Source: Heterodontus francisci (Eukaryota). Taken from it: a stretch of 64,000 nucleotides of DNA. The DNA is taken from assembly GCF_036365525.1 (NCBI RefSeq), contig NC_090387.1, positions 88,453,691 to 88,517,690 on the forward strand, given 5' to 3'. The notes under the pieces are model-generated. The model saw only the letters and a list, made by a program, of their open reading frames with translations, was not told where the DNA came from and did not search any database. Of the stretch, positions 1 to 64,000 are shown piece after piece (within the stretch, counting starts at the first letter, position 1; each line of letters begins with the position of its first letter). The position numbers and the translations under genes were made by a program.

Positions 1-2246
1 ATTGCTAAGTCTCTTCAATCTGCCACACTTTAGCTCCTCCTTTAAGGCTGTCCATCAGCTCTGGCGATCACTGGCAACTGAATCCCACGACTTGTGATCA
101 ATGTCACAGGGCTTCATGTCGCGTTTGCAGACGTCTTTAAAGCGGAGACATGAACGGCCGTGGGTCTGATACCAGTGGCGAGCTCGCTGTACAATGTGTC
201 CTTGGGGATCCTGCCACCTTGAGGACTTTTGTGTTTGAGATATGGTCCTGCCACATGATGCCAAGGATTCCGTGGAGGCAGCGAAGATGGAATTAATTGA
301 GACGTCGCTCTTGGCTGACATATGTTGTCCAGGCCTCGCTGCCGTAGAGCAAGGTACTGAGGACACAGGCTTGATACACTTGGACTTTTCTGTTCCGTGT
401 CAGTGCGCCATTTTCCCACACTCTCTTGGCGAGTCTGGACATAGCTGTGGAAGCCTTTTCCATGTGCTTGTTGATTTCTGCATCGAGAGACAGGTTACTG
501 ATGATAGTTGAGCCCAGGTAGGAGAACTCTTGAACCACTTCCAGAGCATGGTCGCCGATATTGATGGATGGAGCATTTCTGACGTCCTGTCCCATGATTT
601 TCGTTTTCTTGAGGCTGATGGTTAGGCCAAATTCGTTGTAGGCAGCTGCAATCCTGTTGATGAGTCTCTGCAGACACTCTTCAGTGTGAGATGTTAATGC
701 AGCATCGTCAGCAAAGAGGAGTTCCCTGATGAGGACTTTCCATACTTTGGTCTTCGATCTTAGACGGGCAAGGTTGAACAACCTACCACCTGATCTTATG
801 TGGAGGAAAATTTCTTCTTCTGAAGACTTGAACGCTTGTGAGACCAGCAGAGAGAAGAAGATCCCAAACAGTGTAGGTGCGAGAACACAGCCCTGTTTCA
901 CGCCACTCAGGATAGGAAAGGGGTCTGATGAGGTGCCGCTATGCTGAATTGTGCCTTTCATATTTTCATGGAATGAGGTGATGATATTTAATAGCTTTGA
1001 TGGAAATCCGATCTTTTCTTGTAGTCTGAAGAGACCACGTCTGCTGACGAGGTCAAAGGCTTTGGTGAGATCAATGAAAACAACGTAGAGGGGCTTCTGT
1101 TATTTGCAGCATTTCTCCTGTAGCTGGTGAAGGGAGAACAGCATGTCAATGGTGGATCTCTCTGCTCGAAAGCCTCACTGTGCCTCAGGGTAGACATGCT
1201 CAGCCAGCTTCTGAACCCTGTTTAAAGAGACTCGAGCGAAGACTTTCCCCACTATGCTGAGCAGGGAGATTCCACGGTAGTGGTTGCAGTCAGCCTTGTT
1301 CTTCTGCAACTTCTCCTCGCACCCCTTCCCCTACACCCCCTCTCCTACCCTCTGCAGCCCCCTTCCCTGCTCCCACTCGCACCTCCTCCCCCCTGCACCC
1401 CCTTTCCCTACTGCACCCCCTTCCCTCAGCTCCTCCCACCGGCATCCACCTATCCCCGAGCAGGGGCCCTAACAACCCCACTGCCTAGTGGGCGTCTCGG
1501 GAGAGACCAAGGCTAATGGCGTAAACCATAGCAGAAAATACGGAGCAGAACCCCGAATGCGGTCATGTGTCATCTTTGGCATGTTTCTGGCAGTTCCTGC
1601 AGCCATACCCGTGCGAAACGTCGTGCTCTGCACTCATTTGGACCCCACCAGGAAGGCCGAGAGGGGGCTTTGGACGCTTGGACAACTCACAACCTCCATA
1701 CATCCGACAAGGCATTTGCCATGGAGAGGTCACTCCATAGCTGCCTCACAGCGACCAAAACAACATGGAAGGCAGCAGTTATGGGTTATAAGTCCAGCTC
1801 AATTGGTGTAGAGATTGGGCGCCACAGGTTGCCTTTGGCAGTGGGAGAGGTCATCGCATCTCACTGGACAGCTACTGCCCGCCTCAAACCGGGCAGCCCC
1901 CGGTGAGTAGGTTCTGTCCCACCACAGTCCACCTGCTTCAATGGGTGTTTGGAGTCAGGGTCATTTCCCGAAAAGTGGACTGCAGCACCACACCAAAGAG
2001 CATGACAGAAAAAGGAAAGAAGGTACCAGCCCTTCGTTTTGCAAGCTGGAACGTCAGAACTATGTGTCCTGGCCTGTGGGAAGATCTTACACAAATCAAC
2101 GATTCTCAGAATACTGCCATCATTAACAACGAGCTCAGTAAACTAAATGTGGACATTGCAGCACTTCAGGAGACACGCCTCCCTGCGAGCGGATCTCTAA
2201 GAGAGCAAGACTACACCTTCTTCTGGCAGGGTAGGGATCCTGAAGA
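1..2246 (-). mobile_element. RTE-clade LINE copy 1, decayed, with inverted 5' segment
   Basis: Minus 1-~1305 encodes RT (GVKQGCVLAPTLF, LLFADDAAL). Plus ~1310-2246 carries the C-rich 5' UTR and the APE start (ALRFASWNVRT..DIAALQETRL..FWQGRDPE). The 3' end lies outside the window. Confidence 0.9.
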
Positions 2247-2249
2247 TAG

Positions 2250-4040
2250 TTTAATACTGACATTTGAAAAGGGATATGGAGCAGGTGCACAGAACTAGAG
2301 GTTCATTTCTAGAGGTATATAATTAAAAAGCAGAGACGTTATGTTAAACCTTTATAGAATCTTGATAAGACAACACCTGGAGTATTATGAGCAATTCTTG
2401 CGCCCGTAGCATAATAAGATAGACACAGAGGCAAAGAAGAAGATGTAAATGCATTGTGTAGAAAAATACAGACGTTACATTTATCAGGAAAGAATGCATG
2501 CGTCGGTTGTTCTCTTTTTAAAGTAGTAGAAACAGTGTTATTATTATTAGTAGTAAAGAAATATTATGCAGAGATCAATAGGACTTAAAATCAACAAATC
2601 CCCCGGACCTGCCGACTTGCACCCGAGCTTTCTAAAAGCTGGAACTGCAGAGATAGTCGGTGCATTAGTTTTGATTTTCCAATATTCCCTAGATTTTAGA
2701 AGAGTCCCAAGGATTGGAAGGCAGCAAACCGAATCCACTATTCAAGAAAGGAGGGAGAGACAATGCAATGAGCTTTTGACGGGTTAACCTGACATCAGTA
2801 GGAGACAACATGACAGAATCTATTATTAAGGACGTGACAACAGGGCACTTCGAAAACGATAATATGATTATGCAGAGTAAATATGGATTCATGAAAGAAA
2901 AATCGCGTCTGACAAACTTACTAACTAGTGTAACTAGTCGGGCGCATAAGAGGAAAATAATGACATTGTGTATTTGCATTTTCCAAAAAAAAACCGCAGT
3001 CATTAAGGTTTGGTAGAAGAGGTAATGAAGAAAAATTTAGGCTCATGGGATTGGAGATTGAGAATTGGTTAACGGATAGAAATCAGAAATTAGAAAGATT
3101 TTCATTTTCGTGTTGGACAAACCAGAAAAAACAATGTTTGCGTCCCAGCTATTTACAAGCTAGATCAATTACCTAAATGAGGGCACTGAATGTTATGTAT
3201 CCAAATATGTTGATGATACAAAGTTAGGTGGGAAAGTAACTTTTGAGGTCAATGAAAAGAAAGTGCAAAACGATCCAGGCTGGTTGACTGAAAGGGTAAG
3301 AACATGGCAGATGGAATATAAGGTAGGGAAGTGTGAAGTTATCCATTTTTGGAAAGAAAAGTTGAAAAACAGAACATTTCTAGAATGGCGAGAGACTGGA
3401 AAATGTTGAAATTCAGTTGGACCTGGATCTCCTTGTACACGAATCACAGGAAGTTAACAAGCAGGCACAGCAAGTTAGTAGGATAGCTGATCATACGTTA
3501 GCATTTCAAACAAAGGATTTGGAGTATAAAAGTGAAGAATTCTGATTCCAGTTATGCAAGGCACTGGTGACGTTACCTAAGGAAGAATATACTTGCCTTG
3601 GAGGGAGGGCAACGAAGGCTCACATGATTGACTCTTGGGATCAGGGGTTTGTCTTATGAGGTGAGATTGAGTAAATAGTTCTACATTTCTTAGAATTTAG
3701 CAGACAGAGCTGATTGCATTGAAACATATAAAATGCTCAAGGGGCTTGATAAAGTAGATGCTAGGAGGACGTTTCCCGTTGCTGAGGACACTGGAACTAG
3801 GTATCACAGAATATGACTCCGATTAGGCGAAATTTCTTCATTCAAAGAGTTGAGATCTTGGGAATTCTCAATCCAAGGGAGCTGTGGGTACTCAATCGTT
3901 GAGTATTTGCATGACAGAAATAGATAGATTTTTGATACTAAGGGAAATATCGGATATTGGAATAGTATGGGAAGGTGGACTTGAGATAGAAGATCATCCA
4001 TGATCACATTGAATGGTGTATTACTGTTTTTATTTCTTAT
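2250..4040 (+). mobile_element. Decayed CR1 LINE ORF2 fragments
   Basis: KINKSPGPADLHP, YGFMKEKSRLTNL and SKYVDDT-like motifs with many stops and frameshifts. Confidence 0.8.
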
Positions 4041-4119
4041 GATTTTAAGACTGTGGGATGATCTGATATAGGTTTTTATAATTATAAAAAGGATTACCGG
4101 AGTAGACAAATAAGAGATA

Positions 4120-5350
4120 TGTTTTATTCTTTCATGGGATGTGAATATCGATGCCAAGGACAGCATTTGCTGCCCATCCATAATTACCCTTGAGAAGTGA
4201 TGGTTGTGGCGAGTCTCCACCTTGAATTGCTGCAGGCCACCTGGTGTAGATACACCCACAGTGCTGTTAGAAATGGATTTCTATGTTTTTGACCCGGCGA
4301 AGGAACAGTGTTACAGATCCAAGTCAGGATGATGTGTGACTTGATGAGAAACGTGCAGGTGGTGGTGCTCCCATGTTTCTGATGCCTGTGTCCTTATAGG
4401 TGGTAGAGATAGCAGGTTTTGAAGGTGCTATTGAAGAAGGCTTGGTGAGCTAATGCTGTGCATCTCGTATATGGTAGGTATTGCTGCCACGGTGCACGGG
4501 TGGTGGAAGGAGTGAATGTTTAAGGTTGTAGATGGGAAGCTGATCAAGCAAGCTGCGTTATCCTGCATGGTGTCGACCTTCTTATGTGTTGTTCGAGCCG
4601 CGCTCATCCAGACAATTGGAAAGTATTCCATCACACTCTTGGCTTGGGACTTATAGTTGGTGAACAGGCTGTGGAGTGTCAGGAGGTGAGTTATCCACCG
4701 CAGAATTCCCAGCCTCTGACCTGCTCTTGTAGGCAGAGTATTTATATTGTTGGTCCAGTTCGGTCCCTTGTCAATCATAAGCCCAGAATGTTGACAGCGG
4801 GAGATTCAGCGATGGTAGTGCTGTTGAATGACAAGGTATGGTGTTCAGATTTTCTTTGTCATTGCCTGGAATTTGTGTCGTGAAAATTTTACTTGCCACT
4901 TATTAGCCAAAGTCTGAATGTTGTGAAGGGGTGCTGTATGAGGTCATGGTTTGCTCCAGTGACGTAGGAGTCACAAATGGTACTGAAAATTGTGCAATCA
5001 TCGGTGAAGATCCCTATTGCTGATTTTATGATGGAGAGCAGGCCATTGATGAAACAGCTGAAGATGGATGGGCCTAGGACACTACCCTGAGGAACTCCTG
5101 CAGCGATATACAGGGGCTTAAAAGTCTTGCCTACGACAAGCACAACCATCTTCATTTGTCATAGATATGACTTCAACAACGGAAGGGTTTCCCCCCTGAT
5201 TCCTATTGACTTCAATTTTGCTAGGGCTCCTTGATGTCACACTCGGTCAAATACTGCCTTGAAGTCGAGGGCAGTCACTCTCACCTCACCTCTTGAATTC
5301 AGCTTTTTTTGTCCATGTTTGGACGTCGGCTTTAATGCGACCTGTAGCTG
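4120..5350 (-). mobile_element. Decayed CR1-group LINE 3' part (second family)
   Basis: GVPQGSVLGPSIFSCFIN..FTDDCT; same family as 59170-61200. Confidence 0.8.
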
Positions 5351-5942
5351 ACTGGCCCTGGGGATATTTCCACTTGTGAAAGAGAGCAGACCTAGAGGTC
5401 ATAATGATAAGATAGTCACTAATAAATCCTAAATAAATCGCTTGGAAACCTCTTCACCCATGGAATGATTATAATGTGCAATTCGCTACCACAAGGAGCA
5501 GTATAGACGACCAACATAGGTGTAATTAAAAGTTGGAGGAGGTTCGTATGGAACATAAATGTTGGCACGAACTTGTTGAGCCGAGTAGCCTGTCTCTGTG
5601 TTGTAAACACCATGTAAGAATGCTGTGCAATGTATGTAACAGAACTGACCCAACTAACTACCCTTATCGGTAGCTATCGGACGAGACAAAGGGGCTCTTA
5701 TTTCCTTTAATCCCATTTGAAACCTTTGATTCTCTTATTTTACAGGGATTGCCGATTTCAGGAATAGTTGCAGGTCCAGAACCCAGTATTTTTCTGTCAT
5801 TACATCTTCTGCTCCTTCCACCCATTCCAATAAATGACAATGCGATTTGCAAACAGCCCACAACATGCAGGTAGTTGCACTATTCAGACACCAAGACTGC
5901 CAGTCTCTGTGCAACTGTAACATCAATGGGCATTGTTGGTGC

Positions 5943-6092
5943 TTATGCAATCTCGGATTCTCCAATTGGCTTGGATATCTTGATCTCTGCATACTCCGCT
6001 CTCCTTTTCTTCTGTTCCCTTATCGCTGTCTTCTGGGAAGCAGTGAAATCCGGAGACGCGTAAGCCACTTGAACATCCGTCTCTTGCTTGTA
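5943..6092 (-). CDS. Gene A exon 7 (last; cytoplasmic): YKQETDVQVAYASPDFTASQKTAIREQKKRRAEYAEIKISKPIGESEIA*
   Basis: Acceptor ttattgttgcttccacAG, phase 0, 150 nt, TAA at 5943-5945; ITIM/ITSM-like VAYASP and AEYAEI. Confidence 0.8.
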   Translation of the reverse strand, partial: YKQETDVQVAYASPDFTASQKTAIREQKKRRAEYAEIKISKPIGESEIA

Positions 6093-6232
6093 CTGTGGAA
6101 GCAACAATAAACGATCATTCGCATATGTTACTCAAACTAAATGTTCCAGGCTGTTAATATACATTACTGAGAGCAGAGGCTAGTGCCGGAGCGGGCCTGG
6201 TTGGAATGAAATGTTTGATTTCTCGTTCGTAC

Positions 6233-6343
6233 CTGAGCATAGACGGTGCGCTCATCCTCACGTCTGGATTTCCCAGTTTTCCTGTGCGTGCTGATGTTGA
6301 GGACAGCGTAAGACGGACTCCCCGCCTCTCCTCCCAGCACGGT
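6233..6343 (-). CDS. Gene A exon 6 (cytoplasmic): TVLGGEAGSPSYAVLNISTHRKTGKSRREDERTVYAQ
   Basis: Acceptor cctctcctcAG, donor CAG|GTacga, 111 nt, phase 0-0; Tyr motifs SYAVL and TVYAQ. Confidence 0.8.
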
Positions 6344-7331
6344 CTGAGGAGAGGTTTTGGAGAAATATTAGCTGTATATCAAATCACAAAATCACAGGAC
6401 CACAAAAAAACTAATTGATTATGGATTTGGAATGTATAATCGGTGCAGGTCATAGCTGTAAATGTCATTGTCCGTGTGATAATTGTCATAAGAGGACAAC
6501 AGAGACAATTAATGCGCAGCTGGAGTCCGTCCCCTACACATTCAATCACAAGGCGTGTTATCAGAACCCATCCTGACGCACTGGGAAAAAGTCTGGCCCG
6601 TGTGTTATTGTGCGATACCGCACATCCATATTCTGACTTTGCTAATTTCAGAAAATACATATGACCTCAATGGTTCTGGGCCCCCAGGAAGGGATGGGTG
6701 TAAGGGATAAGGCATCTCTGTCAAGGCCAGCTCCAGTCAACACTCAGAAGTCTATGGGGATGTCCGCTAACAACATAATGGAGCTAGGTTATGCCACTTC
6801 ACGCGTTTGAGTAACTGTCCAACCCACACCGACAAGACACAGATATCACCATCAGTATCTGCGACAACTGGTGGGTTGCGTGAGTTCCAGTATCATTGTT
6901 GCCCTGATGGGCGACAAGATCTGAGGCGAGGAGGACACTAGGGAAACAGTGAATTTGGCAGTGTACGCTGCTTACTTCACCGTGAGCGCGAGCAGTTCTG
7001 GTGTTCCAGTAATACCGATATAACCATGGTGTAAATGTGCAATACATTGCAATCGGAGTACATTTCTCATTACATCATAGTGCAACTGACCTGCTCCTCG
7101 ACCTGGCCGGGTATATCCTCACTAATCTCTGTGCCTATTAGAAAACGAAATTGACATCAATGATCAACTTCATCATGAATTAGACGTGCGACATTACTTC
7201 CATCAGAGGTTATTCAACATTCTAGCAAAGTGACCAGACTCACCATCAGTAGCAAAGTCACATTCTATTCCACTGCTGGATGAAATAAGGTATATTGTAC
7301 AGCTGAATACCTCGTGTTACATTGCCACTAC

Positions 7332-7384
7332 CTGCTTCATGCTTTCTACCCTCGGGTTGCTGCCCTTCCCCGCAGAGTCCAACA
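7332..7384 (-). CDS. Gene A exon 5 (short cytoplasmic): VLDSAGKGSNPRVESMKQ
   Basis: AG/GT bounded, 53 nt, phase 1-0, which exactly bridges the TM exon (phase 1) to exon 6 (phase 0). The polypyrimidine tract is weak. Confidence 0.65.
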
Positions 7385-7672
7385 CTAGCGGCATTTAGTG
7401 AGTTCACATCATCACCTTCAGTTATTGTAAAGCACGAAAACATTGTTAAGTTTATTCAAACGATGGGAAATCATTCTAGCGGGTATAATGCGTTTTAGAT
7501 CCTGCCTCCTTCATAATGCTGGGCCCCAGGAGGACAATCTCTGTGTGTGCAATATACAGTGCTCTGGAAATTGAGATCCCAATTTGGACCATTAAGCTGC
7601 CCGCTGCCGCAGCGTTCAATTGCAACTAGACGATAAAAGTCAATTCTGAACCAGGATCGTGTCACATCTTAC

Positions 7673-7786
7673 CTTCAATTCTGCTTAATTTGCATCGCTT
7701 GATAATAATTACCAGCAGCAAAATTATTAACCCGCCTGCTGCACATCCATAAACAATGGGGTAGAGGGAAGAACGGATACCATTAC
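7673..7786 (-). CDS. Gene A exon 4 (transmembrane): GNGIRSSLYPIVYGCAAGGLIILLLVIIIKRCKLSRIE
   Basis: Acceptor gccttttAG, donor GAAG|GTaaga, 114 nt, phase 1-1; hydrophobic stretch followed by KR stop-transfer; no charged TM residue. Confidence 0.85.
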
Positions 7787-8329
7787 CTAAAAGGCGTAGA
7801 GAAAATTGAATGTTCTTACTTCCTAGAGGAAACAATGTTAAATAATTAAGCAACGTCAGATAACAGACAGCACCGACAAATGCCAAATCATCAACTCTCA
7901 CGGAGGTACTAAGGAGACTCATTTTTTTTTCATTCTTAGACCATACTGCAGCAACATTAAAGGGCTAAAGTGCAAGACAGTGTAAACTACATATGAACTA
8001 TCCATGTGTTATAATATAAGACCTGAAATCTGATTAACTGTCATATTTAACTCAATGATTATTCAGCTTTTTTCATGATGTGTGCGTAACCTTATGCATG
8101 GCTGCCTCTGTCTGTCTCTCTCCGTGTATCGTTGTGCCGAAAAGAAATTCACCCAAATGAATTAAAAATAAATGCTGCGCCAAATGCAGCAAAAAGAATG
8201 ATGGGAACACTAATCCAAAACTAGCAGAAGCGAGTTCCTGTGGATCATATTGACCATCAAGTACATCATGCAAGACCCAATCCACCTTCAACGCACAGCT
8301 ATATGATTCTGAGGGATCTGCTAGGTTTC

Positions 8330-9790
8330 AGGTCTGGTGCTTGTCACAACATTGGATTTCGGGATGTTGTTGGAGGAATGCAAATATTGCACCTTTGTTT
8401 AAACAAGGGGAAAAGGGCAAAGCCAGCAACTACAGGCCACTCAGCCTTATGTGGTGCAGAAACGTTAAAAGCAACAATCAAGGAAAAAATAATTGGCATT
8501 TGGGAAAGGTATGGGCTCGTAAGTGAAAGTGAGCACAGATTGTGAAAAGACAAATCGGTTTGACTAACTTGATTAAGCTATTTGATTAACTGAGAGGGTC
8601 GATGTAAGTAGTATAGTTGATCTATGCATGGATTTTCTAAAGGCGTTTGACCAAATACCACAAATTCGATTTTTTCGCAAAATTAAAGCCCATGGGATTA
8701 AGCAGACAGTGACACAATGGATTCAAACTTGACTAAGCGACGGTGAACCGAAAGTGGTGACCAACGATTTTTTTTCAGAATGGAGGGAGGTATCCAGTGG
8801 TGTTCCCAATGATCGATAGGAAGACTACTGCTCTTTTGATATATATTAACGACGTGGACTTGGGTACCTAGGCCATAATGTCAAAATTTCAGATAACCCA
8901 ACAACCCAGAAAATTACTAAACAATGAGGGGGATTGTCACAAAAATTAGGCGGACAGAGACAGCTTGGTAAATTGGGCAGACTTGTGGCAAATGAAATAT
9001 GAGGCAGAAAAAATGTGAAGTGGTGTGTATTGCTAGGCAGAATGTGAAGAAGTAGTATGAAGAAAGGTACTGAATCTTAATGGTTTGCTACATCAGAGAA
9101 AGGAGGTTTACATACTCAGATAGTTCATAGTGGCATGACAAGTTGAGAAGGCTGTTATAAATTAAGGTATTCTTGGTTTTATTAATAGAGGAAGAGTTCA
9201 AAACAAAGGAAGTCATGTTCAGCACTTATGGAACATTCGCTAGATCTCATCTGAAGTGTTGCATCAAAATCTGGACCCCACACTTTAGGAAGGATTTTAA
9301 GGCTTTAGAGAGGGTGTGGAAGATATTTGCTAGAATAGTACCAGGTTCGTGGAATTTTAATTATGTGGAGAGACTGGAGTAGCTAGGCGCGTTCTCCATA
9401 GAGTACAGAAGGTAAAGAATAGATTTTAAAGAGGTGTTCAAAATCTTAGACAGTTTTGATAGAGTAAATAAGAAGTTTTCCAGTTGCTGAAGGGTCAGTA
9501 ACCCGAGACCACAGATTGAAAGTGCTTGTCATGCAAGTAGAGGACACATAGGAAAAAAAAAAGAAAAGGTTTTTGCACAACGAGTTGATGTGATCTGGAA
9601 TGCACTACCTGAAAACATGACAGAAATAAATGCAATAGTAACATTGAAAAGGGAAGTGGACAACTGCTTGGAGGGAGAACATTTACAGGGGTATGAGGAA
9701 AGAGCGGGACTAATTGCATAGCTCTACGAAAAAAATGCACATTTGCACGATGGACCGAATGACTTGTTTCTGTGCTGTATGATTCAATGA
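8330..9790 (+). mobile_element. Decayed CR1 LINE (RT and 3' tail), intronic
   Basis: WRNANIAPLFKQGEKGKASNYRPLSL, WTPHFRKDFKALERV. Confidence 0.8.
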
Positions 9791-10389
9791 TATTGACCTT
9801 TGGTAGTAATTCTCCCAGTTCCTATTTACTCACTGCACGAGTCTTCAGCTTATTCCTGAGGCAGAAGATAAATGTCCTGACAGCTAAAGTAGCGTGCTTA
9901 CATGACATGGATTCATGCCCCATCCTTCACCAAAATTTAGCTAATCCAAATGCTCTCTCCACGTGTACACGGTCTAGCTTAAGTATATCCACCCGAAGTC
10001 AATGCCTTTCTAAAGTAGAAATCATGATAACTAAAGATTTTTAAACTAGGTGTTAACCTATTGGTTCTCCTCTAAACGTTTTCCCAATATCTCAATATCT
10101 CTCACTATATAAGGAAACCATAACTGGACAGGGTTGTAGGTGAGGGCCGACCAAGGACAAGGGCAGTATAGCACTCTTCTATCGATTTTCCGTTGCTATA
10201 CATGCCAATGCTCTACTTTTGGCTACAGCCTCACGACAGTGATAGTGGCCGTTTCCGTGCACAATAACACCTAGGTCCCTTTCCCTTTGAACTTAGATTA
10301 CTTCAGAGCTCGGCACACTATGCACATGCTTGTCATTAGCCTTACCCACGTATATTACACGACCGATATCTACGTTAGATAAGAACATA

Positions 10390-12300
10390 CAAACAGACGA
10401 ATTATGAGCAGGAATAGGCCACTCGGCGCCTTGAGCTGATCATGGCTGATCTGATCGTAACCTCAGCTCCACAGTCCCGCCTACTTCCGATACCTTTCAC
10501 CTCCTTGCTTAACAAGAATTTATCTAGCTCTGCCTTAAAATATTTGAAAACTCTACTTCCAATGCTTTTTGAGGAAGAAAGTTCCAAAGACTCACGACCC
10601 TCTGAAAGAAAAAGAAAAGATCGCCTCATCCCTGGCTTAAATGGGCGACTCCTTATTTTTAAACAGTGACCACCTAATTCTACATTCTCCCACAAGAGGA
10701 AACATCCTTTCCACATCCACCCTGTCAATACCCCTCAGGAGCTTAAATGTTTCCATCAGGCCACCTCCTACCCTTCTAAACCCCAGCGGATACACGCCTA
10801 GCCTGTCCAACCTTTCCTCATAAGACAACACGCCCATTCCAGATAACTGCTTCCAATGTATTTACATATTCCCTTAAATAAGGGGACCAATAATGTATAC
10901 AGTACTCCAGATGTTGTCTCACCACTACCCTGTATAGCTGAAGCATAACCTCCCTACTCTTGCATTCAATTCCCCTCACAATAAATGATAAACTTCTATT
11001 AACTCTCCTAATTACTTGCTGTATCTGCATACTAACCTTTTGTGATTCATGCATTAGGACACCCAGATCCCTCAGCATCTCAGAGCTCCGCAATTTTTCA
11101 CCATTTAGATAATGCATCTTATTTATTCTTCCCGCCAAAATGGGCAATTTCACATTTTCCCACATTACACTCTATTTGCCAGATCTTTGCCCACTCACTT
11201 AACCTATCTATATCTCTTTGTAGGCTCCTTATTTACTTTTCACAACTTACCATCCTATCTACCCTTGTATGATCAGCACATTTTGCAACCATACCTTCGG
11301 GCCCTTCATCCAAGTTATTGATTTAAGTTCTAAAAAGTTGAGGCCCCAGCACTGATCCCTGTGGCACACCATTCTTTACATCTTGCCAATCAGAAAATGA
11401 CCCATTTATGCCTACTCTCTGTTTCCGATTAGCTAGCCAATTTTCTATCCAGCCCATACACCATTTGTTTTTATTTCCTGCAATGACCTCTGACGTGGCA
11501 CCTGATCAAATGTCTTATGGTAATCTAAGTACAGTACATCCATTGGTTCCCCTTTATCCACAGCACATGTTACTTCTTCAAAGAACTCCAATAAATTGTT
11601 TAGAAATGATTTCCCTTTCACAAAACCACGTTGACGCTACATGATCACCTTGATTTTTTCTAAGTGCCCTGCTATAACATCTTTATTAAAAGCTTCCGAC
11701 ATTTTCCCTATGATAATTGTTAAATTAACTGGCCTGTAGTTTCCTGCTTTCTGTCTCCCCCCGCCCCCCTTTTTGAATAAAGGAGTTGCATTCGCTATTT
11801 TCCAATCTAATGGAGCGTTCCCCGAATCTAGGGAATGTTGGAAAATTAAAATCAACACATCAACTATTTCACGAGCGACTTGTTTTAAGAACTTAGGATG
11901 AAGTCCATCAGGACCCTGGGGCTTGTCAATCCGCAGCTTCAACAATTTGCTCAGTCCAATTTCGCTGGTGCAATTTTATTCAGTTCCTCCCTCCCTTTCA
12001 TTTCCTGATTTACAGCTGTTTTTGCAATGTTACTTGTATCCTCTATAGTGATGACCGATGCAAAATACCTCCTCAATTCATCGGCCAGCTCCTTATTTTC
12101 CATTCATAGTTCCCCAGATTCGATTTCTCTAGGACCAACGCTTTATAGGAACTCCTGTTATCCGTTTTTATATTTCTAGCAAGCTTTTTCTCGTATTTCC
12201 CTCCCCACCCATTGAATTTTTAGCCATTCTCTGCTGCTTTTTAAATTTTTTGTCCAATCTTCTAACCTGCTACCCATTTTTGCGCAATTATATGCTAATG
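10390..12300 (-). mobile_element. Decayed CR1 LINE (RT and 3' tail), intronic
   Basis: KPQGPDGLHP..WKIANATPLFKK..GNYRPVNL; HLEYCIHYWSPY; SYEERLDRLG. Confidence 0.85.
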
Positions 12301-12497
12301 AAATCTACCATATGCATGCCATTTCCCGATGGCATCTAGATCGGTCCATAATCTATTTCGGTTTGGTGCTCAACGGTTCTGACACCAGCAAAGACATGCG
12401 TACCATCAGTGATCATGTGGACCCCGCAAGTTAGTGACAGCACCTATATCTAACTCAGGTACAGTTCAGAGGAGTATTGAAAATCTGCGTCCCTTAC

Positions 12498-12779
12498 CTT
12501 GGCCAGGAACCGTGCAACTGTCGTTGGCTGGCAATCCGAGAGAGACATGTGAAACCTGGCAGGTATAAACTGACCCGCTCTTCACAGGTTTAAGGACACT
12601 GAAAACTTGATACAATCCCTCCTGGTTCCGTCTTTCCGTGATGTTTATCCCAGATGTAATCTCGACATCATTTTTATACCAAGTGAGGTTGAACTCCTTC
12701 GGGAAGAACCTAGTTGTTGTGCAGAGGAGTGTGAAGGACGGAGAAGACGGACAGAAAATCGTCACTGGTGTTGGCGGCA
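12498..12779 (-). CDS. Gene A exon 3: Ig C1-set domain
   Basis: (V)PPTPVTIFC..TLLCTTTRFFPKEFNLTWYKN..GLYQVFSVL..YTCQVSHVSL, matching C1 CxxxxFxP..W..YxCxVxHxxL. Acceptor ttcctAG, donor AG|GTaagg, 282 nt, phase 1-1. Confidence 0.93.
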
Positions 12780-15518
12780 CTAGGAATGAGTTAAAGGGAA
12801 TGAGTTAAAATCAGTATTCGTGCATTAGATTAGAAAACCAAAGAATGGTTGCCGAAAAGGGAGAACATTTAACAGCTGGAGTATTCCTTTAATAAAGGAA
12901 CGTCATCGCCCTAGTAAGGCTATCTTGGTTGAAGCAGGAGATGCCAAGGTTTCTTTCATTCTTGTCTGCATCCAACACTGGCTGAGGGAAGACCCCACAT
13001 CTGTGCACTGAAACCAATGTAAGACCCAATTAAACAGAACCCGCATGTGCGATGTCTTAAACTCCCTGCAAATGCTTCACTGTCATTTGCACCTTCGTTT
13101 CGTTTATTACTTCATGAGATGTAGTCGTCGTTGGCAAGGCCAACATTAATTGCCCATCCATAATTACCCTTGAGAAGGCGATAGTGAGCCCCTTCTTGAA
13201 CGTCAGCAGTCCGTATGCTGAATATACATCCACAGTGCTGTTAGGGGGAAGTTCCAAGATTATGACACAGTGATAGTGAAGGGTCGGGGATAGAGGTTTT
13301 AAATAGTTTTCAGCTATATCAATAGGGAGACATTAAATTCTGTGATATAGTTTCACAGACTGCGTAGCAGTTATGAAAACAACATAAAAAAAAATATTGC
13401 CTCTATTCCAGTCTTGCAGTGACCCGGGGAGAGCCGTCCGCCCTAACCCTAACTTGATACATTTCTGCGATCACGTGTAGGTCATGACTCCAGTTTGCTC
13501 TCAGCGTGAATAAACTCTAATCTCCGTCACAGTTCACATATTTCGAATAAAATAGCTCGAAAGGCCAAATCAACAGAAAAAAAAAACAACTCCATCCGAA
13601 TATTCTGCATTTGGAGATATCCGTGTCCATCATTCCTTGCGATGAAGTAAATTCCAGAGACTCCGCTCCGGGCTGAAGCCTTGCTGATGCAATGTAAGCC
13701 CTTCGTGAGTGACCTATCTGTTTCGCACTTCTGGGCTGAGCGTCGCTGAAATTGACCGTTTCACTGTTTCTTGTCTAATTGATTCCCTATTTGCTTTCTG
13801 GTTAGATTACAGAATTTAAAGAGAGAAAGACTGATTACCGGACGCACCCCCAAACTCTCTACCTCAGTCCAGTCCCCTGCCCTTGCGCCGTATTCTTTAA
13901 TATTTTCCCTCCAGTATTAATCTAATTCCCTTAAGACCCCTGTGTTTGATATCTTTTAATAGCCCTTGTGCCGTTCTATGCCACGCTCTCACAATCGGTT
14001 GAGTTAAAAAATAATCTTCTTTCGACAGATAAACCTAAATTCATGCGCCTACATCATGAGTAACGGCATTCAAATCCCTTCTACTGGATCTGCCTTTAAC
14101 CTTTGTTGATCTCCAGGATTTAAGCCCGATATCACCAAGTAAATGCATCTCGCCCCTTCTCCTTGGCATCATTATAGTAGCCCAATCTGTCGGCACTACT
14201 ACAACTGTGGCATAGCCAAGGACTTTCAGATAGGGAAACGTAGGATTCAATGCCTCTCTCAACCACATTATCTAGATGGCTTCATTTCTGGGACAATAGA
14301 TACTATTTAAACATTGTATAAAATCCAAACCGTGTCTATTTTCCACAAAGAGAAACAGAAATGCTCAGGCTGCGGATCAAATCACCACGAGAACAATTTC
14401 TCGTGAAAAGTCCCTCACCTTCTCTCTCCGGTTCTTGGAGTCCGTCGTTAAAATACCAGCGAGAGTCATAGGGCAGGGCTTACACTGTAACCAACATGAA
14501 GTTTTAGACCGAAACGAGGTGTCTGAAACGTGTCAAGAGAAATAAGTACTGGCGTTCAACAATCGCCAACATATCTCCATCGAAAATGCCTCAAACTCTG
14601 CACTGAATGTCGGCTGTAAATACAAAGCGATCTCTGGTTCCACAATCCGGGTACATTCACTGCAGTCTTTTGGTATATCTGAGGAAGCGGATTACATTAT
14701 ATTTCTGCTGGACCCGTCGACTCCAGTGCAAACCTTAGTTTTGGATCAGCGCCTAGTGCAAATAACCGTTTCAGTTACTGCTCATTCCACCTCTCCTACA
14801 GACACATTGTCTCTTTCCATTTAAGCCTGTTCGGCTTATCAATAATTACTCATTTAGCAACGCTCCGAAGCCTCACAAAGCTTCTAAAAACTTTAATTTC
14901 CTTTTAGATTTCTCCAATTTCCATCAGACCGACGAGGTCACAGTTTGAAATTAGAATTGCTGGAGTAATTATTACCTTTTTCTCCATTCTCTCCAACCGC
15001 TAACTACTCCACTTCACCTCTTAATATCCCCATTTACAATCTACTCGTTTATTTTCTGGAACTGACCTTCATTCGAATAACCGCAGCTCATTTCCGCTCC
15101 ACTCTCTTGTCGTTCAGTGAAAGCTATAAACTCATTAGCCACTAACTGTTTTACCTGAAATATGTCACCCCGAGTTCAAAAAGTACTTTATCCATAAAGT
15201 TTCCCAAATATGTGACAGCGATCACATTCCAAGTCTAACAGCACTTCCGTTTGCATCGCAAACAGCGTTCAAAATAATAGTTCGATCCACTAAACACAAT
15301 CACTGTCTCCCCCCGTGAGAAAGCTTCACATGACCTGCTTATTAACGGCCTTTCAATTGACTTTGCTTCACTAACATGACTTCCATTCCGTTCATCTCTG
15401 ATTTGAATCATGTCTTGCTGTCTTGCACCGGGATTATGGACAATGCTTCGGCGTCACTGCTGCGATCATGCTGGAGTCTCAGACTGAGTTGGGCCAACAG
15501 ATATTCCGATAACACGCG

Positions 15519-15600
15519 GGTGGGGGTGGTGGGGGGGGGGGGGGGGGTGGGGGGGGGTGTGTGGGGGGGGGGGGGGGAGGGGGGGGAGGGAGGGGTGGCG
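15519..15600 (+). repeat. Poly-G / G-rich low-complexity tract
   Basis: Multiple long G runs in the V-C1 intron of gene A. Confidence 0.85.
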
Positions 15601-16239
15601 GAGAAGGGGAAGTTTATATATGCCTAACAATGGAAATCAACTCGATCACTGTAAATAAATCCATCAAGTGTAAATTACAATAAGTCCAAATATAATCTCC
15701 CATTAGTGTGAATCGAATAATCAATGTATGCACTATCTGTGTAGCAAATAAAATCTATGAATGCAAATGTAATCTATTAGTCCTGTAAATTAAATCGATT
15801 TGTGTAAATACAATTGTTATGGAAGCAAAATGTTTATCATTGAGAAACTAAAATCTATCAGCATAAATAAAATCTGTTACCAGTAAATATGCCAATTACG
15901 TTATGCAGCCGAATATTGTTACCCCTTTCCCTGCTATCGCTTTGTTTTTCTTTTCCTTGCCCCTTTTCTCTGTGTTATACTTGTGAACAGTTACTGACAA
16001 ACCCTTTTTTGTATCCTAGGTGTGATTCAATAGACAATCAGGAAGATACATTGTACTCCGGTCGCTTGGAGATCGGCTCCTCAGTGATAGAGGATTGAAT
16101 TTATGTGATTCCAAGGAGGTCGGTATTCAGTCTAATGCAGTTTTCTGTTATTCGATAAATATTTAACACTAAATGAAATCCAGAACATTCATAATTTTCT
16201 ATTTTTAAATATGTTATATAAAGGGCTACATAAGTGGCG

Positions 16240-16830
16240 TGGTTACTACAGCAGGTTAGAGGTTGGATTTTCTGCAGCAAGTGACTTAGCTGTTGACTCC
16301 CAAAGCCTGTCCGCCACCTACAAGTCAGGAGTCTGATGGAATACTCTCCACTTGTCTCGATGAGTATAGGTGCAACAATACTGAACACGACCCCCCCCCC
16401 CAAATTCTACTTGATGACACTCCATCCACTATCGTAAGCACCCACTCTCTTCGTCAGATGTGCACTATAGTTGCATTATGTGCCATCCACAAGATGCACT
16501 GCAGCACTCGCCAAAGCTTCTTCGACAACACGTCCCAAGTCCGTGAACTTATCAGCTAGAACGACAAGGTGACAGCCACATAAAAACGCCACCAACTTCG
16601 ACTTACCTCCAATGCCATCTGCATCACAGTTGGACATAGACTACCGTGTCTTCATCATCAGGGGATCAAAATCCTGGAACTCCATACACGAGAGCACTGT
16701 GCCAGCACTTTCTCCGTATAGAATTCAGCCATTGAAGGGACCCCAACACATTTTCAAGGACAAATTGGGATAAGCAATAAATGCTGGCCGTGCCAGCGAT
16801 GCTCATCTTCCGAGAATTAATTAAAAAATA
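16240..16830 (+). mobile_element. CR1-group LINE 3' fragment (second family)
   Basis: Similar to 60600-61190, including the tail aataaatgctggcc..gccagcgatgc. Confidence 0.7.
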
Positions 16831-17095
16831 AGTACATGATTAGGGAGAAGAGCACAATGATTGACTGAAGTCAGTCATTCTGAATTCCACGGTCTGGTAA
16901 ATGGTGCGGCTTTGTGTGAACAGACAGGATTCACTACAAATCAAGGGGAATCAACGCCACAGATCGTAACAGAGAGAAAAATGCCTTGCAGTTCCTTTGT
17001 TAAATAATCTCTAATAGAGACCTGTATAATTTTATGCTGGTCCATTATCCCCCCCACCCCACCTCTCCCCAGCTCCCCACCCCAGTGTCACTCAC

Positions 17096-17416
17096 CGTGT
17101 ACAATCAGCTCAGTTCCATTCCCATTGGAAATCATTCCTTTCAAGTCTCTCACGCTGCAATAATAGACTCCCGAGTCCTGGAAAGTCACATTCAGCAGGT
17201 GGAACTCGGCAGATCCTTGCTTGAAAGGTGTCATTATTTTCCTTTTGTCTGTCTCCGAATCTAAAGTCCCGTCCTGGCCGTTTCTCCGCCAATAAACAGC
17301 CACCCATGCGTTAGGACGGAAAAGTGGGATAGAACAATAAATGGACACATTTTCACCTTTCACTGGAGTCAGCCGGGCGGGGAACTGAAGCACTGAGAGA
17401 GGAGTCTCTTTCGCAG
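17096..17416 (-). CDS. Gene A exon 2: VJ-type Ig V-set domain (NCR3/NKp30- or SIRP-like)
   Basis: VSIYC..VYWRR..FHLLNVTFQDSGVYYC..NGNGTELIVH, with a J-like GxG G strand in the same exon. Acceptor ttctgacAG, donor CG|GTgagt, 321 nt, phase 1-1. Confidence 0.93.
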
Positions 17417-17568
17417 CTGTCAGAAATAAATACAAAGACGTATAAGCAGAAATAATGATTAGGAAGATGGAAAGGGAGGACGTAATGCGTAAGATATAGA
17501 ACGAATAAACTGGACAACAGAATTATTATGCAATTCCTTAACTATCAGATAGGCCTTAATTTCTGCAC

Positions 17569-17623
17569 CTGTGTAAATAATGTCCAGGGCTGAGAGGTAC
17601 CACAACACATCCAGCACAAGCAT
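17569..17623 (-). CDS. Gene A exon 1: probable leader MLVLDVLWYLSALDIIYT
   Basis: ATG followed by 55 nt ending AG|GTgcag in phase 1, 152-nt intron to the V exon; same layout as gene B. Two Asp residues make it an imperfect signal peptide. Confidence 0.65.
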
Positions 17624-17664
17624 TCTGAGCAATGTCGATGAAATCGATTAGTCCTGCCGTAAAT

Positions 17665-17940
17665 CAGTAGGAAGTGATGAAAGGCACGGGGACGGAAAGA
17701 TTTGAAGACAATCGGGCATTGAACGTGTTGAAATATGGAGCACCACAAGATAGCTGACGCTACAACTTCAATGGACTGGTTTCACTTTTACGTCAGAGCT
17801 GAGAACGCACAGTGGAAGTTGAAGCCACCCACATAACGTGTTAAGATGAATACGGAACATTTTTGCATCATGCGAAAGTTTCCGAATTGATGCAGTTCTT
17901 GACTAATTGCAAACTTGACCAATTTGTACGGGGACTTTCA
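17665..17940 (-). promoter_or_regulatory. Putative proximal promoter of gene A with IRF-E, ETS and kB-like motifs
   Basis: AAAAGTGAAACC (minus, 17778-17789) fits the IRF element; AGGAAGTG near 17669; GGGACTTTCA at 17931-17940 is one mismatch from the kB site GGGACTTTCC. Short motifs only. Confidence 0.3.
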
Positions 17941-19096
17941 TGCAGGTGCAGTGAAAGCGGTCTGGCTCCATTCACTTTTTTCTCTACATCCTTTGGCCCC
18001 TGAGTCCTGGGGCCATGCAATGGAAACATCGCCGGAGAGTTGGGTGAGCATGGCATCTTTTTTTAATTAAAGCATCCTTCGGTCTCGAGGGCCCCACACA
18101 CCAACTGAAGATAATCCATCAGCCTGTCTTCTTGAAACAATATGTGGATAGTACAACTAGGGATGGGGCCGTTCTGGGCCTGGTATTGGGGAATGAGCCG
18201 GGCTAGGTGGTCGAAGCTTCAGTCGGGGAGCATTTCGGGAACAGTGACCATAATTCCATAAGTTATAAGGTACTTGTGGATAAGGATAAAAGTAGTCCTC
18301 GGGTGAAGGTGCTAAATTGGGGGAAGGCTAATTATAACAATATTAGGAAGGAACAGAAGAATTTAGATTGGGGGCGGCTGTTTGAGGGTAAATCAACATC
18401 TGGCATGTGGGAGTCTTTCAAATGTCAGTTGTTTAAAATCCAGGACTGGCATGTTCCTGTGAAGATGAAGGATAAGTTTGGCAAGTTTCGGGAACTTTGG
18501 GTAACGCGGGATATTGTGAGCCTAGTCAAAAAGAAAAAGGAAGCATTTGTAAGGGCTGGAAGGCCAGGAACAGGCGAATCCCTTGAGGAATATAAAGACA
18601 GTAGGAAGGAACTTAAGCAAGGAATCAGGAGGGCTAAAAGGGGTCATGAAAATTCATTGGCAAACAGAATTAAGGAAAATCCCAAGGCTTTTTATACGTA
18701 TATAAACAGCAAGAGAGTAACTAGTGAAAGGGTTGGCCCACTCAAGGGCAGAGAAGGGAATCTATTGTGTGGAGCCAGAGGAAATGGGCGAGGTACTAAA
18801 TGAGTACTTTGCATCGGTATTCACCAAAGAGAAGAACTTGGTAGATGATGAGCCTAGGGAAGGGAGTGTAGATAGTCTCAGTCATCTCATCATCAAAAAG
18901 GAGGATGTGTTGGGTGTCTTGCAAAGCATTAAAGTAGATACGCCCCCAGGGCCTGATGGGATCTACCCCAGAATACTGAGGGAGGCAAGGGAAGAAATTG
19001 CTGGGGCCTTGACAGAAATCTTTGCATCCTCATTGGCTACAGGTGATGTCCCTGAGGACTGCAGATTAGCCAATGCTGTTCCTTTGTTTAAGAAGG

Positions 19097-19712
19097 TGCA
19101 CAGGGAAAAATTGTGGCCGATGCTGCTGAATAAATACACACACACATATATATGAAGATGAAAATGTAGCCACATATAATTACAAAATGGGGTATTTACC
19201 CAAGGCATTGTGGGTCAAGTTAGTTAGCTTGCAGTCTTGAGCATGGTACTGCTCAGCACAGGCAATTAGCCTGACCAAGGAGGACCCCCATATCAGTGCA
19301 TAAGATAGCTGCTCTGTCAAATTGCGGACTACACAAAGCAACTAGGAATGCAGGCCTGATAGAGGTAGAAGGATTCATTGTGAAGACTCAAGGATAGTTG
19401 ATAAGGGGGGTTTGGTAAACAACCAGAGATGATCAGGGGTGTACCATGAGCTATTCCCACAACCACATAATGCATAATTAATAATTTTATTGGTAATGAA
19501 TGTAATATATGTAATCAATAACTGTTATGATTGGATTATGTCCAGCCAGGATGGGTTGAATATCTGTATATCTGTTGTGGATTTTCCTTTGGTCAGTGGA
19601 GAGGCATCTTGACAGCCCAGTACCTGATCCCGCTGGCGTAATGAAATAAACTGTTTGACATTGGAGCAGACCTGAGTGTCGAGTGATTCTTCTAGATTCA
19701 TTCCCGGTAACA
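19097..19712 (+). repeat. ERV 5' LTR
   Basis: Direct repeat of 24369-24957; AATAAA near 19645; ends in TAACA. Confidence 0.93.
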
Positions 19713-19714
19713 AT

Positions 19715-19732
19715 TGGTGTAGTCGGCAGGAT
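19715..19732 (+). promoter_or_regulatory. Primer-binding site, tRNA-Ser type
   Basis: TGGTGTAGTCGGCAGGAT, 2 nt after the LTR; one mismatch from TGGCGTAGTCGGCAGGAT. Confidence 0.8.
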
Positions 19733-21561
19733 CAGGTGTAAGTCAGCTCTACTGTAACCCCGAAGGGGCCAAGGGGGAGTTGGCTGGAGCCTGATCCCGA
19801 ACTTGAGAACAGGATTCGGCGGTCGCTTGATACCATCAGGAATACCGGGTGAGTATCTTTAAAGCTTATCCCGGGGACGGGTGATGTTTCGCGATCGACG
19901 AATGCCAAGTTTGTGAACAGGATCTGACCAATGATCAAACGGTGGTAGGTAGTTCATTAAGATACGGAGGCACTGTCGAGAAGGGTTTGGAGTATATGTA
20001 TGCGTATATATATCATAAGCTTGCTGTGTACCGACTGACTTGTGACCCCACAGTTAACCAGGAGACAGTCTACTACAAGTTGCGTAGGTTGAAAGCCGAC
20101 CTCTGAGAGTAGAATTTTAACGGTTCTAATCCTACCCAAGCCTGGTCAGTGAAAAGATAGAGCTCGAGCGGGGACCAGAGGGTTCCCTTACGTGTTATTT
20201 GGCAGTTCAGAACAGTTCAGAAACTTATCGATAAGATGATTAAATCTAATTGGAATCCCCACGACCCTGCCGCAAAACAAAGGGAGTGATGACAAAAAAA
20301 AGAAAATCATTCACTATTTTTATGGCAGAGTGACATAAAAGACTATGTTTAGAGTAAAAACAAGTTACTGTGTTTTTGATTCGACTGTGAGAATGTTGGA
20401 AGCGTCCACAAATGAATTGAATGTCTGGGATGTGCAGCTTGTGTTCTGTGGAACTTGTGTTCTGTAGAACTGACTGTCGTTAACTCTTTGTTGTCTGGCT
20501 TTAATGTTGAAAGCATGAGTCTGTTAAGTTGTTTGGAATAGAATGAATGTGAAAAATGATTGTTGAGTGTGTTCATTTCGATTTAAGATTGTACACCCAG
20601 GAATGGGATATAAAATTGAATTATATTTTAAGTTAAAATTTTATTTTGATTTTAAAAGTTGGTTTTGCAACTGTGAAAGGGCAATGAACAATTTTCGAAG
20701 AGATAACCTTCAGCCTTGAAGGTCTGAAGATGTTTGGCAGAAATCCAATTTGAAGTTTACAATTACTGCTTTAATTGGAGTTCCAGTTTAAAATCTATTC
20801 TAGTTTTTTTGGAGTTTAAATGTTTTACTGACTGTTTAAATGGAGGACATGTTTTACTGACTGTTTTAAGTAGCAAATGTCAAGAATTGGATATTGGTTT
20901 AAGGGAGAGATGGATAAACAAAGGAGATATGGGAAAGATTCTGTCTGTTTAAAAAGCTGGTGTTAAATCTTTTGTTATAAGAATGTTAAATAACTTTTTC
21001 TTTAGTTTTTGGTTTTATTACAGTCATTTGAAAAGGCGCCTGAAGAAAGAAGAAAAATGACGTAATTTACCTATCTTTTCAAAAAAGGCACGTGCTATTC
21101 TGTTCTGTGTGTAGTTACTAAGTATTATAAGTTAATAAGTCTGAATTAAATTAATACTGTTAAGGTTAACTAACCTGTTAAGTTGAGGAAAACTTTTAAA
21201 TGTTTATTGTCGTGAACCAGAATTTGTAATCATCTGGGTCATATAAAATCCTTGGACCAGAAACCTCTTACAACAGATGCTAAACGTTTGGAAGCAATTG
21301 GAGTTTAATCTAAAATGCTGTCTTTCCCGATGGAGATGGCTTTCTTTGAAGTTGATAATGTTACTAAAGATTTTGTTGTTTGAAAATCCTAAGGATACCA
21401 AAAAAAAACGTTTAAAATGGAGTTTAGTTCTTTTCGAAAAGGAAAAAAAGGTTACGTAAAGCGACACAGCTGAGAATGCTTTGCTCTGCCCCCTTGGAGA
21501 CAAGCAAAGAAATTAACCTAGCTGCAGCTATCTTTATCAATGAGACAAAGTGCTTGAGAAG

Positions 21562-21880
21562 GAGCGGCACAGTGGCGCAGTGGTTAGCACTGCAGCCACA
21601 CAGCTCCAGCGACCCGGTTTCGAATTTGGATACTGCCTGTGCGGAGTTTGCAAGTTCTCCCTGTGTCTGCGTGGGTCTTCGCCAGGTGCTCCGGTTTCCT
21701 CCCACATCTAAAGAATTGCAGGTGATAGGTAAATAGGCCATTGTCAATTGCTCCTCGCGTAGGGAGGTGATAGGGAATATAGGATTAGTGCAGGGTTAGT
21801 ATAAATGGGTGTTTGTTGGTCGGCACAGACTCAGTGGGCCGAAGAGCCTGTTTCAGTGCTGTATCCATAAATAAATAAAA
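21562..21880 (+). mobile_element. tRNA-derived SINE (HE1-like) inserted in the ERV
   Basis: Head gcggcacagtggcgcagtggttagcac; CR1-like tail gggccgaag..tttcagtgctgtat plus (TAAA)n; same family as 27825, 30784 and 42322. Confidence 0.88.
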
Positions 21881-22599
21881 AGGAGAAATAGTAGCACTTC
21901 TGTCTTGAATGAAAAAATGCAATTTCATCAAGCCTCGGCATAAGAAATTGGAATCGATAAACAAAATTAAATTGATATGAGTGGTTATTTAAAGCATTCA
22001 AAGGGAAATTTACTGTTATTTGAATTTGGAATAATCTGAGATGTCGAAAATTCAGGTTCAATTTGGTAAGTTATTTAAGGAACTAAGATGTCATCTAAGG
22101 TAAAAAAACAAACAAACCATATATAGTAATGCCTGGAATCAAATGGAAATGTTAGATTTCAGTTTTAAGGAGTTATGAATATTGATTGTAAAGGTTCTTC
22201 AGGGCCCAAAATGAAATAGAATTATAGTTCATGGAAATTGGCAATTAGATCTGGCAAGAGTCAATAAAGGAATTCTGGGGATAAACAAATGATGAAGTTA
22301 GAATTCAAACAGCTAAATTAATATCGTGTGAAATTTCCAAGAAGTCTAGAATTTTCCAGGAAAGTATAGATAAGACTGGCAATTGATAGTTTTCTCTTGG
22401 AGATATGAGTTTTTAAGAGGGCTACATTTGAAAGTCTGGCCATTTTTGATCTTTTGATAAGATCACCTGACGAACGGGTCTCAAACATGTTTACTGACTT
22501 GAGAAACAGCATGGCATGAAATGGTTAATGCAGCCAGTGCAGTGAGACAACTCACATCGAGAAAATGATTTTATAATAATCAGGATAAATTAAACACCT

Positions 22600-22860
22600 T
22601 AATAATGACAGGAAGGGCAATGAGGTTGCCACGGGATGTCATAGCAGGTAGTGAGGAAATAGGACCCGCAAGAGAAAGGGTCAAAAGATTTTTGAAGGAG
22701 TTGTGCAGACAACTGCACAAGGTGAGGCAGGAGGTTCTATAGAAACATGAAAGAGGAACAGGCAAAGGTGTCTGTTGTGGGAGACAAAGTAATGGTAAAG
22801 GGAAGGGCCGATGGAAACATTGATCCCAACCGAAGGTATATAAAGATAACAGCAAATGAT
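22600..22860 (+). pseudogene. ERV integrase C-terminal remnant
   Basis: Manual translation LIMTGRAMRLP..FLKELCRQLHKVRQEV, then VGDKVMVK after a stop and frameshift. Confidence 0.55.
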
Positions 22861-23083
22861 AGACTCCGAAATAAACACCACCTGGTACGCAAAGAGATAC
22901 CGGGAATGGAAGAATACACTTGAGAATGGACTACTCGGGGGGCTGGGAATAATGGTAGTATTGATAGGCATTTGGATTATTATTAGAAGGGCTACTAACT
23001 GGGCAAGGATTGTGGGGAATGAAGCCCGAGCACAACGGGACCATATAGATAATTTCGAAAGAGTAGAGATGATAAGAATATAA
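22856..23083 (+). CDS. 75-aa single-TM ORF inside the ERV (accessory gene or displaced env anchor)
   Basis: ATG to stop; NTT sequon; hydrophobic GLLGGLGIMVVLIGIWIII followed by RR. Confidence 0.4.
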   Translation: MIDSEINTTWYAKRYREWKNTLENGLLGGLGIMVVLIGIWIIIRRATNWARIVGNEARAQRDHIDNFERVEMIRI

Positions 23084-23599
23084 ATTAACTCCTGGATTCC
23101 CCAGGACATGTTCGGTCCCCACAGGTAGACATGGATCCCTCATCAGGGGTTACTCACAACATGGACAAGTACTAACACCTGGTGACCACCAGGGCAGTGT
23201 GTTTCAATTACAGATATAACCACCAGTGGAGAATGGGAAGGAACCGGACTGCAGTGACTGATGCTAATATCCGAAGAGGAAGAACAAAGACTCGCTAATG
23301 GATGCACAACGGATTAATGAAAGGAGTAGTAATATGGACTATATGAACTATGGGGCATTGTACAACATGTTAGATGGGAAGTGTATAATGGCGAGTAAAC
23401 CTATTTGAATGCATGGCTTACGGTGAATCCGGGCAAAGATGAAGTATGTGTACGGTGTTCCACAGATGGCCGTGCTAACTGCGTGACCAGACAGAAAGGG
23501 AAAGGGGTAACTGAGAGCTGTGTCTTTGGAATTGTTTGTGCCCCTCCCATTGGGCAACAGATGATAAGGAAAGTTGAAAGGAACATGGATATGTGTGGG

Positions 23600-24300
23600 T
23601 ACATCGAGCCCAGCTGAAGCGTTGGATGATAATGTAAAACATGAAATTGTGCCTGTGTTGATCAATGTCTCAGGTATCCGGATGCCACAGTATTGTTCAG
23701 ACAGGCTAAGAATATGTATAGTATGTTAGCCACTGTAATAGTGCGACAAGCTGCTGATGCCACAGGGGCCACAAGGATAAGGGGGCGTAACCCATTTCAT
23801 CGATACAAGAGGAAAAATATTAAATGATGAAGTAACAGGGATCAATACTGGAACTTCTTTAATCAATTCTTTACATACACAAGCGGTAAACGAGAATGTG
23901 GAACGACTCTGGAGGGTTATAAGGGAGCTCATAATTCAAGCTGAGGGGGCCCAATCAAACAGGTCTGGGGCAGAGAACAATGGAAATACAACGAGATGGA
24001 ATAGAGGTGCTGGAGGCCCATGCCAAGACTATTAATCACTTTGAATGCCGTACTCGGCAGGGACAATTGTGCCACGCTTATGGGCTGTGGATGGCGCAAC
24101 AAATGAGACACAACCTCGATCAGCTCCAAAGGGGGGAGGTACCAGATTGGATCGACAGGGCAATATCTCCCTCCGATATCATCTGACAGTGATTTTACAA
24201 GGTCGGGGTACCAGGGAAATGGAAGGTACTGCGTTTCCACCATCGAAACATCATACTGCGATGGAAGTTGATGCTGTCCCATACCATACCCAGACTTCTG
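23600..24300 (+). pseudogene. ERV env-like fusion glycoprotein remnant
   Basis: PVLINVSGIRMPQYC..HRYKR (furin site), frameshift, ILNDEVTGINTGTSLINSL..VNENVERLWRVIRELI..CHAYGLWMAQQMRHNLDQLQRGEVPDWI. Confidence 0.65.
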
Positions 24301-24368
24301 TTTTACCCCTCAACAAGCAGTCACTATATAACTAGCCTGGATAGTTTATATTCAACAGCAGGGGGGAT

Positions 24369-24957
24369 TGTAGAGGGACAAATTGTGGCCGATGCAGCTG
24401 AATAAATACGCACATCTATATATATAAGATGAAAATGTAGCCACATATTGCTACAAAATGGGGTATTTACCCAAGGCATTGTGGGACAAGTTAGTTAACT
24501 TGCAGCCTTGAGCATGGTACTGCTTAGCACAGGCAATTAGTCTGACCAAGGAGTCCCCCCCCATATCAGTGCATAAGACAGCTGCACAAAACAACTAGGA
24601 ATGCAGGCCTGATAGAGGTAGAAGGATTCATTGTGAAGACTCAAGGATAGTTGATAAGGGGGGGTTTGGTAAACAAGCTGAGATGGTCAGGGGCTATCCC
24701 AACAACCACATAATGCATAATTAATAATTTTATTGGTAATGAATGTAATATATGTAATCAATAACTGTTATGATTGGATTATGTCCAGCCGGGATGGGCT
24801 GAGTAACTGTCTCTCCGTTGTGGATTTTCCTTTGTTCAGTGGAGAGGCATCTGGACAGCCCAGTGACCTGTTCCCCGCTGGCGTAATGAAATAAACTGTT
24901 TGACATTGGAGCAGACCTGAGTGTCGAGTGATTGTTCCAGATTCATTCCCACTAACA
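24369..24957 (+). repeat. ERV 3' LTR
   Basis: Preceded by the PPT agcagggggggat; direct repeat of the 5' LTR with small deletions. Confidence 0.93.
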
Positions 24958-26371
24958 AAGGATAGCAAGGATAATCCAGGAAATTATCGGCTGGTGAGCC
25001 TTACATCAGTGGTAGGGAAATTATTAGAGAGGGTTCTTCGGGACAGGATTTACTCCCATTTGGAAACAAATGAACTTATTCGCGATAGGCAGCATGGTTT
25101 TGTGAAGGGGATGTAGTGTCTCATTAATTTGATTGAGTTTTTTGAGGAAGTGACGAAGATGATTGATGAAGGAAGGGCAGTGGATGTTATCTATATGAAC
25201 TTCAGTAAAGCCTTTGACAAGGTCCCTCATGGCAGACTGGTACAAAAGGTGAAGTCACACGGGATCAGAGGTGAGCTGGCAAAATGGATACAGAACTGGC
25301 TCTGTCATAGAAGACAGAGGGTAGCAGTGGAAGGGTGCTTTTCTGAATGGAGGGTTGTGACTAATGATGTTCTGCAGGGATCAGTGCTGGGGTGTTCGCT
25401 GTTTGTAGTATATATAAATGATTTGGAGGAAAATGCAGCTGGTCTGATGAGTAAATTTGTGGACGACACAAAGGTTGCAGGAGTTGTGGATAGTGATGAG
25501 GATTGTCAGAGGGTAGCGCAGGATATAGATCGGTTGGAGACTTGGGCAGAGAAGTGGAAGAAGGAGTTTAATCCGGACAAATGTGAGGTAATGCATTTTG
25601 GAAGGTCTAATGCAGGTGGGAAGTATACAGTAAATGGCAGGTCCCTTAGGAATATTGACAAGCAGAGAGATCTGGGCGTACAGGTCCACAGGTCACTGAA
25701 AGGGGCAACGCAGGTGGATAAGGTAGTCAAGAAGGCATATGGCATGCTTGCCTTCATCGTTCGGGGCATAGAGTATAAAAATTGGCAAGTCATGCTGCAG
25801 CTGTGCAGAGCCTTAGTTAGGCCACACTTAGAATATTGCGTGCAGTTCTGGTCCCCACACTACCAGAAGGATGTGGAGGCTTAGGAAAGGGTACAGAAGT
25901 GGTTTACCAGGATGTTGCCTGGTCTGGAGGGCATTAGCTATGAGGAGAGCTTGGATAAACTCAGATTGTTTTCACTGGAACGCTTGAGGTGGAGGGGCGA
26001 CATGATAGAGGTTTACAAAGTTATAAGTGGCATGGACAGAGTGGATAGTCAGAAGCTTTTTCCAGGGTGGAAGAGTCAGTTACTAGGTTTAAGGTGCGAG
26101 GGGCAATGTTTAGATGGGATGTGCGAGACAAGTTCTTTATACAGAGGGTTGTGAGTGCCTGGAACGTGCTGCCGGGGGAGGTGGTGGAAGCAGGTATGAT
26201 AGCAACGTTTAAGACACATCTTGACAAATACATGAATAGGCTGGGAATAGAGGGATACAGTCACCAGAAGTGCAGAAGGTTTTAATTTAGACAGGCATCA
26301 CGATTGGCGCCGGCTTGGAGGGCCGAATTGCCTGTTCCTGCGCTGTACTGTTTTTTGTTCTTTTGTTCTTT

Positions 26372-27570
26372 GATTACTTTGTGTCTGTCTTCACTGAGAA
26401 AGATACAAGAAATCTCCCAGAATTACAGTTCCAAGAGATTAGGGGGAATGAGGAACTGAAGGAAATTAGTATCAGTAAGAAGGTTTTATTGGATAAATTA
26501 ATGGGGCTGTAGGTTCATAAGTCCACAGAACCTTATATGCTTAGATGCCAGAGTGTTGAAAGAGGTAGCTACGGAGATAATGGATGCATTGGTGATCATC
26601 TTCCAAAATTCTATATATTCTGCAGCGGTTCCTGCTGATTTGAAGGTCACAATTGTCACCCCACGATTTACGAAGTGAGGGAGAGAGAAAACAAGGCATT
26701 ACAGACCTGTTTGCCTTTCATCTGTCGTTGGAAAAATGCTAGAATCTATTCTAAAGTTCTAAATGGATGTTGCATAATAATGATGCAATTGGGCATAGTC
26801 AACATGGATTTATAAATGGGTAATCATGTTTGACGAACCTGTTGGAGCTTTTTGAGGATGTTATTAACAGAATTGATAAAGGCGAGTCAGTGGACGTGGT
26901 ATACTTGGATTTCCTGATGGCTTTTGGTAAAGTCCCCCGCAGGAGCTTCGTTAACAAAATTAAAGCATATGGGATATGAGGTAATATACGGGCATGGATT
27001 AAGGATTGGTTAACAGGCAGAAAGCAGAGAGTAGGAATAAAGGGGTCATTCTCGCATTGGCAGGCTGTGACTAGTGGGGTGCATTTTTCTTGGCAGTTTT
27101 GCATTCAATTTTACCTATTCGCATTTCTCAACGAAATTGCTTCCACTGCAGGATCATAGGCTCATAGAAAATAGGATTATAGGAAATTGGAGCAGGGGTA
27201 GGCCATTTGGACTGTCGAGCCTGCTACGCCATTCAAACGGATCGTGGTTGATCATCTACCTCTGCGCCACCCCTCCACCTGCGCCCCACTATCCGCATAT
27301 CCTTTGCTGCCATTAGTATCCAGAAATCTATCGATTTCTGTCTTGAACATGCTCAATGATCGAGCTTCCACGGCCCACTGCGGGAGAGAATTCTACATAT
27401 TTCTCACCCTAGGAGTAAAGAAATTCCACCTCATATCAGTTTTAAATGGCCTGCCCCTTGTTTTGAGACTGCGTCCCTGGATCTAGACTTATCAACCAGA
27501 GGAAGCACCGTATCCACATCTACCCTGTCATGCCCTGTAAGAAGTTAGCAAGTTTCAATGACATCACCTC
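26372..27570. mobile_element. CR1 fragments (plus RT piece ~26372-27080; minus 3' tail ~27150-27570)
   Basis: QHGFING*SCLTNLLELFED on plus; reverse-complement CR1 tail after it. Confidence 0.75.
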
Positions 27571-27824
27571 TCTGAATCCCTCACAAATTTGGAACAGTGT
27601 AATAAGTGCTTCATCAACTGCAGTATTGCCACATGCTCACAGAGAGGCGATAAGCATTCTATAAGTGGATCACGTGTAAATAGTCGCTTCGTAACATATC
27701 CATCAATAAATGGAAGGCAAAAATAAATTAATAGTTCATCAGATAAGTCAAAAATCACTGCGCTTGTCGTCTAATCTTTCTTTGAGATTTATAGTTTTCC
27801 TTTCTGCAATTAACTATGCAATTT

Positions 27825-28159
27825 GGGCGGCACAGTGGCTCAGTGGTTAACACTGCAGCATCACAGCTCCAGCGATCCAGGTTTGGTTCTGGGTACTGCC
27901 TGTGCTGAGTTTGCAAGTTCTCCCTCTGACCACGTGGGTTTCCGTCGGGTGCTCCGGTTTCCTCCCACAGCCAAAGACTTGCAGTTTGATAGGTAACTTG
28001 GCCATTGTAAATTGCCCCTAGTGTAAGTAGGTGGTAGGAGAATGGTGAAGATGTGGTAGGGAATATGGGATTAATGTCGGATTAGTATAAATGGGTGGTT
28101 GTTAGTCGGCACAGACTCGGTGGGCCGAAGGGCCGGTTTCAGTGCTGTATCTCTAAAAA
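27825..28159 (+). mobile_element. tRNA-derived SINE (HE1-like)
   Basis: gggcggcacagtggctcagtggtt head; CR1-like tail. Confidence 0.88.
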
Positions 28160-28796
28160 TGATTAGTGCGTGGTGGCACAAATATGTTTGCTACCAAGAG
28201 AATCTGCCAATCCCCGGTAATGTGTCTCTCTTGAATCCTAATACCACTTGAAACTCATTCTGTTTTCGATCGCTTTTGTCTCCTGCATTGTTTTTATTTC
28301 TCTACATCTCCGTGGGACATGACAAGGTTCGGAATCAAATACCAAGTTGCTTTCAAGGAATTCCGGAAGCAGGAAACATCGCATAGCATTAGCGATGTAT
28401 AAACACTGACGTAAAATTGCAGCCCCTTTTAAAGGCACTCCGATTTTGCCAGTTGTGAATGTTTGCATTCTTTTTACAATAGTCTATAACCGGCCCCAAC
28501 ACTCACTTTCAGTTCATTTCGCCAAGACTATTTTAGTCCCAGCATCTTTGTGATTGGATGGTTCTCTCACTAAACTCTGCACTTTGATGCATTAATAATG
28601 TTCACTTCAGCTTTGAAAGTCATGTAAAACGTTGCAGAATCAGTTTGAGGAAATAAATGTATCTACGTTGTCACCTCCGATCACTTCCTTTTCTTCCACA
28701 TATTCCTAATCCACAATTCTGTTCAGACCTAAGGTGCCCACAGTGATGCATCATTGCTCCTGATTTTCTGTATCGACAAGATGGTTCCTGGCTACA

Positions 28797-28915
28797 ACAA
28801 AACTAAAGCAAAATGCCGCGGATTCTGCACATCTGAAATAAACAGAGAAAATGATGGAAATACTCAGCAAATCAGACAGAATCTGTGCAGAGAGAAACAG
28901 AGTTAACGTTTCATC
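28797..28915. repeat. Fragment of a common shark repeat, probably the Penelope-associated terminal segment
   Basis: Recalled similarity of gaaatactcagc..atctgtgcagagagaaacagagttaacgtttca; not verified. Confidence 0.4.
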
Positions 28916-29549
28916 TGAACTTAGTAGAGCGTAACCGCAAGCTTCATCTCAGCTGCTCACAATGCCACTTTGCTAATTATTTAATTGCAGAGGGTGTGCG
29001 CAATTCAATCACTTTTGCCAAAAAGTACCAATGTCTGGGCGAAACGTGATCAGCTTTCTTCCCAAATTGAAAACATCATTCGCTTTGTTAAATAATTTGA
29101 ACTTCATGAATTTAATTGAAACAATGTAGATGTAAGACGTAGAAGAATACTTTACAAGTAGCTGTGGCAAGGGCAATGGCAAGTCTAAAGATTGTCAACT
29201 TACCAAAATGTTTAACATGTATTTTAACTTTGTTCCATAAATTATAATGTGAATCAAAGTATAAGGTTTGGTACATTTTCTAGATGGACATTGAGAATGT
29301 TTGTATGCCTCTTCTCATCCAGTATTCACAGCAGAGGAGCTGATAATGATCCGTGACTTTATCAGCATACTTGCATATATGGAACATTCAAGTGAGCTCT
29401 GCTTCATCCCCATGACCTGTTCTTGTTCTTAACAAAATATTTCGATCTTGAATCTACGATCACGACAGCATTGTTTATCATTGTGCAAGAGGCTGTGAGT
29501 TTATGGTTGAAATATGCACATAAGAGAGATGGCTTGACAAAAACAGCAA

Positions 29550-30000
29550 CAACAACTTTAACTTAGTAAAATATCCCAGACACTTCACAGGGGCGTTGCG
29601 AAACAAAATTGACAAGGACCCACATAAGGAGTTATGAGGGTAGATGAATAAAGTTCTCCAACAAAGTACGTATTACTGAGCTGCTTAGAGGGAAAAAAAG
29701 TTAGAGAGGTAGGAAGTATACAGAGCGAATTCCAGAGATTACCTTCTGGGATGGTTGAGTAAGGAAAATCAGGATGCATGGGAGCCGTGAAATGAAAAAT
29801 ATATATACATATATCTTAGTGTGTTCTGGGCTCCAGAGGATTATAGAGATAGGCAAGGGCGAGGCCATGAAGGGATTGGAAAACAAGGATGAGAATTTTG
29901 AAATCAAGATATTACCCAACTAGGAGTTACTGTCCATCAACGAGCATAGGGTTGATGGATGAACAGAATTTGGTATGAGTTAGGAAAGGAGCAGCAGTGT
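29550..30000 (-). mobile_element. Highly decayed L2-like 3' fragments
   Basis: ILISKFSSLFSNPFMASPLPISIIL-type off-frame read of the L2 3' region. Confidence 0.5.
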
Positions 30001-30019
30001 TGCCCCTTCAGAAAAAATC

Positions 30020-31470
30020 TGAACATAAGAAACAAGAGGACGAGTAGTCCATCCGACCTCTTGTGCCTGCTATGGCATTCAATATGACCATGGCTGGCCA
30101 TCTGCCTCAGGTCCAGTCTTCCCCATTGTTCCCCTGATCTGTTGATGCCTTGAGAGGCCAAAAATCGGTCTATCTCAGCCTTAAATATACTCAACGCTGG
30201 AGTGTGCAAATCCTTCTGTAGTATACATTTCCACGGATACCAATTTTCTGGGTAAAGACATTTCTCCTCATCTCAGTCCTAAATAATCGACACATTGTCC
30301 TGAGAATGTCAGGCTAATTGGCTTATAGTTTCCAGTTTCCTCTCTCCCTCAATTCATTAACAGCGTTGCTCCATTATCTAACTTCCAATATACTGGGAAT
30401 AGAGGGAATTTTGGAAGATCTTAACCAGTGCATCCAATATCCCTGCAGTTACGGCTTTTAGGCCATAAAGTCGGAAAGTGGTGCAGCCAATACTAAGAAT
30501 ACACAGAAGAAGGCCACATGGCTCATCGAGTCCATGCTCGGCCCTGGGGATTTGTCGGTTTTATTCCCTTAAGTTTCTCCAATAGAGTTTCTCTTCTGAT
30601 ACTAATTACTTTAAGATCCTTACGCTTATTAGCTCCTTGATTACTGTCTATTTTTGGTTCATAATTTGTGTATTCTATGATAAGCATTTATTCAATAGCT
30701 CTGCCCTTACCTTATTCACCTTGATAATTTCTGCTGTCTCTGCCTCAATGGGACCAGCGTTTACTTCAGATCCGCTGTTCCTTAGAGTCATAGAAAGATA
30801 CAGCACTGAAACTGGCCCTTCGGCCCACCGAGTCTATGCCGGCCAATAACCATCCATCTATACTAATCCTGCATTAATCCCATATTCCTTACCACATCTC
30901 CACCATTCTCCTCCCACCTACCTACTCTAGGAGCAATTTACAATGGCCAATTTACTTACCAACCTGCAAGGCTTTGGCTGTGGGAGGAAACCAGAGCACC
31001 CAGCAGAAACCCACACAGTCACAGGGAGAACTTACAAACTCCACACAGGCAGTACCCAGAACTGAACCTGGGTTGCTGGAGCTGCGAGACTGCAGCGCTA
31101 AACACTGCACCATTGCGTCACGCCTTCAAGTGCGCTTGCAAAATATCTTACAATCCATTATTATATTGCTGGCTACTTTACTGTCATTTTTTAAAACGTT
31201 TTTGTCATTTTTTTCCGTTTTTGGTTTTCAAAACTCCCCCAATCCTCAAGCTTATGACTATTATTCGCAACATTCTAAGCTTCTACTTTTAACCTAATAC
31301 CATCCTTAACTCCTTAGTCAGTAATGGATGCATCTTTCTCACTGACATTTTGTTTTTATTTTCATGGAACTTGTTTTTTGTTGAACATTTTGAATTGTTT
31401 CTCGAAATGTATATCACTGGTTATTTAATGCCATACCTATTTATCCATTCAACATAAGCTAGTTGTCTCT
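30020..31470 (-). mobile_element. Old CR1 fragments interrupted by a SINE
   Basis: IFKAEIDRFL tail at 30020-30300, followed by degenerate ORF2 pieces. Confidence 0.65.
30784..31121 (-). mobile_element. tRNA-derived SINE (HE1-like)
   Basis: Reverse complement of the 27825 family. Confidence 0.88.
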
Positions 31471-31474
31471 TCAT

Positions 31475-34400
31475 ACATAGAAACATAGAAAACTAAGAGC
31501 AAATGTAGGCCATTTGGCCCTTCGAGGCTGCTCCACCATTCAATACGATCATGGTTGATCATCCAAACTCAGTACCATGTTCCCACCTTCTCCACAATGC
31601 CTTGATCTCTTTAGCCCCAAGAATTATATCTAACTTGTTTTTAAAATATATTTAATGATTTGGCCTCAACTGCTTTCCGTGGCAGAAAATTCCACAGGTT
31701 CACCACTTTCTGGGTGAAGAAATCTCTCCTCATCTCAGTCCTAAATCGCTTACCCCTTATCGTTAGACTGTTACCCCTGGTCCTGGCCTCCCCTGCCATC
31801 AGGAACATCCTTCCTGCATCTAGTCTGTGCAGTCCTGTTAGAATTATGTAGGTTTCTATGAGATCCCCTCTCATTCTTCTAAACTCCAGTGAATACAGGC
31901 CGAATCGACTCAATCTCTCTTCATACATCAGTCCTGCCCTTCCCAGGAATCAGTCTGGTGAACTTGTGCTGCACTCTCTCCTTAACAAGAACATCCTTCC
32001 TCAGATAAGGAGACAAAAACTGCACACAATACTCAAGGTGTGGTCTCACCAAGGCCTTGTATAATTGCAGTAAGACATCCCTGCTCCTATTCTCTAATCC
32101 ACTCGCTATGAAGGCCAACATACCATTTGCCTTCTTAACTGCCTACTGCACCTGCATGCTTACTTTCAGCGACTGGTGCACAAGGTCACCCAGGTCTCAC
32201 TGTGCCTCTCTCTTTCCCAATCTATCGCCGTTCAGATAATAATCTGCCTCCTTGTTTTTGCCTCCAAAGTGGATGACTTCATATTTATCCACATTAAAGT
32301 GCATCTGCCATGTATTTTCCCAATAAATCAAACTGTCCAAATTACACTGGAGCTTCTCTGCATCCTCGTCACAGCTCACAGTCCCCACCCCCCCCCCCCC
32401 CAGCTTTGTATTGTCTGCAAACTTGGATATATTACATTTAGTTCCATCATCTATATCATTAATATATGTTACAAATAGCTGGGGATCTCGTACTGAACGA
32501 CCAAATACAGCACATCCACTAGTTCCCCCTTATCTATTCTACTAGTTACATCTTCAACAAGCTCCATTAGATTTGTCAAGCATGATTCCCCTTTCATAAA
32601 TCCATGTTGACTTTGTCCGCTTCTGTCACTGTCTTCCAACTCCTCTACTATTACATCTTTTATAATGGACTCTAGCATTTTCTGCACTGCTGATGTCAGG
32701 CTAACCAATCTATAATTCCCTCTTTTCTCTCTACCTCATTTTTTAAATAGTGGGGTTACATTATCTACCCTCCAATACGTTGGAACTGTTCAGAGTCTAT
32801 AATACTCTGGGATGTAGATTATCAGGCCCTGGGGATTTATGGGCCTTCAATCCCATCAATTTCCCTCACACGATTTCCCTACTAATGCTGATGTCATACA
32901 GTTCCTCCTTCTCACTAGACTCTATGCTCCCCAATATTTCTGGGAGGTAATTTGTGTCCTCCTTTGTGAAAACAGAACCAAAGTATGTATTTAACTGGAC
33001 TGCCATCTATTATAATTCCCCATTATAAATCCCCCCATTTCTGACTGAAAGGGACCCGAATTTGTCTTCACTAATCTTTTTCTCTTCACCTATCTGTAGA
33101 GGTTTTTACAGTCAGTTTTATGTTCTCTGCAACATTACTCTCAAACTCTATTCTCGCCTTCTTAATCAATCCCTTTGTCCTCCTTTGCTGAATTCTAAAC
33201 TGCTCCCAATCCTCAGGTTTGCTGCTTGTTCTGCCCATTTTATATTTCTCCTCCTTGGATCTAATACTATTCCTAATTTCTTTTGTAATCCACGGTTGAG
33301 CCACCCTTCCTGTTTTATTTTTGCACTGGAATGAACAATTGTTGTAATTCATCCATGCGATCTTTAAATGTTAGCCAGTGCCTCTCCACTGTCAACCCTT
33401 TAAATAACGTTCCCCAATCTATCATAGTGAAATCACACCTCATACCTTCATAGTTTCCTCTATTTAGATTCAGGACCCTAGTCTTAGAATCAACTCTCTC
33501 ATTCTCCATCTTAATGGCAATCTCTACATGTTATGGTCACTCTTCCCTAATGGCCTCCATGCAACAAGATTGCTAACTAATCTTTTCTCATTACACAATA
33601 CCTAGTCTAGGATAACCTGTTCTCTTGTTGGTTCCTCAACGTATTGGTCCAAAGAACCATCACGTATGCACTCCAGGAATTCCTCCTCTACAGTATTATT
33701 GCTAATTTGGTTTGCCCAAATCATACATAAATTGAAATTACCCATAATTACAGTTGTTCATTTATTGCATGCATCTCGAATTTCTTGTTTAATGCCAACC
33801 TCTGCATCACCACTGCTGTTTGGGGGGTCCTATATACAACCCTCACCAATTTTTTTTCTTCCCCTTGATGTTTATTAGCTCCACCCATACAGATTCCTCA
33901 TCAGGATTCTCTGAGCTAATATCCTTCCTCACTGTTGCATTGATTTCCTCTTTTACTAACAACGCTGCTCCACCTCCTTTCCCCTTTTGCCTGGCCTTCC
34001 TAAATATTGAATACCCTTGGATGCTCAGTTCCCATCCCTGCAGCCCTATCTCCATAATCGCAACTATATTTTATCAATTTACATCTATTTGTGCAGTTAA
34101 TTCACCTACCTCATTGTGAATACTTCATGCTTTGAGACATAATGCCGTTAGGCTTGTCTTTTTAACATTCTTAGTCATCTTAGCATTATTTTGCAATATG
34201 ACCCTATTTGTTTCTTGCCCTTGATTTCTGTGCCTTCCACTTTTGCCTTTTTGTTTCCTGCCTTTCGTTTCTATTCTTGTTTCCTCCTCCTCAGTCTCCC
34301 TGCTTGCATTCCCATCCCCCTGCCATTTTAATTTAAATCCTCCAAACAGCACTAGGGGATGGCCACAGGAGACTCCTAAACTACACACCTGCACCTATTA

Positions 34401-35100
34401 CTCTGCATGGTGGTCACCCATCCTTTTTCTGCCTGTGCAGCAATTACGTGCGGTGTGACCACCTCGCTAAACATGCTGTTATAACATTCTCAGCATCGTG
34501 GATGCTCCACAGTGAATATATCCGCAGTTCCAGCTGTGCAATGCAGTCAGTCAGTAGCTGCAGCTGGACACACTTCCTGTACACATGGTTTCCCACATAG
34601 CACAGGGGGAGCATGCCACGGGGATGCGCTTTCCTACCATGACTTACCTTTAGATCAAGCTCCTTGGTTACTCTCTTTAATGTACAGTACTAATTACTCT
34701 AGGGAACTTATTCCACTCCAAACACGACCTGCTACAATCTAAAGTCCATACCTTTGCTTTTACTTCAGCGACTGAAAGTAGTAAAAACGGTAGACATACC
34801 CATCTGTTCCTACTTACCAATCCGCTACCTCGCCTTGGAATGCATCGCTTTCTGAACTGTGACGTCAGTCGTGGAACTCTCTCGCTGTCCCTGTGAGAGT
34901 GTGTGAGAGTATGCCTCTTTTAAGCCGCTGGAACTCCTGATCGCCGTTCCTTGGCCCCTCACAGGTCCGTCTGGGTCTCACACTTTCCAAGGCCTCTCGT
35001 AGCCTCTTTTAAGTCGCTGGAATCCCCGTTCACAGGTGCTTGTCCCCTCGCAGGTCCGCCTCGGTCTCGGTCCTTCCCACTGCGGCTGCTCTTTTAAATT
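31475..35100 (-). mobile_element. Near full-length decayed CR1 with internal deletions (5' UTR, partial ORF1, EN, RT, tail)
   Basis: QGYSIFRKARQKGKGGGAALL, QHGFMKGESCLTNL, RPHLEYCVQF, YEERLSRFG; (CATAGAAA) tail repeats at 31475; short 5' repeats near 34915-35090. Confidence 0.88.
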
Positions 35101-35129
35101 GTGCCAGTCTCGCTCCATAACAGAGTATG

Positions 35130-35740
35130 TCGTTCTCAAAATTAATATGGAATTAGATTGTATTATGATCACTCTTCCCCAGAGGATCTTTGACTATGAG
35201 GTTATTAATTAAACCTGTCTCATTAAACGATGCTAAAGCTAAAGTATTTTTTTTTCCAGGAAACTACTGTGATATCATGGGAAAAACTCATCTTCCAGAA
35301 TACCTTTGCCAATTTGATCTGTCCAGTCTATATGAAGATTAAAATCCACCACGACATTACGTTGCTTTGATTAAAGTTTCCGAGATATCTTGCTTAATAC
35401 TCTATCCAACGGCATTGTTGCTGTTACAGGGCACTGAAATACTCCCACCTGAGTTTCTGACCATTGTTCTTCTTAATTTTCACCCATTCTGATTCCACTT
35501 CCTGATCTCCTGAGCCAAGATGCTTTCTTACACTGTTCTTATGCCATCCTTTACTGGCAGGTCTATGCCTCCTCCAAACTTTCTTTTCAAAATGTTATAT
35601 ACTGTGGAATATTTCCGAACCATGCTCACCTTGCAACCATGTCTCTGTATTGGTGATTCAATTGAAACCATTTATCTCTACTTGTGCTGCGAGTTCATCT
35701 ATTTTTTACAAATACTTTGTGCATGACGGTTCAGAGCTTT
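35130..35740 (-). mobile_element. Old CR1 endonuclease fragment
   Basis: Degenerate similarity to 33500-34150. Confidence 0.55.
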
Positions 35741-35799
35741 AGAAAGAGTTTTGTGATTTCAAGTTTAAGTGGAATAGAAGCTGGTTGGCTGGTTTTGAA

Positions 35800-37450
35800 A
35801 TAGTGGAATACTCGAGTCTTGAGGTAACCAAAGCATGATTTCAGCAGCAGATGGGCTGAAAAAAGCGTGGAGTCGGGCGATTATATGGTGGTGAAAATAG
35901 GCAGTATTAGAGATGGAATGGATATGTGGTCAGAAGCTCACCTTGGGATGAAACATAACACCAATGTTGTGAACTGTCTGGTTCTATCTCAGATATTTGC
36001 AAGTAAATGACCAGCATTGATAGCTTAGGAAATGGATTTCTTGTTGCTACTGAAGACAATTGTTTTTTCCCCATTATTTAGGTGGAGAAAATTTCTGCTT
36101 ATCCAGGACTAGATGTCAGGCAAGCATAATTGCACATTAAAGACAATGAAGTGGTCAGGAGGTATAGTATTTAAGTACAGCTGGGTGTTAGCAGCATAGA
36201 TATGGAAATAGAAACTGTGTTTTCCGATTATGTGACAGATACAGGATGCAGAAGGCAAATAGGGCAGAATGAGTATAGATTTTTAGGGGCAGTAGAAATA
36301 ATGATGCAGGAGCAGGAATAGAAGCCATTACAGGCAATACTCTGGCTGTGGGTCGATAGATAAGAATGCAACCAGGCAAATACAACCAGACACAGCAGCA
36401 TGACTGTGGTGAGATGTTGGAGGAAGATGGTGGATTGTGGAAGTATCGAGAGCCAAGAAGGAAGATCCTTTAACTTTCTTACAGTCACATAGGATGTCAT
36501 TTGTAATTTTGATAAAACCTGTTTCGGTACAATGGGAACCAAATTGGAATTGCAGGGAAGAAAGACATGGATTTGTGAGGTGACAGCAAACGCAAGGACT
36601 TGGGAGAGGACAGTGATGCTGGCGATGGGGCTGAATTTGCACGGTGTAGGGCTGTGGGCTTATTTGTTCTGAAGGGGTTGATAAAGGCAGATTTGAAGGA
36701 GTGGGGCTAAGTACCCTAGGAGATAGTATTATTTAAAATATCAGTTAACATGGAACCAGGAAGCAAAGTTTAGTTTTCACCTGGAATAGCTTTGACGAAG
36801 CAAGGGGTGACTCTCATGGACAAGATTAGCCCAGAGAGGTCATGAGAGGAGATAAGTGAGAAACTAGAGAAAGATGTAAATTCAGGGCTAGGGTGCCAGC
36901 AATCTTATAAGAAGTTTATTCTGGTCGACCGGGGAAAGAGGCAGCTGATCAGATGGTCGCAATCTTACTGACAATGCAATCCATGAGTTCCTTGCACTTG
37001 TTCTTGCAAGTGAGGGTGGACGATGCAAGGTTGAATCATTTAGGAAAGCAGTTTGCTGTAGAGAAGTAAGGATTGTCTTTGCAGCTCAGAATGATTTTGG
37101 AATTGTGACCAATTTGGTCACATGATAGCTGGACCCAATCGTGCTTTATTTGATCCAGCCAGATTTGACAGAGAATGGCTGAACTAGGTGTTCACCATAT
37201 ACATTTATGTCTGCGGCTCAATGACTTAAGGGAGGGGTAATCAGGGCCTCACTAGGGGAAATGGCCAGTGTGTGAAAGGCTTTACTAGAATTTGGGGCAT
37301 CAATTGTCGAGGTGAGTGTGTGGTTGAGCGGATCAAAAGCTGCATAAATGTCCTGGCGAACGGAGGACCAAAGGCTTAACAGTTGGAACGTAGAAAGTGC
37401 AATTGAAAGTGAATTGGGAGAAAGTTTTTATTCCGGAGCAGACACAGAAT
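35800..37450 (-). mobile_element. Decayed L2 LINE
   Basis: QFGSHCTETGFIKITNDILCDCKK matches the L2 motif HSTETALIKVTNDIL; AWLHSYLSTHSQSI. Confidence 0.75.
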
Positions 37451-38779
37451 AAGTCGGATTTGGGAGGGCCATTGGATTAGGATTCAAGCTTAATATATCA
37501 CAGTAGACAATGCATCCTTATAGAAATTATTTCACGGATCATATTTTCTCGACTGGTTTTCTGCATTAAAATGAAATAAGAATGATACTTCTCGAGAGCT
37601 GCAAGAGTTGCCCTTCAGGAATGTAATGCAATGTATAGACAACCTTTAAACGCTACAGCCAGTAAAAGCACATTGGTCTTGTTGGAGGCATCTGTTCTCA
37701 GCTGTTATGCTGTTGGAACTATTCCCAGAGCCCCATCCCATAGCAGATATAACATCCAGGTTTCATGCTCTTGGTCGGGATTAATGTATTTCTAATGGGA
37801 AATGCATAGGTTTGACTGTCCATTGTACACAGATAAATGTTCTATTGTGATGCTTTCTCACCGTTAAATCCCCCGTCACACTCAATGGCTGGGTCATAGA
37901 GGAAGCTTGGCTACGTGACTAAGATATCGGAAGGTTGCTTCAATCCCCAGGATGAAGGCAGGTTTAATGCCAGAGAAGCAAAAAATAACAACAGGAAGAG
38001 ATTTGGATTAAATATTGTATAAATAGATGAACAAATAAAAAGGAAAATACAGCCAGGGTCTAGAAGACCGAGGCCTGGAATCCCCACTAGCAGCCTGGAT
38101 ACGATATTATTATACTCCTGAGACTCTTAAGTTTCAATATTGTTATAGAATTGCCCTTGGGTTAATTTCCAGTTACTTTATATTTTTGCATAAAGAATAA
38201 CGATGTGGTCAACAGAACTCACCGTTATTAGGGAATGAATTAGACAGCAATTTCTGGCGTACTGTGCAGTCAGAACGTTGCTTCCGGAGTTTCTGTAGTC
38301 CTCCACAAGTTTCTTGCTGAGAGATATGTTCAAATACATGCAACAACATCAAATTGTAGTGCCTACCTACTACGTACCGATTAAAAATGGTAGAGAAATT
38401 TGGCGCTTGTCCCTTCCAGTGTAAGTGAATTTTTCATGGTGCAATCAGCCTTAATTACAGCAAATTAATCCCCCTGGTACTGGAAATTTATTTTTAAAAT
38501 GGTATATCTCAGTCTTTCAAATTTTACTTATTTTTTGGAAATTTAAAATAAGTATCTATTGTATCGTATTGCTTTGTCTTTCTCCTACTTTTATTGCTCT
38601 CTCACAATTCCAGCTTTCTTTATTTTTCTTTATTTCGTTTTCTGTACATGGGTTCGTATTCAATTAGTTATTTTAGCTGATACTTTTCTGTTCAGATTCT
38701 GCAAACACGAATGAGGATTGTTCAATGTTATTGATTAAGGCAGCACACAATAGCTTTTCCTGTTCACAACACATATCGA

Positions 38780-39920
38780 GCTGTTCAAAATCATGAACTT
38801 CTTTGACAGGTTAAATATGAAAAAAACTGTTTCCACTGGCAGAAAAATCGATAACCAGATTAAAGATAGTTGGTAAAAGAACCAGTTAGTGAGTTATTAT
38901 GATCTGGGAGGCACTGCATGAAAGTGTGATGGAAGCAGATTCAATCATGCATTTCAAAAGGCAATTAAAATATGGTTGAAAAGAGTCATAGTCATAGAGT
39001 CATAGAGTTATACAGCGCAGAAACAGAACAACGTCATGTTTATGGAGAAAGAACAGGCAGTGGGGGGGGGGGGGGGGGCGAATTTTTTACCTTTTCAAGA
39101 AGATGGCATACCACGATGGGCACAATACCCCAATTCTCTTCTGCAAAGTACTATGATTTGATATGATTCCATGAAAACTCTGTTAACGAGGACTAAATGA
39201 AAATCTAATATATTTCTTGCATGTAAAACCTTTGTGAGAGAACAGGGAAGTTTAACGGATTACTTAACAGAGGCCTTTAAGTGCAAACCTGGTTTTGATT
39301 GAGTAATGAAGGGAATGTTCTCACCGGCAGAATAATTGGTAACCGGAGATCACAAATACAATTGTTAAAAGAGTTGGAGGTAAGACTAAGACAAATGCAT
39401 TTCCACAAGAGGTAGGCAAGATCTGGATTGCACTGCCTGAACGATTGGTTGAAGCAGATTCAATAGTATCTCTCAAAGCGGAATTGTATAAATAATTGTA
39501 GGGAAGAATATTGCCATAGTATGAAGAAACAAAAGGAGTGTTACCAATGGCATGGTTCTTTCAAACAGCCCACGCAGGCATGATGGATCGAGTGGCCTCA
39601 TTCTGTGCTGTTTATTCTGTGATTCTGTATGATTCTTTATAAATCTGTTAACAAGGACCACTGGAAGAAACTAACAAAAGCGTATTTCTCGTATTCCATG
39701 TTAATTTGAAATAGCAGAGCGAATCAGCAGGTTCAGGAATGGAATTAATTTCAGTTCGGATAGATAGATTCTTGATAAGCAAGGGGGTAAAAGGTTATTG
39801 GGGGTAGGCAGAAATGTGAAGTTGAGGTTACAATCAAATCAGCCATGATTTTGCTGAATGCTGGAGCAGGCTCGAGGGGCCGAGTGGCCTTTACCTGCTT
39901 TTAATTTGCATGTTCGTATG
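38780..39920 (+). mobile_element. Cluster of short CR1 3'-end fragments
   Basis: Three tails of the type gcactgcctgaa..gaagcagattcaat and ggctcgaggggccgagtggcct. Confidence 0.65.
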
Positions 39921-39921
39921 C

Positions 39922-40012
39922 TCACCATCCAAGGCCCCAGACATTTCTTCCAGGTAGAATAGCGATTTACTTGCACATCTTTCCATTTAGTGCACTTTAT
40001 TCACTGCTGAAA
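39922..40012 (+). mobile_element. Penelope-like GIY-YIG fragment
   Basis: Translates TIQGPRHFFQVE*RFTCTSFHLVHFIHC, matching the FTCTSxNxVYCIxC motif. Confidence 0.6.
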
Positions 40013-41691
40013 TGTTACATATGCCAGTGACACCCAGATCTGTGAAGGTATCAAAAAAATCACTGAGACACAGTTCACTAAAATATACTAACCTGGTATC
40101 AATGCACATTCTAGTGAAAGTCAAGAAAGTGAAGCTATGAATTAATAATTGACAGCTTTCTCTTGGAAATACATATATCCTTTGCTGCACTGAACGATGA
40201 GAATATTGCATTTCATAGTCTGGCCACTTCCAGAGACATTGGAACAATGCAGAAGTAGGTAAATAAGGATCTCGACAAAGCATCCATACCAAAGCCTGTT
40301 GAAAAGATTACCTGATAGTCCAGGACTGATTGACATATGTCACATGTGGCATGATACCTGGATACCGGTGCGTGTTTGCATGCAAAGTTGAGGCAACTAG
40401 CTTGTGGAATGTGTGCTGACGATGCACTGAGGAACGTGCCTCAGACATGCTCAGTTATTGATAATATGATAACATGAAATGATTAATATGGCTCCGGAGA
40501 GTGAGCAAAATTTTTACATCAGCGAAGCAATACCACATACTCCATAGTGGAACAGCATGTACTGGATTTCTGCTTTTAGTTGGGTCTGTTCGTCTGGACT
40601 TAAGCAGTAAGGATTCTGCTTTATAGGAATGGATTCCACTGCATCCGCATCATGTGTGGCTGAGGTGTGGCTTATCCATACAAACTCTTTTAGATGCTAT
40701 GAGTAGCCTTGTTTAGTGTTCTCTTTGTTCTGCATCTAATGACAAAAGCATGTTGTCCAATTTTCTTAACTTTTCTGTATTAGTTAACCGGATAGTAGGA
40801 AATTCAATTTGAGAATTGTCTAGGCTTCCTTCCACCTCATCCTCACTATCCTTTTCCCACTGAACAGTCCCGATTACTTGACATACCTCTACTGGCTTAT
40901 CCTCCTCCATGTGCTAATATTACTTGAACATATTGATATGACACACCCAATTCTTTTCCTGCTGATCAGAGGTGTCAATTAATTTATTTACCTTATCCAC
41001 TGTTTTGATCACTTCCTATGGACCATGGAACCGTGTTTTTAATGGTTAAGCCTGCAATGGTAAAATTCAGGTCTTTGCATTCCTGTCTGCCCATTTTTAA
41101 TATTGGCTTGGGATACTTTGACGTGTTCCTGAGCCACACCCGAAGCTTTCATGAGCCTTTCCTGGAGCACAGATACATTGTCTGGTACCGAAGATTCATT
41201 CCTTTACTCTAAGAACCTGTCTTTGATGAGTTTTAGAGGACCTCGTATCACATGTTCATAAACCAATTCGAAAGGACTAAAACATGTAAACTCATTCAGT
41301 CAATCTCTAGTGGTAAAAAAAATTCTAACCCTTTATCTCAATCATGGAGACATTCTTGAGAGTAAGCTCTGATCGTTAATTTGAGAGTTTGATGGTACCA
41401 TTCTAAAGATCCCTGTGTCTGTGGCTGATATGCTAAAGATTTTATCTGTTTGATACCAAATTGCCCCTGACATCTTGAAATATATTAGAAATAAAATTAG
41501 AATCTTGATCCGATTGAACTTCAAGCGGTAATTTATATCGCACAAAAAAAAATGGGTTAACACTCTACTTCTATTTGAGCAGCAATTGTCCTCAAGGGAA
41601 TGGCCTCCAGAAATCGAGTAGCCATATCCACGATAATGAGTATATATTGCTGTCCTGCTTTTTATTTGGCAAGGGTCCTAAACAGTCTACC

Positions 41692-44600
41692 TTCTTTTTT
41701 TGGCCTACTTGTCTCGAGAGACAATAGGTAAGTGCCTGGAGGTGGTCAGTGGTTTATGGAGCACTGCCTGGTGTGTCTATAAAGGCCAATTCTAGAGTGA
41801 CAGACTCTTCTACGGGCGCTGCAGATAAAATTGTTTGTCGGAGCTGTGACACAGTTGGCTCACTTCTGTATTTTTTCCTGCCAACTGCGAAGACTCTTGG
41901 ACTCACCACTCTTACGCACCCCCCCCGTTATGGCTGTCTGCCAGCTCTGGCAATCACTGGCGACTGACTCCCACCACGAGTGGTCAATGTTGCAGGACTT
42001 CATATCACGTTTGCAGACGTCTTTAAAGCGGAGACAAAGACAGCCAGTGGGTTTGATACCAGTGACGAGCTGCCTGTACAATGCGTCCTTGGAGATCCCT
42101 ATGGCCCACATGGTCAAGCCATCTCAAGCGCCGTTGGCTCAGTAGGGTGGATATACTGGGGATGTTGGCTGCATCGAGGACTTCTGCTTTCAAGATACGG
42201 TCCTGCCACCTGTAGCCAAGGCTTCTCCGGAGGCAGTGAAGATGGAATTGGCTGAGATGTTGCTCTTGACTGACATACGTTGTCCAGGCCTTTCTGCCAA
42301 AGAGCAAAGTCGTTTTTAGTTTTAGAGTTACAGTACTGAAACAGGCCCTTAGGCCCACCGAGTCTATGCCAACCATCAACCACCCATTTATACTAATCCT
42401 ACACTAATTCCATATTGCTACCACATCCCCACCTGTCCCTATATTTCCCTACCACCTAATTTTTCTAGGGGCAATTTATAATGGCCAATTAACCTATCAA
42501 ACTGCAAGTCTTTGGCATGTGGGAGAAAGCCAGAGCACCCGGAGGAAACCCACGCAGACACAGGGAGAACTTGCAAACTCCACACAGGCAGTACCCAGAA
42601 TTGAACCCGGGTCGCTGGAGCTGTGAGGCTGTGATGCTAACCACTGCACCACTGTGCCGCCCACAGGACACAGGCTTGAAACACTCCTATTTTTGTGTTC
42701 CGTGTCAATGCGCCATTTTCCTACACCCTCTTGGCCAGTCTGGACATAGCAGCAGAAGCCATTCCCATGTGCTTGTTGACTTCTGCATCGGGAGACAGGT
42801 TACTGGTGATAGTTGAGCCTAGGTAGGTGAACTCTTGAACCACTTCCAGAGGATGGTCGCCGATATTGATGGATGGAGTATTTCTGACGTCCTGTCCCAT
42901 GATGTTCGTTTTCTTGAGGCTGATGGTTAGGCCAAATTCGTTGCAGGCAGCTGCAATCCTGTCGATGAGTCTCTGCAGACACTCTTCTGTGTGGGATGTT
43001 AATGCAGCATCGTCAGCAAAGAGGAGTTCCCCGATGAGGACTTTCCGTACTTTGATCTTCACTGTAAGATGGGCAAGGTTGAACAAACTGCCTTCTGATC
43101 TTGTGTGGAGGAAAATTCCTTCTTCTGAAGACTTGAACGCATGTGAGAGCAACAGTGAGAAGAAGATCCCAAACAGTGTAGGTGCGAGAATACAGCCCTG
43201 TTTCACGCAACTCAGAATAGGAAAGGGGTCTGATGAGGCACCACTATACTGAATTGTGCCTTTCATATTGTCATGGAATGAGGTGATGATACTTAGTAGC
43301 TTTGGTGGACATCCAATCTTTGCTAATTGTCTGAAGAGAGCACGTCTGCTGATGAGGTCAAAGGCTTTGGTGAGATCTATGAAAGCAGCATAGAGGGGCA
43401 TCTGTTATTTGTGGCATTTCTCATGTAGCTGGCGAAGGGAGAACAGCATCTCAGTGGTGGAGCTCTCTGCTCGAAAGCCGCACTGTGCCTCAGGGTAGAC
43501 ATGTTCAGCCGGCTTCTGGAGTCTGTTTAAAATGACTCGAGCAAAGACTTTCCCCACTATGTTGAGCAGGGAGATTCTTTGGTCGTTGTTGCAGTCACAG
43601 TGTTCACCTCTGATGTTTCTGGTGTCGGAGGCCAGCTGAATACGACTGCATAGGTATTGCCAGTAGTCATTTGCACAGAGCCTGGTTGTTCTTTGTGCAG
43701 CAATTCTGGCTACTTTAAGTGCTACGGCTGTTACCTCGTTGGGGGCTTTCTTGTAGTTCAACCGTGCAGTGCGATTAGCAGCTATGACAGGTTCCAGCTC
43801 TTGAAAGTGAGATTGAAATCAGTCTGCATTCTTCTTCACGTTTGCCAAAGGTGGCCATTGATGAGTCATAGATGTGGGCCCACTTCGTCTCTGCATCCCC
43901 TGCAGGAGTGCTTTGAAGCGCTTTTTCAAGTGAATTTAAAAATTTGTGTAAAAGCTGTGGATAAGAAATTCTGTTAGTGTTGATGCACGGGCGGCCCTTC
44001 TGCTTGGAGTGATGTAGCATCTTTGGTTTGAATCTAACTTTGCTGCACACCAGGGAGTGGTCATTGTCGCAGTCTGCATTGTGGAAGCTGCGTGTAATTT
44101 GGACATTGTTTATAGAGGCTCACCTTGTGACGATGGGGTCCAGCTGGTGCCAACGACATGATCTTGGGTGTCTCCATGAAACCTGATCACAGGGTTTAGT
44201 ATGAAAGAACGATTTGGTGATGCAGAGGTTGTGATAGGTACACAACTCCAGCAGTCTCTGTTCATTCTCCTTCATCCTTCCTATGCCATAGTGCCCAAGG
44301 CAGGAGGGCCATGAGTCATGGTCGGCCCCAACCCTCACGTTAAAGTCCCACAGCAGGAACAAACGTTTGGTATTAGGATTGCTACGAACGATATTATGGA
44401 GTTCCTCATAGAAGTGGTCTTTAACTTCAGGTGAGGAGCAGAGTGTTGGAGCATAGATGCTGAGTAGGTGTACTGGACCAGAGGCGGTGAGCAGTTGGAT
44501 GGACCGTATGCATTCCAAGCCATTTGAAGTTGGCTCTATCATGCTGAGCAAAGCGTTTCTGATGATGGAGCCCACTCTTTGCTGTCTTGGTTCTTCAGGA

Positions 44601-46034
44601 TCCCTACCCTGGCAGTAGAAAGTGTAGTCTTGCTCTCTTAGAGATCTTCTCACAGGGAGGCGTGTCTCCTGAACTGCTGCAATGTCCACATTGAGTCTAC
44701 TGAGCTCCCTGTTAATGATGGTGGTCTTCCCAGAGTCGTTGATTTGTGTAAGGTCGTCTGAAAGGCCAGCACATGTAGTTTGGACGTTCCAGCTTGCAAA
44801 ACGAAGGGCTGGTACCTTCTTTCCTTTTCTTGTCATGCTGTTTGGTATGGTGTTACAGGCCACTTGTCAGGCAATGACCCTGAACTCCAAGCATACATTG
44901 AGGCAGGTGGACTGTGGTGAGACAGAACCTTTCTGACCAGAGGGTGCCCAGTTTGAGGCGGGTGGTAGTTGTCCAGTGAGATATGATGACCTCTCCCACC
45001 GACAAAGGCAAACCGTGGCACCCCATCTCTACACCAATTGAACTGGACTTATAACCCGTAACTGCTGTCTTCTGTGTTGTTTTCGTCACTGTGAGGCAAC
45101 TATGGAGTGACCTCTCCATCGCGCATTCCGGCGCAGAATGTATGGAGGTTGTGAATTGCCCAAGCATCAAAACCTCCCTCTCGGCCTTCCTAGAGGGGTC
45201 AAAAGGAGTGCAGAGCACGACGTTTGGCACCAGTTTGGCTGCAGGAACTGCCGGAAACATGCCAAAGGTGACACATGACCGCCTTAGGGGTTCTGGATTG
45301 CCAGACTGCAAGGATATCGCCAGAATGCAAGGAACTACTCAGAATCCCGGGCGTTGAAGTCAGAGCTCCGATATGTCCTTATTATTGAAGATCTCCGGCA
45401 TAATACTCCAATGAATATCCGAACGCTGGCGTTCATAAAACTCAGGCTTGCCTTAAGTAAGCACGTCCGGCTAAACCCTGAGCTTCTCTAGCAGCTTGAA
45501 GTCAAGCACTGGACTGGGGCCTCTATGAACGCATGCCAAAGGTTCAGCGAGGCCTCGCCCCCACACCCACTCCCGCCCCCCACCGCCGCCCCCTGCTGGT
45601 CTCCTACGGAAAATCCTTGATCGGATCCCGGGAGAAGAAAGTCCACATCGCGGCCGGCCATAACATTGACCCCTCCCCCCTCCCTCCCTCGCACCACCTT
45701 CTTCCCTCGCACCCCTTCCCCCCTCCCCTTTCCCCCACACCCCCTTCCTCCGCATCCCCTTCCCCTCGCAGCCCCTTCCACCACACTGCCCTCCTGCACC
45801 CCCTTCCCCCTGCCCCCTGGCACCCCCCGCTCCCCCTTCTCGCCCGCAACCCCTTCCCCCTCGCACCCCCTCCGGCCTTGCACACCCTCCCACCTTTCCT
45901 CTCCCTCCATGAAATCGCACTGCTTACTTGTTTAGGCCCCTGCTCAGGAGCTTACATCCACACGGCCTTGTGGGCGTCTTGGGAGAGACTAAGGCTAAGG
46001 GAGTAAACCCTAACAGAAAATCCAGAGAGGAACG
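41692..46034 (-). mobile_element. RTE-clade LINE copy 2 with inverted 5' segment and TSD
   Basis: APE ORF 44120-44863 and RT ORF 42721-43401; tail ..ggccaaaaaaagaag; TSD CAGTCTACC at 41683-41691 and 46035-46043; segment ~45300-46034 is inverted. Confidence 0.92.
42322..42662 (-). mobile_element. tRNA-derived SINE (HE1-like) inserted in the RTE
   Basis: Reverse-complement SINE interrupting the YQACVL|..LLYG region of the RTE. Confidence 0.9.
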
Positions 46035-49000
46035 CAGTCTACCAATACCCTACTAAATAGTTCCTCAATAAGTTGTCTCGGAATTAGGGTTTCTGGGTTT
46101 ATGGTACGTTGTGATATTCCCACCATGTGGCACGCATGACATTTCCTACAAAACTGCCTCACATCCTTTGTGAGGCCTAGCCTGTAATAATGTTGACTTT
46201 ATACGTGATTTGGTCTTCTGGATCTGCATGTGTCCTGCTAGAGCAATGTGCTAATCATAATCATTTCTTGCGATGTTTCGGTGTTATCACTACCTGTCAA
46301 ACATCCCTCCATTGTTCATCCACAGGTCTATGAGGTGGTCTCCAGTTCTTCCTCAGTTGCCCGTCTTCAACATAATAGCCTTCTGAAACACCTTTTGCCT
46401 CAGCTTCTGTCAGAGCTGACTGTGTTATTCTTTACAACTCTGGATCAGCTTGCTTGGCTATGATTAGAGAAGGTTTGTTAAACATCTCATTTGGATTATC
46501 TAAATCCCCAAGGAAAGTTTCAGATACTTGGCTACCTGTTTGTGATGCCAATTTCACCTAAGAAATGAACTTTCTTATCCATTGCTCAGGTTATGACACA
46601 AGCTGAAAATATTCCTGGAACGTGTTCCTGTAATTATTCTGTTTCTTTAATTTCACTTGGTTTCTCGGTGACTACAGGAGAAGATGACACTGTTGCTCTG
46701 ACCAAACCATTCCCTAGCACTAGGTCATTTCCCTCTACCAGCAAACTATGGACAACTCCTACAGTTACCAACCCAAACTCAGATTCTAGGTGCAGTCGAT
46801 AAAAAGGGGCAGGTATATAATCCCCGCCAATACCATTGACTAAAACTTTAGCATTCAGTGCGCTCTTTGGTGGAAATGTTATACCTTCCTGCAGAAAAAA
46901 GAGTTTTGGTTGTTCCTGTATTCCTAAGTACAACGATAGTCTTGCTTGCCTCATTTGAGGGATATGGAGTTATTTTTCCTTTCGACAAGAATCATTATAA
47001 CTTTCACGTATCTTATTCTCATCCTCTACACTCACTTCAGTTTTTGTATCTGGTTTTACATCTGCCATCAACACTACAGCCTCGTCTGCTGTACTCTCAG
47101 CCAGCGCCCCTTATTCTGCTTTAACAATGTGTACCCCAACAACTCCTAATTGTTTACCACAAAACTTCCAGCATTCTGAACGAAGATGTCCCACTTTGTG
47201 GCAGTGATAACACTTTGGCTTGTGGAAATCACTTCTGCCCTCAACTCCTTCCTTTCTGGCTTGAGGATGTGATACTGGGGCGGTCCCAGCTGTTCCTTCT
47301 TGTTCCCGTCTACTTGCCTTCCTTTCACTCTCCCACCTTGTATCCTTCTCGGGTTTTTGGGGGTGATGGAAAAAAGGTTTTGGTGTATTCTCAACCTCAA
47401 AATCATCAGTGATTTTCGTTGCTTGCCAGGCTTTTGAAAACCTGTGATCTATACATGAGTTCTTATTGTTGGAGGGATTGAATTTTTAAAATCTTCCAAC
47501 AGAAACAATTCTCTTAGATTCTCATACGTGGCTTCTATCTTAATTGCCGTATCCAATGATCAAAATTAATTTGCTTTAACCCTCTCAAATTCTACATAAG
47601 TCTGCCCAGCCAATATCCTTACGTTCCGAAACATCTGTCATAAGCTTCAGGGACTAATGCATACGCAGTGAGAATAGCCTTTTTTCCATTTCATAAGCTG
47701 CAGAAGCCTCTTCAGAAAGCACGACACAAACCTCATCAGCTCTGCACATCAACCTGCTTTGCATAAACAGCGTCGAGCTTTCCTTTGGTCATTTCATTTG
47801 TTTGGCTATTATTTTTCAAAATAAATGACAAATGCCCCTATTTCCCTCTCCTCAAACTTAATGAGAGCTTATATAAATTTAAATAGCTTTTCACTGGGTA
47901 CTGGGCTGGGTTCAGATTCTTCCTGACCAGAATTTTTCCTGGAATCAAGTCTACCCATTATCAGAGTTCTATCTGTTTCAATTTGAATTCCCTTTCTTCC
48001 CTTTCGCTGTCTCTTTGAGATGCTTTCTCATTCTCCCTTTCCTCTTTTTACAATTCAGGTTTTCTTAATTCTTTTTCAGCCTCAAGATTTTTTCATTTGT
48101 AATTGAATTTTAGCCAATTTAACTGCATCAACTTCTGATGTACTTTCCTCTTCCTCTTCTTCTTCTGATTATTATTCTTCTTCTTCTTATTATTCATCAT
48201 CCTCTTCTTCCAATTTCCGATGTTAGGCTATTGAGTCAATTATCTCTGCTTTTTTTAGTAACTGATTTCAATTCCCCAATTGTGCTGCCAAATATTTTAG
48301 TTTAATCTTGGTTAAAGTTTTCAAGTCACTGAAGAACACATTCTACTTTCCCATTAAAAAAACGCGTGCAACTGCTAATTCCATTCCGATGGTGTAGCCT
48401 TTATGCTATTATCCAAGAAACTTGTCTCCTTTTTTGTCAGTTATTTAGTCCCCTTAAAATTAACGAAATTATCATTGGAATTTAATTCCAACAGGAGCCC
48501 CCAATTAATATGTTATGAACAAGGCGGGAGTAAGGAGATGTTGATTCAGTCCCACTACTCAAGCGGTCACAGTATATTCGTAAAGTTTCCCACCTACAGG
48601 AGAATAGACAAATTAAAAAAGCCACTGGGTCCCCAGAATAAAGCACAGCAAACAAGGATTTTTTAAACAACAACAAAATTAACTATTTACTAATAAACTA
48701 AGTCTTAATAATGAGATAACTCGATACGTGAAAGGATTCTTTCCCAACTTCTTATTCTTCCTAACCCTCATGCACACACAGATATATTCAAAAAATCTGT
48801 TAACCGGGGGGAAAAGGATATCTTGGATTACAACTGTTTCTTAGGAATAAAAAGAAAAAATAGCATGATTGACTTAATCAGGTTCTTGTAGGATGTTTAC
48901 TGGTAAAGTGAGGTGTCCCAAGTTCAAATAGTCAGATTCCATTCGAATTCTCTCCAGATGAGGCTGTTGAACAGTTTGTGATGGATAAGCGTTCAAGGCA

Positions 49001-50054
49001 ATTTGTCTGCAGCAGGCGTTACACAGGTCTTCCAACAAAGGGGGTAGCAACAGGTCTGCTTGGGTTTTGAAGTAGCAGTCTAGCAATAGAAGATTTCATG
49101 AGATTTTCGAACCTCCAAAACATGAGGCACCAGGAATCACTCTCGAGGCAACGATTCTTCAGAGACTGGAGGCAATGGGAATCTGCTACCTTTCAAATGC
49201 TGGGGCTTCCTCTCTGCAAAGCAGTCTTCCTCCGAAGGGAGTAGCAACACCTTTTTCCTGGGTATTTTCCTCTTTCCCGTGGTCTTTTTCCCCCAGGCAG
49301 ACCACAGATGCACCTCAAATGTAGGAATTCCATCCAAGAGATGCCTCCTTCACAGTAAGGTGATAACAACGATTTGAGTAAGCAGCTCCGCATATATCCC
49401 ACGTGATAACGCGTCCGCAGTTTAAAATAGTAAAGGTTAGTAGGAGACGAAAACGAGCAGTATTCAATTTGATGCTGGTTTTGGGAACTTAGATAATTAG
49501 GAAACAGTTCCTTTTTTTTTTAGCCTCCACTTTAGATTTTTGTCTGGAGTTTGGATTGGTTTTATAAGCTACAGATAACTCGATGTGCTCTTTATGGGCA
49601 TTAAATTCTTGACAACGTGCTTTAGCTATTATGTTAGCCTAAAACATCCGTGCGGGATATTTTAACGTAAACATTAAAACATTTATTTTAATTGGGCCTA
49701 GCGTTACTTTAAAACAACCGACAAAGTAATTTTTATTTGAGAACCATTTGAGGTGCAATGGGAGATTAATGACCCTGCCCCACGCTTATGTTCCATATGG
49801 TTGATGTTTGCAGTTTAGGGAACAATTATTCAAGCACATGGCAAGGACGAGACTTGCGCAAGTGTGCCGGTTTGCATCCAGTTTTGGAACGCTGGTGCCA
49901 ATTTTCATGTTAAAAAAGGCAGGTGGTCAGCATATATCGTGCGTTTCTAACGTTTAGACGTGGTCTTATAAACCTCCTTTCAAAATAAGTTGGAATTTAA
50001 CACGATGCGCAAAGTCCAAATAAATTATCATGGGAATTATCACTCAAGCCAGTC

Positions 50055-52150
50055 ATAAAGTCATAGAGTTATACAGCACAGAAACAGGCCCTTCGGCCCA
50101 TTGTGCCTGTGCCGGCCATACAGCATCCAGCTATTCTAATCCCATATTCCTGCACTTGGCCCGTAGCCATGTATGCTATAGCGTTACAAGTGCTCATCTA
50201 AATACTTCTTAAATGTTATGAGGGTTCCTGCCTGCACCACCTCTTCAGGCAGTGCGGTCTAGATTTCAACCACCCTCTGGGTGAAAAGAAATGTTTCTGC
50301 AAATCTCCCCTAAACCTCCTGCCCCTGGTCTTTGACCCCTCCACTAAGGTAAACAAATTTCCTCCTATCTAACCTATCAATGCCGCTCATAATCTTGTGC
50401 ACCTCAATCATGTCCCCCCTCAGCCTGTTCTGCTCCAAGGAAAACAACCCTGGCCTTTTCAGTCTATCTTCATAGCTGAAATGCTCCAGCACAAGCAACA
50501 TCCTGGTGAATCTCCTTTGCACCCTCTCCAGTGCAATCATATCTTTCTTATACTGTGGTGACCAGACAGTACACAGCACTCCAACTATGGCCTAACTAGC
50601 GTTTTATACAGCTCCACCAGAACCTCCCTGCTCTTATATTCTATGCCTCGGCTAATAAAGGCAAGTATCTCATATGCCTTCCTAACCACCTTATCTACCT
50701 GTGCAGCTACCTTCAGTGATCTATGGACAAGTACACCAAGGTCCTTCTGGCTTTCTGTACTTCCTAGATTCCTACCATCCATTGTGTATTCACTTGCCGT
50801 GTTAGTCCTCCCAAACTGCATTACCTCACACTTTTCAGGACTAAATTCCATTTGCCACTGCTCCACCCATCTTACAAGCCCATTTATATCTCCCTGTAAT
50901 CTAAGGATTTCCTCCTCACTATTTACAACATCACCAATCTTCGTGTCATCTGCGAACTTACTTATCATACCTCCTGTATTCACGTCTATATCATTAATGT
51001 ACACTACAAATAGCAAGGGTCCCAGCACCGATCCCTGTGGTGCACCACTGGTCACAAGCTTCCACTCGCAAAAACAGCCCTCGACCATTACCCTCTGTCT
51101 CCTGCCACTAAGCCAATTTTGGATCCAATTTGCCAAATTGCCCTGGATCCCATGGGATCTTAGCTTCTTACCCAACTCTCCCATACGGGACCTTATCAAA
51201 AGCCTTACTGAAATCCATGCATATTACATCTACTGCTTTACCCTCATCGACACATCCCGTCACCTCCTCGAAAAATTCAATCAAGTTAGTTAGACACGAT
51301 CTCCCCCTGACAAAGCCAAGCTGACTATCCCTGATTTATCTCTGCCTCTTCAACTGGAGGTTAATCCTGTCCCTCAGAATGTTTCCAATATTTTCACAAC
51401 CACTGATGTTAGACTCACTGGCCTGTAATTACCTGATTTATCCCTACTACCCTTCTTGAATAATGGAACGACATTCGCTGTCTTCCAGTCCTCTGATACC
51501 TCTCCTGTGGCCAGAGCGGATTTGAAAATTAGTGTCAAAGCCCCTGCTATCTCCTCCCTTGCCTCACATAACAGGCAGGGATACATCTCATCTGGGCCTG
51601 AGGATTCATCCTCTTTTAAGACAGCTAAAACAGCTAATATTTCCATCTTTCAACACTAATAAGCTCAAGTATATTACAATCCCCCTCCCTGATCTCTACA
51701 CCTACATCGTCCTTCTCCATAGTGAACACCAACGAAACATAGTTATTTAAAACCTCAGCTATGTCCTCCGGCTCCACACAAAGATTGTCACGTTGGTCTC
51801 TAATGGGCCCTACTCTTTCCCTCTTACGCTTAATATACTTATAAAACGCCTTGGGATTTTCCTTTATCTTGACCACCAGTGTTTTTTCATGCCCATTCTT
51901 CGCTCTCGTGATTACTTTTTTAAAGTGCCAACTTACACTTTCTATACTCCTCTCGTGCATCTGCTGTTTTCAGCGCTTGGGATCTGCCGTAAGCCTCCTT
52001 TTTTTCCTGATCCAATCCTCTATATCCCTTGACATCCAGGGTTCCCTGGGCCTGTTAGTCCTACCCGTCACCTTTATGGGTACATGTTGGCTCTGAACAC
52101 TCATTATTTCCTCTTTGAATGACTCCCACAGGTCTGATGTAGATTTTCTT
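50055..52150 (-). mobile_element. 5'-truncated CR1 LINE
   Basis: ENPKAFYKYI, WKTANVVPLFKKG, PQGSVLGPLLF..KFADDT; tail near 50060. Confidence 0.92.
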
Positions 52151-52269
52151 ACAAGTAGCTGCTCCCAGTCGACGGAGTACTGATAATTGCAGTCGCTGGC
52201 TTGAGTCTGGAGTCATCCGTTCAATTTTCTATCAGTGGGATTTGTTTGAACTTGAATTGGTGCTTACTT

Positions 52270-53170
52270 TGAATTACACAGAGCACAGAAACAGGCCATT
52301 CAACCCAACCAGAGCACAGCAGTATTTGTGCTCCAATCTAGCCTCCTTCCATCCTTCCTCATCTAAATCTATCAGTATAACCCTTTAGTCTATTCTCCAT
52401 TATATGCTTATATAACTTCCCCTTGAATGCACCTATGCTATTCTTTTCAACTATTCCCATTAGTTACAATTTTCACATTCTCGCCGTGGTTTGGGTAAAA
52501 TTGTTTCTTCTGAATTCCTCACCTGATTTTCTGTTGACTACCTCATACTAATATCGTTCAGTGTTGTTCTTTGCCACAAGTGAAAATGCCTCTGTGTCTA
52601 TTATATTGCAACCGGTTTAATTTTCAAGACCCCTATTTCCCTCCCCTATGTTGAAATTAATTTACCAATTAAATGCCCATTCTCCAATTAGTGTGTTCTT
52701 GTAATTTATTGTTGCCATTCTCAATATTGACTACACCACTTCCAATAATTCGGTTCTATTCACCAACTTCGAAATTGTGCATTGCATTCCAAAGTTTAAA
52801 TTGTCAATGAAAATTGGGACCAATAGTGGTCCAGTACTAATCCTTGTGAGATACTACTTTCCACCATCTACCACTACGCACAAGCCAGCCTTTATCTGTA
52901 CTCTCTGTTTTCTGTTTGCAGTCAGCTAGCTATCCTTCCTGCCTGCTACTCTCCCACTGAATCTGCAAGCTTTGATGTTATACATGTGTCTACGTACATT
53001 ACCTGATTCAAGTCCAACTGGAAGTCCTGATATTTTACAATAATCACATTACCCACTTCTGCTCTCACAGTTATCTCTCCAAAGAATTCAATGAGGTTTG
53101 TCAAACAAAAATTTCCCTTTTGAAATACGTGCTGAGTATTCATCAATATGTTTTGGGTTTCTAGATGGTT
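52270..53170 (-). mobile_element. Old CR1 fragment
   Basis: QHVFQKGNFCLTNLIEFF; tail near 52280. Confidence 0.65.
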
Positions 53171-53588
53171 TGCTGTTTACTTATGTTGATGTGTCAGGTT
53201 CACTGTGTATAACGCTATGCAAAGAATACAAATTTAACCTCGAGCTTGACGACATCGTTGTGACTTCAAAAAAATTCTTACTTACTTACTTACTTCCTGT
53301 ACGAGCACCATGCGACGACATTGGGAGAGTAAGTTCCAGCAACTTTACAGTACAGAATTTACAGAATTCGCTGAGATAAAAAGATACTCAAAAGAGATAG
53401 CGGAATGAGATTCTTTACCTCGTTAGTTAGAGTTGGGTTCGAACCAATATCTGAGTCATGCAAGAACAGGGACTTGACTATCGTACAACCTTTCGCAGGT
53501 GGCGACGCATATCATGCATGTTTTTTTTTTAGAATATTACAGCGCAGTACAGGCCCTTCGGCCCTCGATGTTGCGCCGATCATCTGAC

Positions 53589-56480
53589 CTACACTATTCC
53601 ATTTACATCCATATGTCTATCCAATGACCACTTAAATGCCCTTAAAGTTGGCGAGTCTACTACTGTTGCAGGCAGGGCGTTCCACGCCCCTACTACTCTC
53701 TGCGTAAAGAAACTACCTCTGACATCTGTCCTATATCTTTCACCCCTCAACTTAAAGCTATGTCCCCTCGTGTTTGCCATCCTCATCCGAGGAAAAAGAC
53801 TCTCACTATCCACCCTATCTAACCCTCTGATTATCTTGTATGTCTCTATTAAGTCACCTCTCCTCCTCCTTCTCTCTAACGAAAACAACCCCAAGTCCCT
53901 CAGCCTTTCCTCGTAAGACCTTCCTTCCATACCAGGCAACATCCTAGTAAATCTCCTCTGCACCCTTTCCAAAGCTTCGACATCCTTCCTATAATGCGGT
54001 GACCAGAACTGCACGCAATACTCCAGGTGCGGCCTCACCAGAGTTTTGTACAGCTGCATCATGACCCCGTGGCTCCGAAACTCGATCCCCCTACTAATAA
54101 AGGCTAACACACCATATGCCTTCTTAACAGCCCTATTAACCTGGGTAGCAACTTTCAGGGATTTATGTACCTGGATACCAAGATCTCTCTGCTCATCTAC
54201 ACTACCAAGAATCTTCCCATTAGCCCAGTACTCTGCATTGCTGTTACTCCTTCCAAAGTGAATCACCTCACACTTCTCCGCATTAAACTCCATTTGCCAT
54301 CTCTCAGCCCAGCTCTGCAGCCTATCTATGTCCCTCTGTACCCTACAACACCCTTCGACACTATCCACAACTCCACCGACCTTCGTGTCATCCGCAAATT
54401 TACTAACCCACCCTTCTACACCCTCATCCAGGTCGTTTATAAAAATGACAAACAGCAGTGGCCCCAAAACAGAACCTTGCGGTACACCACTAGTAACTAA
54501 ACTCCAGGATGAACATTTGCCATCAACCACCACCCTCTGTCTTCTTTCAGCTAGCCAATTTCTGATCCAAAGCTCTAAATCACCTTCAACCCCATACTTC
54601 CGTATTTTCTGCAATAGCCTACCGTGGGGAACCTTATCAAACGCCTTACTGAAATCCATATACACCACATCCACGGCTTTACCCTCATCCACCTGTTTGG
54701 TCACCTTCTCGAAAAACTCAATAAGGTTTGTGAGGCACGACCTACCATTCACAAAACCGTGCTGACTATCGCAAATGAACTTATTCTTTTCAAGATGATT
54801 ATAAATCCTGTCTCTTATAACCTTTTCCAACATTTTACCCACAACCGAAGTAAGGCTCACAGGTCTATAATTACCAGGGCTGTCTCTACTCCCCTTCTTG
54901 AACAAGGGGACAACATTTGCTATCCTCCAGTCCTCCGGCACTACTCCTGTCGACAATGACGACTTAAAGATCAACAACAACGGCTCTGCAATCTCCTCCC
55001 TGGCTTCCCAGAGAATCCTAGGATAAATCCCATCTGGCCCAGGGGACTTATCTATTTTCACTCTTTCCAAAATTGCTAACACCTCCTCCTTGTGAATCTC
55101 AATCCCATCTAGCCTAGTAGGCTGTATCTCAGTAATCTCCTCGGCAACATTTTCTTTTTCTACTGTAAATACTGACGAAAAATATTCATTTAACGCTTCC
55201 CCTATCTCCTCTGATTCCGCACACAACTTCCCACTACTATCCTTGATTGGCCCTGTTCTAACTCTTATCATTCGTTTATTCCTGATATACCTATAGAAAG
55301 CCTTAGGGTTTTCTTTGATCCTATCCGCCAATGACTTCTCGTGTCCTCTCCTTGCTCTTCTTAGCCCTCCCTTTAGATCCTTCCTGGCTAGCTTGTAACT
55401 CTCAAGCGCCCTAACTGAGCCTTCACGTCTCATCCTAACATAAGCCGCCCTCTTCCTCTTGACAAGCGCTTCAACTTCTTGAGTAAACCACGGCTCCCTC
55501 GCTCGACAACTTCCTCCCTGCCTGACAGGTACATACTTATCAAGGACACGCATTAGCTACTCCTTGAATAAGCTCCACATTTCGTTTGTGCCCATCCCCT
55601 GCAGTTTCCTTCCCCATCCTACACATCCTAAATCTTGCCTAATCGCGTCATAATTTCCTTTCCCCCAGCTATAATTCTTGCCCTGCGGTATATACCTGTC
55701 CCTGCCCATCGCTAAGGTAAACCTAACCGAATTGTGATCACTATCGCCAAAGTGCTCACCTACATCTAAATCGAACACCTGGCCGGGTTCATTACCCAGT
55801 ACCAAATCCAATGTGGCATCGCCCCTGGTTGGCCTGTCCACATACTGTGTCAGAAAACCCTCCTGCACACACTGAACAAAAACAGACCCATCTAAAGTAC
55901 TCGAACTATAGTATTTCCAGTCAATATTTGGAAAGTTAAAGTCCCCCATAACCACTACCCTGTTACTCTCGCTCCTGTCGAGAATCATCTTCGCTATCCT
56001 TTCCTCTACATCTCTGGAACTATTCGGAGGTCTATAGAAAACTCCCAACAGGGTGACCTCTCCTCTCCTGTTTCTAACCTCGGCCCATACTACCTCAGTA
56101 GACGAGTCCTCAAACGTCCTTTCTGCCGCTGTAATACTTTCCTTGATTAACAATGCCACACCCCCCCCTCTTTTACCCTCTTCTCTGTTCTTTCTGAAAC
56201 ATCTAAATCCCGGAACCTGCAACATCCATTCCTGCCCCTGCTCTACCCATGTCTCTGAAATGGCCACAACATCAGGATCCCAGGTACCAACCCATGCTGC
56301 AAGCTCACCCACCTTATTCCGGATGCTCCTGGCGTTGAAGTAGACACACTTTAAACCAAGTTCTTGCTTGCCAGTGCCCTCTTGCGTCCCTGTAACCTTA
56401 TCCCCTACCTCACTACTCTCAACAGCCTGTACACTGGAACTACAATTTAGGTTCCCATTCCCCTGCTGATTTAGTTTAAA
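53589..56480 (-). pseudogene. CR1 ORF2 (APE endonuclease + RT) with one premature TAG at 55557-55559
   Basis: The 251-aa and 654-aa ORFs are in the same frame, separated by FKE*LMR. The frame stays open upstream through CVYFNARSIRNK to the ORF1 end with no ATG there. Confidence 0.92.
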
Positions 56481-57412
56481 CCCCCCCGAAGAGCACTAGC
56501 AAATCTCCCCCCCAGGATATTGGTACCCCTCTGGTTCAGGTGAAGACCATCCTGTTTGTAGAGGTCCCACCTACCCCAGAAAGAGCCCCAATTATCCAGG
56601 AAACCAAAACCCTCCCTCCTACACCATCCCTGCAGCCACGTGTTCAACTCCTCTCTCTCCCTATTCCTCTCTTCGCTAGCACGTGGCACAGGCAACAACC
56701 CAGAGATAACAACTCTGGTTGTTCTCGCTCTAAGCTTCCACCCTAGCTCCCTGAATTTCTGCCTTAAATCCCCATCTCCCTTCCTACCTATGTCGTTGGT
56801 GCCTATGTGGACCACGACTTGGGGGTGCTCCCCCTCCCCCTTAAGGATCCCAAAAACACGATCGGAGACATCACGTACCCTGGCACCTGGGAGGCAACAC
56901 ACCAACCGTGAGTCTCTCTCGTTCCCACAGAACCTCCTATCTGTTCCCCTAACTATGGAGTCCCCAATGACTAATGCTCTGCTCCTCTTCCCTTTTCCCT
57001 TCTGAGCAACAGGGACAGACTCTGTGCCAGAGACCTGCACCCCATTGCTTACCCCTGGTAAGTCGTCCCCCCCAACAGTATCCAAAACGGTATACCTGTT
57101 GTTGAGGGAAACGGCCACAGGGGATCCCTGCACTGCCTGCTGGTTCCCTTTCCTTCCCCTGACGGTAACCCATCTACCTACTTCTTTTACCTGAGGTGTG
57201 ACTGCCTCCCTATAACTCCTGTCAATAATCCCCTCCGCCTCCCGAATGATCCGAAGTTCATCCAGCTCCAGCTCCAGTTCCCTAATGCGGTCTGCGAGGA
57301 GCTGGAGTTGGGTGCACTTCCCGCAGATGCAGTCAGCAGGGACACTCTTGGCGACCCCTACCTCCCACATTCTGCAGGAGGAACATACAACTGCCTTTAC
57401 CTCCATTCCCAC
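56471..57412 (-). CDS. CR1 ORF1p (Cys zinc finger / leucine zipper + SGNH esterase domain), 313 aa
   Basis: CSSC..CGKC, coiled coil IRELELELDEL, VIGDSIV, CLPGA, HIGTND, DGLHLN. Confidence 0.93.
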   Translation of the reverse strand: MGMEVKAVVCSSCRMWEVGVAKSVPADCICGKCTQLQLLADRIRELELELDELRIIREAEGIIDRSYREAVTPQVKEVGRWVTVRGRKGNQQAVQGSPVAVSLNNRYTVLDTVGGDDLPGVSNGVQVSGTESVPVAQKGKGKRSRALVIGDSIVRGTDRRFCGNERDSRLVCCLPGARVRDVSDRVFGILKGEGEHPQVVVHIGTNDIGRKGDGDLRQKFRELGWKLRARTTRVVISGLLPVPRASEERNREREELNTWLQGWCRREGFGFLDNWGSFWGRWDLYKQDGLHLNQRGTNILGGRFASALRGGLN

Positions 57413-57605
57413 TATTCTAGATTCCCAATAAATCTACTGAAAAACCAAACGAAAAAAAAAGTCAAAACTTGTTCGCTTAGCAATCCGACGGACTGAACTT
57501 TTTAAATAAAAAGCTTACCTTATCAACACACTAGAGTCCTTTTTTTTTGGTTAGAGGAGGAGGGTGGATGGGAGACACTACACGTGTAGTGTCTCGGGTA
57601 CTGCC

Positions 57606-58071
57606 ACTGCCCAAATAAATAGTTTTCCCCTACCCAGCAGTCCCCGGTCCTCCGAAACAAAAAAGGGATTAACTTGCAACTTACTGAAATTGACCGCTCA
57701 GCTGAAAGTCCGCTCCGCACCTCGTTCTGTCAACGCTGCTCCTCGCAAAAGACAAAGATTTTAAAACTGCCCAAATAAATAGTTTTCCCCTACCCAGCAG
57801 TCCCCGGTCCTCCGAAACAAAAAAGGGATTAACTTGCAACTTACTGAAATTGACCGCTCAGCTGAAAGTCCGCTCCGCACCTCGTTCTGTCAAGGCTGCT
57901 CCTCGCAAAAGACAAAGATTTTAAAACTGCCCAAATAAATAGTTTTCCCCTACCCAGCAGTCCCCGGTCCTCCGAAACAAAAAAGGGATTAACTTGCAAC
58001 TTACTGAAATTGACCGCTCAGCTGAAAGTCCGCTCCGCACCTCGTTCTGTCAAGGCTGCTCCTCGCAAAAG
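57606..58071 (-). repeat. 160-bp tandem repeat, ~2.9 copies, at the CR1 5' end
   Basis: Units start at 57606, 57766 and 57926 and are almost identical. Confidence 0.95.
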
Positions 58072-59169
58072 GAGACTTTATTGGACTTCCAAACAATGCA
58101 TTGCAGTTGCACACTTTTTCGTAGAAAATAAGGCTCACTACACTCAGAACACAAGATGCATTAAAACGTGCAGTTGATTGTACAATGGCAAAGGTTTTCT
58201 GAAAGTGAAAAGCTGCATTAATAAACACTTCGCACTATCGGGTAGAAATGTTGGAATCGGTGTTGTAAACCTATTAGCTGATTAGTTAAATGTACCACTT
58301 CGTAAGGAACCATGTGGAAAATGCTGGTGGTGTGTTAACTTTCCGTTCTGTGCTGAGTGAGGCGATCTCAACTGGGCACGGACGTGTATTATGCAATTAG
58401 CACTACTGCCATTAAGAGACAATAGCGACAATTCAGCGAGCTTCCGGTTTTTGATCGTGAGCAACTCAATCTAGATGGAGAATACTTATGCGGATATTAT
58501 AGAGGCCAAAATCCAGGTCATCCCTAATATCACCAACAATTAATGGGTCTACAGATATTCACTGTCTTGACTCACATATGCAAAATGGTCACAAAGAGAA
58601 AGCTATGAAGCTGATTATTTTTCCGTGAAACCGTGTTCAATACTGTTGGGATGATAAGGAAGTAGGAAACGGGCGGGTAACAAAACAAGGGGAACACTAT
58701 CCCTTTGCACACCATTCAGCGACATGGTTATAATTATAAACATCAAAATGCAGGCAGTGAAATTTTGAAGTGAGAATTATTATCAATGCTGCAGTTTAAT
58801 GTGTTACAATACTTGTTTTCTATAAATAACAGTAGCTGAATGGTATTCTAAAAGTATCATACTGGTTTCGGCATCAGCAGATGGAAAATTCGGATGTGTA
58901 ACAGGATTTCAACCGTTTTTCAACATGAATGCGGGCGATATGTTAATTCGCCCGCTTTGGAAACTGTGGTTTCAATAATGCGTACTGAACGTGATTTGTG
59001 ACGCAGTGGAACGTTTCACTCTTGATGGCAGTTGCTTGTGTTTGATTGGTCAGTGGTTGTTGTACCATCGATAAAATCACCAATTATATGGTATGAACTG
59101 TGTGCTAACTGCCTTATTCCACTTGCGTGGAATAAATTAGATGACTTATTAATGGAAAAGGAGTGACAT

Positions 59170-61200
59170 GCCGACACAGCACTGCAACCAGCCAATTGTC
59201 CTCAGCCACAATCTGTAACCTCATGGCCCGGCATATCGTCCACTCTACCATTATCATCAAGGCGGGGGATCAATCCTCAGGCAACGAAGAGTGCAGGTGT
59301 ATGCCAGGAGCAGCACCAGGCATACCTCAAAATGAGGTGTCAACCTGGTGAAGCTATGACCCAGGATTGCTTGCATGTGAAACAGTGTAAGCAGCATGCG
59401 ATAGACCAAGCTAAGTGATCCCGTAACCAACGGTCCATATCTAAGCTCTGCAGTCCTGCCACATCAGTCCTGAATGGTGGTGGACAAGTAAGAAGCAGGA
59501 GGAGGTGGCTGCACAAATATCCTTATCCACAATAGCGGGGGAGCCCAGCACATCAATGCAAAACATAAGGCTGAAGCATTTGCAACAATCCTCAGCCAGA
59601 GGTTTTGAGTGGATGCTCCGTCTCAGCCTCCTCATGAAGTCCCCAGCATCACAGATACCAATTTTCAGCCAATTCAATTCACTCCGCGTGAGATCAAGAA
59701 ACAACTGAAGGCACTGGATAAGAGCTTGCAGTGCCCCTAGCCAAGCTGTTCCAGTACAGCTACAACACTGGCATCTAACTAGCAATATGAAAATTTTCCC
59801 AGGTATGTCCTGCACATAAAAAAGCCGTGCAAATCCACCCCAGCCAATTACTGGCCCATCAGTCTACTCTCGATCATCAGTAATGTGAAGGAAGGCGTCA
59901 TTGGCAGTGTGATCAAGCGGCAGTTGCTTAGCAATAACCTGCTCAGTGACGATCAGTTTGGGTTCTGCCAGGGCCACTCAGCTCTTGACCTCATTACAGC
60001 CTTGGTTCAAATATGGACAAAAGAGCTGATCACCAGAGGTGAGGTGAGGGTGACTGCACTTGACATCAAGGCAGCATTTGACCGAGTATGATATCAAGAA
60101 GCTCCAGCAAATCTGCAGTCAATGGGAATCAGGGGGGAATCTCTCTGCCAGTTAGAATCATACCTAGCACATAGGAAGATGGTTGTAGTTGCTGAAGATC
60201 AGTCAACTCAGTTCTAGGACATCACTGCAGGAGTTCCTCTGGGTCGTGTCCAAGGCACAATCATCTTCAGCTGCTTCATCAATGACCTTCTTTCAATCAT
60301 AAGGTCAGAAGTGGGAATGTTCGCTGATGATTGCACAATGTTCAGCACCATTCCTGACTTCTCAGATACTGAAGCAGTCAGTGTAGAAATGCAGCAGGAC
60401 CTGGGCAATATCCAGGCTTGGGCTGATAAGTGGCAAGTAACATTCACGCCACACAAGTGCCAGGCAATGACCATCTCCAACAAGAGAGAATTTAACCATT
60501 TCCCCTTGACATTCAATGGCATTACCATCGCTGCATCCCACACTATAAACATCCTAGGGGCTTCCATTGACCAGAAACTGAACTGGAGTAGCCATATAAA
60601 CACCGTTGCTACAAGAGCATGTCAAACGCTCGGAATCCTACGGCGAGTAAGTCATCTCCTGACTCCCCAAAGACTGTAAGGCACAAGTCTGGAGTGTGAC
60701 GGAATACTCTCCACTTGCCCGGATGGGTGCAGCTCCAACAACACTCATGAAGCTGGACACCATCTAGGACAAAGCAGCCCGCTAGATTGGCACCCCAAAC
60801 ATTCACTTCCTCCACCACCGACGCACATTGGCAGCAGTTTGTACCATCTACAAGATGCACTGCAGCAACGCACAAAGGCTGCTCAGACAGCACCTTTCAA
60901 ACCCGCGACCTCTACCAACTAGAAGGACAAGGACAGCAAATGCATGGGAACACCAGCACGTGCAAGTTCTCTCCAAGTCGCACACCATCCTGACTTAGAA
61001 CTATCTTGCCATACCTTCACAGTCGCTGGGTCAAAATCCTGGAACTTCCTTTTTCATAGCACTGTGGGTGTACCTACCCCACATGGTCTGCAGCGGTTCA
61101 AGAAGGCCGCTCACCATTCATCTTCTCATGGGCAATTAGGTACAGGCAATAAATGCTGGCCCGGCCAGCGACGCCCACGTCCCATGAAACAAGCAAAACA
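59170..61200 (+). mobile_element. CR1-group LINE (second family), decayed
   Basis: QFGFCQGHSALDL..ALDIKAAFDRV, MFADDCT; 3' tail near 61190. Confidence 0.88.
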
Positions 61201-62050
61201 AAACGTAAAACAATGCCCCGTTATTCGTAAAAAAATATATAGACAAGAACACGTTAAACACATGGAATCTGTTTATTAAAATACGTTAGTTAATCAACAA
61301 GATGACAGAACCGTGAATAGCAACATACGCATTATTCAGTGGCACGGATTGAATCCAAATGGAATAGAGGGAATAATTCAATTTTCTATCAGTTGGCAAT
61401 GGTCTACAAAGGTAATAAGAAAGTCCTGCATTTAGTTATGTAGCATTGAATTCCCCGAACGTCTGATATGTCTGCGCACATTGATTGCATTGAGTGCAGT
61501 TGGTATAGAACATCTGATAAGCGGGCGAAGGTAGTCGTCATTCGTGATCGCAACATCCCATAAATAGCAAAGCTGCGTGAGTGGCCAATCAGCTTTTACC
61601 GTTGTTGTTCAAGGAACAATGTTGGATCGCAGACGGGAAAAAAAACTGCCATATGTTCGAGAGAAAACCGCCAGATTTTCATACAGACAGGACAATCTAG
61701 TCGGGCGCACATGGTCTCAAAGGTACTCATGTCCATTAACACATATCTATAACAAATTGCCCACCATAGCATATTTGCAACAGTTTATAAAATCTTTTCT
61801 GTGCAGCTACAGCAGCGTTAAACAACCAATAGGATGTCCTTTAGAGTTAGCAATTTCAGTTGATATCGTGCATAATGTGGGTAGCTCTAGTTCTACTTTA
61901 TGATCAATGGGCAGATAGAGATCTCACATTTCAGCGAAAGGCACGAACTGACACGCCCATGTGAAAGCGAACATTCTCGCGTCATTCAACTCTGATGCTT
62001 TATTCATTATTTACTTTAAAGAAAATAATCGCTTCAGTTCGCTGCTCAAG

Positions 62051-62102
62051 ATGCTGAGAGCCTTGCTTCCTTACATGGTGTTTCTGGCAATCAGTTGTCC
62101 AG
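62051..62102 (+). CDS. Gene B exon 1: leader MLRALLPYMVFLAISCP
   Basis: aagATG, hydrophobic core, donor AG|GTaaat in phase 1; 200-nt pyrimidine-rich intron. Confidence 0.85.
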
Positions 62103-62302
62103 GTAAATTTATTTTGTATCAACGCTCTCTCATTTCTTAAATTGACGAATATCATTTAATGTTCTCTTTTAGCTCTTCATGTTACTTTCCGCTTATTTTT
62201 CATTATTTCTTTTCTACTTCTGAACTTTCTGCCTGTTTGTCAACTGGACAATTTAAATTGATGTTTCTTTGTTTAATGCTGCGTTTAATACTTTTTCGAC
62301 AG

Positions 62303-62614
62303 CCGCTGGCAATTCTTCATCAACCGTGACACAGACTCCCGAATCCAAAGTGATGAGAGGAGGCTCCGTGACTCTTTACTGCATATTTCCCATCTTTTCA
62401 GACAAGAGACCAGTGAAAGTGCATTGGTGGAGAGACGGGCAGGGTGGGTTCCTGGAGGAAAGTGTAGACAGGAGAATCCGGTTTTATTTCTTAAACCAAG
62501 GGGGAGCTGCCTTTAAACTTACAGCCGCGAGAGCCGAGGACGCGGGGCTCTATTACTGCAGAGTGTCACACAAAGAGGTTGCAAATGGTACCGGCACAAG
62601 ACTGGCTGTATATG
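62303..62614 (+). CDS. Gene B exon 2: VJ-type Ig V-set domain, paralog of the gene A V domain
   Basis: VTQTP..GGSVTLYCIFP..VHWWRDG..EDAGLYYCRV..NGTGTRLAVY; acceptor ttttcgacAG, donor TG|GTgagt, 312 nt, phase 1-1. Downstream exons are not seen in the window. Confidence 0.92.
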
Positions 62615-62704
62615 GTGAGTGTCAATGTCGACGAGAATCGAATTTCGGTCACATATTGTGTAGAGTTTTAAAGCTATCACCTGCTCTGTCGCCTTAGAAA
62701 TACG

Positions 62705-63740
62705 AGCTTTATTTATTCATTCGGTCCACGCGAGGGTTGTTGACAAGCACAAATTTTAATGCCCATCGCTCGTTACCGTTAACAAGTGGTGTTGAGCCGC
62801 CTTCTTGAAAGCTTGCAGTCGGGTAGTGAAGATAATGTCGTAGTTCTGTTAAGTAGGCACTTCCTCGATTTTGCGCAAACATGGTAAATTACCGACGATA
62901 GAAGCACAAGTCAGGGCGATATGTGACTTGGAGTATATATGGAGGGCGGATTTCCAGGCACCTGCTACTCTTGTCCTTCCAGGTGCTTGAGGTCCCGGGT
63001 TTGGAAGGTGCAGTCGATTCACCCTTGGAGTGCTGCTGCAGTGAACTTTGAAAACAGAAAGCACCCCAGCCACAGTGCGCCATTGATGGACAAAGTTCAT
63101 AATTAAGCTGGTTGATGGGGTTTAGATGAAGCAAAGTACTTTTACGAGCTGGATGTTCTTCTCCTGAGTGTTGTTGGAGCCGCAATCATCCAGCCAAGTT
63201 GAGAGAATTCTATAACACTCCTAATCTGTGCCCTATAGGTGCTTGAAACTATTTGGATCGTCAGCAGGTGAGTCAATCGCTGAAGCATACCCATTTTTGA
63301 GGAACTCTTTATCACTGTATGAATGTAGAGTGTCCAAGTTAAGTTTCTGTTCCTAAAGTTGACCGTCTGGATGTTGATTGAAATGGCATTGAATGTCAAA
63401 CGCAGGTGGATAGACTCTTGTTAGAGATGATAAATGGCTGGCATTTATGTTGCACGAATGTTGCTTGCCATTTTTCAGCACTTGTCTAGATTGTGGCCGG
63501 ATCGCGTTCCATGTGGACATGCCTTGATTCATTATATGAGGAAATGTGAATGGCACTGAATAAAAGCGAACTGTTGAACTTTCGATGAGGGGAGATTCAT
63601 TGATGAAGCAGCTGAAGATGGTTGTGCCTAAACCACTGCACTGTGGAATTCTTACAGCGACGTACTGGGGCTGAGATGATTGACCTGCAGCAAGCACAGC
63701 CTTCCTTCTTTATGCTAAGTACAACTCCAACCAAGGAGGG
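62705..63740 (-). mobile_element. Decayed CR1-group LINE (second family)
   Basis: IPQCSGLGTTIFSCFIN; reverse-complement tail near 62710. Confidence 0.75.
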
Positions 63741-63744
63741 AGGT

Positions 63745-64000
63745 AGTTAGGGAGAGAGTAAGCCCCCTTAAGGATCAGTGTGGTAATCTATGTGTGGAGC
63801 CACGGGAAATGGGCGAGGTCTTAAATGAATACTTCTCGTCCGTATTTACCGTGGAGAAGCTCGTGAGTTCAAGGGAGGGAATAGCGATATCCTGGAGCAT
63901 ATCAACATTACAAAGGAGGAGGTGTTGGAGGTTTTGAAACACATTAAAGTGGATAAATCTCCAGGGCCTGACCAGGTGTATCCTAGGATGGTATGGGAAG
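63745..64000 (+). mobile_element. CR1 ORF2 fragment running off the window
   Basis: EVLNEYFSSVFT..IKVDKSPGPDQVYPR. Confidence 0.85.

What the first reader, a model, noticed from the sequence alone, without database searches (positions are those of the whole stretch)
5943..17623. Complete non-rearranging VJ-C1 receptor with an inhibitory-type tail
Seen: seven GT-AG exons with compatible phases give 1086 nt (361 aa) as L-V(J)-C1-TM-cyt. The V exon carries its own J-like strand (YYC..NGNGTELIV) and no RSS is evident beside it. Known: a VJ domain plus C1 is the Ig light chain/TCR architecture and is also found in SIRPs and tapasin, while NKp30 has a VJ domain ending GNGTRLVV but no C1. Inference: a germline-encoded, TCR-chain-shaped inhibitory receptor in a probable cartilaginous fish, relevant to the pre-RAG ancestor of antigen receptors. 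The short tail exons are invisible to the ORF track.
Basis: partly seen in the sequence, partly recalled or inferred. Interest (0 to 1): 0.85.

Follow-up and report, generated by a model that had tools for sequence, protein, structure and literature searches.

The report
Horn shark germline VJ-C1 receptor gene
This is a real, transcribed horn shark gene for a cell-surface receptor built like one antibody light chain or T-cell-receptor chain that never rearranges. It is already in RefSeq and is one of many copies of a receptor family found across sharks, rays and chimaeras, so it is solid but not new.

Summary
The gene is real and lies on the minus strand. It has seven GT-AG exons running from the ATG at 17623 to the stop ending at 5943.

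- **Transcript evidence:** RNA contigs confirm the leader-V and V-C1 junctions exactly and support the C1-TM junction.
- **Size:** The product has 358 aa (1077 nt), not 361 aa. It is 100% identical to RefSeq XP_067905927.1, "tapasin-related protein-like isoform X2" of Heterodontus francisci, a misnomer.
- **Domains:** The V exon carries its own J strand and has no recombination signal sequence (RSS) beside it. The next exon is a clear C1-set domain, and the modelled ectodomain best matches antibody light chains.
- **Family:** About 65 proteins from 14 cartilaginous-fish genera share the layout VJ-C1-TM-four-tyrosine tail, all under inconsistent automatic names. The closest solved relatives are UrIg2, B7-H3 and SIRP-alpha.
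- **Tail:** Relatives carry strict ITIM/ITSM motifs. This copy keeps all four conserved tyrosines, but none fits a strict ITIM or ITSM. "Inhibitory-type" therefore holds by homology only.
- **Copy-specific features:** It has two cysteines in C1 that no aligned relative has. RefSeq also lists isoforms without the TM exon.

The idea that germline V-C1 receptors relate to the antigen-receptor ancestor is already published for SIRP, NKp30 and UrIg. This scan had already found the same family several times on this chromosome. Verdict: new member of a known kind, of moderate interest.

The parts
17569..17725 (-). Exon 1: 5'UTR, seen to at least 17725, plus the split leader. The ATG is at 17623-17621. 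The exon codes MLVLDVLWYLSALDIIYT plus one base and ends in phase 1.
   Evidence: The sequence was read. RNA contig X1 record 7 covers 17569-17725, and the joint 17569|17416 appears in runs X1 and X2.
17096..17416 (-). Exon 2: a VJ-type V domain of 321 nt, phase 1-1. It has Cys46, Trp61, DSGVYYC and a built-in J strand (NGNGTELIVH). No RSS lies beside it.
   Evidence: Pfam V-set scores 7.9e-10. RNA contigs cover the whole exon and both of its joints. The RSS scan was negative.
15067..15385 (-). Alternative first exon inside intron 2, with the ATG at 15091 and the donor after 15067. It gives RefSeq isoform X5, which has no leader and no V. A second donor lies after 14419.
   Evidence: RNA contigs of run X1 show the joints 15067|12779 and 14419|12779 at lower depth. 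P0176 begins MSCGYSNE and then continues into C1.
12498..12779 (-). Exon 3: a C1-set domain of 282 nt, phase 1-1. It runs VPPTP...LLCTTT..LTWYKN..YTCQVSH and carries the copy-specific Cys135 and Cys214.
   Evidence: Pfam C1-set scores 5.9e-14. The best PDB match is UrIg2 at 1.1e-14. The joint 17096|12779 is seen in X1 and X2. Each of the two cysteines occurs in 1 of 45 aligned relatives.
7673..7786 (-). Exon 4: stalk, an uncharged transmembrane helix (LYPIVYGCAAGGLIILLLVIII) and the KRCK stop-transfer, 114 nt, phase 1-1. Isoform X1 uses an alternative acceptor at 7822. Isoforms X3 and X4 skip the exon.
   Evidence: The sequence was read. The 111-letter loose end beyond the C1 donor in run X1 reverse-complements to 7782-7753, inside this exon. 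The isoforms are aligned. AF2 models a helix over residues 222-255.
7091..7134 (-). Exon 5: 44 nt coding (G)TEISEDIPGQVEEQ, passing from phase 1 to phase 0.
   Evidence: AG and GT sites are present. The exon is identical to the RefSeq model and collinear with the paralogue P0151, which reads GTEISEDIPGQFEEQ.
6233..6343 (-). Exon 6: 111 nt carrying tail tyrosines Y284 (PSYAVL) and Y307 (TVYAQ|Y).
5943..6092 (-). Exon 7, coding part: 150 nt including the TAA. It carries Y320 (VAYASP) and Y343 (AEYAEI). The 3'UTR continues below 5943; the first ATTAAA is at 5711.

Best explanation
This is an intact, transcribed type I membrane receptor of a large cartilaginous-fish family of germline (non-rearranging) VJ-C1 receptors. 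The family's nearest solved relatives are UrIg2, B7-H3 and SIRP-alpha.

**Likely mechanism.** The N-terminal V domain, with its own J strand and three N-glycan sequons, would bind a cell-surface ligand. The single C1 domain acts as a stalk. The uncharged membrane helix pairs with no ITAM adaptor. Four conserved tail tyrosines (Y284, Y307, Y320, Y343, in two pairs 23 residues apart) would be phosphorylated and recruit SH2 proteins.

**Inhibitory signalling.** In most paralogues these sites are strict ITIM/ITSM motifs, which suggests inhibitory signalling through SHP-type phosphatases. In this copy every motif is one residue off the strict pattern, so its inhibitory signal is probably weakened or redirected.

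**Isoforms.** Annotated alternative splicing that drops the TM exon would give soluble forms.

**Shown:** gene structure, transcription of the leader, V, C1 and TM exons, domain types, absence of an RSS, family membership and motif state.

**Inferred:** ligand binding, phosphorylation, phosphatase recruitment and the soluble forms.
For: **Transcript and gene model**
- Spliced RNA contigs join leader, V and C1, and read on into the TM exon.
- The 358-aa model equals RefSeq XP_067905927.1.

**Domains**
- Pfam gives V-set and C1-set.
- No RSS lies by the V exon.
- The AF2 ectodomain has pLDDT above 90. The top 50 Foldseek matches are almost all antibody light chains, aligned over about 220 columns.

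**Relatives**
- By sequence against the PDB: UrIg2 6e-15, CD276 8.8e-14, SIRP-alpha 8.7e-13.
- With the family profile: UrIg2 9e-36. SIRP-alpha scores 4e-31, collinear over V plus the first C1.
- The family profile finds 65 strong hits, all chondrichthyan, followed by a drop from 6e-38 to 6e-18.
- The gene sits inside a clade of 19 elasmobranch rows with SH-aLRT support of 100.

**Tail and membrane span**
- The tail aligns with paralogues P0151, P0157 and P0160 without internal gaps.
- Paralogues carry LSYAAL, LTYASL, VEYSEI, TEYAxI and similar motifs; this gene has none that is strict.
- The membrane span has no charged residue.

**Isoforms**
- RefSeq lists isoforms lacking the TM exon.
Against: - No ligand, cell type, phosphorylation or phosphatase binding was tested.
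- The tail junctions were not seen in reads I laid.
- All RNA evidence comes from one sample of one study, whose tissue is hidden.
- The strict ITIM/ITSM patterns are all missed, so "inhibitory" may be wrong for this copy.
- The two extra cysteines could change how the protein assembles.
- The TM-less and V-less isoforms are annotation models. Only the 15067|12779 joint was seen in RNA.
Confidence: 0.7

Rival explanations
1. It is a shark NKp30 (NCR3) family gene in the strict sense. On this reading it is a member of the MHC-linked NCR3 group described from nurse shark, and its V domain binds a B7-H6-like ligand.
For:
- NCBI's pipeline names the V-only isoform of a Pristis family member "natural cytotoxicity triggering receptor 3-like".
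- Earlier notes of this scan report B7-H6-like genes in this genome (not tested here).
- Shark NCR3 is reported as a divergent multigene family. I know this from the abstract of Kinlein 2021, recalled from memory; the paper is not held.
Against: - NKp30 has a single V domain; this protein has V plus C1.
- The published MHC gene tables of white shark and catshark place the genes labelled NCR3 next to AIF1, PRRC2A and DDAH2. No such gene lies in this window.
- Earlier notes put the horn shark MHC on another piece.
- The catshark relatives found here carry GeneIDs far from those of the MHC chromosome.
- No protein with a curated NCR3 name appeared in the family searches.
- NKp30 did not reach the top 60 PDB matches for the V exon or for the V profile.
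Confidence: 0.12
2. It is a direct relic of the pre-RAG antigen-receptor ancestor. On this reading it is a single-copy-type lineage, like UrIg or UrIg2, that kept the ancestral VJ-C1 chain and is specially informative about the gene the RAG transposon invaded.
For: - It has the split leader, a single VJ exon and a C1 exon with antigen-receptor-like phases.
- UrIg2 is the best solved sequence match.
- The fold matches light chains.
Against: - It is one of dozens of fast-duplicating paralogues with species-specific expansions and no clean one-to-one orthologue. That is the pattern of a birth-and-death innate receptor family, not of a conserved relic.
- UrIg and UrIg2 have three or more C domains, and lie respectively in the MHC and in the IgH/TCR-alpha-delta gene complex (PMC12227049). 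This gene has one C domain and no such neighbours in the window.
- The data cannot tell descent from a precursor apart from descent from an antigen receptor. The same caveat was made for SIRP (PMC2785349).
Confidence: 0.08
3. It is a decaying or neutralised copy. It is still transcribed and has an open frame, but it has lost its signalling function, since every ITIM/ITSM is broken. It would act at most as a decoy, or be on the way to becoming a pseudogene.
For: - None of the tail motifs is strict, whereas the neighbouring paralogue has three strict ITIMs.
- Pro at +3 of Y320 is rare: 3 of 20 filled positions in the alignment, against 14 with L, V or I.
- A conserved aromatic residue (41 of 45 relatives) is replaced by Cys214.
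Against: - All seven exons are open with canonical splice sites.
- All four tyrosines are kept.
- P at -2 of Y1 and A at -2 of Y4 are shared with the Heptranchias relatives, so they are old, tolerated states rather than fresh damage.
- The V-C1 transcript has the highest contig depth among the forms seen.
- The ectodomain folds with high confidence.
Confidence: 0.1

Closest known systems
Cartilaginous-fish VJ-C1 receptors in RefSeq, all under automatic names: [quoted passage not shown], "tapasin-related protein-like", "NCR3LG1-like", "CD276 homolog", "Ig lambda-1 light chain-like"
   Same: The exon layout and domain order are the same. So are the VPPTP start of C1, the YxCxVSH motif, the uncharged TM and the four aligned tail tyrosines. 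Overall identity is 63-64% to the horn shark neighbour XP_067905922 and to Heptranchias XP_067853508.
   Different: No motif is a strict ITIM or ITSM. Cys135 and Cys214 are unique to this copy. There is no clean one-to-one orthologue.
SIRP-alpha (human; PDB 2wng; Hatherley 2009, PMC2785349)
   Same: Both have a germline V domain followed by C1-set domains and a single-pass TM. Both tails carry four tyrosines; for SIRP-alpha that part is from my memory. The family profile aligns collinearly with SIRP-alpha d1-d2 at 4e-31. The same argument linking such receptors to antigen-receptor evolution was made for SIRP.
   Different: SIRP-alpha has two C1 domains where this protein has one. Orthology, synteny and CD47 binding were not tested. 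This copy lacks strict ITIMs.
UrIg / UrIg2 (Flajnik 2023; Flajnik 2025, PMC12227049; PDB 9dmx)
   Same: Both have a non-rearranging VJ exon with a split leader followed by C1-type domains. UrIg2 is the best solved sequence match.
   Different: UrIg and UrIg2 have three to eleven C domains, and lie respectively in the MHC and in the IgH/TCR-alpha-delta gene complex. This gene has one C domain, a tyrosine-motif tail and many paralogues.
NKp30 / NCR3, including the shark NCR3 family (Kinlein 2021, which I could not read)
   Same: The V domain is germline VJ-type with a GNGT.L.V strand. One family member's V-only isoform is auto-named NCR3-like.
   Different: NKp30 has no C1 domain. Mammalian NKp30 has a charged TM (established knowledge). 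NCR3 lies in MHC class III next to AIF1 and PRRC2A in white shark and catshark, and that context is not seen here.
Ig light chains and TCR chains
   Same: Same V-J-C1 order, split leader and exon phases. The top 50 structural matches are almost all light chains.
   Different: Here V and J are fused in the germline, with no RSS. The protein also has its own TM and signalling tail.

Membership tests
Chondrichthyan VJ-C1-TM-Tyr-tail receptor family (no curated name) | A single exon encodes a V domain with a built-in J strand (G.G..L.V), preceded by a split leader | tested here: met
   The G117, G119 and V124 columns are at least 90% conserved in 45 relatives.
Chondrichthyan VJ-C1-TM-Tyr-tail receptor family (no curated name) | One C1-set domain that starts VPPTP and carries Y.C.VSH | tested here: met
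   Pfam C1-set 5.9e-14. See the alignments.
Chondrichthyan VJ-C1-TM-Tyr-tail receptor family (no curated name) | Falls inside the family in a tree and in a profile search | tested here: met
   Clade of 19 rows with SH-aLRT support of 100. Profile score 6e-137, while non-family proteins score 6e-18 or weaker.
Chondrichthyan VJ-C1-TM-Tyr-tail receptor family (no curated name) | Tail with four aligned tyrosines that form strict ITIM/ITSM motifs | tested here: inconclusive
   All four tyrosines are kept, but none of the motifs is strict. Paralogues have one to three strict motifs.
NKp30 / NCR3 | Ectodomain made of a single VJ-type V domain | tested here: not met
   The V domain is followed by a C1 domain in the same transcript.
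NKp30 / NCR3 | Location in MHC class III next to AIF1, PRRC2A and DDAH2 | tested here: inconclusive
   None of these genes lies in the 64-kb window. Earlier notes place the MHC on another piece.
NKp30 / NCR3 | V domain groups with NCR3 V domains in a tree | not tested
   No NCR3 reference sequence could be obtained from the tools. NKp30 was not among the 60 best PDB matches.
SIRP | V-C1-C1 ectodomain | tested here: not met
   There is only one C1 exon between V and TM.
SIRP | Sequence similarity that is collinear over V and the first C1 | tested here: met
   2wng scores 8.7e-13 with the single sequence and 4.4e-31 with the family profile, aligning positions 24-215 to chain residues 3-205.
SIRP | Orthology or synteny with the SIRP cluster, and CD47 binding | not testable with these tools
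   No flanking genome and no binding assay were available.
UrIg / UrIg2 | VJ domain followed by three or more C domains | tested here: not met
   One C1 exon here. UrIg2 has 9-11 C domains.
Rearranging antigen receptors (IgL, TCR) | RSS after V, and separate J segments | tested here: not met
   No heptamer or nonamer lies in 16800-17700. J is fused to V in the exon.
Tapasin / TAPBPR (the RefSeq name) | Tapasin N-terminal domain ahead of the Ig domains | tested here: not met
   Pfam finds only Ig-type families: V-set on the V exon, C1-set on the C1 exon, and none on the two tail exons scanned. The name is an automatic best-hit label.

The most novel reading that the evidence does not exclude
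The family as a whole may be an undescribed, chondrichthyan-wide sister group of SIRP and UrIg that keeps the simplest antigen-receptor-like chain (L-VJ-C1-TM). Within it, this copy may have changed function. It has lost every strict ITIM/ITSM and gained a pair of cysteines at the membrane-proximal end of C1. Those cysteines could form an extra intradomain bond or a covalent, TCR-like dimer.
Probability: 0.15. Interest if true: 0.6.

Novelty: new member of a known kind. Interest (0 to 1): 0.35.

Why it matters
Germline V-C1 receptors are the class of gene from which the rearranging antigen receptors are thought to have arisen. A well-annotated, expressed family of them in sharks, rays and chimaeras is useful material for that question and for studying paired-receptor evolution.

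This one gene adds little on its own. It is already in RefSeq, has many paralogues, and its special features (degenerate tail motifs, two extra cysteines, annotated TM-less isoforms) are modest.

The practical value of this check is threefold. It gives a corrected gene model. It shows that the RefSeq name "tapasin-related" is a misnomer. It shows that "inhibitory" should not be assumed for this copy.

Tried and rejected

- A homodimer test of the ectodomain (residues 19-222, two copies) gave no verdict, with scores of 0.00. This is no evidence either way.
Flanking genes, synteny and the chromosomal place of relatives could therefore not be fetched.
- The model coordinates are not exposed, so I could not measure the Cys135-Cys214 distance.

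**Papers not held**
- Kinlein 2021 (PMC8273117), Flajnik 2012 (PMC3709836), Ohta & Flajnik 2015 (PMC4594805), Flajnik 2023 (PMC10530332) and Ohta 2019 (PMC6761025) could not be read.
- I therefore could not check whether the eight published nurse shark NCR3 subtypes include VJ-C1 forms.

**Searches that were not decisive**
- PDB searches with the V exon and with a V-only profile were swamped by multi-Ig proteins and antibodies, and did not show NKp30.
- The protein atlas gave only generic V-set clusters.
- A word-indexed search restricted to the V region reached only close relatives.
- The search for "PRARP" returned only unrelated papers.

**Readings considered and rejected**
- UrIg membership is rejected on the number of C domains.
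- Tapasin relationship is rejected on domain content.

**Handling of the spliced model**
- I did not type the joined model or send it to any search tool. Searches used exon references or protein ids that tools had returned.
- I joined the exons only inside local scripts, to check phases and to compare the product with returned proteins.

Full report
**What is there.** The V exon with the J-like strand lies on the minus strand. Reading the sequence and checking phases in a script gives seven exons:

| Exon | Coordinates | Length | Content |
|---|---|---|---|
| E1 | 17623-17569 | 55 nt | split leader |
| E2 | 17416-17096 | 321 nt | VJ domain |
| E3 | 12779-12498 | 282 nt | C1 domain |
| E4 | 7786-7673 | 114 nt | stalk and transmembrane helix |
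| E5 | 7134-7091 | 44 nt | cytoplasmic |
| E6 | 6343-6233 | 111 nt | cytoplasmic |
| E7 | 6092-5943 | 150 nt | cytoplasmic, includes TAA |

All introns are GT-AG. The phases are 1-1-1-1-0-0, the arrangement typical of Ig-superfamily receptors. The coding sequence is 1077 nt (358 aa).

**Transcription.** The three runs that hold this stretch are listed only as "RNA?", but their contigs are spliced.
- One 648-nt contig (run X2) covers leader, V and C1, with joints 17569|17416 and 17096|12779. Both introns read GT..AG on the minus strand.
- A second run (X1) shows the same joints at higher depth and extends the 5'UTR to 17725.
- A 111-letter loose end beyond the C1 donor reverse-complements to the start of the TM exon.
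- Minor joints from 15067 and 14419 into the C1 acceptor mark an alternative first exon inside intron 2.
- All three runs come from one sample of one study, and its tissue is hidden.
- Only one read-laying run was allowed, limited to 6 kb, so I did not see the three tail junctions in reads.

**It is already annotated.** I searched exon by exon, by reference. The V exon scored against 1.84 billion representatives gave a set of shark proteins. A word-indexed search with one of them returned P0155. P0155 is identical over all 358 residues to my exon model. It is XP_067905927.1, "tapasin-related protein-like isoform X2" of Heterodontus francisci, on a 99.65-Mb chromosome.

RefSeq lists four more isoforms:
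- X1 (370 aa) uses a TM-exon acceptor 36 nt upstream, at 7822.
- X3 and X4 lack the TM exon.
- X5 starts at the internal exon seen in the RNA contigs and has neither leader nor V.

I did not type the joined model or send it to any search tool. Exons were joined only in local scripts.

**Domains.**
- Pfam gives V-set for E2 and C1-set (5.9e-14) for E3.
- The V domain has the canonical Cys46, Trp61, DSGVYYC and G117-x-G119-x-x-L-x-V.
- The C1 domain has Cys145, Trp159 and YTCQVSH.
- No RSS heptamer or nonamer lies within 16800-17700. J is fused to V in the exon and a GT donor follows directly.
- An AlphaFold2 model built on 45 relatives has pLDDT above 90 over both Ig domains, a helix over residues 222-255 and a disordered tail.
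- Its 50 best Foldseek matches are almost all antibody light chains, aligned over about 220 columns.

The "light-chain or TCR-chain shape" is therefore real.

**The family.** A profile of 45 relatives finds 65 strong hits, down to 6e-38. All are from cartilaginous fish: Heterodontus, Heptranchias, Scyliorhinus, Hemiscyllium, Chiloscyllium, Stegostoma, Carcharodon, Cetorhinus, Mustelus, Mobula, Hemitrygon, Pristis, Pristiophorus and Callorhinchus. The next score is 6e-18.

Their names are automatic and inconsistent: SIRP-like, tapasin-related-like, NCR3LG1-like, CD276 homolog, Ig lambda-like, H-2 class I-like. "Tapasin-related" is a misnomer, because no tapasin domain is present.

In a tree of 38 named members, the gene lies in a clade of 19 elasmobranch sequences with SH-aLRT support of 100. 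That clade is made of species-specific duplicates, and the gene has no clean one-to-one orthologue. The nearest sequences are Heptranchias XP_067853508 (64% overall, 77% in V) and the horn shark neighbour XP_067905922 (63%). This is the pattern of a birth-and-death innate receptor family.

This scan had already met the same family at about nine other places on this chromosome and on other pieces. My results agree with those notes.

**Relation to known families.** Against solved structures, by sequence:

| Query | UrIg2 (9dmx) | B7-H3 / CD276 | SIRP-alpha (2wng) |
|---|---|---|---|
| P0155 alone | 6e-15 | 8.8e-14 | 8.7e-13 |
| Family profile | 9e-36 | 7.1e-24 | 4.4e-31, collinear over V and the first C1 |

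- **NKp30:** it did not reach the 60 best matches for the V exon or a V profile. This is uninformative for a single-domain protein. One V-only isoform of a Pristis member is auto-named NCR3-like.
- **MHC linkage:** the published MHC gene tables of white shark and catshark place the genes labelled NCR3 between AIF1/PRRC2A and DDAH2 (Verissimo 2023 supplement). None of these genes is in the window, which otherwise holds mainly LINE fragments. Earlier notes put the horn shark MHC on another piece. The catshark relatives found here have GeneIDs far from those of the MHC chromosome. MHC linkage of this copy is therefore unlikely but not excluded.
- **UrIg / UrIg2:** they differ by having three to eleven C domains and by their genomic setting.
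- **Published idea:** the view that a germline V-C1 receptor is close to the antigen-receptor precursor was published for SIRP-alpha in 2009. That paper notes that descent from a precursor and descent from an antigen receptor cannot be told apart. The same idea was later developed for NKp30 and UrIg.

**The tail.** Four tyrosine positions align across the family without internal gaps. Their state in this gene and in its neighbouring paralogue:

| Tyrosine | Neighbour P0151 | This gene | Departure from the strict motif |
|---|---|---|---|
| Y284 | LSYAAL (ITIM) | PSYAVL | P at -2 |
| Y307 | TVYAQT | TVYAQY | Y at +3 |
| Y320 | LTYASL (ITIM) | VAYASP | P at +3 |
| Y343 | VEYSEI (ITIM) | AEYAEI | A at -2 |

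- Other members carry TEYAxI-type ITSM motifs.
- P at -2 of the first site and A at -2 of the last are shared with Heptranchias relatives, so they are old states.
- Pro at +3 of Y320 is rare: 3 of 20 filled positions in the alignment, against 14 with L, V or I.
- The tyrosines form two pairs 23 residues apart. From memory, that spacing is the kind used by tandem-SH2 phosphatases on SIRP-alpha and PD-1; I did not test this.
- The membrane span has no charged residue, so the protein does not look like an activating, adaptor-coupled form.

"Inhibitory-type" is thus a statement about the lineage. For this copy the inhibitory signal is probably weakened or redirected.

**Copy-specific features.**
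- Cys135, at the end of the C1 A strand, and Cys214, at the end of the G strand, each occur in 1 of 45 aligned relatives. Position 214 is otherwise Y, F or H in 41 of 45.
- By Ig topology both lie at the membrane-proximal end of C1. They could form an extra intradomain disulfide or interchain bonds.
- I could not measure the distance in the model. A homodimer job gave no verdict.

**Most likely mechanism.** It is a surface receptor. Its glycosylated VJ domain would bind an unknown cell-surface ligand. C1 would act as a stalk. The tail would signal through phosphotyrosines, ancestrally to SHP-type phosphatases. TM-skipped soluble forms are possible decoys. Structure, transcription, family membership and motif state are shown. 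Binding, phosphorylation and signalling are inferred.

**Verdict.** The architecture and the absence of rearrangement are right. The inhibitory tail holds by homology only. The novelty claim fails, because the gene is in RefSeq and belongs to a large family that this scan has met repeatedly. Nothing singles this copy out as closer to the pre-RAG ancestor than its relatives. The family still lacks a curated name. I could not find a paper describing it among those I could read, but I could not read the key shark NCR3 paper. A family-level study remains worthwhile.

Noticed in passing
window 62051-62614 (+): A second family gene begins here, on the strand opposite to the finding's gene and about 44 kb from its first exon. 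Its split leader is at 62051-62102 and its VJ exon at 62303-62614 (…YYCRVSHKEVANGTGTRLAVY). The donor is GT and the phases are 1-1. The rest of the gene lies beyond the window end. Its V domain belongs to a different subgroup, 34% identical to this gene's V and resembling Mobula XP_072135201.
   Followed up: partly
window 7785-7788 (-): The same AG|GT serves two roles in the RefSeq models. It is the acceptor of the TM exon in isoform X2. It is also the donor of a 36-nt mini-exon (7822-7787) in the TM-less isoform X3.
   Followed up: partly
window 14419-15385 (-): An alternative first exon lies inside intron 2, with the ATG at 15091 and donors after 15067 and 14419. RNA contigs show it spliced to the C1 acceptor. 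The product (RefSeq X5) has no signal peptide and no V domain, so it may be a transcriptional by-product.
   Followed up: partly
window 12498-12779 (-), residues 135 and 214: Two cysteines are unique to this gene among 45 relatives. One of them replaces a conserved aromatic residue at the end of the C1 G strand. They may form a new disulfide or an interchain link.
   Followed up: partly
window 10400-12000 (-), 296-1099 (-), 25117-25881 (+), 42724-44866 (-), 50588-51969 (-), 53592-57433 (-): Long open frames carrying LINE reverse-transcriptase and endonuclease-like sequences fill intron 3 and most of the intergenic space. The copy at 53592-57433 has frames of 655, 312 and 320 aa and looks nearly intact.
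   Followed up: no
P0215 (Pelodiscus sinensis) and P0216 (Megalops cyprinoides): These are weak relatives outside cartilaginous fish with a similar layout. The turtle protein runs L-VJ (FGSGTRLIV)-C-TM and ends in a TEYAAV ITSM. The tarpon protein has V-C1-Ig-TM and ITIM-like motifs. They could be used to root the family.
   Followed up: no
window 15470-15640: A G-rich/C-rich low-complexity tract lies in intron 2. It reads as poly-Gly on one strand and poly-Pro on the other. Read laying skipped it as a repeat.
   Followed up: no

What the first reader, a model, noticed from the sequence alone, without database searches (positions are those of the whole stretch)
17096..62614. Divergent pair of paralogous VJ receptor genes: possible paired-receptor cluster
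Seen: genes A and B are head to head about 44 kb apart with the same leader / short intron / phase-1 V layout. They share distinctive residues (YCSIPLF vs YCIFPIF; VYWRRNGQDGTL vs VHWWRDGQGGFL; DKR vs DRR; QGSAEF vs QGGAAF; NGxGTxLxV) but differ strongly in loops and CDR3-equivalent length. Inference: a diversified multigene family, possibly an inhibitory/activating NK or myeloid receptor complex.
Basis: partly seen in the sequence, partly recalled or inferred. Interest (0 to 1): 0.7.

Follow-up and report, generated by a model that had tools for sequence, protein, structure and literature searches.

The report
Shark paired VJ-C1 immune receptor cluster
These two spliced shark genes each encode an antibody-like but non-rearranging membrane protein with a likely inhibitory tail, so they are distant cousins rather than an on/off pair, inside a family of about 45 copies on one chromosome that likely works as a paired on/off immune receptor system of sharks, rays and chimaeras.

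Summary
A (358 aa) and B (354 aa) are seven-exon leader-VJ-C1-TM-tail genes, and public contigs show them spliced. They are not an inhibitory/activating pair. Both have uncharged TM segments and long tyrosine tails, their V domains are only 37.5% identical, and each groups with its own relatives in other species.

The paired system is real at family level. Contig C17 holds 47 V exons, 42 of them followed by a C1 exon. Of 39 genes classed, 13 have a TM arginine and 26 do not. Sister genes of opposite class share near-identical V-C1 DNA but diverge after C1, consistent with gene conversion. All 68 database relatives at E≤1e-15 are from cartilaginous fish. The family fails the tests for SIRP, NCR3, NITR and UrIg membership; PRARP could not be tested by sequence. 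Loops show no positive selection (dN/dS 0.56).

RefSeq already models these proteins under misleading names. Ten literature searches found no description, but three key papers were unreadable. This scan has noted the same family in other genomes (8 notes listed). Ligand, cell type and signalling are inferred.

The parts
17569..17623 (-). Gene A leader exon (split leader)
   Evidence: ATG and GT donor; joint 17416/17569 in contigs of X1 and X2
17096..17416 (-). Gene A germline-joined VJ exon
   Evidence: Pfam V-set E 7.9e-10; no exact RSS heptamer or nonamer in 17000-17500; joint to C1 in X1 and X2
12498..12779 (-). Gene A C1-set exon
   Evidence: Pfam C1-set E 5.9e-14; joints
7673..7786 (-). 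Gene A transmembrane exon, uncharged; skipped in some spliced forms
   Evidence: joints 12498/7786 and 7673/7134 plus TM-skipping joints; matches P0002 and TM-less P0001
7091..7134 (-). Gene A cytoplasmic exon 1
6233..6343 (-). Gene A cytoplasmic exon 2 (SPSYAVL, most of TVYAQY)
5943..6092 (-). Gene A last coding exon (VAYASP, a degenerate ITIM where relatives have LTYASL; AEYAEI; stop)
   Evidence: no other base listed at that codon in X1/X2
62051..62102 (+). Gene B leader exon
   Evidence: Sequence; 62% identical to the leader of P0030; the leader-V joint was not seen in the contigs
62303..62614 (+). Gene B germline-joined VJ exon
   Evidence: Pfam V-set E 7.5e-9; 76% identical to Heptranchias P0030; joined to C1 and TM in X2 record 7
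62983..63267 (+). Repeat-derived 285-nt cassette exon of gene B with a stop two codons after V (would give a V-only product or a decay target)
   Evidence: Joints V-cassette-C1 in one X1 contig; translation and 27 blastn hits among fetched loci
62615..64000 (+). Start of gene B's V-C1 intron. The gene continues past the window end; in continued window numbering its exons are C1 66981-67286, uncharged TM 69728-69826, and tail 72868-72911, 79512-79622 (LKYVTL) and 80127-80267 (IVYATA, AVYAQV, stop)
   Evidence: Loci L031/L032; tblastn with P0030; open 354-aa model; C1-TM joint in X1 and X2; tail joints rest on splice sites and homology only

Best explanation
Genes A and B are spliced, non-rearranging VJ-C1-transmembrane genes with uncharged membrane segments and tyrosine tails, and they are likely two old inhibitory-type lineages of a large cartilaginous-fish family of paired immune receptors. 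Shown: the exon structure, splicing, family size, the two tail classes and the near-identical ectodomains between classes. Inferred mechanism: each protein sits as a single chain on leukocytes and binds a ligand with its V domain. Long-tailed members would be phosphorylated on ITIM-type tyrosines and recruit SHP-1/SHP-2 to damp activation. B has one canonical ITIM; A has lost the family's canonical ITIM and is likely attenuated. Members with an arginine in the TM and a short or tyrosine-depleted tail would pair with an FcR-gamma/CD3-zeta-type adaptor and activate. Gene conversion likely keeps copying V-C1 blocks between the classes, as expected if activating twins counter pathogens that exploit the inhibitory receptors.
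For: Family: 46 of 46 V matches on C17 with A and 43 of 44 with B. The union is 47 V exons, 42 with a same-strand C1 within 12 kb. Classes: a TM exon was found in 37 of 40 downstream loci; with five genes near the window, 39 genes were classed by eye as 13 Arg and 26 uncharged. The same two classes occur in shark, ray and chimaera proteins. These are the defining traits of paired receptors in PMC3533184 (passages). TM class changes 11 times on the V tree and 10 times on the C1 tree. In 76.81/76.85 Mb the V-intron-C1 block is 94-100% identical and the next intron about 80-89%. In 88.81/88.90 Mb it is 71-97% across V-C1 and 40-60% after C1. In 76.77/76.95 Mb the V exon is 97-99% and the upstream flank 74-88%. 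Gene D gained a TM Arg and lost two tail tyrosines (KLTQAAL, STEFAQV) that its sister keeps (KLTYAAL, STEYAQV). A's subfamily has Arg/short-tail twins in other species at 90%, 88% and 77% ectodomain identity. A zeta/FcR-gamma-type TM exon is in the genome. 66 of 81 V domains carry an N-glycan sequon in the J-like strand and only 2 of 81 have F/W-G-x-G, which argues against Fab/TCR-like V-V pairing (inference).
Against: There are no functional data: no ligand, cell type, phosphatase binding or adaptor binding. Gene A has no strict-consensus ITIM or ITSM. The split is not clean. P0041 has a TM Arg and a long ITIM tail; P0061 and P0071 have a border Arg with long tails; several proteins have short tails without Arg. 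The Arg in g76.81 and g76.87 lies at the TM edge; I classed the first as Arg and the second as uncharged. Some Arg members are pseudogenes, and the tail remnants of gene C contain stops, so part of the 'activating' class may be decay. Loop dN/dS is 0.56 against 0.44 in framework over 13 close pairs (difference p=0.09), so there is no arms-race signal. Family monophyly has 87/94 support, which is not starred. The RNA evidence is one sample of one study and possibly the assembled animal.
Confidence: 0.78

Rival explanations
1. The family is the cartilaginous-fish branch of SIRP, having lost one C1 domain and diverged, and regulates phagocytes through a CD47-like self marker.
For: ESM Atlas top two clusters for the full protein are SIRP-alpha (0.96). 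RefSeq names many members 'tyrosine-protein phosphatase non-receptor type substrate 1-like'. The VJ+C1 build and the multi-tyrosine tail resemble SIRP-alpha (tail pattern recalled). No separate SIRP-type V was found in this genome.
Against: One C1, with C1 spliced directly to TM, against three Ig domains in SIRPs (PMC3716694). A lungfish V domain hits PDB SIRPs at E 1e-14, whereas A's V has no SIRP among 23 hits at E<=1e-4, and that lungfish V finds no C17 gene. The ectodomain alone shows no SIRP-named cluster in the Atlas rows shown. The locus is not at the SEP-domain (NSFL1C-type) genes on C16/C5.
Confidence: 0.1
2. The proteins are B7/B7-H6-like ligands or co-signalling molecules rather than a paired receptor system.
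For: V+C architecture; RefSeq names such as 'NCR3 ligand 1-like' and 'CD276 homolog'. B7-H6 is among the top structural matches (Z 15.7, rmsd 4.3, 190 aligned).
Against: That match is tied with unrelated two-domain Ig proteins (Rst Z 16.4, Neph1 16.0). A J-like GxG is present in 76 of 81 V domains. Arg-TM/short-tail and ITIM-tail classes share ectodomains.
Confidence: 0.06
3. A and B are themselves a co-regulated functional pair or the two chains of a TCR-like heterodimer.
For: Head-to-head arrangement; both are spliced in runs X1 and X2.
Against: 44 kb repeat-rich spacer; head-to-head neighbours are common; both TMs are uncharged; a glycan sequon replaces the J aromatic; A and B lie in separate supported subclades (97/97 and 100/99). 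An A+B clade is not rejected (p-AU 0.435) but is not shown.
Confidence: 0.04

Closest known systems
SIRP family (SIRP-alpha/beta/gamma; PMC3716694 and PMC3533184, passages read)
   Same: Clustered paired receptors with a joined-VJ-type V plus C1-type domains, ITIM-tailed inhibitory and adaptor-coupled activating members
   Different: One C1 instead of three Ig domains in all; no SIRP-type V sequence; Arg rather than the Lys of SIRP-beta/DAP12 (Lys recalled); about 45 copies; different chromosomal neighbourhood
PRARP / tetrapod VJC1 genes (named in PMC10751288 and PMC11599192; primary papers not read)
   Same: Non-rearranging VJ-C1 membrane proteins; ITIM/ITSM tails (recalled)
   Different: PRARP is placed in the MHC (PMC10751288), whereas this family is on C17 and MHC class I is on C29; large paired expansion; sequences not compared
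NITRs of ray-finned fish (bioRxiv 10.1101/2021.06.11.448072, passages read)
   Same: 30-44 clustered germline-VJ receptors with inhibitory, Arg-TM activating and secreted forms; the closest functional analogue in scale
   Different: The second domain is a C1-set with two invariant Cys, not the six-Cys I domain with a J motif
NCR3/NKp30 and shark NCR3 family (Kinlein 2021, title only)
   Same: Single-exon VJ with a GxG motif and a glycan sequon in the G strand; Arg-TM activation (recalled)
   Different: NCR3 has no C1 (recalled) and is MHC-linked (PMC12227049); a separate NCR3-like exon lies on C29 (L172)
UrIg / UrIg2 (PMC12227049, abstract and part of results read)
   Same: Elasmobranch non-rearranging VJ exon, split leader, C1-type domains
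   Different: Several C1 domains, antibody-like homodimers, linked to the MHC or the Ig/TCR complex; not described as an ITIM/Arg paired cluster
LILR / PIR / KIR-type paired receptors (PMC3533184)
   Same: Signalling logic: ITIM members versus TM-Arg members that pair with FcR-gamma, plus soluble forms
   Different: Unrelated ectodomain type; analogy only

Membership tests
Paired immune receptors (general kind) | Different genes in a cluster | tested here: met
   47 V exons on C17: 23 at 88.4-90.8 Mb, 21 at 76.1-77.0 Mb, 2 at 71.0 Mb, 1 at 92.5 Mb
Paired immune receptors (general kind) | Similar ectodomains on ITIM-tailed and on charged-TM short-tailed members | tested here: met
Paired immune receptors (general kind) | A and B are opposite members of one pair | tested here: not met
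   Both TMs uncharged, both tails long with tyrosines, V identity 37.5%
Paired immune receptors (general kind) | Opposite signalling and leukocyte expression | not testable with these tools
   Needs cell assays; run tissues are not given
SIRP | Three extracellular Ig domains | tested here: not met
   V-C1-TM splicing in A and B
SIRP | SIRP-type V sequence | tested here: not met
   Positive control hits SIRPs at 1e-14; A's V does not; the control finds no C17 gene; SIRP-like rows lie outside the family in the tree, 87/94
SIRP | Linkage to NSFL1C (human 20p13; linkage recalled) | tested here: not met
   SEP-domain genes on C16 and C5; no V or C1 in 70 kb at the C16 gene; family is on C17 with CBF-beta and MCD domains
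SIRP | ITIM-bearing inhibitory member | tested here: met
   B LKYVTL; Z LSYAAL/LTYASL/VEYSEI; A has degenerate motifs only
SIRP | CD47 binding | not testable with these tools
   The CD47 family search rang nowhere, controls included, so it says nothing
NCR3/NKp30 | Single VJ domain without C1 | tested here: not met
   42 of 47 V exons have a C1 exon
NCR3/NKp30 | MHC linkage | tested here: not met
   None of 64 MHC class I matches is on C17; they lie on C29 and three small contigs
NITR | Six-cysteine I domain as second domain | tested here: not met
   Pfam C1-set; only C145 and C199 are invariant Cys in that domain across 55 proteins
PRARP / VJC1 | VJ-C1-TM with tyrosine motifs | tested here: met
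   (PRARP tail motifs recalled)
PRARP / VJC1 | Sequence orthology | not tested
   No PRARP sequence was returned by any search; primary papers not held or not fetched
PRARP / VJC1 | MHC location | tested here: not met
   against PMC10751288
UrIg/UrIg2 | VJ followed by three or more C1 domains | tested here: not met
   Single C1; PMC12227049
Rearranging Ig/TCR | Split V and J with recombination signals | tested here: not met
   V and J-like strand in one exon; no exact RSS heptamer or nonamer around either exon; V spliced directly to C1

The most novel reading that the evidence does not exclude
This is the missing natural-killer receptor complex of cartilaginous fish: a KIR/Ly49-equivalent, MHC-class-I-sensing paired system built from a single antigen-receptor-like VJ-C1 chain, descended from the non-rearranging precursor of Ig/TCR and kept since before the shark-chimaera split, away from the MHC chromosome.
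Probability: 0.17. Interest if true: 0.85.

Novelty: new variant of a known kind. Interest (0 to 1): 0.55.

Why it matters
Diversified innate receptor families are described in bony fish (NITR, DICP) and tetrapods (SIRP, LILR, KIR). In the papers I could search I found none of this build described for cartilaginous fish. A family of about 45 genes shared by sharks, rays and chimaeras gives concrete candidates for NK or myeloid receptors in the oldest vertebrates with adaptive immunity. It also adds a large non-MHC set of VJ-C1 genes to the debate on the origin of antigen receptors. The gene-conversion tracts and repeated inhibitory-to-activating switches make paired-receptor evolution testable. 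The A/B pair in the window is not special in itself.

Tried and rejected
1) A/B as an on/off pair: rejected on TM and tail sequence.
2) Positive selection on loops: not found. Nei-Gojobori counts on 13 close pairs gave loops 0.56 and framework 0.44; the FG loop had 8 nonsynonymous against 2 synonymous changes, too few to judge. A against B is saturated (pS 0.71). Converted pairs have little power. Three degenerate V exons and one with a stop were left out.
3) Bony-vertebrate orthologues: none seen. One search gave 68 of 68 cartilaginous-fish hits. One search gave 46 of 49, with three weak others at E about 1e-11 covering 19-34% of the query. These searches are word-seeded, so this is weak evidence of absence. 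The full-library HMM search was swamped by giant multi-Ig proteins and served only to supply outgroups.
4) Structure: the AlphaFold model confirms V+C1+TM, but fold searches did not discriminate (top Z 16.4-13.4 across Rst, Neph1, B7-H6, NKp30, UrIg2 and SIRP-gamma; Fab light chains).
5) The CD47 search was uninformative.
6) MLYCD-type adjacency: the MCD domain is on C17 at 24.5 Mb, not beside the cluster.
7) An activating twin of A in this genome: only an orphan broken C1 at 88.392 Mb; no V or TM exon found, and part of the neighbouring sequence was not readable.
9) No exon joints of A or B were listed for run X3; contigs cannot show absence. No run is on record as RNA.
10) Literature: ten searches listed no description of this family; the PRARP search returned only unrelated papers among the 20 of 106 listed. 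Kinlein 2021, Ohta 2019 and a paper sought as Janes 2023 by a recalled DOI were not held. Supplements of the elephant shark genome paper (PMC3964593) and of the other papers were not read and may list these genes.
Full report
OBSERVATION. The window is G000:C17:88,453,691-88,517,690. Proteins identical to gene A are RefSeq models from Heterodontus francisci named 'tapasin-related protein-like' and 'tyrosine-protein phosphatase non-receptor type substrate 1-like'. The spacer is 67% repeats and has no other V or C1 exon. The shared residues are real but family-wide.

GENE A. It has seven exons: leader, VJ, C1, TM and three tail exons. The spliced model equals P0002, 358 aa. Contigs of run X1 join all 6 introns at GT..AG and X2 joins 5 of 6 in the listed rows. 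Both also show C1 spliced past the TM exon, a form that would be secreted. The three runs are one sample of one study and their RNA status is a guess, but the splice joints are what RNA gives. The TM is uncharged. The tail has four family-position tyrosines (SPSYAVL, TVYAQY, VAYASP, AEYAEI) but no strict ITIM or ITSM. Its neighbour Z and several relatives have LTYASL where A has VAYASP, so A is likely an attenuated inhibitory member.

GENE B. Extending beyond the window gives C1, TM and three tail exons and an open 354-aa model. One X2 contig joins V, C1 and TM and continues for 429 letters off the locus. One X1 contig includes a repeat-derived cassette with an early stop between V and C1. The leader-V joint and the tail joints were not observed and rest on splice sites and on homology to Heptranchias P0030. 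The TM has no charged residue and the tail has a canonical ITIM (LKYVTL) plus IVYATA and AVYAQV. B is therefore inhibitory-type too.

A AND B ARE NOT A PAIR. V identity is 37.5%. In a 100-row V tree A groups with Z and with proteins of other sharks and rays (97/97), and B groups with P0030 (100/99). The C1 tree agrees (98/96 and 99/91). An A+B clade is neither rejected nor shown (p-AU 0.435). Head-to-head neighbours are 5 of 22 in this cluster.

THE FAMILY. Searches with A and B give 47 V exons on C17, 42 with a C1 exon within 12 kb. These are lower bounds, and at least seven V exons are broken or lack a core cysteine. I fetched 10 kb downstream for 40 genes and found a TM exon in 37. With five genes around the window, 39 genes with a usable V were classed by eye: 26 uncharged and 13 with Arg. 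Seven Arg genes have a distinct TM exon and, where it could be read, a tail that ends soon after. Six have an Arg inside an otherwise inhibitory-type TM exon. Full tails were recovered for only part of the uncharged genes. Profile searches returned 68 of 68 and 46 of 49 hits from sharks, rays and Callorhinchus. Both tail classes occur in sharks and rays, and long-tailed members in Callorhinchus, so the family predates the elasmobranch-chimaera split. Exceptions exist: P0041 combines Arg and an ITIM tail, and some short tails lack Arg.

HOW IT EVOLVES. TM class changes 11 times on the V tree (39 genes) and 10 times on the C1 tree (30 genes). In six opposite-class sister pairs examined, identity is highest over V or V-C1 and falls downstream. 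The fall is sharp in 76.81/76.85, 88.81/88.90 and 76.77/76.95, moderate in D/89.30, and slight in C/88.73 and 90.29/89.43. I read this as gene conversion or ectodomain swapping; no formal test was run. Gene D looks like an inhibitory-to-activating switch: TM Arg gained and two tail tyrosines lost. In other species A's subfamily has Arg/short-tail twins; here only a broken orphan C1 was found. Loops show no positive selection.

MECHANISM (inferred). The pattern matches the definition of paired receptors in PMC3533184 (passages): ITIM tails inhibit (through SHP-1/2 for SIRP-alpha), and TM Arg/Lys members pair with ITAM adaptors, Arg with FcR-gamma in LILRA. A zeta/FcR-gamma-type TM exon is present on C10. 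The J-like strand keeps GxG in 76 of 81 V domains but almost never the Ig/TCR aromatic (2 of 81), and carries a glycan sequon in 66 of 81. That suggests single chains rather than TCR-like dimers. Ligand and cell type are unknown.

RELATION TO KNOWN FAMILIES. It works like SIRP, NITR or LILR but fails membership tests. SIRP: one C1, no SIRP-type V against a positive control, and a different neighbourhood; the ESM Atlas still ranks SIRP-alpha first for the whole protein. NCR3: it has C1 and is not on the MHC class I contig C29, where a separate NCR3-like exon lies (label from recalled motifs). NITR: C1 rather than a six-Cys I domain. UrIg: a single C1. PRARP/VJC1 share the architecture but could not be compared by sequence. 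C17 carries CBF-beta and MCD domains, and exons I recognise as OSGIN1-like and SLC38A-like flank the cluster (names recalled), which points to a human-16q-like chromosome (recalled).

NOVELTY. The genes are in RefSeq under automatic names. Ten searches of the open literature listed no description. I saw: PMC12227049 (abstract, part of the results, references, passages); PMC10751288, PMC11599192, PMC3533184, PMC3716694, PMC3964593 and bioRxiv 10.1101/2021.06.11.448072 (passages); PMC10450919 (one reference entry). Ohta 2019, Kinlein 2021 and Janes 2023 were not readable and no supplements were read, so prior mention is possible. The scan's own index lists eight notes on the same family in other genomes; they are mostly unreviewed and not independent support.

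VERDICT. A real, expressed pair of inhibitory-type paralogues within a large, apparently undescribed cartilaginous-fish paired-receptor family. The family idea is right and the specific pair is not. New variant of a known kind; interest 0.55.

Noticed in passing
window 62983-63267 (+): Exonised repeat in gene B's V-C1 intron, spliced in by one X1 contig, with a stop two codons after the V domain.
   Followed up: partly
window about 7820-7787 (-): A short upstream extension of gene A's TM exon appears in RefSeq isoform X1 (370 aa); a joint from 7786 to the first tail exon in X1 skips the TM.
   Followed up: partly
L088 and L147 (C17:76.62 Mb): Divergent member with a Cys-rich juxtamembrane segment and a CxxC motif, with no tyrosine in the tail part recovered, conserved in P0215; reminiscent of CD4/CD8 kinase-binding clasps (recalled). 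Two genes at 71.0 Mb have a similar TM.
   Followed up: no
L172 (C29:14,973,331-14,973,636): NCR3/NKp30-like germline VJ exon on the contig that carries the MHC class I genes.
   Followed up: partly
L192:2-1045 (-) and L198:5066-5287 (-): Exons of an OSGIN1-like oxidoreductase and an SLC38-like transporter about 100 and 160 kb left of the cluster's first C1 exon (Pfam Pyr_redox and weak Aa_trans; gene names recalled).
   Followed up: partly
window 53592-57433 (-): Nearly intact CR1-type LINE with long ORF1 and ORF2 frames (320, 312 and 655 aa), one of many LINE fragments between the two genes (class recalled).
   Followed up: no
L053 (C17:88,392,329-88,392,598): Orphan A-type C1 pseudo-exon with a stop and no first cysteine; no V or TM exon found nearby.
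   Followed up: partly
L161 (C17:88.95 Mb): Member whose V domain has an open frame but lacks both core cysteines, with an intact C1 8 kb downstream.
   Followed up: no
G000: A validated SIRP-type V domain found no convincing match in this shark genome (best E 3e-4, Ig light-chain-like V genes), so true SIRPs may be absent or very diverged.
   Followed up: partly

Follow-up and report, generated by a model that had tools for sequence, protein, structure and literature searches.

How LINEs translate their second open reading frame (ORF2) is an open question according to one review, which, in the parts of its text available, does not list frameshifting for non-LTR elements (PMC3894237). In mammalian L1, ORF2 is thought to begin by AUG-independent initiation (PMC5009743), and in SART1 ORF2 is reached by reinitiation at an overlapping UAAUG aided by a downstream structure (PMC3894237; PMC10275272). 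L1 and SART1 share with CR1 a bicistronic RNA and a low output of ORF2, and one CR1 lineage described below also has a UAAUG; they differ in making a free ORF2p, and a slippery heptamer is absent from the descriptions of them that we found. According to a review, the Dictyostelium elements TRE5-A and TRE3-A depend on a -1 frameshift for their ORF2 (PMC5911963). They are APE-type non-LTR elements that differ from CR1 in clade and in ORF1, and they give frameshifting in non-LTR elements a precedent. In layout, the CR1 junction resembles coronavirus ORF1a/1b and retroviral gag-pol, in which the heptamer U_UUA_AAC and the -1 phase link a structural protein upstream to a polymerase downstream (PMC5009743). 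This heptamer is among the most shift-prone for mammalian ribosomes (PMC5009743). The CR1 junction differs from these sites in having no conserved pseudoknot or stem, a stop codon directly behind the heptamer, and a non-LTR retrotransposon as its host.

CR1-group elements dominate most vertebrate genomes (PMC13343379), and the canonical vertebrate CR1 with an esterase in ORF1 is assigned to CR1 subgroup 7 with an ORF1 of type IVB (PMC4120745, PMC13343379). The words "frameshift" and "overlap" do not occur in the main texts of these two papers, as far as those were available, and ORF2 translation is not addressed there. We found no description of CR1 frameshifting in the literature searched; the first reports on CR1 in turtle and chicken (Kajikawa 1997; Haas 1997, 2001) lay outside that search and may mention an overlap or a frameshift. 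Here we analyse the ORF1–ORF2 junction of a CR1 element from Heterodontus francisci, which, on sequence evidence, is probably a programmed -1 ribosomal frameshift yielding an ORF1–ORF2 fusion.

A CR1 element and its ORF1–ORF2 junction

The element is a nearly full-length LINE that runs from about 58071 to 53520 on the minus strand of the window, by which we mean the whole stretch of 64,000 nucleotides that was analysed. The features relevant to the junction are the following.

57606..58071, minus strand: 5′ terminus, built from 2.9 tandem copies of a 160-bp unit, 99% identical
56471..57406, minus strand: ORF1, 311 aa from the first ATG, with an N-terminal Cys motif and an SGNH/GDSL esterase, ending ...GLN-stop
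56474..56480, minus strand: slippery heptamer U_UUA_AAC in the phase of ORF1, the predicted -1 shift site
56471..56473, minus strand: ORF1 stop codon, immediately 3′ of the heptamer
56454..56463, minus strand: G-rich motif GGGG-AAU-GGG, beginning 11 nt past the heptamer, a candidate linear stimulator
56419..56469, minus strand: stem of the original prediction, with arms 56469-56463/56425-56419 and inner arms 56455-56451/56440-56436, which pairs in the window copy and is not conserved
56343..56473, minus strand: linker in the ORF2 frame from the shift site to the endonuclease, open and AUG-free in the window copy
53589..56480, minus strand: ORF2 in the -1 frame, encoding endonuclease and reverse transcriptase (RT, about 54896-54225)
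55734..56342, minus strand: APE-type endonuclease domain, with the first in-frame ATG (56225-56223) inside it
34316..34337, minus strand: junction of a second, older CR1 whose upstream esterase has been lost; it reads U_UUA_AAU followed by UAA and has five G at +11

The 160-bp units at the 5′ end are possibly promoter monomers. The esterase of ORF1 was identified by a domain match to PF13472 (E 3e-15), and the -1 frame gives domain matches to the endonuclease PF03372 and the RT PF00078. Canonical vertebrate CR1 has the same Cys motif and SGNH esterase in ORF1 and the same APE endonuclease and RT in ORF2, and the closest named proteins come from sharks and rays. The element fits the canonical esterase-type vertebrate CR1, an assignment to CR1 and not to L2 that rests on the type of its ORF1 and on the report that chondrichthyan L2 is without ORF1 (PMC13343379, in the part available). 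Its family is young, with copies about 98–99.7% identical, and the 21-mer spanning the junction has 2,366 exact copies in the 6.0-Gb genome. The window copy carries a private TAG in ORF2 at 55559-55557, where 58 of 59 loci read CAG, and so cannot itself yield a full-length ORF2p.

The 5′ UTR of the element contains an intron-like stretch of 82 nt (57437-57518, minus strand) with an AG/GTAAGC donor, a U-rich tract and a CAG acceptor, ending 31 nt upstream of the ORF1 ATG. A pattern search of the genome gave no match to processed copies without this stretch, and no joint matching it was seen in the contigs examined, in which a sequence can be scored as present only. The older CR1 copy in the window (33360-34640, minus strand) has an ORF1 that has lost the whole esterase, so that only its N-terminal part and last codons are left. 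Despite this loss, it retains near 34337 the U_UUA_AAU junction layout with five G at +11; near 34645 it too has AAG/GTAAGT directly before the ATG.

At the junction, ORF1 ends GGT TTA AAC TAA, as the original prediction states, which places TTTAAAC (56480-56474) in frame with ORF1 and directly before its stop (56473-56471). The -1 frame is closed five codons 5′ of the heptamer. Downstream it has the AUG-less form that the prediction had given it: it is open into the endonuclease, and its first Met, codon 86, lies inside that domain, after the NARS and ISETW motifs, which carry active-site residues of APE endonucleases. The window's family provides no usable AUG for ORF2, and an overlapping UAAUG stop-start is absent from it.

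Conservation of the junction and of its 3′ side

In the window, TTTAAAC directly precedes 2 of the 6,371 stop triplets counted in any frame. The evidence decisive against chance is conservation across lineages rather than this frequency. Junctions were recruited with esterase-motif patterns that leave the heptamer out (28,747 and 25,959 matches) and with protein queries. The patterns provided 115 loci, 55 of them chosen by hand among the places listed, in most cases to include rare variants of the motif. We counted 82 and dropped 33, namely 20 duplicates and 13 loci without a detected endonuclease motif. Among these 13, nine have the exact heptamer and stop, two are one letter off, one is interrupted and one is unrelated DNA; there are no counter-lineages among the 13. 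The data set comprises 18 lineages, five of which are single decayed copies; this genome supplied 17 of the 18 and a metagenome contig the other. Linker similarity set the limits of the lineages; in addition, we merged three singletons by eye to give two of them. Their ORF1s are 37–77% identical to that of the window, and the tree length is 5.65 substitutions per site. The column profile was anchored on the best heptamer match; a fixed anchor of 78 nt from the esterase motif gives the same register for most copies, except those with indels in the G-run. One set of loci (L061-L067, G000:C1:70243-184736) consists of near-identical CR1 copies that recur at intervals of about 18.5 kb close to the beginning of contig C1, which suggests a large tandem array.

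TTTAAAC is present in 72 of the 82 distinct junctions and is followed by a stop in 67; the junctions without it mostly show one-letter changes in single old copies. By lineage, the seven columns of the heptamer are kept in 18, 18, 18, 17, 18, 18 and 18 of 18. The codon before UUA takes seven forms (GGT, GCT, ACT, AGT, GTT, CAT and GAT) for seven amino acids, and ends in U in all of them. TTA encodes the terminal Leu in 17 of 18 lineages, compared with modal shares of 0.29–0.82 at 21 control Leu codons, and none of 82 four- or six-fold control codons reaches a modal share of 0.94. On the tree, this Leu codon has changed once (control mean 5.4, minimum 3, n = 15) and the terminal Asn codon not at all (control mean 3.6, n = 7). 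The lineage-majority stop behind the heptamer is TAG in 10, TAA in 7 and TAT in 1 of the 18 lineages, the last being a single decayed copy. An additional family, fetched later, has the exact heptamer and stop in 15 of 18 readable copies. As judged from these alignments, the constraint on the heptamer is on its nucleotides, beyond the residues alone. Heptamer and frame, whose lack of conservation in CR1 had been named as what would refute the original prediction, are both kept across lineages, synonymous positions included.

Beyond this genome, a metagenome contig (L091), with an ORF1 that is 35% identical, shares the heptamer, stop and G-run and likewise has an open, AUG-free -1 frame. Relatives occur in sharks, rays, coelacanth, frog and turtle. 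In ORF1 relatives, the terminal LN lies 25 residues past the D of the DGxH motif. Among 78 relatives with this motif, 62 end 20–34 residues past it and 51 of these 62 end in LN, as counted on proteins only. The LN-ending proteins include ones named from Xenopus, Latimeria (coelacanth), Chrysemys (turtle) and Paramormyrops (teleost), for which the evidence is again protein alone; esterase ORF1s from a more distant group have different C-terminal ends. In contigs of four other organisms, no variants are listed at 56472-56483, and many flanking positions vary. Scans of metagenomes and viruses gave one useful locus out of 12 and none out of 1, respectively, and a distant ORF1 query (P0071) returned matches from the dominant families only. 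One protein labelled as a Pseudomonas aeruginosa SGNH hydrolase (P0006) is 76% identical to the ORF1 of this element and ends like one lineage of this genome; the record is probably contamination by host DNA.

Most -1 sites need a pseudoknot or stem on their 3′ side. A stem had been proposed as the stimulator, and its pairings, UCAGCAG (56469-56463) with CUGUUGA (56425-56419) and GGAAC with GUUCC, do exist and occur in the minimum free energy fold of the window copy; the role given to them found no support. The stem begins just 4 nt after the heptamer. Its stability, -15.5 kcal/mol, is that of shuffled sequence (z -0.47, with 57 of 200 shuffles equally good), and it pairs in 44% of cells against 41% when shuffled (51 of 500 shuffles as high). 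RNAalifold, in pseudoknot-free folding, gave no consensus pairs 3′ of the heptamer over the 18 lineages, and with one copy per lineage the fold z was above -2 in 17 of the 18 windows and below it in one. A classical stable and conserved stem-loop 5–9 nt downstream is not found over these lineages. A lineage among the window's closest relatives can form a version of the stem with 7 of 7 pairs, three of them G-U. Overall, shuffle-level stability, the lack of a consensus fold and the lack of covariation lead us to reject this stem as a conserved stimulator.

The feature conserved on this side is a G-rich motif free of structure, which starts 11 nt downstream of the heptamer and is a candidate linear stimulator. 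G is found at +11, +12 and +18 in 18 of 18 lineages, compared with only 10–13 of 18 for the positions of the spacer from +4 to +10. The motif keeps a fixed distance from the heptamer while the intervening spacer varies freely. It also encodes G-x-G, and its third positions (GGG in 11 of 13 and 10 of 13) lie within the range of the Gly controls (0.31–0.93). This signal is weaker than that of the heptamer, so that protein constraint may partly explain the motif and the evidence for it is weaker than for the heptamer. A search inside the element for a long-range partner of the motif found only G-U-rich runs against U-tracts, nothing convincing. The arrangement resembles the nsp2 frameshift of PRRSV, in which nsp1beta and PCBP stimulate shifting on CCCANCUCC, which lies 11 nt downstream of the shift site (PMC5009743). 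Both motifs are short, unstructured and equally distant from the shift site, a likeness of position only: the CR1 motif is G-rich and has no known protein stimulator, whereas that of PRRSV is C-rich and has one.

The ORF2 frame and alternative routes to it

In 13 of the 18 lineages (12 by script and L227 by eye), at least one copy has a -1 frame open to the endonuclease motif. One further lineage has the endonuclease in the -1 frame across stops. In the other four (seven old copies) it lies in another frame in every sampled copy, and the frame is unreadable in these lineages because the copies carry indels and stops. The linker measures 35–71 codons, and its sequence also differs between lineages. 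Among the 12 lineages scored for start codons, seven have no AUG ahead of the endonuclease in most copies and five have one; the heptamer is retained in all five. In one of these five (16 copies), stop and start overlap as UAAUG, and in all 13 copies that are readable this AUG is in phase with ORF2; the other four have an in-frame AUG within the linker. The lineage with UAAUG, the only one of the 18, is the L189-L218 family (e.g., L189:1552-1661, plus strand). It carries heptamer and stop-start together, which makes it a natural test case for frameshifting versus reinitiation.

These start codons are what one would expect if ribosomes terminated at the UAA or UAG and restarted close by in the ORF2 frame, on an AUG or any other codon, in which case the conserved letters would serve to signal reinitiation and the product would be a free ORF2p. 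Such a route also has precedents in LINEs, having been proposed for L1 and shown for SART1. We nevertheless regard it as unlikely. It predicts no X_XXY_YYZ heptamer in the exact phase of ORF1, does not account for the U that is fixed at the free first position, and needs no constant -1 phase. In the 18 lineages the stop is overlapped by 11 different codons, among them AAT, GAA, GAT and GCT. The frameshift and reinitiation routes could coexist.

A further reading, which we consider very improbable, is that the letters are fixed for other reasons (a constraint on L and N in the protein combined with codon bias, or a binding site in RNA or DNA) and that ORF2 is reached by leaky means, such as slippage on the G-run fusing the frames. 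L and N are indeed invariant in the ORF1 proteins, and 459 genomic copies have eight G before the heptamer, which fuses the frames, with another 142 having six. A protein constraint, however, is unable to fix synonymous bases, and a G-run upstream of the heptamer is found in few lineages. In a different G-run, within the endonuclease, gains of letters likewise outnumber losses. The copies with eight G are scattered on the tree (18 changes, compared with 16 when shuffled) and thus show no sign of constitutive fusions spreading. We also considered them as an amplifying subfamily; their apparent clustering is an artefact of subfamily sampling, and there is none within one subfamily. One such copy, L153 (G000:C817:633500-639500), has a single open frame of 1,281 codons in which ORF1 is fused to ORF2, and its contig contains two further copies with long frames.

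The least credible reading is a separate ORF2 mRNA made by splicing or from an internal promoter, the junction being a branch point and 3′ splice site (YAG/G) or a TATA-like box: many lineages do read ...TTTGGCAG/GGG behind the stop and the 5′ UTR has a textbook pair of donor and acceptor, but the processed copies expected from splicing were not seen (a genome-wide pattern for copies that retain the 3′ side and lack the junction matched 37 places, heterogeneous in their upstream DNA, and the 30 of them examined included no join to an earlier part of the element at a GT donor), no joint at the junction appears in contigs from seven distinct samples and eight runs (informative for presence only, and mostly guessed to be RNA), the AG is missing in several lineages, and such an mRNA would still be without an AUG in seven of the 12 scored lineages.

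Proposed mechanism and significance

The near letter-for-letter conservation of the heptamer, together with an ORF2 that lies one base back and is often without a start codon, suggests that the copying enzyme likely comes from ribosomes that slip. Of the original prediction, the putative -1 shift at U_UUA_AAC joining ORF1 to ORF2 is supported, with heptamer and frame conserved at synonymous positions, while the stem as its stimulator is not. Under programmed -1 frameshifting, the majority of ribosomes would terminate at the UAA and yield ORF1p. A minority, pausing while UUA occupies the P site and AAC the A site, would re-pair on UUU AAA and read on into ORF2. The pause might be supplied by slow termination at the adjacent stop together with the G-rich motif at +11, which possibly acts through a bound protein because no conserved fold exists. 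The predicted product is a fusion of 1,272 aa (311 + 961 residues) comprising ORF1, endonuclease and RT in gag-pol fashion. This fusion would be the working enzyme, and the rate of shifting would set the ratio of ORF1p to ORF2p; given that there is no conserved 3′ stem, the efficiency of the shift could be low. Overall, the junction is real and conserved, and it is a strong candidate for a -1 frameshift in vertebrate CR1 LINEs, with a stimulator other than the one first proposed.

More tentatively, and with considerable doubt, we suggest that esterase-type CR1, the LINE that dominates in most vertebrates, may have made its RT by -1 frameshift fusion since the origin of jawed vertebrates, with a structure-free signal (U_UUA_AAC, the adjacent stop and the G-motif at +11) switched on by a bound protein, possibly ORF1p or a host protein that binds G-runs. 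If so, this would be a counterpart, in a cellular mobile element, of the transactivated frameshifting of arteriviruses. The putative signal is shorter than 30 nt. Were a strong shift to occur without RNA structure, that alone would interest the recoding field. For the CR1 family, a conserved -1 frameshift, if true, would mean a gag-pol logic in which the esterase is covalently tied to the endonuclease and RT. It would explain the AUG-less ORF2, and it would shift the ORF2 start that is assumed in CR1 annotation and in retrotransposition assays.
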